From: Chiloscyllium plagiosum
Taxonomy: Eukaryota
DNA length: 59,518 nucleotides
Direction of reading: 5' to 3'
NCBI RefSeq assembly: GCF_004010195.1
Contig: NC_057719.1
Location: forward strand, 16,977,177-17,036,694
Shown here: positions 1 through 59,518 of the stretch, one piece after another
Layout of the letters: each line of letters begins with the position of its first letter
Numbering within the stretch: position 1 is the first letter of the stretch
Translations under genes and position numbers: made by a program
Notes under the pieces: generated by a model
Database searches by the model: none
What the model was told of the DNA's origin: nothing
Seen by the model: the letters and a program-made list of their open reading frames with translations, nothing else

Positions 1-1299
1 TATCCCGAATACTTTCATCTTTGCCTTGATGGCAAATTTGTGATTCATTCACTCATGAAATTACGAGGCTGAATAGTTTATATTAATTCACGCTTTTAAC
101 TGTATATTCTGACTTTGTTGTCCTACAATTTTATACATTTCATTAAATCGCTCAAAGTTTTTTTTTTGTTTCTTGAACTAGCAAGGCCAGCCTCCCATTT
201 GGTTCATTAATATTTAGTCAGATAGCGTGGGAGGAGGCTAATGTGGAACAGAAATACCAGTGTGAACTAGCTGTGCCAAATGGCCAGTTTTTGAGTTTAA
301 ATTTCTGTCATTCAAAAATCATATTTAACTGAGTCCTCCAGATTATGTAGCAAAACCATTCAATCTTCGCAGTTTTTCCTGTGAGTTCGGTCTCAGAGTG
401 AGAATGTCACCACTGAGCCAGGTTTGACACTGAAAGAGAAATCAGGTGAGTCTATCTCTGCAGGCATGCAGTTCAACTTGATAGATTCATTGCACTCAGA
501 GCGTCAATCGCGCCCAGAGGCAGGCCCAGGAAAATTTCTCTATACACCGTTGTAAATATTGACATGTTAAACTAAAATCTTCAGCCAGTTTTCACCTTGC
601 ACCTCTTCTTAGTTGCCATATAACACCTGCCTCAGATGGCCAGGTTATAGTGTCATCTGGGACAACTAGGTGTTAAGTGATTACTGTAAACTCGCAAGTC
701 AGAGGTTGTGCGCAGAAAGCCACTTTAACTCATTAAACATCATTAAATTTTAAATACCAATTTAACACTTTCTATGTGGGTCTTTTTTTAAAAAAAAGTC
801 ATCATATTAAGGATTGTTATAAGATATTTATGGTGCAGAAAATGGAACTTGCTATATTACTCAATTCTTAACGATCTGGGTATCTGCTGATAAATATATC
901 TTGCCAGTGGATATTTTGATTGCATCAGCTGAGAACTTTTAGTTCCGCATTTGAATACTACAAGCCATCTCCTTTGTATTCCTGTGAATTCCTGCTACTT
1001 TTAAATTGTAATTCTGGTTAAAAGCTAAGTTTTTACCATTTGTGTAGCTTCGCATGGATAAAACAAAAACTACCATCATCCTCCAGTCAGTGGTCTAAAA
1101 TTAGATTGCAGGATCTGGTTTGGTACGTTGGAAATCCCTTAAGAAGTATCAAACTCAACACTGAAAAGGATCCACAGAAATGAAACACTCTTTATGAAAA
1201 TTGCTAATATTGGTTGTCTGAGAAAATGATGAAGATTTGCCCCATGTCTATCATTATTTATAAAGAGAGGACAGAATTTAATATGTACACATGAACGTC

Positions 1300-2086
1300 T
1301 GCATTATGAACAGGTGTTGGCTTGACCACGCTCCACCATTCAATAAGGTCATGTCTGATCAGATTCTAACCTCAACTCCACATTCACACCTACCCTTATT
1401 GACCTTTCACCCCCTCATTTACCAAAAACCTATTCACCTTTGCTTCAAAAAGACTCTGCTTCTATCACATTTTGAGGAAGAGAATCCAAAGATTTACAGA
1501 CCACTAAGAGAAAAAAAAGTCATTTAATCTCCATCTTAACAAACCAACACCTTGTTTTTGCAAGTTCCAATGTGCTACAGCAAGGAACCGTAATGACCTC
1601 CTCAGGAGACAGACACGTGCTGCAACCGACAGGGTACCCTTCATTGTTCAGTATTTCCCAGAAGCCGAAAAACTACACCATGTTCTTCGTGACCTGCAAC
1701 ACGTAATCATATTCTATTAGATTTCCTTATTCTTGGTGCATCTGAATGCTAGTCTTTTGCAATTCATATTCTCGGACACCCAGATCCCTCTGTACCTCAG
1801 AGATTTACAAGTTCTCCTAATTTAAATAATATACTTTCCTCTTCATTCTTCCTATCAAAAATGGACAACTTTACATTTTCACACATCATACTCCATTTGC
1901 TGGAATTTTTCCTGCTCAGCTAACCTATCAATACCTCTCTGTGACCTCATTTTAACAACTTACTTCCCCAGCTATCTTTAATGACAATACCTTTGGTCCC
2001 TTCATTCAAGTTATTTATATAAATTATAAAATGTTGAGGCCCCACCACTTGTCCCTGTGGCACCCGACTCATTACATTCTGCCAAC
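1300..2086 (-). mobile_element. Decayed CR1-type LINE 3' portion, interrupted by a 146-bp PLE-derived filler
   Basis: Minus-strand frame VPQGQVVGPQHFIIYINNLNEGTKGIVIK resembles CR1 RT (GVPQGSVLGP.LF.IYINDL); collinear with another copy at about 50170-51030. Confidence 0.75.
1563..1708 (+). repeat. 146-bp copy of an internal segment (2188-2333) of the neighbouring Penelope-like element
   Basis: Manual alignment gives 139/146 identity, mostly transitions; this copy has CAG where the larger copy has a TAG stop. Confidence 0.92.
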
Positions 2087-2889
2087 CCTGATGAAGGAGC
2101 AGCACTCCAAAAGCGAGTACGGGCACCTGGAAGTACTCAAGGATACCCTCATAAGAACAGGGTACGATGCTCAACTCATCAACTGCCAGTTCCGATGTGC
2201 TACAGCAAGGAACCGTAATGACCTCCTCAGGAGATAGACATGTGCTGCAACCGACAGGGTACCCTTCGTTGTTCAATATTTCCCAGAAGCCGAAAAACTA
2301 CACCATGTTCTTCGTGACCTGCAACACATTATCGATGAGGATGAGCATTTCGCAAGACCTTCCCCACACCTCCATTATTTGCCTTTAAACAACCACCAAA
2401 CCTCAAACAGATCATTGTTCATAGCAAACTGCCCATCTTTCAGGCAACACCATACAACTCTGCTACGATAGATGCTGCAAGACGTTTCAGAGTGTGGATG
2501 TGGATACCACCATTATGTATGGGGACTCTTCACCATGTACATGGCAGGTACTCATGTGACTCAGCCAATGTTGTCTGTCTCATACATTGCAGGCAAGGAT
2601 GCCCTGAAGCTTGGTACATTGGTAAGACGAGCAGAGGCTACGACAATGGATGAATTGACACCACACAAAAGTCAACAGACAGGAGTGTTACCTCCCAATC
2701 AGAGAACACTTCAGCAGTTCAGACATTCGACCTCGGACCTTCGGGTGGCCATCCTCCAAGGCGGACTTCGGGACAGGCAGCAATGAAAAGTGGCTAAGCA
2801 GAGGCTGATAGCTAAGTTTCATACCCATAGGGCGGGCCTCAACCGGGACCTTGGGTTCATGTCATACAACAGGTGACCCCATTGCACTA

Positions 2890-3100
2890 TGCGCGCGCGC
2901 ACGCACACACACACACACAGACTCCCCTACAAACTCCTACACACCTACACACACGCACTCTTACACACGCACACATACATATGCACCCTCTCACAGACTT
3001 ATACCCATTTACACTCACACTCACACACATGCACCCACTCTCTCACAGACTCTCACGACCCCCGTCCATCCCACACACACACACATACTCCACACACATA
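2890..3100 (+). repeat. Degenerate (CA)n/(GC)n microsatellite inside the PLE 3' UTR
   Basis: gcgcgcgc followed by cacacaca-rich tract; source of the His/Thr-rich spurious ORFs. Confidence 0.9.
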
Positions 3101-3473
3101 AGTTTTTGGGGTGAATTTGTACTTGCGGAGTTACATTTTACTTCGCTCAAAAACTGCATGAATCCATGTAAGATTCTGTAAATTTATTTTTTTAGATTAG
3201 AATCAGTCTAAACATTGTGGCATGGACAGTATCACAGAGGGGAACTCACACCTTCAATACATTATCTGGGCTGACAGACACCAATTGTTAAAATTCACTT
3301 GAGAATGTAACATTTTGCAATTTACATATGAAAGAACTGAAACCAACATGGTCATTCTAAAAGATGAGAGACTTAACAAACAATTCAGGTCTTTTTCAAT
3401 ATATAATTTCAGCTACACCACACTGTATACTTTTGCTTTAAATTCTGTGTCTTACAATCTTATTCTCCACAAC

Positions 3474-3508
3474 CACCTGATGAAGGAGCAGCACTCCGAA
3501 AGCTAGTG
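3474..3508 (+). ncRNA. Minimal type-I hammerhead ribozyme, family B, core intact
   Basis: CAC-CTGATGA-A-GGAG(cagca)CTCC-GAA-AGCT-A-GTG: conserved core, stem II, palindromic helix III (AGCT), stem I CAC/GTG; predicted cleavage after A3505. Confidence 0.8.
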
Positions 3509-3597
3509 CTTCCAATTAAACCTATTGGACTATAACCTGGTGTTGTGTGATTTTTAACGTTGTACATCCCAGTCCAACACCAGCTTCTCCAAATCTT

Positions 3598-3746
3598 GAT
3601 CATAACCCATTGACATTTGTAGAAATATTTAAGGACAAAAATGCCAGACTGTTTAGATGGGGCTTGTTTCAGCCATTCAATTTGAAATTGTGCATATGGC
3701 AGGTCACGAAAACATGATTGTTGATGTGTTATCGAGACTCGAATGA
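3598..3746 (+). pseudogene. Ty3/gypsy pol C-terminus (end of RNase H), one frameshift, followed by stop
   Basis: DHNPLTFVEIFKDKNARLFRWGLFQPFNLK/VHMAGHENMIVDVLSRLE* matches gypsy RNase H motifs (TDH.PL, R.RW, N..AD.LSR). Confidence 0.8.
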
Positions 3747-3911
3747 GCTACGGAGGCGTTTGGTGGCAGGTGTACCACGGCCTGAATTTATATGTGGTTG
3801 TGCATGTTTGCATCTGTATAGTGTATTTGTGTGCTTTGGACAACTAACCAAATTGTATTTGAAGGTTTTTAAAAATGAAGCCACCTTTTGGTATTGAGCG
3901 TTCTTTTCTTT

Positions 3912-4358
3912 AAGGGGGGAGGTGTCACAAAGCTGGTCCCTTTTCTCTAGAAGCTGTACCTTTTCTCAAGGATACTGGGTCTTTGATTTTTTTCAGAGGG
4001 ATCATAAAACTCTCCCAGTTCTGGTTAGACTGGTTTGGTACAGAGATGAAAAGGTATTGAGAGGCTTTTTTGTTTATATGTAAACAGATGAGACTTCAGG
4101 CCAAAGTGGTCATGTTTTAGAAGTGACCTGTATAATGCTAATCGGGACTGTTGAGTTTATTCAGAACAGCAAAATTAATTCTAATTTGGGTAGACTGAGT
4201 TTTTTAGGGGTTCCTTATTCTGTTCTTTGTGTTTCATTGTGTAATTTTGTGAATAAATTTTTGTCTATTTTAAAACCTGGAAACTTACTCCGTGTAATTT
4301 TATGGTCTAGGGCTGCCTGCTTAAGAATGTTTTGAGTGGTCTGGCCTAGTCCATAACA
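3912..4358 (+). mobile_element. Polypurine tract plus 3' LTR of the gypsy element
   Basis: PPT AAGGGGGGAGG (3912-3922) directly followed by TGTCAC (3923) and ending ATAACA (4358); contains AATAAA. Confidence 0.8.
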
Positions 4359-5955
4359 TCATTCTAACCTACCTTGTGGTTGGAGATAAGCCCATGGGCA
4401 GAAACATACTGCATAAGAGTGGCTCTGTGCAATGCTGTTTCCTATACATTTAAATTATCCGTGCTTACTGAGGGAGGACCAAGAGGCCTATAAAATCTGA
4501 TCCCTCAGGTTTAGAGTTTTTGAAAGTATTGAATATTGAACAATTTATTCTGGAATAAATCTCTAATCTTTCTGATGATTCCGAGCTTGTGTTGATCGTT
4601 TATTTAAAAGTATCTTTACTTTCACAGCAATCCTCGAATAATGGCAGTAGATTTGAATGTGCCTGCTAAAAGCTCAGAGCACCTGTATTAATGACTGCAC
4701 CTTTAGCAATGTTAATCCAGCTTCATGACAACTTCTCCCTCAGTAACTCCAGCAAACCTGTCCCCCTGTGACATCATCAGCAAACCATTTAGACTAATTA
4801 TATTTTTTAAAATCAACAGAGAGACAGAGACAGAAGGATATTAGAGTTACTGATAAATCTAATTCTTAAAAGAGGTCCTGATTGTAACACTCGCTGTTTC
4901 ATGTAGTTCTCAGAGACGCTCCACTTAATGTGATACCATCAACTTAATGAGACATTGGTCATTGCCTTTGCTTTGTCGCAATTCTTTTCCCCATACCATT
5001 AATCTGCAGATAGTACTTGAAGTAATTACATGTGCTGTTCATATGTTTGAGTCAGAAGATAGTTAAGCAGCATGAATTTCCATTGTTTCCTAAGATGATA
5101 TTATTTTGATTGTTGCTGCGTATATTTTGATTTAAGGGCTTTAGCGTTTATCACTGATTTCAAAGTGCAATTATTTGATCACATGCTAGGACAGATTTGC
5201 AAAATGTTTGCAGTGAAATTAATATTATTGCAACAGTATTTCTTTGAATCCTCATCCCATGCCATACAATTCTTCTTGCATCAAATCCATCCAATTCCCG
5301 TCATTCCTTTCATATCACTGGATCACAGATTTGTTATATCTCATCCTCGTCCCACTTCATTTGCAACACGAGCAAGGGATGTACTCTTTATCAAGAGCTT
5401 TAAAATATCCTTTGTTTTGCTTTGGTACAATAATATTTTAGCAGCAGAGTTGTAAAACAGTATTTCCAAATCTTTGACAATTTTATTTGAAAAGTAAGTT
5501 AGTGGTAATTTCTTTATCCTTGAGATAAATCTGCTTCTGAGAGAACATTTTCATATTTCAGAGAGATCATTTTCATAATTAAAACAATACAAGGTGCAAC
5601 AATGGTTTATCTAAGAGATCAGGAAGAATCCAAAACAATCCATCAATCGGGGCAAACCTTTAATGGTCCAGGGCCCAATGATCTGAGTTTGCTGCAGGTC
5701 AGCTGAGGACAGTTTTGTCATCCAGAGCAAAAAAAGCCTACCCCCAACTAGCGACACATGGATAATATTACCAGTGGCTGGTAGGGTTACCAACATCCTT
5801 GCTCAAAGAAGCGGAGGGTATCTCTCTAGAGAGAGTATAGAGCAATAACATTGGGTATATGTTGAGTCAGCATACAGCTGACACTGACTGATGGGTCAAA
5901 TGACCCTCTCCTGTTCTGTAAACCTATGTTTGTGTTATAATGGTGACTTATGGTT

Positions 5956-6266
5956 GTGTGGTATGGTGGCTTGGTGATTAGCACTGCTGCCTCACAGCAC
6001 CAGGGACCCGTGTTTGATTTCTGCCATGGGCGACTGTCTGTGCGGAGTTTGCACATTCTTTTTGTGTCTGTGTGGGTTTCCTCTGGGTGCTCTGGTTATC
6101 TCCCACAATCCAAAGATGTGCAGGTCAGGTGAATTGGTCATGCAAAATTGCCCATAGTGTTAGGTCTATTAGCCAGGGGTCTGGGTGGGTTACTGTTTGG
6201 AGGGTCGGTGTGCACTTGTTGGGCCAAATGGTCTGTCTTCATTCTGTAGGGAATCGAATCTAATCT
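5956..6266 (+). mobile_element. HE1-like V-SINE
   Basis: tRNA-like head (tggcttggtgattagcactgctgcctcacag), V-domain ctgtctgtg.ggagtttgcacattct...gtgggtttcctctgggtgctctgg, (ctaat) tail. Confidence 0.88.
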
Positions 6267-8365
6267 TATTCCTAGCTAGCTCTGCAGTACCTCTGTTGAG
6301 ATGGAAGGTTGTTTGGTCGACACTTTCCCATTGAATACATTGATGCACATGCTCAGTGTCACTCTGATGGTGCAGTTTCCAAATTTCAGGTGTATGAAAG
6401 GTTACAGTGTGTCCCACCTGTTGCTCTTGGAAGATGCCTTTGTGGTAAGGGTTCCACTATCTGCATATGGACTGTACTGAAGTGACTACATTTAATGAGG
6501 TTAGAAGTACTTAATGGTGAAAGATACAAAGTAAATGTAAGCTTTTTTTTTTAAGATCAATGTCTTTCCATCTCCATCTGACCAGTCAATGCTGTTGAAT
6601 GTTAATTTCTTCATGAAATCAGTAACAGGCAATAAAAAAGTGACCTGTCTGTGAGATTACATCCTCCAAACAAATAAAGATTTTAAGAAGACTTTTTGTG
6701 CAAACACTTCATTGGTTAAAAGGTGTTTTGGGATGCCTTGAGTTTGGGAAAGTGCCGTGTAAATCAAAGTAATTTGCTTTCTTTATTGTGCATCTATTGA
6801 GCAACTTGAAAAAGCTGTTTAGCATTGAAAGAGTTAAGTAGTCTACAGTGCAATTGATAGGATTAATTTCACAGGTCACCAATATATTGTACTTACGTTA
6901 CAAATGCTAGTATACTGAACACACTCCAGGGGAACCAGATTAACCTGTGAGTAACTTTCCACATAATTTCTCAGAATCCATGCCCATTACAAATTTATGA
7001 AGGAATGCCTTCATCTTTATTTAGTTTTGAATCATTTAATTCACTGCATTTCACATTTTATGCACAAAATGCATAATTTATCCACTGAAAGAGTATTTTT
7101 TAAAATCACTCTAATTTACTAGTCGCTCTATACTGGGCAGTAAGAACCAAAATGTTTGTTATAGGAAGATGTCACCTGTCCAGGCTGCTTACTGTTATAC
7201 AAATCACAGCTGATAGAGTGTGTGGGGATTTGGGGCCATAGCTGCAGATGCATAGACACGTTTAATATGCACATACTATCCATTTATGTTGAAATACAGT
7301 TTGACAATCACAATATAATGTGTCATATATAATGTGCATAATTGCGGTTGAAATATCAAGTCCTTGAATGAAAAATACATACATTTTTCAAATCTGCATC
7401 ATCTGAGAAATAATTTGACCAAAATACTCTGATGTTCCCTACTGACAGAAGCCAATACCTCAACAGTACATTTTTCCAATGATTTCCATAATTTTTCGAT
7501 TAGAAGCAATGACATTTTACACAAATAAAAGTGTTTTTGTTTGAGAGGCTGTTTTGTGAGAGTGTGAGACTCTGTGGGGAATTTTAATCCATTGCCATAT
7601 TGGTCAGAGTTGGGGGCTGGCTAGGAGGCAGTGGGATTGAGGGGTATGTGGTCAATCATCAAACACGTGACATCTGAGCCCAATCTGCTACAAGCACACC
7701 TTTAATTTTAACTACATTTTAACTAGATTAGGGGCAATTTGATTAACCGATTCTGGAGTGGTAGCTCATTAGTTTTGGTACGTAGATGAGGCTCAAGCTC
7801 TCAGATTCTGGCAGCATTCAAACACAATGCTGGATGATGAGATCTCACAGAGTTTGGGAAATCCAACTGCGAAAGACAAGCAGGAGCTTGTGGGGCAGCA
7901 GGCATGTGCTTCTTTAGAGATCGGGGGACAAAAAATGCCGGATCGGGGTTGTACGTTCCCTTATCCTCCTTGCAAACTTTCTGCCATCTTCCTGTCATCT
8001 GCTGACTGCGCCTGTGCTAATTTTTGCTTCTAACATAGTGTTTTACCTGATGCAGCAGTGCTATTATTATTGCCCAGAACACGAGACTTTTGACACAAAT
8101 ATTGTGGTATTGAAGAATCCAACAGACCTTTACTGCATCTTATTATAAGCATTCTCAGTAACCTAGGTGTCTGTAGTAATATTAAACTATTAGATTTCAA
8201 CAGAGCAGCATTCTTCCAGTAGCAGGTCATGCTTCAAATAATTTCTGAGTAAGATGGTGTCTGAAACCTTTATACCCTTAGGTCACATGCTATGATACAG
8301 TGATAATATATGAGTATGTCTCTTAAAGATATTTTGACAATAAAAAGTAATAACATGAGTAATAA

Positions 8366-8488
8366 GTTGTTCTGAAGAAGGGTCACTGGACCACAAACTC
8401 TGCTTTCCTTGCACCGATGCTGACAGACCTGCTGTTTCTCCAGCCAGTGCTATTTCTGTTTCAGATTTCCAGTATCCATAGTCCTTTG
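8366..8488 (+). mobile_element. Short HHR-derived element, family C (degenerate)
   Basis: gtt-CTGAAGA-a-gggtc actg gacc then actctg...gatgctg.cagacctgctg, shared with 43060-43159, 38501-38943 and 47419-47512. Confidence 0.65.
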
Positions 8489-8490
8489 TA

Positions 8491-9078
8491 TATGACAATA
8501 CTGCTCCTTTAACAAGGTTATTCTGTCCTTTGTTTTTTTTTTGTTTGAAAGGGGTCATAAAGGCAGAGGTGCCGAAATGTCTAAACTGACTATGTTAGTA
8601 ATGGCTAACAAATGTTGGCTAAGTCAACAATCAGAAAAGACTTCCAGGTTTTTTTTTAAACACACTTGCACAATGAAAAGGGAATAGCCAATTTTCCCAG
8701 TTCAGGGTTTTTTTCTAGTTTTGGGTTGGTTTTGGCTGGTGACATCTGTCCCTTTCTGACATCTCTCTCCTGTAAGAACCTGGATTTGAATTTATTCTTT
8801 TGCCAAGGGGTGTGTTTATGGAATGTTACAGGAAATCGGAACAGCTCTTGTTAAGCTGCGTTTCGTGTCGGTTAGGTTTTCAAATAGCCATGTTATTCTG
8901 AATTCGGTTTTCTTTTGTTCATGTGTAAATAAATTCTGTTTTGTTTAAAACCGAGTGGCTTGATCAGCTCCATGACTCCTGAGATATTCACCTTACATCT
9001 GTTTAAAACAACTAGAAAAGTTAGGTTCTGGGCCACTTTCTTAAAATGTTTTGAGGGGGTCTGGCCTGGTCCATAACA
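8491..9078 (+). mobile_element. Solo LTR related to 3923-4358
   Basis: 3' end tgttttgagggggtctggcctggtccataaca is near-identical to tgttttgagtggtctggcctagtccataaca; shared aataaatt...tttaaaacc; 5' end (tatgacaa) uncertain, no TSD found. Confidence 0.7.
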
Positions 9079-11068
9079 AAATGAGAACTAATACAACATC
9101 TCTACCCACCTCACTACAGTTTTCCCGGCTTCCTCCTCCCTCCCTCCTCACTGCCATACTATTTCTCACTATCCTGCAAGGAACACTCTCTGCTACCTGT
9201 CCACCCTTGTTATGACTGCCAGAGAGACCAATGATTCTTAACAAGAAATTTAACCTTTCAGTTAAAAGCTGAAGGAATGATATGACCAAATTTTACTTTT
9301 TACGATTTTCATTGTAACAGACTGTGAATATTGACTGTTTAGCACAAGTGAGGCAAATCCTCCAGCTTCATTTTAATTCTTCATGAATTTGAGTTTTTTA
9401 ATCTGAGTACAAGCTCCCACCACATTCCTGTGTGGTGAATCACAGTGACCTTCGACAGATTAATTTTGCCTGTGACATTTCATGATATGTTTGGAAAATT
9501 TGCAACTTGGTCTGACAATGGTTTCCTCCACAGCACTTACAACCCTGCTCCATAGCAATGTGAATCAGATGGACCTTATCTGCAGATTCAATCCTTGAGT
9601 TAAATGGATAGGTAAAAGTAACTATTCACAATATGGCAGTTTCAATCTCTTTCTGGATCTTTAGACACTATCAACAACCATTGTGAATATACCTGCTATG
9701 ATCATCTGGTATAAGTGTGAACATCTTCCACCTCCTTTCTATTAAGACAATCCAGACCTATCTTTAATCTTTAAGCATCACGTCACCCAGGCCATTGTTG
9801 AACAGAATTTTGAAAAGGTCACATGACATGCCCCAACACCACCACCTCCCCAAACCCAGTTTACCCTATGTCTCAGGGTGGAATCTTTCCAGACCCTGAA
9901 CAATGTAGGCATTAGTGAGAAAGTTGGGAAAACCAGGTGAGATAGCCAGTGAGGAATTTCTGAACACCAGGAGCAAAAATTTCCCATTTTCCAACTCAGC
10001 GTTGAAAGATGAGAGTCCTATTTGCATGCATTAGCATTGTATTATTACCGAGTCTCACCTCACTGATACAGATGGCAGCAATTTGCAAGATGGGAGTCAG
10101 AGACGGCTAGCTCGCCTGGAAATCCTCCAGACTTCCATCTTGGACACCGAGCACCGACATCTCCAAGGCTAGCAGTCACCCACACACCCCATCCACAGAT
10201 GTTGACATCTAACACATACCAGCGTATGCTGCTGCCTGGACACTTTAGACCTAGGGACAGGCACTGAACTCTAACCAGGCTGCATCTCAGATCTCCTCAC
10301 ATACTGTCTTGCTAGTTTCTTACTTTGCACTTACCTCAGAGTTCACAGCATTTCTTCCTTGCCCTTCCTTTTTGTGCTTCCCCCATATCCCCTGTCTCCT
10401 CAGCAAGAGCTTAAATGGGATGGGGGGGGAGCGGGGAATGTGGGGTGAAACACAATACTTTTGTCTAGACTTGCCTTTTAATCCAGGTACAAAGCCAGGC
10501 AGCTTGTCACACCTGCCAGCAGTATTCAGTCAAGGGAGTGGACATGTGGTTGTACGTGTCAGTGAGTCATCAATCTAACACATGCACCAAGTGCCAACCA
10601 CATAGATACCAAAGACACAAAATGTGCTTCAATGAAATGGCCATGTCTCAAAGTCTAATGGAAATAGTTTTCAGCCAAGTCAAGGGGACGCCCTACAGTC
10701 AAGGGACCAATGTAAGTCAAAGGCAACCTCCAGCATCAGTCCAGGGGCTTAGGCATGGCCAGGGTGGGAACCATGGTCAATCCTGTGGTTCCAGTTCAAC
10801 CAATCTGGGCAGTTGTGGGAAATCAGCCAAGGACAGACATCAGTCAAGAGTCTGGTCTCTTTTCAGTCTGAGTTATCCTCCCTGGCATAATTGTGATGTT
10901 GGCGCAGATGGAGCAATGGTGTTGTGGCGTACCAGGTGATTAATTGGCAGCACAGATGGTATGCAGGGTTGAAGGTTTGGAGGTGGGTGAGAGTGAGTCA
11001 GAGATGTTGCATGCAGTGAGAATGGTATACTAATGGGACTTTTGTAGCAGATGGAAGACAGCATTTAC

Positions 11069-11269
11069 CCTGGCAGAGTGGCGAAGGACATTAACCTTCT
11101 GGACGTTGCTGAGCATTTTTCCAGACCATGGAAACCACACAGACTTGGTTGGCATTCCTGGACTAGGCTGGCACAATGGTTGGGTCCCTCTGCTGATCCT
11201 GAGAATAACCCTCTCCTGCAGTCCCCTGATTGCCAGGACTTCCTGGTTCCTGTCTGCAAAGTGGGCACC
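11069..11269 (-). pseudogene. Myb/SANT-like (Harbinger ORF1-type) exon remnant
   Basis: Minus-strand pieces AHFADRNQEVL...PA*SRNANQVCVVSMVWK/NAQQ/QKVNVLRHSAR followed by a GTAAAT donor; resembles the F...LEVL...W..IA..V...R...QC.KK.NDL pattern; needs frameshifts. Confidence 0.5.
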
Positions 11270-11271
11270 AA

Positions 11272-11695
11272 TGCAAGAATGGTCCCAAGAATGAAAAGCT
11301 TAACATATGCGGAATGTTTGAGTACACTGGAAGAGTAGGGGGGGAGGGGGTAGGAAACTAATTGAAATGTGTAGAATACTGAATGGCCTGGACAGAGTAG
11401 ATGTTGGGAAGATGTTTCCATTGGTAGGAGAGATCGGGACTTGAGGGCACAGCCTTAGAGTAAAGGGAAGACCTTTTATAACAGAGATACGGAGAAACAT
11501 CATTAACCAGAGAGTGGTGAACCTATGGAAATGCCACAGAAGGCTGTGGAGGCCAGGTCATTGAGATAGTTAGGTTCTTGTGGGGAGAAAGTGGGAGAGT
11601 GGGGATGAGAAACTCATCAGCCATGATTGAATGGCAGAGCAGCCTCAATGGGCTGAATGGCCTAATTTCTGCTCCTATTTCTTATGGCCTTATGG
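11272..11695 (+). mobile_element. CR1-type LINE 3' fragment
   Basis: ARMVPRMKSLTYAECL..L, RVVNLW-type ORF2 end, tail gggctgaatggcctaatttctgctcctatttcttatgg. Confidence 0.85.
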
Positions 11696-12339
11696 CCCCA
11701 TGTCTGTGCCCAGGGCAACCTGTCCAATCTGTGTTGGGCAGCTCTGGACTGACCGTGCTCGACCACTGCCTTTTAAACATAACACCAATACCAAGAGCCC
11801 CAGAATGTTCCAGCAGTGGGAAGTAATTCCCACCATGGTGGGTGAGAGAATACGATGAGTTGGGTGCCATAAGGGCTTGGTGAAATAGAAATGGGTCATG
11901 TCTGGGAAAATAGCATGAAGAATCCAGTTTAATCTGGTCTCACAGAGAGAGAGTTCCTCCACAAGAATTGCCAAAATTGACATTCAGCTAATTTCTGGAA
12001 AGATTCTGCCCATTGTTTCAAAATATAACAACATTTCGAACTTCATAATGTTGGCAACTTCACCCGAGTTTCTTTGTGAGAAAATCTGTCGCCAGAATTT
12101 AATTGGTTCAGAGCAGGGACTCCAAAACCCAACTCCACTTTGGCCATTTATGGTACATCTGACCACTTTGTTCGAGTACCTGACAACCACTTGGTTGTTA
12201 TCAAGGCTTGTGTCCCTTTGAAAGGACATTGCCCTCCCCCAGACTGCTGGGAGTTGCTGGTCAGTCAGAGATGCAACAGCTTAGTAGTGGGATCGCTGTG
12301 GGCACAAGAGGTTAGTTAAACAGGCCCCAGCAATGGGAG

Positions 12340-12432
12340 CTGAAAATGTGTTGCTGGAAAAGCGCAGCAGGTCAGGCAGTATCCAAGGAGCAGGAAAATC
12401 GAGGTTCGGGTATAAGCCCTTCTTCAGGAAAT
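12340..12432 (-). mobile_element. Short HHR element, family A (degenerate core CTGAAGA-a-gggc ttat accc-gaa)
   Basis: Reverse complement matches 31017-31100; flanked by 13-bp direct repeat CCAGCAATGGGAG (12327-12339, 12458-12470). Confidence 0.75.
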
Positions 12433-12516
12433 GGAGGGACGGGAGGGCATTGGAATTCCAGCAATGGGAGGGATGGCTCATAAAGGTGGATAGTTATGCT
12501 GCAGGGACAGCCATTG

Positions 12517-12528
12517 CCACCAGGGGGC
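12517..12528 (+). promoter_or_regulatory. Candidate CTCF site
   Basis: CCACCAGGGGGC core with TGCAG 17 nt upstream; motif match only. Confidence 0.35.
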
Positions 12529-12799
12529 CTTCTCTGTGTGCCACAAGGTTCACCCTGCCACAAATCCTAGCACTGAGCTGGATGGAAGCTGGGGCATGCC
12601 AGGGTCCACCAAACAGACTGGCAGCAGTGATGGAGGATCTGCCAACTGCTGGCAAAATGCCAGCAGCAAGAGGAAGAGCCCTTAATTGGCCTCTGCTCAG
12701 CAGGAACATGCTCCATGGTCCCTGTTATCCATAAAGTGTCACAGAAATGGGAAAATGGTGGGCATTGCACTTAGCCTCCTGTACCATTCTAGCCGTTGT

Positions 12800-13350
12800 C
12801 TAGAATATTATCTAAAATTTGACAGGACTAGACAGGAAGGATATTCCCAATGACCAGGCAGTCTGGAATCACTGTCACAGTTTAAGAATATGAAGTAGGT
12901 CATTTAGCACTGAGGTAAGAAGTTCCTGCATTCACAGAATAAAGGTAAAGTCTCCATAGCCCGAAAGAACCATAGGCTGCTCTCTGAATTGCCAATGGCC
13001 CTCAGCTAACCTGAAGGTCACCATGCTGCTGGTGAGGAGCAAGGTTGAGCAGGAGACACATTCATGGTAACCTCAGCTAGTGCAGGAATTGAACCCATCC
13101 TGTTGGCTTCACTTTGCATTGCAAACCAGCCATCCAGCCAACTGAGCTGAGCTGGTAGAATTCTCTGCTACAGAAAGTGGTCGAGGTCAAAATGTTGAGT
13201 GTTTTCAAGAAAGAGCTAAATATAATTCTCTGGGCTAAAGGGATCAAAGGGTATGGGGGGAAAGTGGGGTTTTAGTTAGATGATCAGAATGAATAGCAGA
13301 GCAAGCTCGAAGGGCGTATTCCCCGTTCCCATTTTCTACGTTCCCATGTC
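12800..13350 (+). mobile_element. CR1-type LINE 3' fragment split by a SINE
   Basis: gacaggactagacagg...tttagcactgaggtaag / tggtagaattctctgctacagaaag...ttctacgttcccatg. Confidence 0.7.
12940..13150 (-). mobile_element. tRNA-derived SINE, non-HE1 family
   Basis: Minus-strand head tcagctcagttggctggatgg...gggttcaattcc (Pol III A/B-box-like); tail ctatggagactttaccttta. Confidence 0.7.
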
Positions 13351-14294
13351 TCACAGCCTGCCACCGCATGGGGTGGGAATATCCGTGTTTTTTAAAAATC
13401 AGACATTGTGAATGCATTTGTATGAGAGATCATGAATGAGTGCATAGGTGCATCCGCCTATGTATTTCTGCGAGAGATAGTGAGATTCTCTGCGTGTGAT
13501 ATTGTGAGAGACTGTGGATATGAGCTGGCTGCTGGACATTTTATTAGATATTCAAACAGTAATGGTCCATTCTACCTTTGTTTGTCATCATTTTGCTGCA
13601 GAAGCTATTGGAGTTTTACTACCGTGAAAAGACAAACAATGGCATGGAAATTATCCCAGGCAATTACCTGCATCTCACTGAACTGATTTTTCTTAATTTA
13701 CAGAAGCCTCACCAACACTGAGAACGTCCACTTAAAGTACAATGGCTTTGAAATTGCGCTGTGTGACTATTAGTGTACCAGGGGAGATTTAAAAGGGATT
13801 TTTTTTTCACACAAAGTGTTCTTAAAATAGGGAATGTTTTACCACAAGTGGCTATTACAGCCAAGCCAATCATGACATTTAAGGGGAAATTAGGTAAACA
13901 CTGGAGGAAGAAAAAAATTAAAGGTTGTAGAGAAAAAAACCCCACAGGAAAATGGAATTAGAATAGCAATCTCCAGCATGAACTCAGCATCAGCACAGGT
14001 ACAGATACAATAGGCTGAATGGCCTTCATCTGAGGTGCAATTATTATGATTTGAGGAATGTATAGTGTATTTGTGTAAAATTCCTCTGTCCATTATCTTA
14101 ATAGCAACGCTGTTTGTTTTAAATGCTGTAATGTATCCTTTAAAATAACAGACAAAAGAATTTTCATGCGCAGTAACATTTGAATGCTGCTATTCACATA
14201 CGTCAAATACTTGCAGCTTCTATGGATTGAAATGTTTCCTTCTAACTTTCAAAGATAGTGCAGTAGAAACAGCATTATTAGTTAGTTGTGCAAT

Positions 14295-14870
14295 CATAGA
14301 ATGATCAAAGGGGGCCATTTGGTCCATAGTGCCTGGGTCTGCTGTTTGATTTAGCTATCCAACTAGTCCTTCTCCCCCTACCCTTTCCCCGAGACCTGTT
14401 TTTTTCCATATTTCTCCAAATATGTTTTCGATCTTCTTTTGGAAATTATGATTGAATCTGCTTCCACTGCCCTTTCCTGAATAGCATTTTAAGCTGTAAC
14501 AACTCACTGAGGAAAACAAATTCTCTCTATCTCACCTCTGGTTCTTTCGTCAATTACTTTAAATCAATAATCTGTGACTATTGATGACTCTGCCAGTGGA
14601 AACATTTCTCTCATTTACCCTTGCCCATCATGATTTTGAACACTCCTATTAGACTTCCCAAAGACTATCTCTGTTCTAAGGTGAATAATCTCAGCTTCTC
14701 TAATCTCTCCATCTAACTGAGACCCTTCATCCCTGGCACTAATTGAGTAAATACTTCTTCACCTTCTCCAATGAATTTCCAGCACACCCTCATAAGATGC
14801 CCAGAGTCCAGGATTGAACACAATATTTGACCTGGAGCCTACAGTGATTTAGCATAACTTCCTTGCATAG
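14295..14870 (-). mobile_element. Old CR1-type LINE 3' fragment
   Basis: atcatagaa tail, then reverse of ORF2 C-terminal sequence similar to 43953-44435. Confidence 0.65.
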
Positions 14871-15565
14871 TATATTGTATAATATTTATGGTCAACAGAG
14901 TTGTTTTCTTCATCCTTTCAGTAGGGTGTATCACCCAGAGAAGGTATACCTCAGAATTTTGTACAGTAGACGCAATAGGTCAGAACATCAGCACTTTGAT
15001 CTACTCTGAAAGTTTCTATACACTAGGGGCCTTTTGAAAAAGATTATTGGATGCTTCTGTTACTCAGCCTTTTCAATTTTAGTTTAGAAAAGTCCCATGC
15101 AGATGTGGCATATCAATGCTACAGATCTATTGCTATGATCTGGCAATGCTATCGAGCTGAATTGAGCAAAGCTTACATTACAACATGTTGTCTGATACTT
15201 GTGTGGTTGGCTTTGTGACCCTGAATGAGAAGGAAGTAAGATGGACAAAGAGATGACACTTGCCCCTTGCCCCTTGAGCAGGCTTCACTTGTCTTGATGC
15301 CTGTTGTGCTTTGATATCTCACAATGGCTACAGTGACTTTGTCAATTGAATCGAAAGGCCTGCAACTATATTTTTTATTCACTCATGACAAAGCTGGGCC
15401 AACACTTATTGCCTTTCTCTAAATGTCCTTGAGAAGATGATGGTGAGCTGCCTTCTTGAACCTCTGCTATCCATTTTGTTTGTGTACCCCCTTGATAATG
15501 TCAGGGAGGCAGGTCCTTTGACCCAGTGTCTCTGAAAGAGTGGCAATATATTTCCACATCAGATT

Positions 15566-15754
15566 GACAAGGTCAGAAGTCATATGACACCAGGTTATAG
15601 TACACCAGGTTTATTTGAAATCACAAGCTTTCGGAGCACTGTTCCTTCATCAGCCAAAAGCTTGTGATTTCAAATAAACCTGTTGGACTATAATCCAGTG
15701 TCGTGTGACTTCTGACTTTGTCCACCCTCGTCCAACACTGGCACCTGCACATCA
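15566..15754. mobile_element. Fold-back (inverted) HHR element, family B subfamily, inserted in a LINE tail
   Basis: Arms 15566-15634 and 15654-15722 are reverse complements; minus-strand core CTGATGA-A-GGAA cagtg CTCC-GAA-AGCT-T at 15625-15653. Confidence 0.8.
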
Positions 15755-18700
15755 AGTCAAGTTGGGGGGTGGCTTGGAGGGGAGCTTGCAGGGTGGTAGT
15801 GTTCCCATATATCCACTGAGTCTTCCTATTGTGAAGGTTAGCTGTGTTTCCAATAATGAGGGTTTATGTGGTTAGATGGCTAGACAGAGTATTTTCCATT
15901 TGATATTTTGATAGTTATGTGAGATTACTGAGCAGAACATGCACCATACTCCAAAGGTCGCATCAGGATCCCTGGATGGAGTTGTAAAATGAAAGGCAAT
16001 TAAAAAGAAAAATTATTTCATGCAATATGAATATCACTGGTAATCATTTGTTGACCCTCACTAATTCTCCTGGGGTGGGGGGTGTGGGGGCATGGCATCA
16101 GAAACCTCTGTCCTTCATTGCCAAATAGGTTTTTACTTATCTCTGTCAAATTACTTTGGGTTTTGCATCAATACAAAAGTAATAATGAAGATTAAACAGT
16201 TTGACAGTGAGCAGGATGTGTGGGAGCTTATAGTATATATGGAGGACACGAGGTAGCTAGATGGAGATTTATCCTTTTGGAATAGACAAGTATTATGGAG
16301 GGATTATTGAGGACAATGGAGGTAGGCTAAGTGGCTTGGTATAAAGAGGATTTTTGTGGTTGGTGAGGTGGGTCGTGGATAACCATTTTCTCATTGTGCT
16401 GAAATAAAGTGCTAATTGACCACTGTCTCTCAATGCGAAACCTGTTCTTTTCTCGTGATGTTACCTCGGGATTTTACAAAAGGACTATAACTCATGAGTG
16501 GCTGGGGTCTGAGTGAGCTGAGAAAGATTTCCATGTGGGTGATACATTGTGAATGATGTAATATTCTCTGAGTGATTCATTCCAGTGTTTTAAATGCATG
16601 CTGGAATCAGACTGAGTGATAATTCACTGCTGCCATGATATTAATGTCATGTCAGCAGACAAAAAAAGTATCACTTGAACCCAGGCAATGAAGATAGTTT
16701 TAGTGCAGATACCACAAGTGTGGAGATAAAGGGTGAGTGAAATTATGTCTGTGTGTGGCATTCCACAATTATTGAATAATAACTGTCTGATGACACTGTG
16801 AGGGAGACCACATAAACCCCTTTTATTGGAAACACAGCTAACCTTCAGCCACACGAGTCAAATACAACTCCTCTCATGATACCACAATGAGTCATTTTGC
16901 TGCTTACAGAATACAGTTGCATTGTCAGTGCTGCAAAAAGAAATGACTGTATTTTACCTGCTCGGCAATGGCAGCCTTCCTCCTGTGTTAAGGACCTCCG
17001 AAATCGTCATCACGTCAAACATTTTTTTATTGAGTCAGGACAATGTCTAGAGCTGAACCCTAATTATAGAGTGAATGCAGTCAGGGGTGCAGTTCAGAGT
17101 TTGTTAATGAGTTAAAGGGAGGAGGTACTCTTCAAAGTGATATTTAGTACTGGTTAATTGGCAGCACAATGAATGACATTTTATTGTAAAACAGTAATCC
17201 AAGCATTCAAGTACCCTGAATGATATGAACTGCTGCCTGAGATTCATTAAGAAATAAAAAATATTATGTAAATATATGAATTGTAAGTTGCATTTTTTTA
17301 CTTGTGTTGTCTGTTGATTTTCCCGATGTCATTTGATTTGTGGAAAGATAGTGAGCTCTCGTTTCAGTGGTCATGTGAAATTAACATAACACTCCTAAGA
17401 GGATAGGGAGAGAGGACCAGTGTTATTTTCATGCTGACAGCATCATTTGATCGAGCTATTGGTCATCTGCCCGAATATAATCCTTATGTGGCTCAGTATC
17501 AAATGTACTCCCTGTGAAGAATCTTGGGATGTTTTATCGTGTCAAAAATGTGATATAAATGAAAGTTGTTGCTCTGATTGGTCATTTGTCTCATTGTAGT
17601 TTGAGGGACCTTGTTATTTGCAAAATGTCTTCCAACTTTCTCTTAAATATTTCAACAATGACACACCATAAAAGTATATTATTGGATTCAAAAAGCTTTT
17701 GAAGGTGCTATGGTCATGAAAGATGCTGTTAGAACACAATTTCCTACTACCTTGAAATAATATGATTCATCCTTATATACATGTTTGTAACCGTCTAAAA
17801 GATAGTGAGAGGTGAGTGTTAAAGGTTAAAAAGTATGATGCGGAAGTTGAAAGGGTGTATTTCTAAATGCTTCAAAAGTTCCTTTCACTTTTTTGCATAA
17901 TATATTCAAATTCAGGGGCAGCATTTTCAATATTGATTATAGTTTCCATTCCTGATTGAGCTGTGTCAGCAAGTCATGTTTGGGTGAGAACAGAGGAGTT
18001 CAAAAGCTTGGCTAAAATTTGAAGGTTTTGTGGAATGCATTAAAGGAGAGGTGAGAGGAACAGAGGTTTCTGGAGGAAATTTCAGAGCTTAGGGAATCTT
18101 TGGTGGCTGAAAGTTGGGGCACCAATGGTCTGGTGATGGCAATTCCTAGGAAATGGCTGAAGAGGTCACTACTGAGGCATCACAGAGTTCTCACAGAATT
18201 GCAAGAAATCATGAGGGTGAATTTGAAAATAAAGATGCAAATTTTAAATATGAGAATTACTGGATTGGAAACCAAATATGAGTCACTAAGCACATGGTGT
18301 TTATTACAACATGGTCAGTAGAGTTTTGGCTGCGTTCAGAAATGGACTCTAGTTTATTGTCAGTCCTGCGACACCACTAAAGTCAATGATTTCACCTTTG
18401 ATTCTCCACTTGAGTTCAGATATTCCCCATCTCCTCCCTTAACTAAAAAAACACTACAGATATAAGATGCAATTCTGCCTTTGAATGATTTAGTTGCATT
18501 GCCTAAGCTAATACAACATCTTTGCATCAGTGTCTTTTCATGTAAGCACAAGTATAGCAACCTATATTGGAAATCTAAATATATTAATAAAGGCCAGAAA
18601 GTACTGCTACAGGCCAAGAAATGTATGAATTTATGTATTCACATTTAAAACCTTTGTACTTGGAAGTATTTTATAATTATAAGTGGACTCCTGTAATCCA

Positions 18701-19999
18701 TAAGAGATCTGGTGGGAAGCTGGATTGCTTGCCATACATTTTTTAATGCTATTCGTAAAGGCATAATAAAGATAAGTTGAAAGCCACACTCACAGCCCTT
18801 CCAAATTGGCCTGAACCTGCTAAGAAACCAGAATAAAGCAAGCTTACGATTAGCTTACAGATTAAAGGGTCTACAGATTTGTTCAAAGGATTTAGGGGAC
18901 CATTTCAATCCAAGGAAATGCCAAAACACATAAAATCATAACCTGGGGCCTTGTTGCATTTTGAATATCTGTTCAGTACTTCTTAAAAGCTCACACACCA
19001 GTGAAGTTACAGAGTTTGACATCTTGGCGAGATTTTTATCTTGCAACAAGATACAGCCTGTTTCAGATTGATTGCTTGGAGCCCACCCTGAAAATGGATA
19101 CCCTGCTCATGAAAGGTGAGCAGCAGAGTCCCTGCAAATGTTCTTTTGCTTCCTTTCTTGGTGCTAACCTGTACAAAAAAAAAATCTCCACTCAAAGCAG
19201 CAAGGTCCCAGTCCCTGGTTCAGACCGTGGTCTGTGTTGAAGTGGTTTATGCCAGTAGTGCTCAGAGAGGTGCCAAATCGACAACAGTGCCTTTGAGGAA
19301 AGGGAGGGAGAATGGAGGTGGGAGTTGGTGATGGTAAGAGAAGTGGGGGAACAGTTTCTTGTCTCCTGCTTAGAATCCAATAAACCTGGCCAGACAAAAA
19401 AAAAACCCACTCATGGCTGAGTGCACATCTGATTCAGCTGTTTTGCCAACCACAGTTGACTGGCTAACAATTTATAAAATTTGCAAGCCAGCAATTGCAA
19501 CTGCATTGGTGACGCTGTTAAAGTTTTTGGGGTCATTGGAAGGTCACCACGTTCAAGTGGGCCATTAGAGCAAACCTCACGTTCCTAACTTGGCTAAAAT
19601 TTCCCGGATTGTGAGTGTAACTGCATGGGCTGACAGACCAAGTAGCTGAGGTTAAGACAAGCTCATTGTTAATGGTCCAAACATTCAAATAGTCCTCTTC
19701 CTTCAATCTGCCTCTGTCCACTGAAGGTGCAGGAATTGAGAACTCCCAGTTTTGGGAATCCTGACTCCTCCAACTCTACTGCCCTAGTTAGGAATGGGCG
19801 GAGGCTGTAAATACTCCAAATATTCAGCGGGAGGGAGCTGGTTCAGCCTGTTCTGTTTTCTCTTTAGCCTCTCAATCTTTATTTTCTGATTTTTCTACAC
19901 AGTTGTCAATTATGGAACTGCTGAGTACTTTCAGCCTTTACCATTTTAATGTTAGAAGCTGCACTACAATATGAATTCAAGTTAAAGTCATCACAGAGG

Positions 20000-20440
20000 A
20001 AAGTACAAGGGCAGAAAAGGAACAAGGAAGGAAGCAGGAACAGGTAGAGTGACTGTGCAGAAGCAGAAAAATGGCCAGGAAATTGGGTGAGATTCAGGGC
20101 CAGGGGAAAGGCCAGGGTGTAGGGAAAAGTGCAGGGACTGGGGTGGAGAATGGGACACAAACAGGGACAGGGAATTCACCAGGAAAGGGACAGGGAATGG
20201 GACAGGGAGTGGGATATGGATATGGAATGCAACAGGGAATGAGATAAGGACTAGGTTGGAGAATGGTACAGAATTGGTCCAATTCCCTGCTCCTTTATCA
20301 TTCCCTGTTGCATTCTCTGTTCCTGCTCCAGCAGCGGGGAATGGTGCAAGGAATTGTACAGGGCCAGGGAGTAAGGCAAGGAGTAGGGCAGAGATAGTGA
20401 ATGGGATATGGACAGGGAAATGAATAGGCACAGGAAAGAA
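20000..20440 (+). repeat. Purine-rich low-complexity, degenerate 6-mer repeat (gggaca/gggaat)
   Basis: Visible periodicity, e.g. gggacagggaatgggacagggagtgggatatggatatggaat. Confidence 0.7.
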
Positions 20441-21679
20441 TAAATACCTCCAACGTACTTTCCACTGTTGTGCCCACAATGTGTCTTTTGTGCTCTCTCC
20501 CTTCTCACAGTTCAGCTAATTTCTCCAAATCTGTCTGTGCAGGAGGGGCATGCAAAGTTATACAAAGAAACCCCAAGCAAAACCTAAATGAAGTGGAGAA
20601 AGGATTTGCTGTGTACCAGTGCTGCCTGTTCCTTGGCAGCTGGACTGCCTCATTAATGATTTGACCACTGAGCTATTCAGGCTATTGCTGAGTTTCTTTC
20701 CTCAGTGCATTTCACTGAGGTTGTTTGCTCAGAGCTAGTTAATTAAAAAATGAATGTAGCACTGAGTATAAAGGAAGACAGCTTGCAGAGAGCGCTGAAG
20801 GTCCAGTTTCATTTAATCATCCTCAGATGATAGAGCCATTTCAGAGAACTGTGTGTTTGGTCCCTCATGCACATGGCCTTGAGTCCTATGAGTATGAGAA
20901 CTGAAAACAGAGAAAGTAAGAAGTTCCTTCACCATGTCTGCAGCAAAGCAGAGATTGCAAATAACTGCTGCAGTTAGCCTGTCCCCTACTGTGAGATGTA
21001 ACCATTGTTGACCTTTATTAGAATGATTACATAATGGTGTATCCGGAATGTGAGGAAGCATTCAACCATGGACCATAACATGCAGGAGGATCTGGGCTAC
21101 AAAAATAGACAAGGATCATTAATATCATTGCTGGGTTGTGTCAGGACAGGGCTAGACACTTCCTATCACTGCACAGGGTCCTGGACAACATCGCTTTTTA
21201 AGCTGGCCTCTCCAGATTTCGAAGGAACCAGATTGAGCATCTCTTCAAGCTTATCAGGTTATCTGAATCGTGATTGTATTTTTTTTTAACTTCACTTCTT
21301 TGACATATCTGTCATTCGTTATTTACTGCGTGTCCTAAGTTGGCCTTGAGGTTAGTGGCAATTAATTGCTAACTAAAATGTTATTCCTGTTGTACATTAT
21401 AAAGGCACTTCTGCGGGGGTAATACTACTTTCTTAAAATGATACAGTTAGAAACAGATCATTCAGCCCTTTATTCCAGTGCTGAAAAGTCTTGTTGAATC
21501 TGTCCCACTCATCTGCCCTCTTCCTGTAGCCTTATGATGTTTTCCCCTAGCAAGTTCTTTTTAATCTAATTCCTTTTGCAAGTTGTTCTTTAATCTGCAT
21601 CCATCACCTTTTCAGACAGTGCATTATGGATCCTAACAACTAGCTTCAACTCACTGACACTGTCTGAAATAATCAGGCA

Positions 21680-22400
21680 CAATACCAAAATGGCTCTTAC
21701 CAAAATCACAAATGACAGCCTATGTGACCCTGACAAAAGTAGAATACCACTCCTTTTCCTTCTTTCTGCAGCCTTTGTAATATTTAGTTACTCCATACTC
21801 CACTTCCAATGCCACTCCTTCATCAACCAACTGAGGGAGAAATACACTCGCTGAGTTCTATTCTTATCCATCTCATTCTGAGAATTCACTACAATGGCTT
21901 CTCTTTCTGCTCCCACATTAATATCTCTGATTCCTGTGAGGATCTATCCTCGACCCCATCCCACCCCTACAACTCACCTCCACCTTGACGCCCTGTGATA
22001 TTGCCTGAAAACACAATTGCTGGTTAAGTTGATGGCATCCAGCCATATCTCATTACCACCATTCTTGACTCCTGCACTATCTGTAAATTGTCAACCTGCT
22101 TATCCGACATCCAGTAGCAAATGAGCAGAAATTTCCACCAACTAAACAATGGGGAGACCGAAGCTGTTTTATATGGATCCCACATTAACTCTGCTTCCTT
22201 GATATTGACTCCATTTCTCTGCCCAGCAACTGAGGCTGAATTGGACGGTTCACGTTCATAATGGTTCATGCTTGACACTACCTACTTCATATTCTGAAGC
22301 TGCCTTTGCCTCAGCTCATCTACTGCTAGAACCCTCAGTCATGCCTTCTTTATGTCTTGATTATTGCATTGTACTGATGGTGGGGCTCCCACTTCCTACT
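21680..22400 (+). mobile_element. Old L2-type LINE RT fragment
   Basis: TKMALTKITNDSLCDPDKSRIPLLFLLSAAF resembles L2 RT (TETAL.KV.ND......G....LLDLSAAFD); ctaaacaatggggagaccgaagc resembles LN..KTE. Confidence 0.7.
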
Positions 22401-23087
22401 TTTGATGTTGTCCACAAATGAGTTGCAAGGTCTCAATGGTTTTCAGGGAGTTACTGGTCATCAATCAGTATATGCAGGAAATGTCTGAGATTGTGCCAAT
22501 CATCCCCAGACTGCATTTACCTCTTGGGTGTCTGTTAATATCATAAAGAATATCCAGGTGTCTCGGAGTGTGTTTATACTTCTACAAACTTTCCGACACA
22601 GTAAGCTTAAAAACCTGCTTCTGCACAATGCAGCCTTTGTTTCTGGAAGTCGAAATTGCCGTTCTGCACCTTAATCCCATAATAGGAATGGCTGTAAATT
22701 GTTACATTGTTCCAATCCCTGTGAGGAATTGTAAAGCAAAATAACCAAATTTACCAAATAACCCTCAGAGAAGAAATTACCAACAAGATTTCACTTCTGT
22801 AACATTTACCTTAATGTGAATCAGAGCCAATTCAAGTTAAACGTGGATTAACATGTTTAAAATGATGATGATTTAAAAAGATACTTCAAATAAAAGATTA
22901 CATTTCCATTTAAATAGCCAATACAACACAAATATTCACATCACTTCCCACACAATGTGGCACTACATAGCTGCATAATTCCACAGTATGCTGCTCATTA
23001 TTCATGCCTAAAGGCTGGTTAGACAGCATCTTCCAAACCCACTACAGATGCAGGGTACATCTAGCAAAGCCTAAAAGGCAGACCTTA

Positions 23088-23273
23088 ATGTGGAGGTGCC
23101 GGTGTTGGACTGAGGTGTACAAAGTCAGAAGTCACATGACACTAGGTTATACCCCAACAGGTTTATTTGAAATCACAAGCCTGTGTTATCAAAAAAACCT
23201 ATTGGGCTATAACCTGGTGTTATGTGACTTCTGACTTTGTCCACCCCGGTTTAACACTGACAACTCCAAGTCA
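23088..23273. mobile_element. Symmetric hairpin element made of the post-cleavage part of the family B repeat
   Basis: About 92-bp inverted arms with the axis at tcacaag|cctgtg (23179/23180). Confidence 0.82.
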
Positions 23274-23482
23274 CAGCCTGACTTGGAAATATATCGCCGA
23301 TCCTTCAGTGTTGTTGTGACAAAATCTTGGAATTCCCTCTATAACGGCATTGTGGGTCGATGTACAGCACATAAACTGCAGTGGTTTAAGAAGGCAGCTA
23401 ACTGCCATTTTCTTAAGGGAAACAGGGATCAGGCAATAAATGTTGGCCCAGCCAGTGACGCCCACATTCCATAAGTGAATTT
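23274..23482 (+). mobile_element. 3' tail of a second CR1/L2-group LINE family
   Basis: cctgacttggaaatatatcgcc...ggcaataaatgttggcccagccagtgacgcccacattcc; also present at 50392-50645 (-), 15372-15565 (-) and about 36960-37100 (-). Confidence 0.75.
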
Positions 23483-24040
23483 TAAAAAGTCTCGATGTGT
23501 AGCTTTCCACAGTTCATTTTCAACTGACCAAATTATAACCCCAATCTATGGTTATAATCTTATTCCTGGGACAACTTCTTGATTTTCTATAAGCTACTCA
23601 CACAGCTTTTCAGACTCTAATGTCTTTTAACCAGCTCACACAGTATCTCCAAGAGCTCCTGTCTCCTCCACTGCCAAAGCAAAACAATCTGTTCCTAAGA
23701 ATAGTTTGCTTCTTCTCCTCAAATAATCTTTTTTCTTTCTGTTCTCTTTCTATCTCTGCTTTCTCTTGTTGGCATCTGTGTCTTCAACCTCCAGCTCTCT
23801 GCTTGTAACTGTCCTTGTGCCTGCCAGCATTGCAGTTATTTGTCTTAACTTCATCCTATTGCTACTGATCCTGAGACGAAGGTCATCACAATATAAAAAC
23901 CACTGTTCTCCTCACTAATAAACATTTGAAATATTAATTTAATAACATAAGAATACTTAAATGATAGATAATGTTCCTCAGAATAAAACTCCAGCACTTC
24001 CCATTCTGCCTCCATTAAATGCAACCTCATCTTCAATACA

Positions 24041-24352
24041 CACAGTGGCTCAGTGGTTGGCATTGCTGCCTCACAGTACCAGGGTCCCAGGTTCAATTCC
24101 AGCCTTGAGCGACTGACTGTGTGGAGTTTGCACATTCTCCTTGTGTCTGCATGGGTTTCCTCCGGGTGCTCCGGTTTCCTCCCACAATCCAAAGATGTGC
24201 CGGTCAGGTGAATTGGCCATTCTAAATTGTCCGTAGTGTTAGGTGCATTAGTTAGAGGGAAATGGGTCTGGGTAGGTTACTCTTCAAAGGGTTGGTGTGG
24301 ACTTGTTGGGCCGAAGGGCCTATTTCCACACTGTAGGGAATCTAATCTAATC
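24041..24352 (+). mobile_element. HE1-like V-SINE
   Basis: A/B boxes (tggctcagtgg; ggttcaattcc), V-domain, ctaatctaatc tail. Confidence 0.92.
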
Positions 24353-24739
24353 AACTACACACTTGTCTCCAGAGTGTTGGGGTGGACCTCTCCCTACAGT
24401 TTGAAATGCTCCACATAAGTTGCTTCCCCTTTGAAAGGATTGACAGAATCTGAATCAAAGGCAGTGAGCAATATTTTAACTCACTCACAACCCCCGCAGT
24501 TGGACAGAGTTAAAATTGGGCCTGTTTTCTTTATTCTTCTTTCTGTAATTGCTCCTCATTCCCCTTGGTACTTTGACATGATTGATCATATCATGCTTCC
24601 TCAAAGACCCTACTCTGTTGCCCAGCTCAGTGGGGGAGGAGGGTGGGGGGGGGGGTAAACTCCTTCCTAGTTTAACTCTAGCCTATCCATCCTATCCAAA
24701 AAAATTCCATTGATAGTAATGAAGTGAAACTATCACGGT

Positions 24740-24948
24740 ATTTTAACAGATGAAAGGCTTAACAGACAATCAATTTTTCAACGTATAATTTCAGTTACAT
24801 CACACTGTAAATTTTTGCTATAAATTCTGTGTGTTAGGATTGAGCCCTCCACTACCATCTGATGAAGGAGTGACGCTCCGAAAGCTAGTGTGCTTCCAAT
24901 TAAACCTGTTGGACTATAACCTGGTGTTGTGTGATTTTTAACTTTGTA
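24740..24948 (+). mobile_element. Solo PLE family B terminal repeat
   Basis: Collinear with about 3355-3564; contains an intact HHR core. Confidence 0.85.
24856..24890 (+). ncRNA. Minimal type-I hammerhead ribozyme, family B, core intact
   Basis: CAT-CTGATGA-A-GGAG(tgacg)CTCC-GAA-AGCT-A-GTG; predicted cleavage after A24887. Confidence 0.78.
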
Positions 24949-26287
24949 AGAAAGGGAACCCTCAAGTGTCCATATTGGTTTTATCTCTGAAAATATCATG
25001 AAATCAGCACCTAGTTTTATTTTGCAGTGCAAGTCATGTTAGTTTGACTTCAACAATCGGAAATAATCCACACAAGACTAAAGCACTTGGTGCTGAAGTC
25101 TTCCCATGTGAACATGAATGTTTGAAGGTCTGCATCTTCAGGTTGCCATGGGGATGTGTTATTGCAGGAAGGAGCAGCTAACAGCAGTCCCTGCAACTAC
25201 AAGTGACAACCTTCACTGCCCCCACTGCGGAATAATGTCTTGCGCAAATATTCCCACTTGAAGCCTCACAACAGATGTGGATCATTGACAATGAGGCAAC
25301 ACCAAAGATGAAGAGAAGTAGGTGTCTACACATTCGGCTCAGGTACCCCCGGCTGTAGTAACCACACTCCACAGATGCTGAATTCCACCAGGTAACAAAC
25401 AGCTCTAACACTTGTGGCATAATTTGAAGGTTATTGATTGCTGTTTCTTGTCAGCCGTTAGACCTTTCCCCTTTGTAATTAGAGAATAATGTCACTAGTT
25501 TGCCTCTCCTTTGGTGTGTTGTAGACTCATCTTCAATCTGCAATGAACCAGCCACTTGATCCTGCATTCTAACATAATTCCAACATCCAGTGTACAGCTC
25601 CCACTTTTATATAACATCATATATAAGGTCGCTCTCTTATTTAGAGAAAATCACGAGAAGCACGTATTTGTTTTCCTGTTCAGAAAAGCTTGGGGTTGAA
25701 TTATCTAGTGCAGCCAGCAAGATGTTACAGCCAGACTCAGTTCTCCTTGGGTTTGGCTTGGGAGTTGAAATAATCTGTGGCTATATTACTAGATGATTAA
25801 CACAGTGGTCCAAACTGGAAACGCATCTGTTTATTTGTCAAGAGAGTACAGAATCAGAATTCTGTTGAGTGCTCACATTTACTGTTCTCTCCACTGAAGT
25901 AGCTCAAATTATTGGGACAGGTATGAAACTTGTTTCCTTCAGTTTAGAGCTCATGGCATTGTCCTGTAAGATGAGTCAGGAGCAGAAGGCTGCAAAATTT
26001 GAAATCAGAAGGAAAGAGCCCATGGCCGAGCAAACCAAATGCCAGTATTGTTGCAAATACTTATGTGTCCCATTAACAGTACTGTGACATGAAAACCCTC
26101 CTCACATCAGTCCCATAATCCCAAGGACTGGGAGATCACTAAAATATGTCACTCTGCTTCTGCAATTGCATCAAGTACTGTAGCTAGTTCAACTGAAATT
26201 AATTTAGCCCAGGTTTTCCAACAGGACAATTGAGAAACTTAAGCAAGGCCCATAGAAAACTAAGCTGGGAAATTGAGGATTTCTTAA

Positions 26288-26530
26288 TGCTGGGCAGAAG
26301 TGGGTACTGCAGATGCTGGAGATTAGAATCAAGATTAGAGTGTACAAAGTTACAAATCACACAACACCAAGTTATAGTCCAACAGATTTAATTGGAAGCA
26401 CACTAGCTTTCAGAGTGCCGCTCCTTCATTAGGAATGATGAAGGGCTTTTGCCCGAAACATTGATTTTCCTGCTCCTCGGATACTGCCTGACCTGCTGTG
26501 CTTTTCCAGCACCATTCTAATATTGATTCC
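26288..26530. mobile_element. Chimeric fold-back element: A(-) tail, B(-) repeat with HHR, A(+) repeat with HHR
   Basis: About 26297-26342 is the reverse of the family A 3' end; 26343-26433 is family B minus strand; 26435-26530 is family A plus strand; flanks GATTTCTTAA / GATTCCTTAA. Confidence 0.8.
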
Positions 26531-27373
26531 TTAACACAGTCTGGATATTAAATTTTTGGGAAATAGTGTAATATTGCATCATTTTGCCATCTTTCTGAAC
26601 TTGTCCTGTTAGTATGACCAAGCAATTTGGATTAAGGTATTTTGAATATATTTATGTTATGATAAATAAATGGCAATTGAATGGATTAGCTCCTCTCGAA
26701 GACTATCAAATGAATTGTTTGGATCTGAATCAAAATGGATGTACATCTGCATCAGTAAGATTTTGCTGTTTTCTAAGCTCTTGTTTCCATGTCTGAGTCG
26801 TATTGAGAATAAAGACAAAATTCCAGGTTGTTCAAATCTCACTTACAGTGGAGAATGTTAATTTAATGACAATCAGCAGTGAAGGGTACCACCAAGACTT
26901 AGAAAGACAGGAGAAAAGACAACTCAAACTATTGGTACATGTCAAACGTGCAGGCTGTATACGGTAAGGAAGTTTGAGGGTGGTTTAAGGTCTACGAAAA
27001 AGAAAGAACGATTGCAGCAGTCTAGAATTTCACAGCTTCAGATCTTTGGAACAAATTAATATGAAGAGGATTTAATTTATAAATAGACTGGGACCTTCAG
27101 ACTAAACATTTTTACATCATATTAGTTGTTTGGAAATTTAAGATTAATTATATTTTATTCCATCCATGAAGCCAGAAAATGAGCCAGTCCCACAATAATC
27201 TAGTTGGTTCGGATCTCTACATGACAGTGGCAGTCAATGTGACAATCTGCTGAAGTGTTTGATTAATTCCAACAAAAAGTCAAATTTAAGTTTTTGAAAA
27301 TCCTGAACCTGGGGAGTGAAAATGGTCTCACCATTGATATATACCTACAAAATTCACAAAATGAACTCAGCGA

Positions 27374-27421
27374 CCAATCAGAACAAAAAGTGGGAGTTTC
27401 ATGGCATTATTTGCATAACAA
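27374..27421 (+). promoter_or_regulatory. CCAAT box plus POU-SOX composite-like motif
   Basis: gaCCAATcag (27374-27378) and ATTTGCATAACAA (27409-27421); motif match only. Confidence 0.3.
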
Positions 27422-29299
27422 CAGTAATTAGGATTTTGCAAATTTAGCGACAGACCTCACTACTGAATGACATTTAGGAGAGCTTCCTCTACAACAGATG
27501 ACTTTTGAATAATCCCACCCTGCAGCTTGTGCTGGATTGTGCCTTTATTTCCTGTGGAAAATATCATTCAGATGTGGGATTTAACTTGAGGTTTAAACAA
27601 GGAAACAGTGAAGTAAACTGTGCAGAAGTAGAACAATCCTTTTGCTTCAAATAATTAATTGACTTGTGTTAGAGCGAGGAGTTTATCCATACAATCCTTA
27701 CTTGTTTAGTGCTCAAAGTACACTCTCATTACGACTATAATAGCTAAGGAAACAAAGAACTGAATAGGTGATCAAAAGACATGATGCTATTTGGTTTTCT
27801 AAAAGCTTTAAAAACCCAGACTGTGTAATTCAGAGTCGAAGAATGCTGTCTGTTTAATGATATGACCACTAAACCATTCAGGCTGCTACTAAGTTCATTT
27901 CCCTACTCATTCCTTGGAGATTGCTTGCTCGGAACCAGTTAATTTAAATTGAACATGGTACTCAGGATAAGAGAGACAGGCTGCCAAGCAGTGGAGGCCC
28001 CACCAGGCCCAGCAGCCTGGGTCAGGGAGATGGACAAAAACGGATGTTCTGCACTTCAGGTTCCCATACCTTCATCTATCAGTGCCAGGAGGGGAGCCGT
28101 CATCTTTTCATAACCTAATTGTGGTTCCAGATATGCATTTCTCCTTTTTTTTTCATAGGAGGGACACACTACATATTCGTTAGGAGAGCACATCATTTCT
28201 ATTCTCCTAGGTCAGTGTGGGAACAATTAAGTGTGGAGGGTGCAGCCAGTTTTCACTGTGCGGCGGACAGTTGATGAATGTGCGAGCAGGCAGCGAGTGA
28301 CAATATGCAGACAAGTGATGTAATTTGCAAATGGATACAGCGAGACAAAGTCATGAACAGCAAGGATTTTTTTTGTTTTTTTTAACTTGGAAAGAATACT
28401 ACGGAGAAAAGGTGCACGCACATTCACAAAAGGAAATGTTTTGTAAATATCCACACAATTTCTCCAAAATGTTTTTGACTATGTGATGTGAGTGGGGATT
28501 TTCATTAACCCCTTGAGTGCTGAAACTTCTGCTTAGCATTTGTGTGTAGATTTCTTCGAAGGTTCTGAAATTTTAGGAAAGCTACGTTTGACTGGTAAAT
28601 GTGGTTTTGATTGAATCAAGCTCCGCTTTAATGAGTTTGCAATGCTCTGCCGGGGCCGATGCTCTCACTTTCTTTATGTGAGGTATACTATTTGAAATAT
28701 AAAGCCCTGCTTATTTAAAGATCAAAGAGGAGTTGTCTGCTGAAATACATAATGTCTTCATTAAAACTGCCTTTTCCCCTTGATCTTATTTTGGGTTTAT
28801 GTCAATCAAATCTGAGGTGAGCTTGATTTAGATTGATCCAAATCCAAATGAACTATTTCAAAGGGGTGTTGATTACTACAGAAATTATCTGGATGGACCT
28901 TATCACTAATTTTATAAATACAGAGCTATGGAGTGACATGCTAGATGCATGACATTCATTCTATTATTGGTTCTGATTGTCAAGATACATTTTTGACAAT
29001 TTAATAAAAGTTTATCTATGTTGTCAGAGCATGTCTAGCAATGACTTCTCTGGTTCTTGTCTCTATACTTCTGGAGTCCTTCAAGGAAGAGGCCTCGTCC
29101 TCCACCTCACCTACATGTTGTTGTGTGGCAACATTAACCAAGGTGTGGGGTGAGGTTCCACATGTGTCCTGACAGCACCAACTCTTCCTCTCCAATATCT
29201 CTCCTGATCCTTTCATAAATTCTGTACTATCAGTCTTCTTGTCAATCACTGCTTCCTCCTTCTCCCTGGAGATTGTTAAGCTGCTTTCCTTTCACTTAT

Positions 29300-29706
29300 T
29301 TATATGAGCCCTGTATTATTTCCAACGTCAAGACCATTTACTTCCACCTCCATGACATGCTTGTCCCTACTCATCCAACAGTCTATCTGCTGCTGGACCC
29401 CTCATCCTTTCCATTGTGATGTCTAGTTTCCATTATTCCCATATTCTCTTGGCCAGACTCATATTTTCCAGCTTCCACTAACTTATTTAAGATTCAGCTG
29501 CCGACACTATCTTGTGCCAAGCCCTAATCCTCACCCTTACATATTTCTGTAACCTTCTCCAATCCTAAAGTCCCTCTGTTAAGCAAACCCTTTGATCTTT
29601 GAACCACCAATTGGTGGCCAATGTCTTCAGCTATCTAAGCCCAATGCTCTGGAATTCACTTGCAAAGTTTGTGCCTTCCCACCTCCCTCCTGGTTTTATG
29701 AAAGCA
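29300..29706 (+). mobile_element. Old L2 LINE 3' fragment
   Basis: aagaccatttacttccacctcc...ttggtggcc.atgtcttcagct...ctctggaattcact, typical of an L2 ORF2 end. Confidence 0.6.
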
Positions 29707-29717
29707 TTCTTAAAGCT

Positions 29718-29875
29718 CTGAAATAAAAACAGAAAGTGCTGGGGAAACTCAGCAAGTCTGGCAGGATCTCAAAGCATTAACACCATTTCTTTCTCCACAG
29801 GTGCTGCCTCTCCTGATGAGTTTCTTCAGCAATTTTTGCCTTTATTTTGAACTTCCAGCATCTGCAGTATTTTAT
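29718..29875. mobile_element. Fold-back family C-like element with 11-bp TSD
   Basis: Inverted arms; TTCTTAAAGCT at 29707-29717 and 29876-29886. Confidence 0.7.
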
Positions 29876-30369
29876 TTCTTAAAGCTTATCAGAGAAGCAA
29901 AACACTTACTTACCCCAAGTATTATCTCATTCTTAATTGGCCACTTTAATCACAGAATTATTATGGTGCTGAGGAGGCCATTTGACCCATTGTGCCTGCA
30001 CTGCCTCTATTATCTAGTCCAGCTATATTATCCAGTGCTAACCTCCTGCCTTTTCGCCATATCCCTGCACAGTATTACTATCCAAAAATCCATCCAATGC
30101 ACTCTCGAATGCATCAATTGACCTGCCTTCATCTCCCACCCTATCTCTTGCAAAAATGCAATCCCGTATTCCCAATTCCTCAACCTCCGCCGTATCTGCT
30201 CCCAGGAGGACCAGTTCCACCACAGAACACACCAGATGGCCTCCTTCTTTAGAGACCGCAATTTCCCTTCCCACGTGGTTAAAGATGCCCTCCAACACAT
30301 CTCGTCCACATCCCGCACCTCCGCCCTCAGACCCCAACACTCCAACCGTAACAAGGACAGACGCCCCTG

Positions 30370-30804
30370 GTGCTCACCTTCCACCCTACAAACCTCTGCA
30401 TAAACCAAATCATCTGCCGACATTTCCGCCATCTCCAAAAAGACCCCGCCACCAGGGATGTATTTCCCTCCCCATCCCTTTCCGCCTTCCGCAAAGACCG
30501 TTCCCTCCGTGACTACCTGGTCAGGTCCACGCCCCCCTACGACCCACCCTCCCATCCTGGCACCTTCCCCTGCCACCGCAGGAACTGTAAAACCAGCGCC
30601 CACACCTCCTCCCTCACCTCCATCCAAGGCCCTAAAGGAGCCTTCCACATCCATCAAAATTTTACCTGCACATCCACTAATATCATCTACTGTATCCGTT
30701 GCTCCCGATGCGGTCACCTCTACATTGGGGGGACTGGGCTCCTTCTAGCAGAGCGCTTTAGGGAACATCTCCGAGACACCCGCACCAATCAACCAAACCA
30801 CCCC
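30370..30804 (+). pseudogene. PLE linker plus GIY-YIG endonuclease frame (open up to the assembly gap)
   Basis: FTCTSTNIIYCIRCSRCGHLYIGGTGLLLAERFREHL: IIY..CxxC..YIG.T...R..EH. Confidence 0.9.
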
Positions 30805-30940
30805 NNNNNNNNNNNNNNNNNNNNNNNNNNNNNNNNNNNNNNNNNNNNNNNNNNNNNNNNNNNNNNNNNNNNNNNNNNNNNNNNNNNNNNNNNNNNNNNN
30901 NNNNNNNNNNNNNNNNNNNNNNNNNNNNNNNNNNNNNNNN
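30805..30940. other. Assembly gap (136 N)
   Basis: Run of n. Confidence 1.
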
Positions 30941-31012
30941 ACTCTATGCTACCATCTCCCCACCCCCACCCTCCTCTCACTTATCTCTCCACGCTTCCGG
31001 CTCTCTGCCTTT

Positions 31013-31048
31013 ATTCCTGATGAAGGGCTTTTGCCCGAAACGTCGATT
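31013..31048 (+). ncRNA. Minimal type-I hammerhead ribozyme, family A, core intact
   Basis: ATTC-CTGATGA-A-GGGC(tttt)GCCC-GAA-ACGT-C-GATT; canonical GUC triplet, predicted cleavage after C31044; stem I weak. Confidence 0.8.
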
Positions 31049-31645
31049 TTGCTGAAGCTCCTCGGATGCTGCCTGAACTGCTGTGCTCTTCCAGCACCAT
31101 TGATCCAGAATCTGGTTCCCAGCATCTGCAGTCATTGTTTTTACCTAGTGCATTCCATATCCTAACTACACACTGTATGAAACAAGATTTTCTCATATCA
31201 TTTGCGCATCACTTTAAATCTATGCCTGCTCATTCTTGTTTCTTTAATGAGTGGAAACAGCTTCTGTTCTATCCAGCCCACTCATGATTATTAACAGCTA
31301 TTGTGTTAGTAATAATTGGTAATGGTTTTTATGGGGTATGCTAAAATGTCATAGACCCTCAAAGCTAACTCTGTTTCTCTTTCTACAGGTACTATCAGAC
31401 CTGCTGAATATTTGTACACTTTCTATTTTAATTATTTACAGCATTCACCTTGTGCCTATGTGTTTGGCAGTCTTTACTTCCTGTTAGGCAGTGCAACCTT
31501 CTTAGGTCATGGAGTCAGTGCATGCTGTGTTCAGCATTGATTCCCTCATTAAGAAACGGTGCAAGATTGGGATCTGACCTGAACGATGGGTTATCACTCT
31601 TCACAGGTGCTGACCTTTAGCTTTGATTTACTTATTTCATCATAT

Positions 31646-31855
31646 CATAGAATCATAGAATTATGGAATCATAGAATCCCTACAGTTCGGCCCATCAAGT
31701 CCTCACTGACCTTCCAAACAGCATCCCACCCAGATTCTCGCCCTATTCCCATAATCCAACATTTACCATGACTAACCAATTTAGCCTGCACATTCCTGGA
31801 CATTATGGACAATTTACAGATGCCAATCCACCTAACCTGCATGTCTTTGGATTTT
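31646..31855 (-). mobile_element. 3' half of an HE1-related SINE
   Basis: catagaatccctacag...ccaatccacctaacctgcatgtctttgga. Confidence 0.7.
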
Positions 31856-34800
31856 ATATGCCATTTTCTATTCAATAAATAGTATGTAATGCATTGCGAA
31901 TGGTGTGTACTCTCAGGAATGTCATATGGGAACATTATAAATTTAATCCCTACCCTAGTAATATTTCTCACAAATATGTTTGTCTACCAATGACACAGAG
32001 GTCAACATTTCTATGATCCTCACAATGTTCCAAACAATTTCTGCAGTGAGTCACCTGAAACGTTCACTCTGATTCTCCCTTCACAGACTTGATGAGTACT
32101 TCCATTGTCTTCTGTTTTAAGTTCATACAATGGTAATCCTAGCAACAGCAATCTTTTTCCTTTGACAGGGACTTGTATAATCCGAATTTGATTTTGAATT
32201 GTAGAACAAAACTTTGACCTCTAAAAATACAGAAAGGATACCTAAAAATATCCCAGTTTAAATTATTTGCATATATTTTAGTTTCAAGAATTAATTATAT
32301 ATCTTCATACAGCAATGAAGAGAAAAACAGATAAATATGACATAAAATAAAAATGTTGCAAATAAAATAAGCAGATAGATGCCAGATTAATTAGATAGAA
32401 CATGATAGTTCATATGTTGAGAATAGATAGGTATAAATAGCAGATTAATTGGATTGTACGTGATCTTAAATATAAAGAATGGATAGATGATGAGTAGATG
32501 AATAGAACAGAAAAAAACAATAACATCAATGTTTATATCTAGATGTATTTAGAAATAGCAGCTTTACAAAGAAATTACTTACAGATTAAACATACCTGAC
32601 AAAAGAATTGAAGTACTAGTTTAAAAGGGACAAGTCTAAACTGTACTGGCAGTGCTTGCTCTTTGCTATTAAAAAACTTTGTCAGATAAAAATGTATCCC
32701 TCCCCCTGTTTGAGTTTCTGTAATTATTCCTCCTTCCCTAAGCCCCTGATGTCCTGTTTCATTGCATTCATCTCCTTCACTGACAGCCTCCTGCTCTTAA
32801 ATCAATCTAACTACACAAAGGTTGCTGGTTGGTTGATTTGTAACTTTCTGAAACTGGCCTGAAATTGACAAGATGATTGTTGGGAGAAGGTAAATTTCCA
32901 CAGCGTTTAAAGACAAACATATTTTCATTTGATTCACCCCATCGCAGATGATTTTCAATCTTTAGGCTATGGGGTCTGCTAATATTACCAGCTGCATACC
33001 TGAGCAATCTCCCAGAGAACAAGGTGGTTTACATGCAGACAGTAAAAGCCCTATTACACATTATCTGCAGCCATCATTACTGGGAGCCCATATTGAACAG
33101 ATTTATGGATAATGAAACGTTAACATATAGAATGTCTTCACTGCAGACGAATTTCATCGGCAATTTCTTTTCCTCCATTCAATCATTTTAAAGTAAGCAT
33201 TGGTCTTTCTTTTATCAATTTTGTTTTTATTTTCTTTATTCTTTAGGCTGAACATTGTGAAGGATGTAATTTGCAATGATTGGAACAACTTTCTGTTTTG
33301 GGTGTTAGTGGTGGTAGCACCAAACACTCCCAAGTCACACATGGCACAGGCAGATTTAGAGTTTAGCTCCCTTAAATATTCCGAACAAGGAGTTGTAATT
33401 ACAATATCCAAAGCACATTCTCCATTGGAAATGTCCACTCTGACACTGACCAGCTTTACTTATTCAGTAAATTTGTCAATTTTCTCTCTGTGCGTGACAA
33501 ATTTTCAACTGTCATGCTGTAGACTTGCATTGGCTAGATGTTATCTTGGAACTGTCCAAACTCGATTCCTCAAAGACATCTATAGCCAGTGAAGAATGCA
33601 GATATTTATTCCATTAGTCTGATGAAAACTACATGATTAATCCACTGCATGGTCCAAATGCCATTATATTTATTTTTATAGAAATGTACCTTTTTTAAGT
33701 GGTATTATGATGCATTTCTTCTCTTGTCCTCAACCAGCTCCTACCACTAACATCTTGGAAATTGACTAGAAGTTTAACTGAACCTACCATATTAATATTG
33801 TGGATATTTCTGAGGTCACTATCTTGCTGTGAAAGAAATATTTTTTGAACAACATATTCCATTAAGAAGGTGAAATGTTCAAATGTTCAATTAACTTTTG
33901 AGGGATCTAAAGTCAGAACTTTTGGTGCTAAAGGGACACAAACATTCAACAAGTTAAAGAACAATCCATTTATATCTGATGAGAAATGTATCATCAATAA
34001 TATTTATGCACAACAGGATGGCTCCCAAAATATAATGGAGTATGTTTAATTAGTGGAAATTATAGTATCAGTGTTTAAATAATCTAGTTAAAAATGACTT
34101 TTGGTTCCTTTTCAAATGGGATTATTGGAAGTAAGTTGGGCACCTCATTTAACTGAATATATCAGTTGGTTTATACCTTGACCTCCCTGGGAAGTGACCA
34201 GTTGCCTTTTTGAATGTTCTCATTCACGGAGATCAAGTAATCTTGCATTATAGAGATCACAGAACTGATATAAATTGCTGACTTCACCATGCTGTGCACA
34301 TTCGAAAGGTGTTTAGGTTATGTTGGTAAATTTATACCCAGGTGCCATATGGAACAGTGCTCTTGCTGCTTCAATCCTGCACAGGAGTTTGAATGTAATC
34401 ACAGTAGAGAATCTGGATACTATGGTAATAGTTAGAGTAGGTGAATTAAAGCTGGTCACAGGACTGTCACACCATACAATAACTTTCACATCACTTTTTT
34501 CATCTGAAGTGATTTATCAAAATCCACATTGTCTAAAAGTTAACTCTTCAATTTTACTTATTAAAGGATCAGTAGTTTTCTAAGTGATTTTGGTAACTTG
34601 TGCAAACAACTAACTGGGGCAAAAAAAATCCAAGTGCAACCATAATGTGCGTTAAAAGTGGCCTCTAATTGCACATCTCCGATGTCATATGTCTGTTGTC
34701 TTTAATTACAAACCATCTGCTCACCTGTATACAGTCTACTCCCAGCAACATGACACCAACCTCCTATTGAGGAGACTAAATAAAACAAATTATGCTATCT

Positions 34801-37481
34801 GTATTATATAAAATAACAGATGGTTGGGATAGCTTACTAAGGTTGTATACAATTCTGTGTTGGTCATGAGCCCTTATATATACATACAGCTCTTCCGTGT
34901 CTTGGCTGATAACCATGACAAGACCACATATGCCATTATTTTAAATATTGTCACAGGTCATCCTTTATTCTGATTATATCGTTGTTCCTTTACTTTTCTT
35001 AACAAACTAATTATTCCTTTAAAAAAGCTTTGCATTAGGTTTGTGATTGCAACCTTTAAGTGCAATTCTATTTTCTAGATGAATAAATATATTCTCGAGA
35101 AGAGCAAAAATAGAGACAGTGAGAGAAAGAAGTGGGGGAGGGAGCGGGTGGCTATCCCAGATCCCAGTCTACATGGCTGATAATTTTATTCACCTCCATA
35201 CATCACTGCTCAGTGTATTAATAAGTGGGTGAGAAGAAGTGTGATGAATGACAGACAGCCGCAGTGTCTCCTGTTTTATGAGTTTTACTGTACAGCTCGG
35301 AGAGCACTGGAGAAATGCAAGAGCAAAGCAGCAGTACGAGAAGATTTCAGCTGTTCAGTCTCAAAGCCAGAGAAAGAAAAAAACACTTCAACTAGTTTTA
35401 TTTATTGCAGTAAGTCTCCATGTAAACATTTAAAGACCACTGTTATTATGGTACGCATGAAGTTTATGACATTGATTATTACATATATATGTCAAGATAA
35501 CATGGAAACTGTATTTGTAAATTGCTTTTTGTTGCTTTACTATACGTATATGTGCAGAAAGTTACATCTTGAACAGTTGTGTGTAGGCTTAGTTTCTATG
35601 AGTAGGAATGACCTTGGTGTCTCCATCAAAATAAACACAGATTATGTCTCCTCAAAAGCAATGTCCAATTTATTTTGTCACATAGTGCAGGCCACAGTCC
35701 CACAGACATTGAGTTAAACAGCCAGTGTGTTTATGGACTGGAAATGACACTTTCTCAGATCGTTATTGGCAACTTAGCAGTATATTTGCATGGAGAATTA
35801 TTGTTACTCCTTATTTTTCTCTTTATTTTAATACATCACATTAACTTTAACAGAAAATGCTGCAGCATGAAAATGAAAACTATGCTAGCATGCCCTGCAG
35901 GGGCCAAATAGCCTCTTTCCATGCTGTAATGATGCTATGAGTTTGGAGAAATCTAGACTCAGCCAATGTACACACAAGTAGAAATTTAGGGTGGTTTCTA
36001 CATTGTCATTCAGTAAGACGGCTGAATTTTTTCACATGTTCCATATGCAACGTGTGCTGTCTTTTATTTTCAGAACAAGTGCCGCAGCTTGCTATCAGTC
36101 AATAGGGGGCTGCTTGAGGTTCCAGTATTGTCTGACAGTCAGATTCAGCAGCCACACTTTGTAATGATGAGTTTCATCAGTCTTCAATGAGCCACCAGGT
36201 AGAATACCTCTGGGAGTGCCCATGATTGTTGTATTTTATGGCAAAGCACAAAGACTTTTCTTTCTTTTATCTTGCCTTATCCCCCTTTTTTCGTTTTCTC
36301 AAAAGGATTGCATACATACAAATGTAAATTGATGGAGAGAAGAAGAGAGAGAATTAACCCTCTGCCTCCCAGAATAAGTTTAATACCCTTGAGCAACTGT
36401 TGACTATTATGGATGACCTGTTACAATAGTGGTTCTGATACTGAATGTGTGAGGGTGATTCAAGGGGAGCCAAAACCATCCAAAGAGATGGCCCAAGTGC
36501 AACTGACATTTGATATGTCCAGTTAGGGTGGAGTGGACTTAGTTTCAAATTTGAAATGTTTATGGTGAATTTCATTGAGTTGCAAGAAATCCTTGACTGG
36601 CCAAAAAGGCCTTGGCAGTGAGCCAGAAGGGGTAGATGCTGTAATGAATGAGACTGGGATTTGGAAGTGCCTAGAGTTGGTGTATTCCATTTTGAAGATC
36701 CCAATTTGCCTTGATTTAACTCTAGATATGTGTCTATAATTTACAATATTTAAAAAACTGTAATGCATTTGCTGGAAGTATAAGTACCCACTAGTAATGA
36801 TGGCTTAAATTGTGACAGTACATTCAGTTTGGAGATGTTACTGATGTATGTTCAACAGAATGTAGGAATCAGTGATGGGGGGAGCTGCTGAATAGCTCAT
36901 CAAACACAACTTGTTGAAGGCTTTCTCCTTTATATTTCTTTTAAAAGTTTGTTCCTGTGCGACAAATATTGGTGGTAAGGCTGGCATTTATTGCCCATCC
37001 TCAGCAAGTCTTCTTGAAGCTCTGTTTTCAATGTGGTGTAGGTGCACATTGTTGCTGAGCTGGGAGTTCCAGGATTTAGATCCCATGACACTGAAGGCCT
37101 TCATCATGTCCAATGCTGACTTGATAGGAGGTGGCTCAGTCTCGTTTTATTCTGATGAGACTTTCCTTGCAACAGTTTTAAAGCAATTGACTCGATTAAT
37201 TGCCGGGCATTTAGAGTCACAAGTAAGCTAGACTGGATAACAACAACAGATTTCCTTTTCCAAATGATGTTAGCAAGCCAGCTAGGTTTATGCAGCAATC
37301 CTCTTATCACATTCACCATCCTTTACAGTAGCTTTGCAATCCCAAATTATTAATTCATTTTACTTAAAATTCTGTGGGGAGATTTGGATTAATCTCTTCA
37401 GGTTGTTGGTCTTAAGCTTCTGGTGTACTGGTTACAATGATGCCACAGAATTCCTTAGATTGCACAGCACAGAAACAGGCC

Positions 37482-37720
37482 ATTCAACCCATAGTCAGCA
37501 TGGATTTATCAGAGGGAGATCCTGTCTCAGTAATTTAATTGGGTTTTTCTTGAAAAGGTGACTAAACATATTGATAAAATTAGTGCATTCGATGCGGTTT
37601 AGATAGACTTCAGAAAGGCATTGATAAGGTCCCACATGGAAGGCCAGTCCTAACGATAGGAGCTCATGGGATCCAAGCAAAGTGGGAAACCTGATCCAAA
37701 TATTGTCTTACAAATAGGAG
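37482..37720 (+). mobile_element. CR1 RT fragment
   Basis: SQHGFIRGRSCLSNLIGFF...DFRKA/DKVPHGR. Confidence 0.85.
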
Positions 37721-37999
37721 ACATGTTAGTGTGCTACAGACAGATGGCATACAGAGAATGGATTTTGACCTTGTATTCCAATGGAAATGCAAACTGAGGG
37801 ACAGAGATGTCAAATAGTCAGCTGATTTGTTATCATCTGTTTCACATGATCACGCAAAGGCAATAGTTAGCTCACTCTGTGCCCAATCTGTCTGTAGCAC
37901 TTTCAAACTGCACAGAATGCTCAAAATCAAGATCTATTTTACCATCTTTTTGCCACGTGGCAATTGGTGTAGGTGATTATTGTTGTACAATGATACAAG

Positions 38000-38435
38000 G
38001 AGTCCAGAGGAGGTTAACTGAATTGAGAAATGTATTCTCTTAATAAGATAAGCTCGAGAGGCCGGGATTCATTTCAACTGGAGTTTAGAAAAGTGAGGGT
38101 GACATGATTGAAGTATATAAGCAACTGAATTGTATTGACAAGGCAGATGTGGCAGATTCCTCCATAAACAGGAGGCACAGTTTTAAAATTAGGGGGTACC
38201 TTTTCAGGAGAGAGATGAGGAAAACTTGTTTCCCTGCCTCAGAGGTGGTAGAGGCAGGTCATTGAATTGTTTTGAATATAAAGCTAGAGAAATTCTTGGC
38301 AAGGAGGGGAAACCATGGGTTTCGGGATTTAGATGGAAATACAGAATTCGAAACAACAGCAGATCAACTGTGGTATTATTAAACGGTGGAGTAAGCATGA
38401 GAGGCTGAATGGTCTCTTTCTGTTCCTGTTTAGTA
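38000..38435 (+). mobile_element. CR1 3' fragment
   Basis: gtccagaggaggttaact...gtgagggtgacatgattgaagtatataag...gaggctgaatggtct. Confidence 0.7.
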
Positions 38436-38500
38436 TATTGGTATTTTTAACCAGTAAACAGCTGGGCCTTTGGTCACTGGAACCAAATAGCCCAACTCTT

Positions 38501-38943
38501 GGGTTCTGAGTAAGGCTCACCGGACCTGAAAAGTTTTTAGATTAGATTACTTACAGCGTGGAAACAGGCCCTTCGGCCCAACAAGTCCACACCGACCTGC
38601 CGAAGTGCACCCACCCAGACCCATTCCCCTACATTTACCCGTGCACCTAACACTACGGCAATTTAGTATGGCCAATTCACCTGATCTGCACAGTTTTGGA
38701 CTGTGGGAGGAAACTGAAGCACCCGGAGGAAACCCACGCAGACACGGGGAGAACGTGCAAACTCCACACAGTCAGTCGCCTGTGGCAAGAATTGAACCCG
38801 GGTCTCTGGCGCTGTAAGGCAGCAGTGCTAACCACTGTGCCACCGTGCCACTCACTGCCACCGTGCCGCCCACCACTCTGATTTCTCTCCACAGATGCTG
38901 CCAGACTTGCTGAGATTTTCCAGCAATTTCTGTCTTGTTTCTT
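38501..38943 (+). mobile_element. Family C HHR element split by an HE1 SINE
   Basis: gggtt-CTGAGTA-a-ggctc accg gacct-GAAAAGTT, then the SINE, then actctgatttctctccacagatgctgccagac... Confidence 0.75.
38537..38871 (-). mobile_element. Young HE1-like V-SINE with duplicated 5' head
   Basis: Reverse V-domain with CpGs retained; tgccaccgtgcc occurs twice at 38838-38867. Confidence 0.93.
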
Positions 38944-39700
38944 ACTTGGATAGCCCTGAGTTCCTGCAAATTTCAACTCCTTCCATCCTCTTCTGCATGC
39001 CACCCAGTATTCATTCCATTTCAGGCTACAGGTAGGATATTCTACCATGACTATTAAATAACTATGTATCCAACTTTCACTGATGGAACCAAGCTATCAG
39101 TGCTCCTTTTCAGACTCATACTCAGAATTGAGGTCGCTTTACATTGTTATATTTACTTTATTTTGGTTTATAGGTCACCAGGCAGTAATAACCCTCTGAT
39201 ACCAATTGGAGATTAGGAGTTGGTACATTCATCACCAATGGGAGGTTGAGAACAATATGACTGAAAAGTTTGCCAACTCTTTGAGAAAGCTTATCTACTT
39301 AGCCCCATACACTCCCTCCCCCCATCTTATGGCCTTGCAGATTTGCTCAATACTTCTTCAAGTATTTATTTAATTTTTTATTAAAAGTTAGCATTGTATC
39401 CACTTCCATCATCCTTCTGGGCAGTGCATTCAAAATCACTTCATTTAAAATATTTGACAACATTACCCCTCATCTCACAGATACTTTCTTCTGGAAGCTA
39501 GGGCAAGGCACCAACTGGAGTGTATTGGCATCGCAAGAGTCTCCCATTGCGAGTGGTAATTTTGTAAAGACCCCTCCAGGCCGCATGTCAGTTATTAAAC
39601 AGGACTTGCCAGACACTTGTTAATATTGTTGTTGTTACAGCACATTGAAAACAGGGGATGTCCTTCAAAAGTATAGAGAGTGTAGGAAGTTGCTTAAAAA

Positions 39701-40025
39701 GGACAGCGCAGTGGCTCAGTGGTTAGCACTGCTGCCTCACAACACCAGGGACCTGACTTCAATTCCACTGTGGAGCAACTGTCTGTGTGGAGTTTGCACA
39801 TTCTCCCCATGTCTGCGTGGGTTTCCTCTAGTGCTCCGGTTTCCTCCCATAGTCTAAAGATGTGCAGGTTAGGGGGATTGGCCATGCTAAATTGCCCATA
39901 GTGTCCAGGGATGTGTAGGTCAGATGGATTAGCCATGGAAAGATGCAGGGTTACAGGGATAGGGTAGGGGGGGTGTCTGGGCAGGATACTCTTCAGAGGG
40001 CTGGTGTGGACTTGGTGGGCCAAAC
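39701..40025 (+). mobile_element. HE1-like V-SINE, long subfamily
   Basis: Head and V-domain plus extra gtgtccagggatgtgtaggtcagatggattagccatgg segment. Confidence 0.9.
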
Positions 40026-40838
40026 ACTGGAGGGATGTTTTTGCGATTGGAAGCCAGTGGCCAGCAGTGTACCACGGGAACCAGTGCTGGGACCCTTGCT
40101 ATTTGTTGTGTGTACATTAATGACTTGGATGTGAATCTAGAAGATACAATTAGTAAGTTTGTAGATGACACAACAATTGGTGTTGTTGATAGTGGAGAAA
40201 ATAGTCTCAGGCTATGGACTGGTATTGATCAGCTGGTGAATTGGGCAGAGCAATGTTAGATGGAATTTAATCCCAGTATGTGTGTGTGTTTTAATTTTCC
40301 AGAACATAGAATTTAGGAGCAAAGAAGTCTTGTTGCAAGTTTATAAAACACATGTTAGGTCGCAGATGAAATACTGTGTGCAGTTCTGGTTGTCACACAA
40401 TCAAAAGGATATGATTGCACTAGAGGGTGTGCAGAGGAGATTCACCAGGATGTTGACTTGGATGAAAAGTCTCCGTAATGAGGAGGGACTAGATAGACTG
40501 GGTTTGTTTTCCTTGAGTAAAGGAGGCTGAGGGGGGATTGATTGAGTTACACAAAATTATAAGAGGCTATGATAGGGTAAACCATGATAATTTTTTCCCC
40601 ATGGTGGACATGACAAAGACCAAAAGGCATCAATTTAAAGTGAGGACTAAGTGGTTTCGAGGATATCCGACTTTTCACTGAGAGGATGGTAGATATATGG
40701 AAGGTGCTGCCTGAGTGGGTGGTGGAGGCAATTACTTTCTCAACATTTAAGAAGCATCTGGATGTGTTTGTTGTTTGATGATCAGCATAGACATGGTGAG
40801 CCAAAGGGCCTGTTTCTATGCTATATGATTCTATGCTT
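40026..40838 (+). mobile_element. CR1/HER1-type LINE RT to 3' end
   Basis: EGCFCDWKPVASSVPREPVLGPLLF/YINDLDVNLEDTISKFVDDTTIG...KYCVQFW...LEGVQRRFTRML; tatgattctatg tail. Confidence 0.9.
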
Positions 40839-40849
40839 CGATATCAACC

Positions 40850-41752
40850 CTAAGGCGGGAGTTCCTCAGAGTAGTGCTCCAGGCCCAACTATCTTCAACA
40901 GTTTCATCAATGGTCTTCCCTCCATCATTAGGTCAGAAGTGGGGATGTCTGTAGATGATTGCACAATGTACAGAGGTTCTCATTTGAAACCTGTCAAGAG
41001 CTGAAGCAGTCCTTGTCCATATGCAGCAAGAGCTGGACCACATTCAAATGGGCGAAAAAAAAATAAGTAACATTCATACCATGCAAGCATCAGGAAATGA
41101 TGATCCCCAATAAGAGTGAATCTAACGATCTCCTCTTCTTCATAGTCAACACCATGACCATTGCTAAATCTCCTACCATCATCATTGATCAAACACTTAA
41201 CTAGACCAGATTTATTATACAATGGTTACAAGAGCAGGTCAGAAGCTAGGAATCCTGTAGCGTGAAACTTGCTTCCTATGTCCCAAAGCCCTGCCCCACT
41301 ATCTAATCTGTAAGGTACGAGTCAAAGTATAATGGAATAGGCACGAGTTGCCTGGATGAGTATAGCTCTAACAACACTCAAGAAGCTTGTCATCAACTAG
41401 CCTATCAACCTTTTGAACATTCAATCTTTCCACCATAAATTCACATGGGCAACAGTGTTTATCTGCTGGACTGCAGCACTAATGTACTGCAGCAAATTGT
41501 CAATCCTCCTTCAATTGCACCTTCTAAACTTATGGCTTTCAGCAGCTAGATGGATGAGGGAAAATGATACATAGGTAGAAACACCATCACCTGCCAATAC
41601 CCCTTCAAGCGATGCAACATTCTGATTTGGAACTATATCACCATTCCTTCTCTGTCACTGGTTAAAATCCTGGATTAACCTTTGAAATAGCACTGTTGGT
41701 AGACCTATGTGATAAACCAGTAACAGTTCGAGAAGGCACTTTATCATCACTT
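40850..41752 (+). mobile_element. Second CR1/L2-group LINE family, RT to 3' end
   Basis: AGVPQSSAPGPTIFNSFINGLPSIIRSEVGMSVDDCTM; tail as at 23274. Confidence 0.82.
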
Positions 41753-41769
41753 ATGTCATTGACATAACG

Positions 41770-42250
41770 TAGGTAGGTAGGGAAGTATACTGTGAAGAAG
41801 ATATAAAGAAATTGCAGATGAATATCAACAGGTTGAATGGGTGGACAAGAGTCTCACAAACTAAATGCAATTTGGGAAATGTGAAGTTGTTTTACTTTGG
41901 CAGGAAGAATAAAAAAGCAGAGTATTATTTAAATAGAGATCAACAGCAGAATCACAAAAGATTTAGGTGTTCTGGGTCAAGAGTCACATGACATTAGAAT
42001 GCAGTCACAGTACATAATAGAGAAGGTAAATGGGATACTATCTTTTACTTCAAGAGGATTGGAAAGTAAGGATGCAATGCCATTGGTCTTTGATGGGACC
42101 ACACCTATACTGAATGCTATGAACAGTTTTGGTCTCTTTATTTCGGGAAGACTGGAAATGCGTGGAGGAAATTCAGACGAGGCTACAAGATTGATGTTTG
42201 TAATGAATGAGTTGTCTTATGAGCATAGGTTGGATCGACTGAGTTATTTC
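41770..42250 (+). mobile_element. Old CR1 fragment
   Basis: IIEKVNGILSFTSRGLESKD; gaaatgtgaagttgtttactttggcaggaagaataaaaaagcaga. Confidence 0.75.
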
Positions 42251-43059
42251 TCAAGGAAAATTAGAGATGGCCAACAATTGCTGGGTTTGCTAAGAGTGCT
42301 CATTTGCCATGAAAAAATTAAAACATTGTGGAGAATACCCAAAGTATTTTACTTAAGATAATTTCTTCTCATCCCTACTCGTCTTGTATGTATGTTTCTT
42401 TAGTATTGCTCATCTGACACTGTTCAGAATTGGAAACTCTGGATAATGTTTCCCTGTCCCTGAGCCAGGAATGTAGAGGCCAATTGTAACTCTGCCAGCC
42501 CTGATTCAGTGGAAATCTGTTGGCTCAAAAGTGAGAATTTAACATGGAACATGACTCAGACAGACTTGGAGGAGAGGTAGATGCTAATTCCTCCCCAACC
42601 CTAATACCAAGGTGTCCTGGCTGTAGTACAATGGAACTGAAGATGGTAATAATGATGATTCTGACTCCAATAGTTACATGCTATGCAACTGACTCAGAAT
42701 GGAGACAGTCCAAGTAGGATAACATCAAGAGAGCAACATGGACACCAAACATTCAGTCCTTGTGGTAGACAGAATTGATAAGGACAGGAAAACACAGTGA
42801 TGGGGCCATATGGATGAAGCACAATCCATGGAGACCAATAGGCAGAACTTGACCTTGGCTAGCTAGTGACATAAACCAGCCTGCCACAAAAGGCGGACTT
42901 ACCAACAGGTAATTAACTCACTTCCTGACTCCTCCCACTCTGCTATCTATATTGAAATATAGAAAGTAGGATCAGACATAAGCTTTCATGCCTACTCTGC
43001 CATTCATTATCATCATAGCTGATCATCCGACTCAATAGCCCACAACATTTTGGATTTGA

Positions 43060-43159
43060 GTTCTGAGGAAGGGTCACTGGACCCAAATGTTAGCTCTGAT
43101 TTCTCTCGATAGATACTATCAAACCTGCTGAGCTTTTCCAGCAATTTCTGTTCTTGTTT
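43060..43159 (+). mobile_element. 100-bp family C HHR element with degenerate 17-bp TSD
   Basis: GAGTT-CTGAGGA-A-GGGTC(actg)GACCC-AAA-TGT-T-AGCTC (43058-43096, G12 lost); flanks CAACATTTTGGATTTGA / CAACATTTTAGACTCGA. Confidence 0.75.
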
Positions 43160-43952
43160 CAACATTTTAGACTCGATCAATTTCTATGGTAGTGAATTCC
43201 ATAGGCTTATCACTCCTGGGTGAAGAAATTTCTTCTCATCTCAGTTGTAAATAGTTTATCAGGTATCCTTAGACTTTGGCCCTCAATTCTGGACTCCCTT
43301 CCATTGGGAACATCCTTCCAGCATCAACTCAGTCTAGTCCTGTTAGAATTTTATAGGTTTTTATGAGATCCCCCTCACATTCTTCTAAACTCCAGTGACT
43401 ATAAGACTGGAAAGCCGGTGAGATTAAGAATCGCAAATTCAACAGCTTTAACAGCTGAACAATGTAAACCTAAAAACAATGTAAACCAAAACAGACTGAT
43501 TTAAAACATATACAGCTACTTCCTAGTGAGTTAGTCTAGGCTGACCACAGGTCAATTGTATCTGATCTGACCAGGACTGATATCCTTTCAGCAGGATTTA
43601 TCCTGGTATTAGTCCTGCTCCTGATGATGTTGTCTCAATGAGAGTTATAGCTGATTGTATACATGACTACATGGCAATTGCTGTTGTGTTCAGTCACTGA
43701 GAGCTATTCAACTGTTCATCTTTGATTGGTTTCTGGAGCTCAGGGCAACTTGTTCTGAGGATTGCCAGTTCATTTATACAGCAAATTAAAGCAAATCTAG
43801 AAATGTATTTTCACAAGGCACAAGGAAGACCAAGTGAATATTGCCCACTTTCTTGGATGACTATAGCTCCAATAACAGTTGCAAAATTCAAGACAAAGCA
43901 GTCTTGATTTCCACTACTGTGCACTACATACAAGATGCTCTCTCAGTTAGGA

Positions 43953-44435
43953 TCATAGAGTCATAGAGATGTAGAGCATGGAAACAGACCTTTCAGTCCA
44001 ACTCATCCATACCGACCAGATATCCTAACCTAATCTAATCCCATTTGTCAGCACTTGGCACATAGCCCTCTAAACCCTTCCTATTCAGATACCCATCCAG
44101 ATGCCTTTTAAATATTGTAATTGTGCCAGCCTCCACCACTTCCTCTGGCAGCTCATTCCATACACGCACCACCCTCCCTGGGAAAAGGTTTCCCATGAGA
44201 TCCTTTTTAAATGTTTCCCCTCTCACCCTAAAACTATGCTCTCTAGTTCGGGACTCCCCTACCCCAGGGAAAAGACCTTATCTACTTACCCTAGCCATGC
44301 CATTCATGATTTTCTAAACCTCCATAAAGGTCACCCCTCAGCCTCTGACGCTCCAGGGAAAACAGCCCCAACCTATTCAGTCTCTCCCCCCAGCTCAAAT
44401 TCTCCAACCTTGGCAACATCCTTGTAAATCTTTTC
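43953..44435 (-). mobile_element. HER1/CR1 LINE 3' end
   Basis: Minus frame RVVRVWNELPEEVVEAGTITIFKRHLDGYLNRKGLEGY; tcatagag tail repeats. Confidence 0.92.
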
Positions 44436-44624
44436 AGTTACTCAGATAAGTCTGGGCTTGGGGCTTTGAAATCTCATAAGAGGCCTTCAATTTTATCGAT
44501 GTGGTCTGTATCACCACCTGCTGCTGGATCCACAATGTCTTTCTCTCAAGCTATACTTAAAATCACAAATTCATCAATGGGTACAGTAGTATATTAGTTA
44601 TGCTACTGGACAATGTGTATGCCA

Positions 44625-44868
44625 ACTTTGGTTACGTTGGGAGCATTCTTGCCTTTGAGTTCGAAGATAGTTGATTCAAGTCCCACTGCAGAGCAGAGCA
44701 CTACATTAGCTGAACAGTCCAGTGCATTACTGATGGAGTGCTGCACTATCAGATGAACTACTTTGAACTATTCTGGTGGATGTAAGATCCCATGAGACTA
44801 GCCAGAATAAAATTCTCTCTGGTCTCCTGGCCATTATCTATGTCTGAACCAACATCACAAGAACAGGT
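44625..44868 (+). mobile_element. Deu-domain SINE (SacSINE1/AmnSINE-like), old
   Basis: tRNA-like head (ttcaagtccc) and Deu-like gtggatgtaagatcccatg...tcctggccattatctat...aaccaacatcac. Confidence 0.62.
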
Positions 44869-45121
44869 CATAGAGTCATAGAGAAAGACAGCATGGAAAC
44901 AGACCCTTCGGTCCAATCCGTCCATGCCCACCTCCTTGTCAATAAGTCTGTAAAGGCTCACATGCAGGTGCAGGAAGCTATTAGGAAGACTGATGGCATG
45001 TTAGCTTTTAATGAAAGAGGATTCGAGAACAGAAGTGAAGTTTTGTACATTCACTTGTATAGCAGCTTGGCTGGACCACACCTGGAGTATTGTGTACAGT
45101 TTTGGTTTCCTTATCTAAGAA

Positions 45122-45418
45122 TGGATACAGTGGCTCAGTGGTTAGCACTGCTGCCTCACACCACCAGGGTCCCAGGTTTGATTCCAGCCTCAGGCAGACT
45201 GTCTGTGTGGAGTTTGCACATTCTCCCCGTGTCTGCATGGGTTTCCTCCCACAGTCCAAAGATGTGCAGATTAGGTGAATTGTCCATGCTAAATTGCCCA
45301 TAGTGTTAGGTGCATTAGTCAGAGGGAAATGGGCCTGGGTGGGTTACTCTTCAGAGGGTCGGTGTGGACTTGTTGGGCCAAAGGGCCTGTTTCCACACTG
45401 TAGAGAATCTAATCTAAT
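45122..45418 (+). mobile_element. HE1-like V-SINE
   Basis: Head, V-domain with small deletion, ctaat tail. Confidence 0.92.
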
Positions 45419-45562
45419 TATTACCATAGAGGGATTGCAACAAAGGTTTACCAGACTTGTTACTGGGATGGCAGAACTGTCCTATGAAGAAAAATTGGAC
45501 AAACTTGGCCTGTATTCCCTAGAGTTTCAGAACATTGAAGCCTACAAAACACTTAAAGAGAC

Positions 45563-45785
45563 ACAAAGTTAAAAATCACATAACACCAGGTTATAGTCCA
45601 ACAGGTTTAATTGGAAGAACACTAGCTTTTGGAGCACTGCTCCTTCATCAGGTTCATCACAACCACCTGATGAAGGAACGACGCTCCGAAAACTAGCGCT
45701 CCCAATTAAGCCTGTTGGACTATAACCTGGTTTTGTGGGATTTTTAACTTTGTACATCCCCAGTCCAACACCATCATCTCCAAAT
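45563..45785. mobile_element. 223-bp fold-back family B element with two divergent HHR cores and an 11-bp TSD
   Basis: Minus core 45623-45651, plus core 45667-45695; CTTAAAGAGAC at 45552-45562 and 45786-45796. Confidence 0.88.
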
Positions 45786-47214
45786 CTTAAAGAGACGGAC
45801 AGGGTAAATGCAGTTAACATGTTTCCGCAGCTTAGAAAGTGTAGAACCAGCAGCATAAGGGGAGTACTATTAAGGATGAGATAGAAATTGTTTTGCACAG
45901 TGCAGAGAATCTTTGGCATTCTCTGCCACAGAGGGCTGTGGAAGGCCAGTCTTTCATTATATGGAAAGCAGAGGTTGATAAAGTATTGATTATCAGTGGT
46001 ATAAAATGTTGTGGGGGTAGTAAGGGTAAAGGTCATTGAAGTATTCGATCAACCACGTTCGTATTAAATGGTGGGGCAAGCTCGATAGGCTGAATAGTCT
46101 ATTTCTGTTTCTACATTCGTACATTCCTAGTGGATTACCATGTAGTTATCACGTTTCTGTTTGAGGGAGTTTGCCATTCACAAATTGGCTGCTGTATATC
46201 AAATATAAATTTAAATCACACAACAGCAGTTTGAAACTTAGAACTTAACTTCAAAATTAATTAAATTTGAGCAGCCATCCATTGGTGAGGCTGAAGAAGG
46301 TAGAGCAAATGTGGCATTAAAGTTATTGGAGATATGGGCAGATAAGTAAAGATGTGGGGCGATACTAATGAGGATTGATGCAGAAAGTGAGGGTGTACAG
46401 GAGAAAGAAAATTTCAATGAAGAAAATTCCAAAGTTGTTTAGGCAGATGATAGCTGAAGAGGATTCTGAAGAAGATTTGATAAGCACGGAAGTAGAATAG
46501 AGTATATATGGCAATACTATAGCCGTATTCATCTCCTATCTAATGAGTCCTTGTGGGTCCTTCAAGCTAATGTCTCTGAAAATGTCAACAGTGCTGACTT
46601 CTTAAAACATTGGATGGTATTTAATCCTAGTGACAGGGGTCTCGCTCTCCAACTAGAGAGTTAGTGGGAGCCCCAGGTGGTCTCTTTTGAAGAAGGACCA
46701 CGGTATTAAGTGCCATTTAAGCAATTAAGGTTCAGGCCTTCCCAAGAGATTAAGGATGCCCAGGGTGCAGGACAGAATGCTGTCCCCTGAGAACCGCTGG
46801 CCAAGTGTACAGTGATTAATTAGTGTGATTAATATTCTCAGTTGAACCAGACAGACAGTGGTGCACCATTGATTTGTGTCCCTCAGAGCAACTGGGAGGG
46901 TAAAGGTATGTTCAGACTCAGTAGTTCTGTCCCAATGCCAAATGGAATCATTTGCAGAGCTGGCTTTATTCCCTTTCTAACTTATCTCAGTCTTAACATT
47001 TCTGTGTATTTTTCTATCCCCTTTTCTCTAGTTCCACCCACTCATGCCACACTGTTGGCTTCCCCACACCATCTCCTGGAAGATGTCTGGCCAGAGTGAG
47101 ACACGTTATTGCAGAGGTCACTTTTCAGACTTTCCATGTGGCAACCGCTCTCCCTGCACCTGCTTGAATACCTGTGCCAAGTGGGCTGAGGCTCTTAACT
47201 GGACATGAATTACT

Positions 47215-47403
47215 CCCTTCGAGAGTGTGGTGCAGCAGGTCAGGCAGCATCAGAGGAGCAGGAGAATCGATGAATCAGGATGAAGGGCTTATGCCTGAAA
47301 CATCAATTTGCCTGCTCCTCGGATGCTGCCTGACCTGCTGTGCTTTTCCAGCACCACACTCTTGACTCTGGTCTCCAGCATCTGCAGTCCTCACTTTCTC
47401 CTG
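47215..47403. mobile_element. Fold-back family A element with 10-bp TSD
   Basis: 47221-47272 is the reverse of about 47301-47362; ATGAATTACT at 47205-47214 and 47404-47413. Confidence 0.85.
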
Positions 47404-47418
47404 ATGAATTACTAACTT

Positions 47419-47512
47419 ACAAAAACAGAAATTGCTGGAAAATTCAGCAGGTCTGGCAGCATCTGTGCAGAAATCAGAGTCAATGTTTTGATCTAGTGAC
47501 CTTTCTTCAGCC
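47419..47512 (-). mobile_element. Family C HHR element (degenerate)
   Basis: Reverse complement ctgaaga-a-aggtc acta gatc-aaaacattgactctgatttctg... Confidence 0.72.
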
Positions 47513-47528
47513 CAGATCAAGTTGCTGT

Positions 47529-47768
47529 TAAAAGACAAGAGACTTAACAAACAATCCAGGTCTTTTTCAATATAAAATTTCAGTTACATCACACTGTAAA
47601 CTTTTGCTGTAAATTCTGTCTTACGATTTTATACTCCACAACCACCTGATGAAGGAGCAGCACTCCAAAAGCTAGTGCTTCCATGTAAACCTGTTGGATT
47701 CTCACCTGATGTTGTGTGATTTTGAATTTTGTACAACCCAGTCCAATCTCTCGACACCTCCACATCAT
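47529..47768 (+). mobile_element. Solo PLE family B terminal repeat (HHR with G12>A)
   Basis: Collinear with about 3358-3596; CTGATGA at 47646-47652. Confidence 0.85.
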
Positions 47769-47900
47769 GTGGAAGAAAGGCACGTCTCTTGCATGTCCTC
47801 CTCCTGATTGGGCTGCCTGTGGTGCCACTTTCCAAGCCACTGTGAGGTACTGGCTTATTAAATCATCACAGATGCCCTTCTTGTTAAGGTACTGCAGCTG

Positions 47901-48227
47901 ATGGTGCACTGCTCAGTGGTTAGCACTGCTGCCTCATAGCGCCAGGGACCTGGGTTCAATTCCCACCTCGGACAACTGTCTGTGTGGAGTGTGCACATTC
48001 TCCCCGTGTCTGCATGGGTTTCCTCTGAGTGCTCCGGTTTCCTCCCACAGTCACAAAGATGTGCAGGCTGGGTGAATGGGCCATGCTAAATTGCCCATAG
48101 TGTTAGCTGCATTAGTCAGGGGTAAATGTAGAGGGATGGTTCTGGGTGGGTTGATCTTTGGAGGGTCGGTGTGGACTTGTTGGGCTGAAGGGCCTGTTTC
48201 CACACTGTATGGAATCTAATCTAATCT
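47901..48227 (+). mobile_element. HE1-like V-SINE
   Basis: Head, V-domain, ctaatctaatct tail. Confidence 0.92.
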
Positions 48228-48745
48228 CAAAAGAGAGGGGGCTGTAGGTAGAAACCCTCACCTGATGCTTCTCTGCAGGGTTACCAGCAAAACCTGCTGC
48301 TCATACTGAAGGTACGGGATTTTCAGGTGGACAGAGCCACTTGGGCCTGTTGCACCATTCAATTAGACCATCCCTGATCTGTACCTCAACTCTAGTCATC
48401 TGCTTTATCTCTGTAACCTTGCTCACCAAAAATCTAAGCATTGAAACTATCAATTGACCCCCAGCTTCAAGTGCTTTTTTTGCAGGAGAAAGTTCAAGAT
48501 TTGCTGATACCTATTCTGTGAAGAAATGTTCTTTTGATTTGATTGTGATTTCGCTTAATTTAATTTCAAGATTATGTTACTTTCTTCTGCACTCTCTTAC
48601 CAAAGGAAATAATTGATCTGAACAATTCCATTCATCATCTTAAACCCTTGAGTTCCTCCTAAACTTCGATACTCAAAGGGATACAGACTTAGTTTATGCA
48701 AGCTGTGCTTGTAATTTCTTTTTATTCTGCCTTGGGAGAAAGGTG

Positions 48746-49017
48746 GGCTCGTGGTGCAGTGAGGAGTGTTCCTGCCTCTCAGCCAGTAGCCCCGGGTTGA
48801 GTCTTGATTGCTGGTCATGGTCCAGCCTTGATCCTCAATCTGCAAAACCTTCCAATAAGTCTATGGCAGATAGTGAGGGAGGGAAAGTCTGGTCAGCCAA
48901 GGCCTGCAGAAGACAAGGCCTGTAAACAATCTGACCAAGGATAACCATGGGCCAAGACAATCAATGGTTGCTAATGCCTTCTTAAGTTATGGAAGCTGAA
49001 GAGAGAGAGAGAGAGAA
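48746..49017 (+). mobile_element. tRNA-derived SINE, further family, with (GA)n tail
   Basis: gggctcgtggtgcagtg...ccgggttgagtc head; ends ctgaagagagagagagaga. Confidence 0.55.
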
Positions 49018-51106
49018 TCCTTGAAAAAGTATACTAATGAAGAAAGTAAAGATGGTGAAATCTTCATAGTTTGGCAGAAACGAGCCACATAGTATTTGAA
49101 CTCAGACAATACCCCAAACTCAGACTTTAGCTGATAAATTCATGATTCTTGCTTTTGTGATATCTTCAGAACCACTGATTGAATTACAGTCTTCTGATCC
49201 ACAGCAAGATATCCAGCATCTCTCTTTGCCTAAGTGGCAGGTAGATGATGAAATCAGAAAAATGAGGTGCTGAGAGATTGCATTCTCATTGTAACCTTGG
49301 AACAAATCAGAGTACTCTTGGTAAATGCAGTCATTAATTAATCATTATTAAGCAAAGGGCTGAGTCAAACAAAAGGTTCAGAGTAGCTGGCTACTGGTGT
49401 TAATTTATTTCTCCAATTCTGTCATTGCTAAGAAATATTCGCACAATGTTCTTAACAAATTGAAAATGTTTCCCCTCACTAATTATATATAAAATTGGTA
49501 ATAGTATGCAGGAAATAGCAAGATAGAATTGAAGGGTTTTTCCATCTTGTGTTCCAATTTGCTTTTATTAATAGTTGGAGGTGGACATTGTTGGCAAGCC
49601 TGACATTTATTGTCAATCCTAAGTTGCCATAAAGAAAGTTAACATTTCCTTTTCAGGTTAAGATACCACTTAAGAAACATTTAGATGTGCACTTGAGATG
49701 CCAAGGCATACAAAGCCAAATGCTGGATAACAGGGTGAGAATAGTTAGAAGTTTGTTTTTGACTCGTGCAGACTTGATGGACTGAGGGACCTCCTTCTGT
49801 GCTGTGAACCTCTATGACTCTTTGACTCTAAGGTAAGAGCATACTTTATTCTTGTATCGCTGCATTCCATATGGTGAATGTGATCCCACAATGTTGTCAT
49901 AAAGGAAATATTAGGGTTTTGACCCAGTGATAGTCAGGCTATGATTATATATAAATCCAAGTCAGAACAATGTCCAACATGAAAGAGATCTTAATGTTTT
50001 AAAGCAAATGCGGTTGTTGTCCTAATTAGTAGAAATCACAGGTTTGGAGGATGTTGCTGAAGCATCCAGGACATGCAACAGTGCATTTTGTAGTCAGATG
50101 GTAATGCATTAATGGAAAGGTTTGATGTTTGGGACAATGTGGATTTAACAAATGCTTCATCTTAGATACAAACATATAACTGTACAAATAGGAGCAGGAG
50201 CCATGCTCTACTATTTGAAAAGATCATGGCTGATCTGATATAACTTCAAATCTGGATTCCTGGCCACCTCTGATAACCTTTCATTCTTTTGTTTAACACG
50301 AATCTATCTACTTCTACCTTAAAAATATTGAAGGATCTGCTTCTCCTATCTTTTCTAGGAAGAAAGATCCAAAGACCCATGATTTTTTGTTGTATTCATT
50401 CATTCATTTTGAAGGATGTGGGAGTCGCTGGCTGGCCAACATTTATTGCCTGTCCCTAGTTGCCTTTGAGAAGGTGGTGGTGAGCTGCCTTCTTTAACCA
50501 CTGCAGTCCACCTGCTGTGGTTTGACCCACAATGCCATGAGGGAGGGAATTCCAGGATTTTGACCCAGTGACGGAACGGCGCTATATTTCCAAGTCAGGA
50601 TGGTGAGTGACTTGAAGGGGAACTTGAAGGTGGTGGTATTCCCATTTATGAACAGATGGAAATGTCTGTTTGTCTCTGTTTGAAATGATGGCTCACCCGT
50701 AAAAAGAAATGTCCTCTCCACATTTATCATGTCAACACCCCTCATGAATTTACATGATTCAGTCAAGTTACCTTTCTAAGTTCCAATGATACAAGCTTAG
50801 CCTGTCCAACCATCCCTCATAAGACCACTCCCGGCTTCCAGATTTTCATCTTCTCCAAATTTCCAACAAAGCATTTCAATCCTTCCTCAAATGAGGTGAC
50901 CAGTGCTGCAGTTCTCCAGATGCAGACTCACCAGTGCCCAGTTTAACTGAAGCATAGGTCCCTACTTTTGCATTCAACTGCCCTCACGATCAATGATAAC
51001 ATTTTGTTAGCTTGTCTAATTGCTTGCTGTACTTTGATGTTACCAAGCCTCTTGATACCTGATGCAGTTATACTCACCAAGACCATTCGATGAAACTCCT
51101 GACTTT

Positions 51107-51397
51107 TAGATTAGTTTCCAGGCCAACAAGTCCACACCAACTCTCTGAAGAGTAACCCACCCGGACCCATTCCCCTATATTTGCCCCTGATTACAGCACC
51201 TAATACCATGGGCAATTTAGCATGGCCAATTCACCTGACCTGCACATCTTTGGATTGTGGGAGGAAACCAGAGCACCCAGAGGAAACCCATGCAGACTCA
51301 GGGAGAATGTGCCACACAGGCAGTTGCCCAAGGTGGGAATCGAACCCGGGTCCCTGGCACTGTGAGGCAGCAGTGCTAACCACTGAGCCACCGTGCT
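51107..51397 (-). mobile_element. HE1-like V-SINE
   Basis: Reverse V-domain and head (ggaatcgaaccc...cactgagccaccgtgc). Confidence 0.9.
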
Positions 51398-51955
51398 TTT
51401 TGTGCCTTGTAGATGATGGACAAGCTTTGGGAAGTTGAATGATAGGTTACTTACCTCAAAGTCCCAAGCTGCTGACCCATTCTGTTAGCCACAGTATACA
51501 TGTGGCTGGTCCATTTAAATTTCAGGTCAGTGGTGGCCACAAACTGTTCATGATGATAGAATCGCTGATGATATTGCCTTTGAATATTGAGGGGAATCTC
51601 TTGTTGGAGATGACCATTGCCTGACAATTGTGAGTCATGATTATCATTTGTCATTTATCACTTAACTCTCAATGTAGGGTCCTAGTGCATGTGGACAGGG
51701 ACTGTCTCTGTCTCTGAGCAGTTGTTAACAGTATTGAAGAAGGTACAATCAGTCAACATCCCACATATGACCTTATGCTGGAGGGAAAGTCATTGGTGAA
51801 GCAGCCAAAGATATTTGGGTCCAACCAGCTCTCTTTTCATTTTCTCTGTAACCACAAATTTCTCTGTATGGAAATTGTTGTGGGATTAATACTTTCATAG
51901 CAGAGTTAAAAATTAAACAGTCGATATTTCAATCAGCAAAATTACTACACATTTG

Positions 51956-51969
51956 CCAGTAGATGGCAG
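51956..51969 (+). promoter_or_regulatory. Candidate CTCF binding site
   Basis: CCAGTAGATGGCAG fits consensus CCASYAGRKGGCRS at all 14 positions, in apparently unique DNA. Confidence 0.55.
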
Positions 51970-52429
51970 CAGCTCCTTTCTTTCTCAATATGACAACTCT
52001 CAATTTTCCATAAATGCATTTGTTTTTAAGTGTCACAACTTAGATGTTTGGATAGTTCTACAAAATAAATGAGACAATAAAAGGTGTATATAAGGAATTT
52101 TAGAACAGCAAAATTCATAGCATCTAGTAATCCATGTCTGCACTGTACAAACTTCTCAATCTTCAAGTTAAATGCCTCTGAGCACCTTAGAAGGGTTACA
52201 ACTGCTAAGAGGGACACTATCATGAATGAATCATTCTTTCAGTTGGTTTATTGCCAATGCTTCTGCACTCAGGTCCAGCCAAACACAATATCATACACCT
52301 ATATCACCAAGGTTGGAAAGTCAGCTTTCATTGAGGAAGTGCCTTTGGTGCATCCTAAATGATGGGGGAGCCCAGCATACCAGTGCAAATGGCAAAACAT
52401 TGCATTCATAAACCAGAACTGCCTAGTGG

Positions 52430-53905
52430 ATGATTCATCTCAGTCTCCTCCTAACCATCCCAGCCTCACAGCTGCCAGTTTCAACCAGTTTGATGCACAC
52501 CATGTTCTATCAAGGACTGGCTAAAGGCGAGGGATACTGAGAAGGCGATGGACCCTAATAACATTCCAGCATTAGTACTTAACATGTGCTCCAGAAACAG
52601 CCAAGCACAAGCTGTTCCAGTATAGGTATAACAACAATAATATGAGAAATACCCCAGGAGTGTCCTGTCCATTAGAAACAGGGCACGTCCAATCTAGCCA
52701 ATTCCCATCTAATCAGTCTACCCTCAATCTTCAGCAATCTGATGAAAACTATCATTGACGATGCTCTCAAGATGCACTTATTCAACAATCACCTGCTCAC
52801 TGATGCTCAGATTGGATTCTGCCACTAAACCCCTGGCCTTATTCCTGCCTTGTCCAAGAATGGACAATGGAGGAGAAGAGAGGTAGAAGTGACTGTCCTT
52901 GATATGAAGGGCACTGAGTGGAGCATTAAGGAGCCCTAGCAAAACTGGAGTCAATGTCTACTTGTTGGAGTTATACTTAACACAGAGGAAAGTGGTGGTT
53001 GTTGTTGGAGGTCAAACATCTCAGTCACAAGACATCTCTGCAGAGGTTCCTCAGGCTAGTGTCCTAGGCCTAACCATCTTCAGCTAACCATCCATCAGTC
53101 AACTTCTTTCCATCATTAGGTCAGAAGTCAGGATGTTCACTGATGATTGCACAATGTTTAGCACCATTCACAAATCCTCAGATATGGAAGCAAGACCTGG
53201 ACAATATTCCGATTTGTGATGCTAAGTGACAAGTAACAAGTACCATGTAATGGCTATCTCTAACTGAGAGTCTAGCTATCTCCCCTTCATACTCAATGGA
53301 ATTACCAGCTGCCATCTACCATCTACCCACTATTAACATCCTAGGAATTACTATTGACCAGAAACTGAATTAAACAGACTGTACAAATACCGTGACTAGA
53401 AGAGCAGGTCCAAAATGAGTAACACAATTCCTGCCTGCCCACCAGCTAGAAAGCACAAATCAGGAATGCGATGGAGATATTCTCCACTTGCCTGGATGAG
53501 TGTGACTCCAAGAACACTGAGGAAATTTGGTACCACCCAGGACAAAGCAGTCTGTTTGATTGGCACTGCATCCTCCAACTTAAGCATTTACTTTGTCGAC
53601 CACTGGTATACAGTAGCAGCAGTGTGTACCATTCACAAGGTATGCTGCAGTAACACACTAAGACTCTTTCAACAGCACTTTCCAATCCAGAACCTCTACC
53701 ATCTATCAGGAGCGAGGGATACATGGAACACCACCATTTGCAAGTTTCCCTCCATACATTCCTGACTTGGAGCTTATTGTTCTTTTACTGCTTCTGGGTC
53801 AAAGTCCTGGAACGTTCCTCCTAACAGCACAGTAGCCTTACCCACATTAGGTGGATTGCAGCTGTTCATGATGACGGCTCACTAGATTGCCATGTCCCAT
53901 AAACA
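52430..53905 (+). mobile_element. Second CR1/L2-group LINE family, decayed RT plus 3' end
   Basis: EVPQASVLGLTIFS...SIIRSEVRMFTDDCTM; YSPLAWMS; tail cctgacttgg... Confidence 0.82.
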
Positions 53906-54585
53906 AATAAGAATAGCGTGGCCCCATGATTCGAGAGCCATCATACTCAACACATTGAATCTGATGACAACAGGTTTCCACAAAAGACTGATCCTCTTCA
54001 CAATATTCTGACGTGCTGGATGGTTTCTACAGCAGTGAAGTTACACTAACTCATGAAGTGGCTCTGCTGTTTCCGAATGCATGCTCATGAAATAATTGTG
54101 AGCTGCACAGTGAAACAAAGAATAAAACATCACACAACGTGATCATTCAGCCCATTGTGCCCGTGTCAGCCCTTTGAATGAACTACTCAATTACTCCCAC
54201 TTGCTTTTCTCATCCTGCATGCTCCTGTAGGTTTCATCATTTCAAGCATTTGTCCAATTCTCTTTGAAAGTTACTATTGAATGCATTTCAGACAGAATCT
54301 TTCAGCTCACTGCAAACTTGCTACATATGAAAAGAAAACTCCTCAGCACCCCCCCCACCCCCCCCGATTCTTTTGCCAATTGCTTGGCCGGTTTATCGAT
54401 TTTATTGAGTTTTCCTAAAGATACTGACATTTGATGTGTTATGTCTCTCAATCCTAAGGTCAGGAGAAATCAATTCTCTTTGTAACAGACAAGAAACTTG
54501 TCTCATAGCTTCATGAATTGCAGATGTTTACATGAACCCTACTCCTGGCTGTTACATTAAGAACTGAGGAAAGATTGATATCAGC

Positions 54586-54916
54586 AGTCACAGAATGAGG
54601 AGATCTGCCTGCTAATGGTCCTGCGAAGCACCTTGCAATAATTTTCCCGCTCCTCAAAGGTGCTATGTAAATGCAACTTCTTGAGACAATTAGCTATGGC
54701 AGCGTTGTCACAATGTTTCAGAACGTTACACATCTAAAGCCATTTCGAGTAGTCACAGAATGAGGAGACCGATTCTGCCTACTCATGGTCCTGCGAAGCA
54801 CTTCAGAATAAGTTTCTCACTCCTCAAAGGTGCTATGTAAATGCAATTTCTTGAGATACTTGGTTATGGCAGCATTGTCACAATATTTCAGAACATTAAA
54901 CGCCTAAAGCCATTTT
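54586..54916 (+). repeat. Tandem duplication, two units of about 165 bp
   Basis: Units start agtcacagaatgaggaga at 54586 and 54751; roughly 80-85% identical by eye. Confidence 0.9.
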
Positions 54917-55329
54917 GAACCCTGTAAGATTCCCATTCGCTTTTCTACATCTGTAATTTCACCCCCTCGTTCTTTATTGTTTTTCACCAGTTAAAAAAAA
55001 GCTTAATCTGTTTATCTTTGCTTAGCTTTCCCTTGTTGTGAAATGGAAGTTGAAAGCTCAGGCAGATTACAGCTAATAAACCTATTTAGCTTTTGGGACT
55101 CTTGACCTTGTGCTTTTGAAATCTATTGCTGCTAAAATATTCCAATGATTGTACAAGCAGCTGTACATGGACTAACAGTATGAGTAGGTGAGATATCAGG
55201 GTAATTATAGGTCAAACTGTCGTGATAAGCAGTAATGACTGTTCAGGCCCCAGCAATGCACAAAAAGTGAAGGTACCATTATATTCTGATTGCAATGGGA
55301 GTTATTAATAATCTGAAGCCTATTCTAAT

Positions 55330-55745
55330 AAGAAAGAAAGTCTTACATTTGTGTAGTGTCTGTCATGATCTCAGAATGTCCCGAAGCATTTTGTGGTCAA
55401 TAATGAAATGCTCAAATGCTGCCATTGTTGTTGTACAGACAACCTAGCAGCCAATTTGGACAAAGCAAGATCCCATAACAGAACAGAGATTGGGACTTCA
55501 TTCTGCTTTTAGTCCTGTCGTGTAATGCTTAAATATGGACCAGGGCACTGGGGATTACTTGACCCGCTGCTCTTCTTGGTATCTTTTACATCCACCTGAG
55601 AAAGTAGACAATCTCATTTTAATGTCACAATTAAAAACCACTGCCTGGAGGGCAGCACATCTCAATGTTGCAGAGGAAGGATCATATGCTCAGGTTTCCA
55701 GAGAAACCACAACTTTCTGCCTCAGAGATGAGGTTGCCATATTAC
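55330..55745 (-). mobile_element. Deu-domain SINE, near full length, old
   Basis: aagaaagaaagtcttacatttgtgtagtg tail; gcagccaatttg..caaagcaagatccca; atcttttacatccacctgag. Confidence 0.65.
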
Positions 55746-56408
55746 ATGAGAAAGTAAAGGCATTATAAATTGTAACTGTACAATAATAAATGGCTACAAG
55801 TAAGTTGCAGGGCAATGACACAGCTGGGACAGCACTGAGTAAAACATTGCCTTTGACGAAAGCTGTCTTGTTAGGCTGAAGTCAGTTGGAGCTGACTTAT
55901 AACCTACTGAGAGATGGTGAGCACAGCATGAAGCAAGGGTTACACTCTTTGAGAAATTAACTCAAAAATTGCTTTCAGTAAAACATACAGTTAGCTTGAT
56001 TGTTCAATGGACAAAGATGACTAAGCTACCATGGTCAATTCTCCTCACAACAATGTGAAATTGCTGATGAAGTTTGCACAAAGTCTAAAAGCCAATATCC
56101 TGGGGATCCTTGTGATTGCAACTAGCTCTAGGATACAATGCTAGTTCAAATAATGGCAACCACAATCTAATAAAGGAACAAAAAGTCCCAAATATTACTG
56201 GATGCAGTCCCTTGACCAAAACAATTGACGAACATGACTTTAACCTTTGACCTAATGAATAAGGGATAATTATTGGGGATGATGTATTAGTGATTGAATG
56301 ACTATCTTCCATATCACCTTTTGATTCCACCACACCAAAAAAATCATTATAAAATATCTCAACACAGATTAATTGATCAGATTCCTTGGGGGAGAGATAT
56401 TAGTATTG

Positions 56409-56908
56409 NNNNNNNNNNNNNNNNNNNNNNNNNNNNNNNNNNNNNNNNNNNNNNNNNNNNNNNNNNNNNNNNNNNNNNNNNNNNNNNNNNNNNNNNNNNN
56501 NNNNNNNNNNNNNNNNNNNNNNNNNNNNNNNNNNNNNNNNNNNNNNNNNNNNNNNNNNNNNNNNNNNNNNNNNNNNNNNNNNNNNNNNNNNNNNNNNNNN
56601 NNNNNNNNNNNNNNNNNNNNNNNNNNNNNNNNNNNNNNNNNNNNNNNNNNNNNNNNNNNNNNNNNNNNNNNNNNNNNNNNNNNNNNNNNNNNNNNNNNNN
56701 NNNNNNNNNNNNNNNNNNNNNNNNNNNNNNNNNNNNNNNNNNNNNNNNNNNNNNNNNNNNNNNNNNNNNNNNNNNNNNNNNNNNNNNNNNNNNNNNNNNN
56801 NNNNNNNNNNNNNNNNNNNNNNNNNNNNNNNNNNNNNNNNNNNNNNNNNNNNNNNNNNNNNNNNNNNNNNNNNNNNNNNNNNNNNNNNNNNNNNNNNNNN
56901 NNNNNNNN
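56409..56908. other. Assembly gap (500 N)
   Basis: Run of n. Confidence 1.
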
Positions 56909-57171
56909 CAAATGAGCAAGCAGGGCTGTAGTGACTTCACCGCTGTCATGGAGGGAATAAAAGTTTAACTTTTGAATCTCTTCAAATTTCTCTGAGGCAA
57001 CTTAGAAAGTAACAATTACATGCACTGCATGCAAGTTAAATGTACATAAAGTGAAAGTTACATGCATAAGCATCAAGTGTAAAGGACTCAAATAGGATTG
57101 CCACAGAACACATTTCAATATTTTTACTGAATTCTAAGTAGTTTTGTTAACTGTGTTTTATTCATTTATAC

Positions 57172-58049
57172 AATGGACAGTGAAGAAGGTTACCTCGGAT
57201 TACAACAAGATCTTGATCAGATGGGCCAATGGGCTGAGGAGTGGCAGATGGAGTTTAATTTAGATAAATGCGAGGTGCTGCATTTTGGGAAAGCAATTTT
57301 TAGCAGGACTTATATAGTTAGTGGTAAGGTCCTGAGGAGTGTTGCTGGACAAAGAGATCTTGGAGTGCAGGTTCATAGCTCCTTGAAAGTAGAGTCGCAG
57401 GTAGATAGGATAGTGAAGAAGGTGTTTGGTATGCTTTCCTTCACTGTTTAGAACATTGAGTACAGGAATTGAGAGGTCATGTTGCAGCTGTACAGGACCT
57501 TGGTTAGGCCACTTTTGGAATATTGTGTGCAATTCTGGTCTCCATCCTATCAGAAGAATGTTGTAAAACTCGAAAAGGTTCAGAAAAGATTTACAAGGAT
57601 GTTGCCAAGGTTGGAGGATTTGTGCTATACAGAGAGGTTGAATATGCTGGGGCTGTTTTCCCTGGAGCGTTGAAGGCTGAGGGGTGACCTCATAGAGGTT
57701 TATAAAATCATGAGGGGCATGGATAGGATAAATAGACTAAGTCTTTTCCCTGGGGTGGGGGTGTCCAGAACTAGAGGGCATAGGTTTAGGGTGAGAGGGG
57801 AAAAATATAAAAGGGACCTAAAGGGCAACTTTTTCACACAGAGTATGTAATGAGCTGCCAGAGGAAGTGGTGGATACTGGTACAATTGCAACACTTAAAA
57901 GACATCTGGATGGTTATATGAATAGGAGGGGTTGTGAGGGATATGTGCCAAGTGCTAGCAAATGAGACTAGTTTACTTTCGGATATCTGGTCGGCATGGA
58001 CAAGTTGGACCAAAGGGCCTGTTTCCATGCTGTACATCTCTATGTCTCT
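57172..58049 (+). mobile_element. Young HER1/CR1 LINE 3' fragment
   Basis: DSEEGYLGLQQDLDQMGQWAEEWQMEFNLDKCEVLHFG...LVRPLLEYCVQFWSP...; tail gggcctgtttccatgctgtacatctctatg. Confidence 0.95.
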
Positions 58050-58349
58050 CATACTTTGTTTCCCTCTGATAAAAACCAGCAGTGAACAATCGATTGCATA
58101 ATCAGTGGCAAGTTCCCATTAAAACTTGTCGGACTTTTGGCAACAATGGAGTAAATCTTTAAATAAGCTGTTAATTTGAGTAGAATTTTTCAGTTTCATT
58201 CACTAAAGTTAAAATGATATCTGATACAGAAAAATTCAAATTTGTTTAATACTTTCTTAAGTTGCTTGTGGTATTGGTTTTAAAATATCGAATCAATGGT
58301 GTGGTAAAAGCTACAAGCCCATATCGCATGAAAGACTTTATTTATGTGA

Positions 58350-59518
58350 ATAGAGTCATCAAGTCATAGACACGTACAGCACCGAAACTCATCCATGCTG
58401 ACCAGATATCCCAACCCAATCAAGTCTCACCTGCCAGCACCCAGTCCATATCCCTCCAACCCCTTCCCATTCATATACTCATCCAAATGTCTTTTAAATG
58501 TTGCAATTGTACTCGCCTCCACTATTTCCTCTGGCAGCTCATTCCATACACGTACCACCTTCTGCATAAAAGTGTTGCCCCTTAAGCCTCTTTTATCTCT
58601 TTCCCCTCTCACCCTAAACCTATGCTCTCTGGTTCTGCACTCCCCGACCCCAGGGAAAAGACTTTGTCTATTTATCCTATCCATGCCCCTCATGATTTTA
58701 TAAACATCTATAAGATCATCCCTCAGTCCGATGCTCCAGGGAAAACAGACCTATCCTATTCAACCTCTCCCTATAGCTCAAATCTTCCAACCCTGACAAC
58801 ATCCTCGTAAATCTTTTCTGGACCCTTTCAAGTTTCACAACTTGAAAGAATTTTTAGCAGGACTTATATAGTTAGTGGTAAGGTCCTGAGGAGTGTTGCT
58901 GGACAAAGAGATCTTGGAGTGCAGGTTCATAGCTCCTTGAAAGTAGAGTCGCAGGTAGATAGGATAGTGAAGAAGGTGTTTGGTTAAACATCTATAAGAT
59001 CATCCCTCAGTCCGATGCTCCAGGGAAAACAGCCCTATCCTATTCAACCTCTCCTTATAGCTCAAATCTTCCAACCCTGACAACATCCTCGTAAATCTTT
59101 TCTGGACCCTTTCAAGTTTCACAACTTCCTTCCTATAGGAAGGAGACCAGAATTGCACTCAATATTCCAAAAGTGACCTATGCAACGTCCCATACAGCTG
59201 CAACTCAATAAAGAAAAGTAAACCAAACGCCTTCTTCACTATCTTATCTCCTTGCGATTCTACTTTCAAAGAGCTATGAACCTGTACTCCAAGGTCTCTT
59301 TGTTCAGCAACACTCCCTCGGACCTTACCATTAAGTGTATAAGTCCTGCTAAGATTTGCTTTCCCAAAATGCAGCACCTCGCATTTATCTGAATTAAACT
59401 CCATCTGCCACTTCTCAACCCATCGGCCCATCTGGTCCAGATCCTGTTGTAAGCTGAGGTAACCCTCTTCGCTGTCCACTACACCTCCAATTTTGGTGTC
59501 ATCTGCAAACTTACTAAC
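58350..59518 (-). mobile_element. Young HER1/CR1 LINE 3' fragment (runs off the window) with an internal rearrangement
   Basis: Minus frames SKFADDTKIGG, DLDQMGRWVEKWQMEFN, VVRVWNELPEE. Confidence 0.95.
58701..59127 (+). repeat. 143-bp direct duplication flanking a 141-bp insert copied from 57289-57430
   Basis: 58701-58843 vs 58985-59127 differ at 2 nt; 58849-58984 is identical to 57295-57430. Confidence 0.93.

Follow-up and report, generated by a model that had tools for sequence, protein, structure and literature searches.

Minimal hammerhead motifs recur along a 59,518-nt stretch of the Chiloscyllium plagiosum genome (NC_057719.1, 16,977,177-17,036,694, forward strand; the window below), which raises the question of whether they are working ribozymes or what has been left behind by the elements that carried them. 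An earlier note on this DNA had described a full core recurring about 14 times, in three families (A, B and C) with unrelated contexts. By inventory, the window contains 16 recognisable minimal type-I cores (8 B, 4 A and 4 C), close to that number, but the exact pattern in a hammerhead context is present in only 5 of the 16 (3477, 15653 on the minus strand, 24859, 31017 and 45667). Two of these five lack either stem I or the palindrome, and none of the four family C copies has an intact core. The strict full descriptor, in which C3-A9, G12-A15.1, U16.1 and H17 stand in type-I order, is satisfied by just three window copies (3474, 24856 and 31013; mean of 0.01 and maximum of 1 in 200 shuffles). 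These are the three cores named in the earlier note, which had correctly placed residue 17 at A3505, A24887 and C31044. An Rfam scan of the window gave 14 matches at E <= 5, no hammerhead family being among them; miRNA matches at 47231-47341 and 15593-15696 proved to be head-to-head pairs.

The family descriptions were extended with a genome sample of 1,342,435 bases (140 evenly placed stretches), in which 78 of 128 A, 23 of 44 B and 7 of 27 C copies that span the core have it intact. There is no loop 3; instead there is a palindromic tetramer at 15.1-16.1, often broken in the copies through CpG decay, and the 15.2-16.2 pair is C-G in A, C and a fourth family, D, and G-C in B. An unpaired base between 9 and 10.1, plus G10.1-C11.1, is found in all four families. 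The forms previously proposed for stem II and for the 4-nt palindromes hold for the majority of each family, except that B stem II has a fifth pair in addition to GGAG/CTCC. Stem I needs greater correction: in A (ATTC/GATT), it is not a clean helix, because 81 of 117 copies have a U-U mismatch at 2.3-1.3, and in C it has 4 bp rather than 5 bp, with C-C at the fifth position in 10 of 14. The palindrome example GAAACGTT, at 32057-32064, belongs to a decayed family C copy (Table 1).

The A, B and C hammerheads are end modules (pseudo-LTRs) of endonuclease-bearing Penelope-like elements (PLEs), where they are positioned sense to the ORF. The proposed tie of A and B to parent PLEs is borne out by ORF linkage in the window and at other loci. 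The A hammerhead lies downstream of a GIY-YIG match in 8 of 11 loci, with a PLE-type RT in locus L213 and a thumb-linker-GIY-YIG arrangement in L209; the B end module is co-linear with the B ORF piece in the window and in three independent loci (L060, L120 and L015). Family C is likewise linked to a parent PLE, since in 5 of 25 loci a GIY-YIG remnant lies on the same strand about 420-520 bases upstream of it. RT followed by a C-terminal GIY-YIG within one ORF is seen for A; B and C show the endonuclease end alone. (It should be noted that neither the GIY-YIG nor the RT matches in Pfam reach the curated cut-offs; the GIY-YIG match of the A ORF in the window has an E of 0.00094, and this ORF is 86% identical to that in L209.) When 94 stop-to-stop frames of the window were compared with Pfam in the search for a host gene, only GIY-YIG and one weak RT match were returned, a search that small exons would escape.

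A CX2-5CxxC linker precedes the endonuclease in A (L209), in the C remnants and, partly decayed and across frames, in B in the window. Craig 2021 (PMC8557442) gives a Cys linker before GIY-YIG as a feature of Neptune and Nematis. The A, B and C elements may be called Neptune-like on the strength of the linker motif; among 7 genome stretches, none contained a complete element, and 6 had assembly gaps. The contexts of the families are not all unrelated, since A and C are sister families. Their tails align with a score of 28 (shuffles 13.5 +/- 1.9, maximum 21 of 300), whereas the A-B (17) and C-B (16) scores do not exceed chance. Identity between the A and C endonucleases is 33-59%, compared with 27% for A and B (tblastn of the B ORF piece in the window against the A endonuclease).

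Table 1. Hammerhead copies, PLE end modules and ORF remnants in the window.
Feature	Positions	Strand	Remarks
Family B hammerhead remnant	2088..2118	+	G12 and U16.1 changed; joined, two bases past predicted cut site, to internal B ORF piece
Broken 3' part of family B PLE ORF	2119..2840	+	RT-thumb region, Cys linker, GIY-YIG endonuclease; stops, frameshifts
Intact family B minimal hammerhead	3474..3508	+	Predicted cut after A3505; in 3' end module of the 2119..2840 PLE, module extends to 3594
Family C end module	8370..8487	+	Helix III region deleted
Family A end module	12338..12430	-	GAAAC region broken
B-variant head-to-head pair	15570..15756	both	Core on minus arm 15653-15570, which lacks the stem I 5' strand; tail but no core on plus arm 15654-15756
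B-variant head-to-head arms	23084..23276	both	Both begin at about predicted cut site, without core
Intact family B minimal hammerhead	24856..24890	+	Predicted cut after A24887; end module 24718-24948
Mixed head-to-head pair	26340..26519	both	B minus 26433-26340 (G5 changed); A plus 26436-26519 (C3, G16.2 changed)
Family C head-to-head arms	29725..29853	both	Without core
3' part of family A PLE ORF	30134..30804	+	RT thumb, Cys linker, GIY-YIG; one frameshift; stops at assembly gap 30805-30941
Intact family A minimal hammerhead	31013..31048	+	Predicted cut after C31044; module and tail to ~31145
Heavily decayed family C end module	31344..31429	+	
Heavily decayed family C end module	32049..32118	+	Contains GAAACGTT; no CUGANGA
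Family C end module	38504..38931	+	Apparently split at about predicted cut site by short interspersed repeat into core half 38504-38525 (with G8 changed) and tail half 38875-38931
Family C end module	43061..43156	+	G12 lost
Family B head-to-head pair	45563..45785	both	G12 changed in minus arm 45653-45563; plus arm 45658-45785 has the tail and a broken palindrome
Family A head-to-head pair	47234..47400	both	Core absent from minus arm 47268-47234; plus arm 47279-47400 has the tail, its core broken
Family C end module	47420..47510	-	G12 and stem II changed
Family B end module	47529..47746	+	G12 changed

The stems covary between families and subfamilies, as the idea of a selected RNA structure had implied, and this covariation argues that the fold is selected in the active source elements. 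Within A, 10 of 133 copies have A-U in place of G-C at 10.2-11.2 (Fisher p 2e-7), a compensatory change that is confined to one subfamily and so counts as one event; within B, 2.3-1.3 has gone from C-G to U-A in 6 of 39 copies, and in D the same position has three pair types. Amplification of a repeat can by itself yield high counts, and few independent lineages are compared here; that the motif is merely chance or a by-product of such amplification, with no selected structure, is nevertheless extremely improbable given a core and G10.1-C11.1 that are invariant in four families with differing stems, the compensatory changes within A, B and D, and the agreement with the published PLE consensus.

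The number of motifs in the genome is indeed very large, as had been supposed. The strict motif has 72 matches in the sample, none in each of 5 shuffles and none in the reversed sequence, corresponding to 54 intact motifs per Mb. End modules number 292 per Mb, and about 3.7% of the sampled bases fall within PLE end regions. One exact A pattern occurs at 69,589 places in the genome. For the whole genome, 1.4-2.3 x 10^5 descriptor-passing motifs (41-68 per Mb) and end-module copies on the order of a million are estimated. Cervera and de la Pena 2014 (PMC4209133) report ~4,000 motifs in coelacanth and ~9,000 in Xenopus, far fewer than here, although the methods differ.

Such numbers, together with the occurrence of family A sequence among RNA reads in both orientations (run X19, 2,021 reads), could be taken to indicate an active, host-selected population of ribozymes that cut host transcripts, and motif density had previously been read as a population under selection. 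However, the copies decay neutrally after insertion, with the core changing at the rate of the tail and G12 at the rate of CpG sites, and only about 1 in 5 or 6 end modules satisfies the descriptor. In long A copies, changes are found at 13/460 core positions (2.8%) and at 14/539 positions of the invariant tail (2.6%; p 0.85), and G12 is changed in 8/46, compared with 47/230 for other CpG sites (p 0.84); the short copies give 35/798 for the core and 25/951 for the tail. An apparent protection of the core in first tests (0.038 versus 0.065 for the tail in A; 81 core changes versus 110.5 expected, a ratio of 0.73, in a cruder base-matched test) vanished against subfamily-invariant tail columns. 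As this last control covered family A, some of the B or C copies may still be under weak selection. The hammerhead fold, then, is under selection in active source elements, not in inserts.

The arrangement of the copies also speaks against cleavage of host transcripts. Same-strand neighbours of the same family are few (34 pairs among 224 full-core copies), the minimum spacing being 423 bases. Copies lying close together are paired head to head, which would leave a transcript with one hammerhead alone; in Cervera 2014 (PMC4209133), the single minimal hammerheads described showed no cleavage. In the RNA reads, ends are not piled up at the cut site and depth does not drop across it, although this is a weak test. 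Since the stubs mostly decay like junk DNA, they are likely not a working ribozyme population, and the host-selected reading is very improbable. Dimer-dependent cleavage of the window hammerheads is presumed from the literature. In nearest-neighbour folding, explicit hammerhead dimers have energies about equal to or weaker than those of two monomers and do not outcompete other folds; the lowest-energy folds keep stem II in A, C and D, with the hammerhead monomer fold in some copies only, and heterodimer energies do not separate the families.

Taken together, the motifs are very probably minimal type-I hammerheads in PLE end modules, and the window copies mostly neutrally decaying stubs that likely arose by reverse transcription of uncut RNA. 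The ends of the copies bear on the last point. Positions -40 to -24 from the cut site hold the 5' ends of 100 of 204 A copies, 31 of 84 B and 30 of 85 C, the last figure being less safe because 3 of the 6 C reference copies are themselves short; positions -3 to +3 hold 11, 4 and 5, respectively, in the same sets. For A and B, long references and unique flanks (shared at 6 of 95 piled 5' ends) rule out an artefact of the reference panel. Family D has no pile-up at the hammerhead edge (2/31). The 3' ends fall at two fixed points with a separation of about 35 bases. Head-to-head pairs contain 162 of the 392 A, B and C copies, and 75 of 85 pairs have the tail on one arm and not on the other. Thus, 5' truncation, an inverted adjacent copy and an optional tail of 30-40 bases are all present. 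The starts at the front edge of the hammerhead, together with the tail on one arm, argue that the copied RNA was mostly uncut. Cores without the normal tail number 5/121 in A and 4/40 in B, none of the A ones stopping at the cut. A weak search for target-site duplications identified them at 13 of 87 solo stubs (2 in the control).

These observations would fit the following process. The element protein would nick the target DNA, and cDNA would initiate at one of two internal sites, at about +60-65 and +95-98 relative to the cut site. The cDNA would then traverse the hammerhead and usually halt 24-40 bases upstream of that site, the start of the RNA being the most likely reason. The head-to-head pairs would result from fold-back or from the copying of both target strands. 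By analogy with related elements, the two hammerheads of a full tandem transcript would associate via the 4-nt palindrome and cleave slowly, probably aided by the element protein, while isolated stubs, having no same-strand partner, would be mostly silent.

The 5' boundary could instead reflect a roadblock or processing at the hammerhead (a bound protein, an RNA dimer or a nuclease nick) rather than the RNA start, with the identity of the elements unchanged. This is possible, though not the favoured reading: the boundary follows the hammerhead edge in the unrelated families A and B, and in D. virilis the start site precedes helix I by 46 bases plus an intron instead of coinciding with it; however, family D shares the fold without the pile-up, and a stall caused by structure would presumably fall 3' of the fold. 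A bolder version of the uncut-RNA reading, which we consider doubtful, is that the roughly one million stubs are run-off cDNAs ('strong-stop'-like) of uncut RNA starting at the hammerhead edge, and that the palindrome serves mainly to pair two templates, family-specifically, at two nicked strands, giving head-to-head copies with one tail.

The predominance of sharply bounded units of two lengths, along with the derivation of non-LTR retrozymes from PLE ends (bioRxiv 10.64898/2026.07.22.740005), might suggest that the 90-130-base stubs are a non-autonomous family of their own, SINE- or retrozyme-like, transcribed and copied from stubs. We regard this as unlikely, as the stubs share subfamilies with long ORF-linked copies, their 5' ends scatter across about 15 bases with unique flanks, and head-to-tail hammerhead arrays are found neither in the window nor in the sample, where the nearest same-strand cores of a family are 423 bases apart. 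As described in that preprint, retrozymes resemble the present elements in having type I hammerheads from PLE ends, and one cartilaginous fish is included, but they are head-to-tail tandem units with a hammerhead in each, whereas the stubs are solo or head to head.

PLE hammerheads are a class known since 2014, of which this genome is an unusually abundant example. As in the minimal motifs of Cervera and de la Pena 2014 (PMC4209133), they are type I without loop 3, with a palindromic 15.2-16.2, the extra base between 9 and 10.1, G10.1-C11.1 and a short helix I, and several consensus families coexist in a genome, most motifs being single ones left by truncated PLEs, with opposite-strand pairs as well; helix II is 4-5 bp in A, B and C, compared with 7-8 bp in Schistosoma. 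The abstract, results and discussion of that paper name no cartilaginous fish, and our literature searches returned no study devoted to PLE hammerheads in sharks, though its supplements may include one. The uncut-RNA reading has a close precedent in PAc, a Poseidon element of Anolis (Frangieh 2024, PMC11167929), where two RT start sites bound the 30-40 base tail, uncut RNA is the main template, the hammerhead cuts only with protein, and no read ends are reported at the cut site. PAc differs in that its ORF begins at stem II, whereas A, B and C carry the Neptune-like Cys linker, and its cleavage was measured, whereas the present cut sites are predicted; the 5' pile-up at the hammerhead edge is absent from its main-text description.

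Craig 2021 (PMC8557442) treats the role of PLE hammerheads as an open question. To this, the present genome adds scale, with no fewer than 69,589 perfect copies of a single motif, and hence statistical power. The copies reveal selection on the source elements and none on the inserts, and templates mostly uncut and ending at the front edge of the hammerhead. The PLE RNA start and the timing of the cut thereby become testable in this lineage with cap and end mapping. The inserts also share 5' truncation, an adjacent inverted copy, a tail at one end and palindromic head-to-head junctions with the endonuclease-bearing PLE insertions described by Craig 2021 (PMC8557442) and Arkhipova 2013 (PMC3846280), but here they are mostly cut down to 90-130 bases, at about 290 per Mb.

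All hammerhead families of the window are end modules of Penelope-like elements (PLEs), that is, pseudo-LTR ends that carry the hammerhead. Families A and B are, as had been proposed, tied to parent PLEs. The A ORF piece has 86% identity to an open frame at another locus of the genome, L209, in which an RT thumb, a Cys linker and GIY-YIG are followed in that order by an A hammerhead. PLE-type RT motifs are present at a second A locus (L213), and a same-strand A hammerhead lies downstream in 8 of the 11 best loci, the pattern used having matched none in the other 3. The B ORF piece has 27% identity to the A ORF and is co-linear with the B module at other loci. Family C, to which the earlier note had given no parent, is here identified as a PLE as well: among 25 loci picked by a C pattern, 5 contain a same-strand GIY-YIG remnant upstream (33-59% identity to A), and there is one further GIY-YIG match on the opposite strand. 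The Cys linker fits Neptune/Nematis, PLEs for which Craig 2021 (PMC8557442) gives such a linker as a trait.

The three families had been considered unrelated. However, the tail, a 3' segment of ~35 bases, has sequence common to A and C above chance while the B tail does not, which argues for two lineages, A together with C and B apart. A fourth family, D, whose stem II is longer (6-7 bp), has 35 copies in the genome sample and none in the window (examples, 0-based on the plus strand, are L122:7224, L142:6949, L160:9819 and L068:8017). Its density is ~26 modules per Mb, its copies are mostly long and without a 5' pile-up, and its stem II opens with an ATG, as reported for the Poseidon element PAc of Anolis.

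A strict descriptor requires CUGANGA, three or more pairs in stem II, GAAA, pairing at 15.2-16.2, U, H, and two or more pairs in stem I. In the window it matches exactly the three cores that the earlier note had named (0.01 per shuffle), and the predicted cut residues A3505, A24887 and C31044 are each residue 17. Homology searches recovered a recognisable core in 16 window copies, of which 8 are B, 4 A and 4 C; they also gave several arms without a core and two further C copies that are decayed. In 11 of the 16 an invariant base, most often G12, is lost. The motif stands, and so, roughly, does the reported count of about 14, but intactness had been overstated; all 4 C cores are broken, and GAAACGTT at 32057, offered as an example of the helix III palindrome, sits in a C copy lacking CUGANGA. 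No Rfam model matches the window hammerheads; sequence tests found every sequence feature of a PLE minimal hammerhead in the window families. A U at position 17, seen in family C and in a B variant at 15653, yields a six-base palindrome that could compete with the active fold.

Different sequences do keep the same pairing. Across families there is no variation in the core, in the extra base that follows A9 or in G10.1-C11.1, and the stems change in pairs: C-G or G-C at 15.2-16.2, G-C or A-U at 10.3-11.3, and C-G (A, B), U-A (C) or A-U (D) at 2.1-1.1. Compensatory changes, which represent few independent events, also occur inside families, as subfamily changes in A at 10.2-11.2 (10/133 copies) and B at 2.3-1.3 (6/39), and in D at 2.3-1.3 (15 U-A, 8 G-C and 4 C-G among 27 copies); the association at 10.2-11.2 in C is not significant (p 0.69). 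Stem I of A is not the clean ATTC/GATT helix described, as a U-U mismatch is present in 81/117 A copies.

The structure is selected in the source elements, and inserted copies, as far as this sample shows, decay neutrally. Raw A columns gave the appearance of a protected core (0.038 versus 0.065 in the tail; pooled ratio 0.73), but this was rejected because those tail columns include subfamily differences. With tail columns +17 to +28, invariant between A subfamilies, as the control, the core changes no less often than the tail in both long (13/460 versus 14/539) and short A copies (35/798 versus 25/951). G12 is part of a CpG, and its rate of change matches that of the other CpG sites (8/46 versus 47/230 in long and 17/80 versus 87/400 in short A copies). 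G12 is changed in 8/44 B and 14/27 C copies.

The window hammerheads belong to a known kind of element and are notable for their number. The genome sample comprised 140 stretches of 10 kb in even steps along contigs C1-C23 (1,342,435 non-N bases; small contigs lie outside it). The strict descriptor has 72 matches there, 6 of them D, and none in five shuffles or the reversed sequence. This corresponds to 54 intact motifs per Mb (bootstrap 41-68), and the 392 A/B/C end modules to 292 per Mb (254-331). At one per 3.4 kb, modules agree with the suggested density of one motif per 4 kb, but intact motifs, at one per 19 kb, do not. Extrapolated from the C1-C23 sample, the whole genome (3.56 Gb) would carry about 10^6 modules and 1.4-2.3 x 10^5 motifs that are intact. 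Exact patterns match it 69,589 times for A, 3,499 for B and 225 for C, with reversed controls at 0.

On the 3' side, inserts end either about +60-65 or about +95-98 from the predicted cut site, which agrees with the two RT start sites bounding the PAc tail in Frangieh 2024 (PMC11167929). Their 5' ends concentrate at the front edge of the hammerhead, -40 to -24 (A 100/204, B 31/84, C 30/85, after removal of copies that have N or the end of a stretch upstream; D 2/31), and 11 A, 4 B and 5 C ends lie within 3 bases of the cut site. The peak comprises 196 copies, 97 with an inverted partner and 4 at a gap or edge; upstream sequence is shared by only 6 of the remaining 95. Head-to-head arrangement involves 162/392 A/B/C copies. 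The pairs are within one family in 83/85 cases and carry a tail on exactly one arm in 75/85, and the two arms of A pairs are alike at the columns that distinguish subfamilies (mismatch 0.11 versus 0.38 in random pairing). A retrozyme reading does not fit this arrangement of inserts. One sample pair (1/85) joins A and B; the A-B pair of stubs (short copies of 90-130 bases) in the window represents either two different templates ending head to head or one inserting at the other's 5' end.

Single minimal hammerheads did not cleave and dimers cut slowly, according to Cervera 2014 (PMC4209133), and the PAc hammerhead is described in Frangieh 2024 as cutting only with protein and as dispensable for insertion in vitro. 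We propose that the RT-endonuclease of the element would copy uncut RNA, beginning at either of two internal starts, and that the cDNA would usually run off at about -32, a point most simply read as the 5' end of the RNA. Longer copies may come from read-through or 3' modules, and inverted pairs from fold-back or from priming of both strands of the target. Tandem transcripts would be the only ones cut, with two hammerheads paired by the palindrome; by sequence, the A palindrome is compatible with that of C, and the B palindrome is not. Folding calculations speak neither for nor against the dimer.

Single-cell poly(A) RNA sequencing gave 2,021 reads (run X19) and 0 reads (run X20) over a young A copy, L137:6560-6960. 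The X19 reads run in both directions, with loose ends at the copy boundaries already seen in the inserts (6778, 6866-6871 and 6906). Neither the starts nor the ends of these 2,021 reads pile up at the cut site, which is weak evidence because such libraries are fragmented.

Among 94 stop-to-stop window frames compared with Pfam, no host gene was recognised; one frame matches GIY-YIG and one, weakly, RT. The interspersed repeats of the window resemble shark repeats. One of 300 bases, likely a tRNA-derived shark SINE and perhaps HE1, occurs seven times.

Features of the window other than the intact cores
Position	Feature	Remark
1559-1708	95% copy of 2184-2333	
2088-2119	B hammerhead remnant	fused, two bases past the predicted cut site, to internal ORF piece
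2119-2840	B ORF piece	
20214-20328	imperfect hairpin	inside a purine-rich stretch of low complexity; gives weak miRNA-family hits
26340-26519	B stub and A stub	head to head, 2-base gap
30134-30804	A ORF piece	
30352-30804	GIY-YIG match	E 0.00094
38504-38931	C module	apparently interrupted near predicted cut site by minus-strand short interspersed repeat; single case, may be chance
5955-6264, 24035-24351, 38657-38854, 39701-40024, 45120-45418, 47898-48225, 51119-51402	300-base interspersed repeat	
57131-57448	RT match	weak
57131-59478, 43953-44460	LINE-like fragments	arranged inverted and direct; contain the one weak RT match

Follow-up and report, generated by a model that had tools for sequence, protein, structure and literature searches.

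The stretch of DNA analysed here (the window; 59,518 nucleotides from Chiloscyllium plagiosum) carries at 23088-23271 a genuine hairpin, in which two Penelope-like 3' ends are set head to head and mirrored at an AAGCTT centre. It lies between two pieces of a host repeat, and the same window holds related copies with which it can be compared:

23002..23087, plus strand: upstream piece of an abundant host repeat (23002-23042 supported, 23043-23087 poorly aligned)
23088..23179, minus strand: left arm, a Penelope-like 3' end of the AAGCTT subfamily, made of the pLTR part downstream of the hammerhead core and a tail of about 30 bases; 4-5 private changes
23177..23182, no strand: central hexamer AAGCCT around the loop-free axis 23179|23180, a decayed AAGCTT (hammerhead A14, helix III AGCT, N17)
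23180..23268, plus strand: right arm, the same Penelope-like 3' end facing the other way and likewise tailed, with 11-12 private changes; its terminal CTCCA also occurs in the host repeat
23264..23467, plus strand: continuation of the host repeat downstream of the hairpin; four of the five other window copies have a host motif that is absent from this insertion site
15566..15753, no strand: comparison copy B, a head-to-head pair of the same AAGCTT subfamily, with a core at 15629-15653 (minus strand) between AAGCTT at 15625-15630 and at 15658-15663, and a tail on one arm only
45563..45788, no strand: comparison copy C, a head-to-head pair of the AAGCTA subfamily, with a core on both arms, a tail on one arm and an 11-base target duplication
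30352..31040, plus strand: remains of a reading frame, weakly matching GIY-YIG and running into the hammerhead core of a second Penelope-like family

The inverted arms of the hairpin, 23088-23179 and 23180-23271, pair at 74 of 92 positions, with 18 differences and no gaps, and the symmetry axis falls exactly at 23179|23180 without any loop. In a scan of 60 candidate axes (30 positions, each with a loop of 0 or 1), this loop-free axis gave 69 matches over 85 positions and the runner-up 34. Folded as DNA, the strand reached -66 kcal/mol (z -12.7), a value equalled by none of 200 shuffled sequences. The first-pass annotation, made from the letters alone, had described arms of about 92 bp meeting at TCACAAG|CCTGTG, one substitution away from AAGCTT; both the geometry and the reading of the centre at 23177-23182 were borne out. 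Contigs from four of 24 listed sequencing runs (X4 and X5 from organism A, X12 from organism B and X20 from organism C) were aligned on 22930-23469 at 80% likeness, and each of the four had T as its majority letter at 23181, so that AAGCTT can be taken as the ancestral centre. On the right the element proper stops at 23268, and 16 of the 89 arm positions in that span differ. The hairpin holds no coding sequence and has no evident function.

Eight further arms in the window can be aligned in register with both hairpin arms, and seven of the eight possess a core of the CTGATGA...GAAA type, decayed in some cases; after this core come AGCT and a helix I of three bases. Judged by its sequence, the motif of these sister arms is a predicted minimal type I hammerhead ribozyme of metazoan Penelope-like elements, resembling those in the available text of Cervera and De la Pena (2014, PMC4209133) in its CTGATGA, helix II, GAAA, palindromic positions 15.2-16.2 and three-base helix I. 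Unlike those hammerheads, the hairpin at 23088-23271 has neither a core nor helix II left and cannot act as a ribozyme; all that remains of the motif is the palindrome of helix III together with the 3' strand of helix I. Four of the ten aligned arms end at about offset 62-66 and six extend some 30 bases further, both hairpin arms being tailed; two classes of arm end about 30 bases apart match the optional tail described in the available parts of Craig et al. (2021, PMC8557442) and Frangieh et al. (2024, PMC11167929). The features of EN+ Penelope-like elements found here are a pLTR with the minimal hammerhead motif (in the sister arms), an optional 3' tail of 30-40 bases and an inverted, 5'-truncated copy adjoining head to head. 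A possible protein remnant occurs in the second family, whose hammerhead at 31017 is preceded by the frame at 30352-31020 with a GIY-YIG match scoring 19.9 bits (PF01541, E 0.00096), under the cut-off of 22.6. At 2087-2250 another hammerhead core is followed, right after the palindrome, by apparent decayed coding sequence, and the sequence after this core recurs at 1559-1708 or 2184-2333 in a self-comparison of the window. Membership in the non-LTR retrozymes, tandem head-to-tail units that each bear a hammerhead according to the accessible text of bioRxiv 10.64898/2026.07.22.740005, was rejected, the hairpin being inverted, core-less and a single unit. A pattern built on the subfamily tail had no matches in metagenome and viral contigs; a second pattern matched once in metagenome contigs and once in prokaryote genome contigs, and both matches, 20-23 bases long with no further similarity, were dismissed as chance.

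The relation of the hairpin to the ribozyme can be read from copy B. There, the minus strand at 15625-15632 reads GAAAGCTT, inside the CTGATGA...GAAA core at 15629-15653, which is the GAA-AGCT-T that the first-pass annotation had assigned to the subfamily. The same annotation had placed the hairpin axis on the helix III palindrome and considered the catalytic core lost, and both points hold: the axis is the centre of helix III, and no CUGANGA plus GAAA core with helix II occurs on either strand of 23084-23275. Under the standard hammerhead numbering, the predicted cut would come directly after GAAAGCTT, GAAA being G12-A15.1, followed by G15.2, C16.2, U16.1 and N17. The hairpin axis then falls between 15.2 and 16.2, that is, at the centre of helix III and three bases 5' of the cut, and helix III in the strict sense is the four-base AGCT, with the flanking A and T as A14 and N17. 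On this numbering the earlier statement that the element is only the sequence 3' of the cleavage site was mistaken, each arm keeping three bases 5' of the predicted cut. With six such bases kept at the centre, the hairpin points either to an uncut template or to the trimming of a precursor that was longer. An origin from ribozyme-cut RNA was rejected, because a cDNA of such RNA ends before AAGCTT and cannot yield the centre. An uncut template agrees with the in vitro behaviour of the Penelope protein, for which unprocessed RNA is the main substrate in the available text of Frangieh et al. (2024). Rfam searches of the window gave no hammerhead match at E values up to 1; the five matches obtained were all to microRNA models under their gathering scores, none of them at 23088-23271. 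Weak, sub-threshold microRNA matches of this kind are drawn by a purine-rich short-unit repeat at 20150-20400, which switches strand and contains a hairpin at about 20224-20316. Folded as single RNA strands, four sister cores gave no full hammerhead fold, as expected for motifs of the dimer type.

Besides the hairpin under study, the window contains four more head-to-head pairs, B (15566-15753), C (45563-45788), D (26340-26516) and E (47233-47389); no two of the five share a centre, and every centre is either within the hammerhead or next to it. In copy B the two AAGCTT copies are 33 bases apart, and when this 33-base interval is removed, the remainder is in ungapped register with the hairpin and agrees with it at 128 of 158 positions. 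Of palindromes of at least six bases, the two copy B arms share AAGCTT and no other, which makes AAGCTT a natural point for symmetric joining; the other long palindromes are private to single copies or belong to a sister subfamily. The target-site duplication of copy C, 11 bases long, lies at 45552-45562 and 45786-45796. Pair D belongs to a two-family arrangement at 26295-26530, which consists of a family-2 minus-strand tail, a family-1 arm running through its own core and a family-2 plus-strand arm starting within its own core. In pair E, a family-2 hairpin, the left arm likewise stops inside the helix III palindrome (here of the ACGT type), the second arm end at a palindrome in this window, and six other bases separate it from the right arm, which starts in the core.

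At the insertion site no target-site duplication was found; the flanks of 23088-23271 agree best over 7 of 8 bases, in a match that does not lie at the ends. Target-site duplications vary in Penelope-like elements of this class, and copies without one are described (Arkhipova et al. 2013, PMC3846280, as far as its text was available). The right end of the hairpin shares CTCCA with the host repeat. The missing host motif implies that the locus has lost bases at some time. The hairpin and copy B share their host repeat, at sites some 20 bases from each other in repeat coordinates, and have different host junctions. Among the best 15 of 238 contig joints, those leading from 23042 to 23277 or 23279 skip the hairpin. 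The host repeat also contains a small hairpin (23264-23285, and 15556-15566 / 15753-15765 at copy B) whose arms resemble the end of the element tail at about 8 of 10 bases; this resemblance might favour priming there, on the strength of two cases noticed after the fact. In the left flank, a contig of organism A (run X4, record 17) matches 22930-23115 with no substitutions and 17 gap letters, which probably represent a polymorphic deletion.

The divergence between the arms was compared with the divergence of each arm from its relatives, along the lines proposed in the first-pass annotation. The 16 differences in 89 bases comprise 11 changes private to the right arm and 5 private to the left when window copies serve as reference, or 12 and 4 with the run-majority letters, an imbalance that is not significant (p = 0.077); the arm-to-arm difference is thus the sum of the private changes of both arms. 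Changes are not significantly clustered near the axis (4 of 15 versus 12 of 74 positions, p = 0.46). Both arms carry a G at offset 26 that is found in none of the eight other window arms and stands against 94-95% of the X4 depth at 23153 and 23206, and this shared rare letter indicates that the arms derive from one template. The overall pattern of divergence fits a single template followed by independent decay.

The contigs bear on both the age of the locus and the frequency of its architecture, with the proviso that contigs break in repeats and that old copies can drop under 80% likeness, so that contig counts are to be read as bounds. Contigs of organisms B and C cover 22934-23112 with four differences each, and the left outer junction is common to organisms A, B and C (records 1, 9 and 17), which places this junction before the separation of the three related species. 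The orthologous contigs of B and C end at 23112, within the left arm, and among the pieces listed none spans the centre. Contigs that leave the left arm at 23180 and run into the core number 397, 463, 466 and 274 in X4, X12, X20 and X5, respectively. Those with T at 23181 number 56, 60, 57 and 36, an upper bound that includes right arms of longer pairs. The AAGCTT-axis form therefore accounts for at most 11-12% of the informative contigs in the four runs, and the depth at 23181 is 0.3-0.6% of that in the preceding bin. The listings comprised the best 40 of 181 letter rows, 24 of 2005 loose ends and the above-mentioned joints. Of 12 listed table rows, 4 re-enter at 23177-23183 after varied letters; together with the differing centres in the window, these varied letters indicate that centres vary from one insertion to the next. 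Among the 32 pieces listed (79,220 more exist), two span the axis and have different ends. One, X20 record 10, is a gapless independent copy of 100 bases covering 23120-23219, with 19 differences and its outer end at 23120; the other, X4 record 18, is a near-axis copy with gaps. The AAGCTT axis thus recurs at another locus yet stays a minority form.

Considering these observations together, the hairpin is probably a single old, 5'-truncated Penelope-like insertion, in which a cDNA end annealed through AAGCTT at the time of insertion. In such an event, target-primed reverse transcription would have copied uncut element RNA from the tail to helix III or past it. The resulting cDNA end, ...CACAAGCTT, being self-complementary, six of its bases could anneal to a second cDNA made from the opposite strand of the cut target; alternatively, a template switch may have led the same end to anneal to its own strand. 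A perfect mirror of 89-92 bases would then result from fill-in and be left to neutral decay. The palindrome would act as a microhomology, and ribozyme cutting would not be needed. In support of the individual steps, the in vitro work of Frangieh et al. (2024, available text) shows a Penelope protein that cuts each strand of the target and extends both, and head-to-head Penelope pairs with junction palindromes were read as products of self-priming in 2013 (Arkhipova et al., available text). Several findings count against joining at insertion: a true intramolecular fold-back at a six-base palindrome would, by direct reading, leave a stem of only 2 base pairs, the AAGCTT-axis form is rare, the private changes are lopsided and host sequence is missing at the site. 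The inference of the first-pass annotation, cDNA self-priming or template switching through the palindrome, therefore stands in part. Joining through AAGCTT at insertion is the likeliest route, given the axis, the one-template G and the independent copy; the minority status of the form and the fact that a later deletion gives the same product weigh on the other side.

That later deletion is a less likely but serious alternative. A longer pair resembling copy B would have lost its core by microhomology repair between the two direct AAGCTT copies, following a hairpin-loop break or replication slippage. The 33-base spacing in copy B and its ungapped register with the hairpin once the interval is removed speak for such a deletion, arms that continue into the core form the larger group of contigs, and the locus is old, being shared by three species, and has lost some host sequence. 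Microhomology-mediated deletions in Penelope copies have also been reported (Arkhipova et al. 2013, in the part available). On the other hand, the deletion would have made a longer perfect palindrome. Long palindromes usually lose symmetry at their centre, the opposite outcome. No joint or allele with a longer centre was seen at the locus, which is no real test, as the orthologous contigs do not span the centre. Since the deletion also predicts an excess of AAGCTT axes, counting enrichment cannot separate the two routes unless the copies are split by age.

A sequence of two events is much less probable. Here, a younger copy corresponding to the left arm would have landed head-on in an older one corresponding to the right arm, its cDNA end annealing to the older AAGCTT and deleting the older core. 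The private changes, 11-12 on the right versus 4-5 on the left, have the direction expected, a two-family head-to-head pair is present at 26340-26516, and in vitro a Penelope protein introduces nicks into the pLTR of its own element (Frangieh et al. 2024, available text). However, the asymmetry falls short of significance, and the rare G at offset 26 is unlikely to have reached both arms from two independent sources.

Least probable of all, and very improbable in itself, is a self-propagating non-autonomous family, whether the core-less hairpin spreads in the manner of a MITE or is carried as a unit in the host repeat: recurrence of the axis at one or two other loci and the shared host repeat of the hairpin and copy B, about 20 bases apart, speak for it, whereas the low relative depth at 23181 (itself a bound and not a count), a depth in the bin of the hairpin-host junction (23254-23271) at or below about a fifteenth of both neighbouring bins, 229-361 contigs per run with normal host sequence before 23277, the different host junctions of the hairpin and copy B and the different outer end of X20 record 10 speak against it. 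In place of the many copies with uniform structure and ends that define a MITE, 2 of the 32 listed pieces span the axis, and their ends differ. A composite family of hairpin plus host sequence was rejected on the same evidence of contig depth and junctions.

The architecture itself has been described before. As in the inverted pLTR structures of EN+ Penelope-like elements (Arkhipova et al. 2013; Craig et al. 2021; both from the available text), the 3' ends lie head to head, the copies are 5'-truncated, the junction is palindromic and a tail of 30-40 bases is present, with self-priming proposed there as the cause. The hairpin differs from those pairs in that its arms are stubs of about 90 bases without coding sequence or target duplication, and in bearing the tail on both arms, where the same texts describe one end as the rule. 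Its axis coincides with the hammerhead helix III palindrome, a link that does not appear in the available parts of either paper; nor was any connection between this palindrome and an inversion axis found in the titles or available passages of the literature searched, which is not proof of absence. AAGCTT represents an uncommon join point within a known kind of structure. The Anolis Poseidon element PAc offers a further parallel in vitro, as two starts of reverse transcription yield copies with and without tail (compare the ends at about offsets 62 and 92 here), both target strands are extended and uncut RNA serves as template; the available text of Frangieh et al. (2024) does not treat the formation of inverted junctions.

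Joining of opposite-strand ends at short complementarity, as proposed for the hairpin, is also a feature of L1 twin priming and of microhomology-mediated end joining. What L1 twin priming inverts is a part of one RNA that lies further upstream, and the 3' end is not duplicated, unlike in the hairpin. How Penelope-like elements make inverted ends and what purpose their hammerheads serve are both regarded as open questions (Craig et al. 2021; Frangieh et al. 2024; available text). To these the hairpin adds one point, a centre that includes bases 5' of the predicted cut and would come from uncut RNA or a longer precursor. It is conceivable, though speculative and rather unlikely, that the helix III palindrome, kept by Penelope hammerheads for dimer folding, has a second role as a preferred annealing site for cDNA, in which case spacer-free hairpins would pile up there in young insertions across families of both the AGCT and ACGT types. 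Such a role, if true, would tie the sequence of the ribozyme, and not its cutting, to the unexplained inverted Penelope ends, and a hotspot at this axis in young copies would leave a mark by which the joining step could be counted. The hairpin by itself, a single old locus with a minority architecture that two mechanisms explain equally, changes little.

Two further inverted structures were noted elsewhere in the window. A 41-base inverted repeat, 93% complementary, at 15832-15872 and 16807-16847, with 934 bases between its arms, may represent the candidate ends of a DNA transposon remnant. Long inverted repeats of 109-188 bases, 80-88% complementary, cluster at 57174-59478 beside an assembly gap at 56409-56908.
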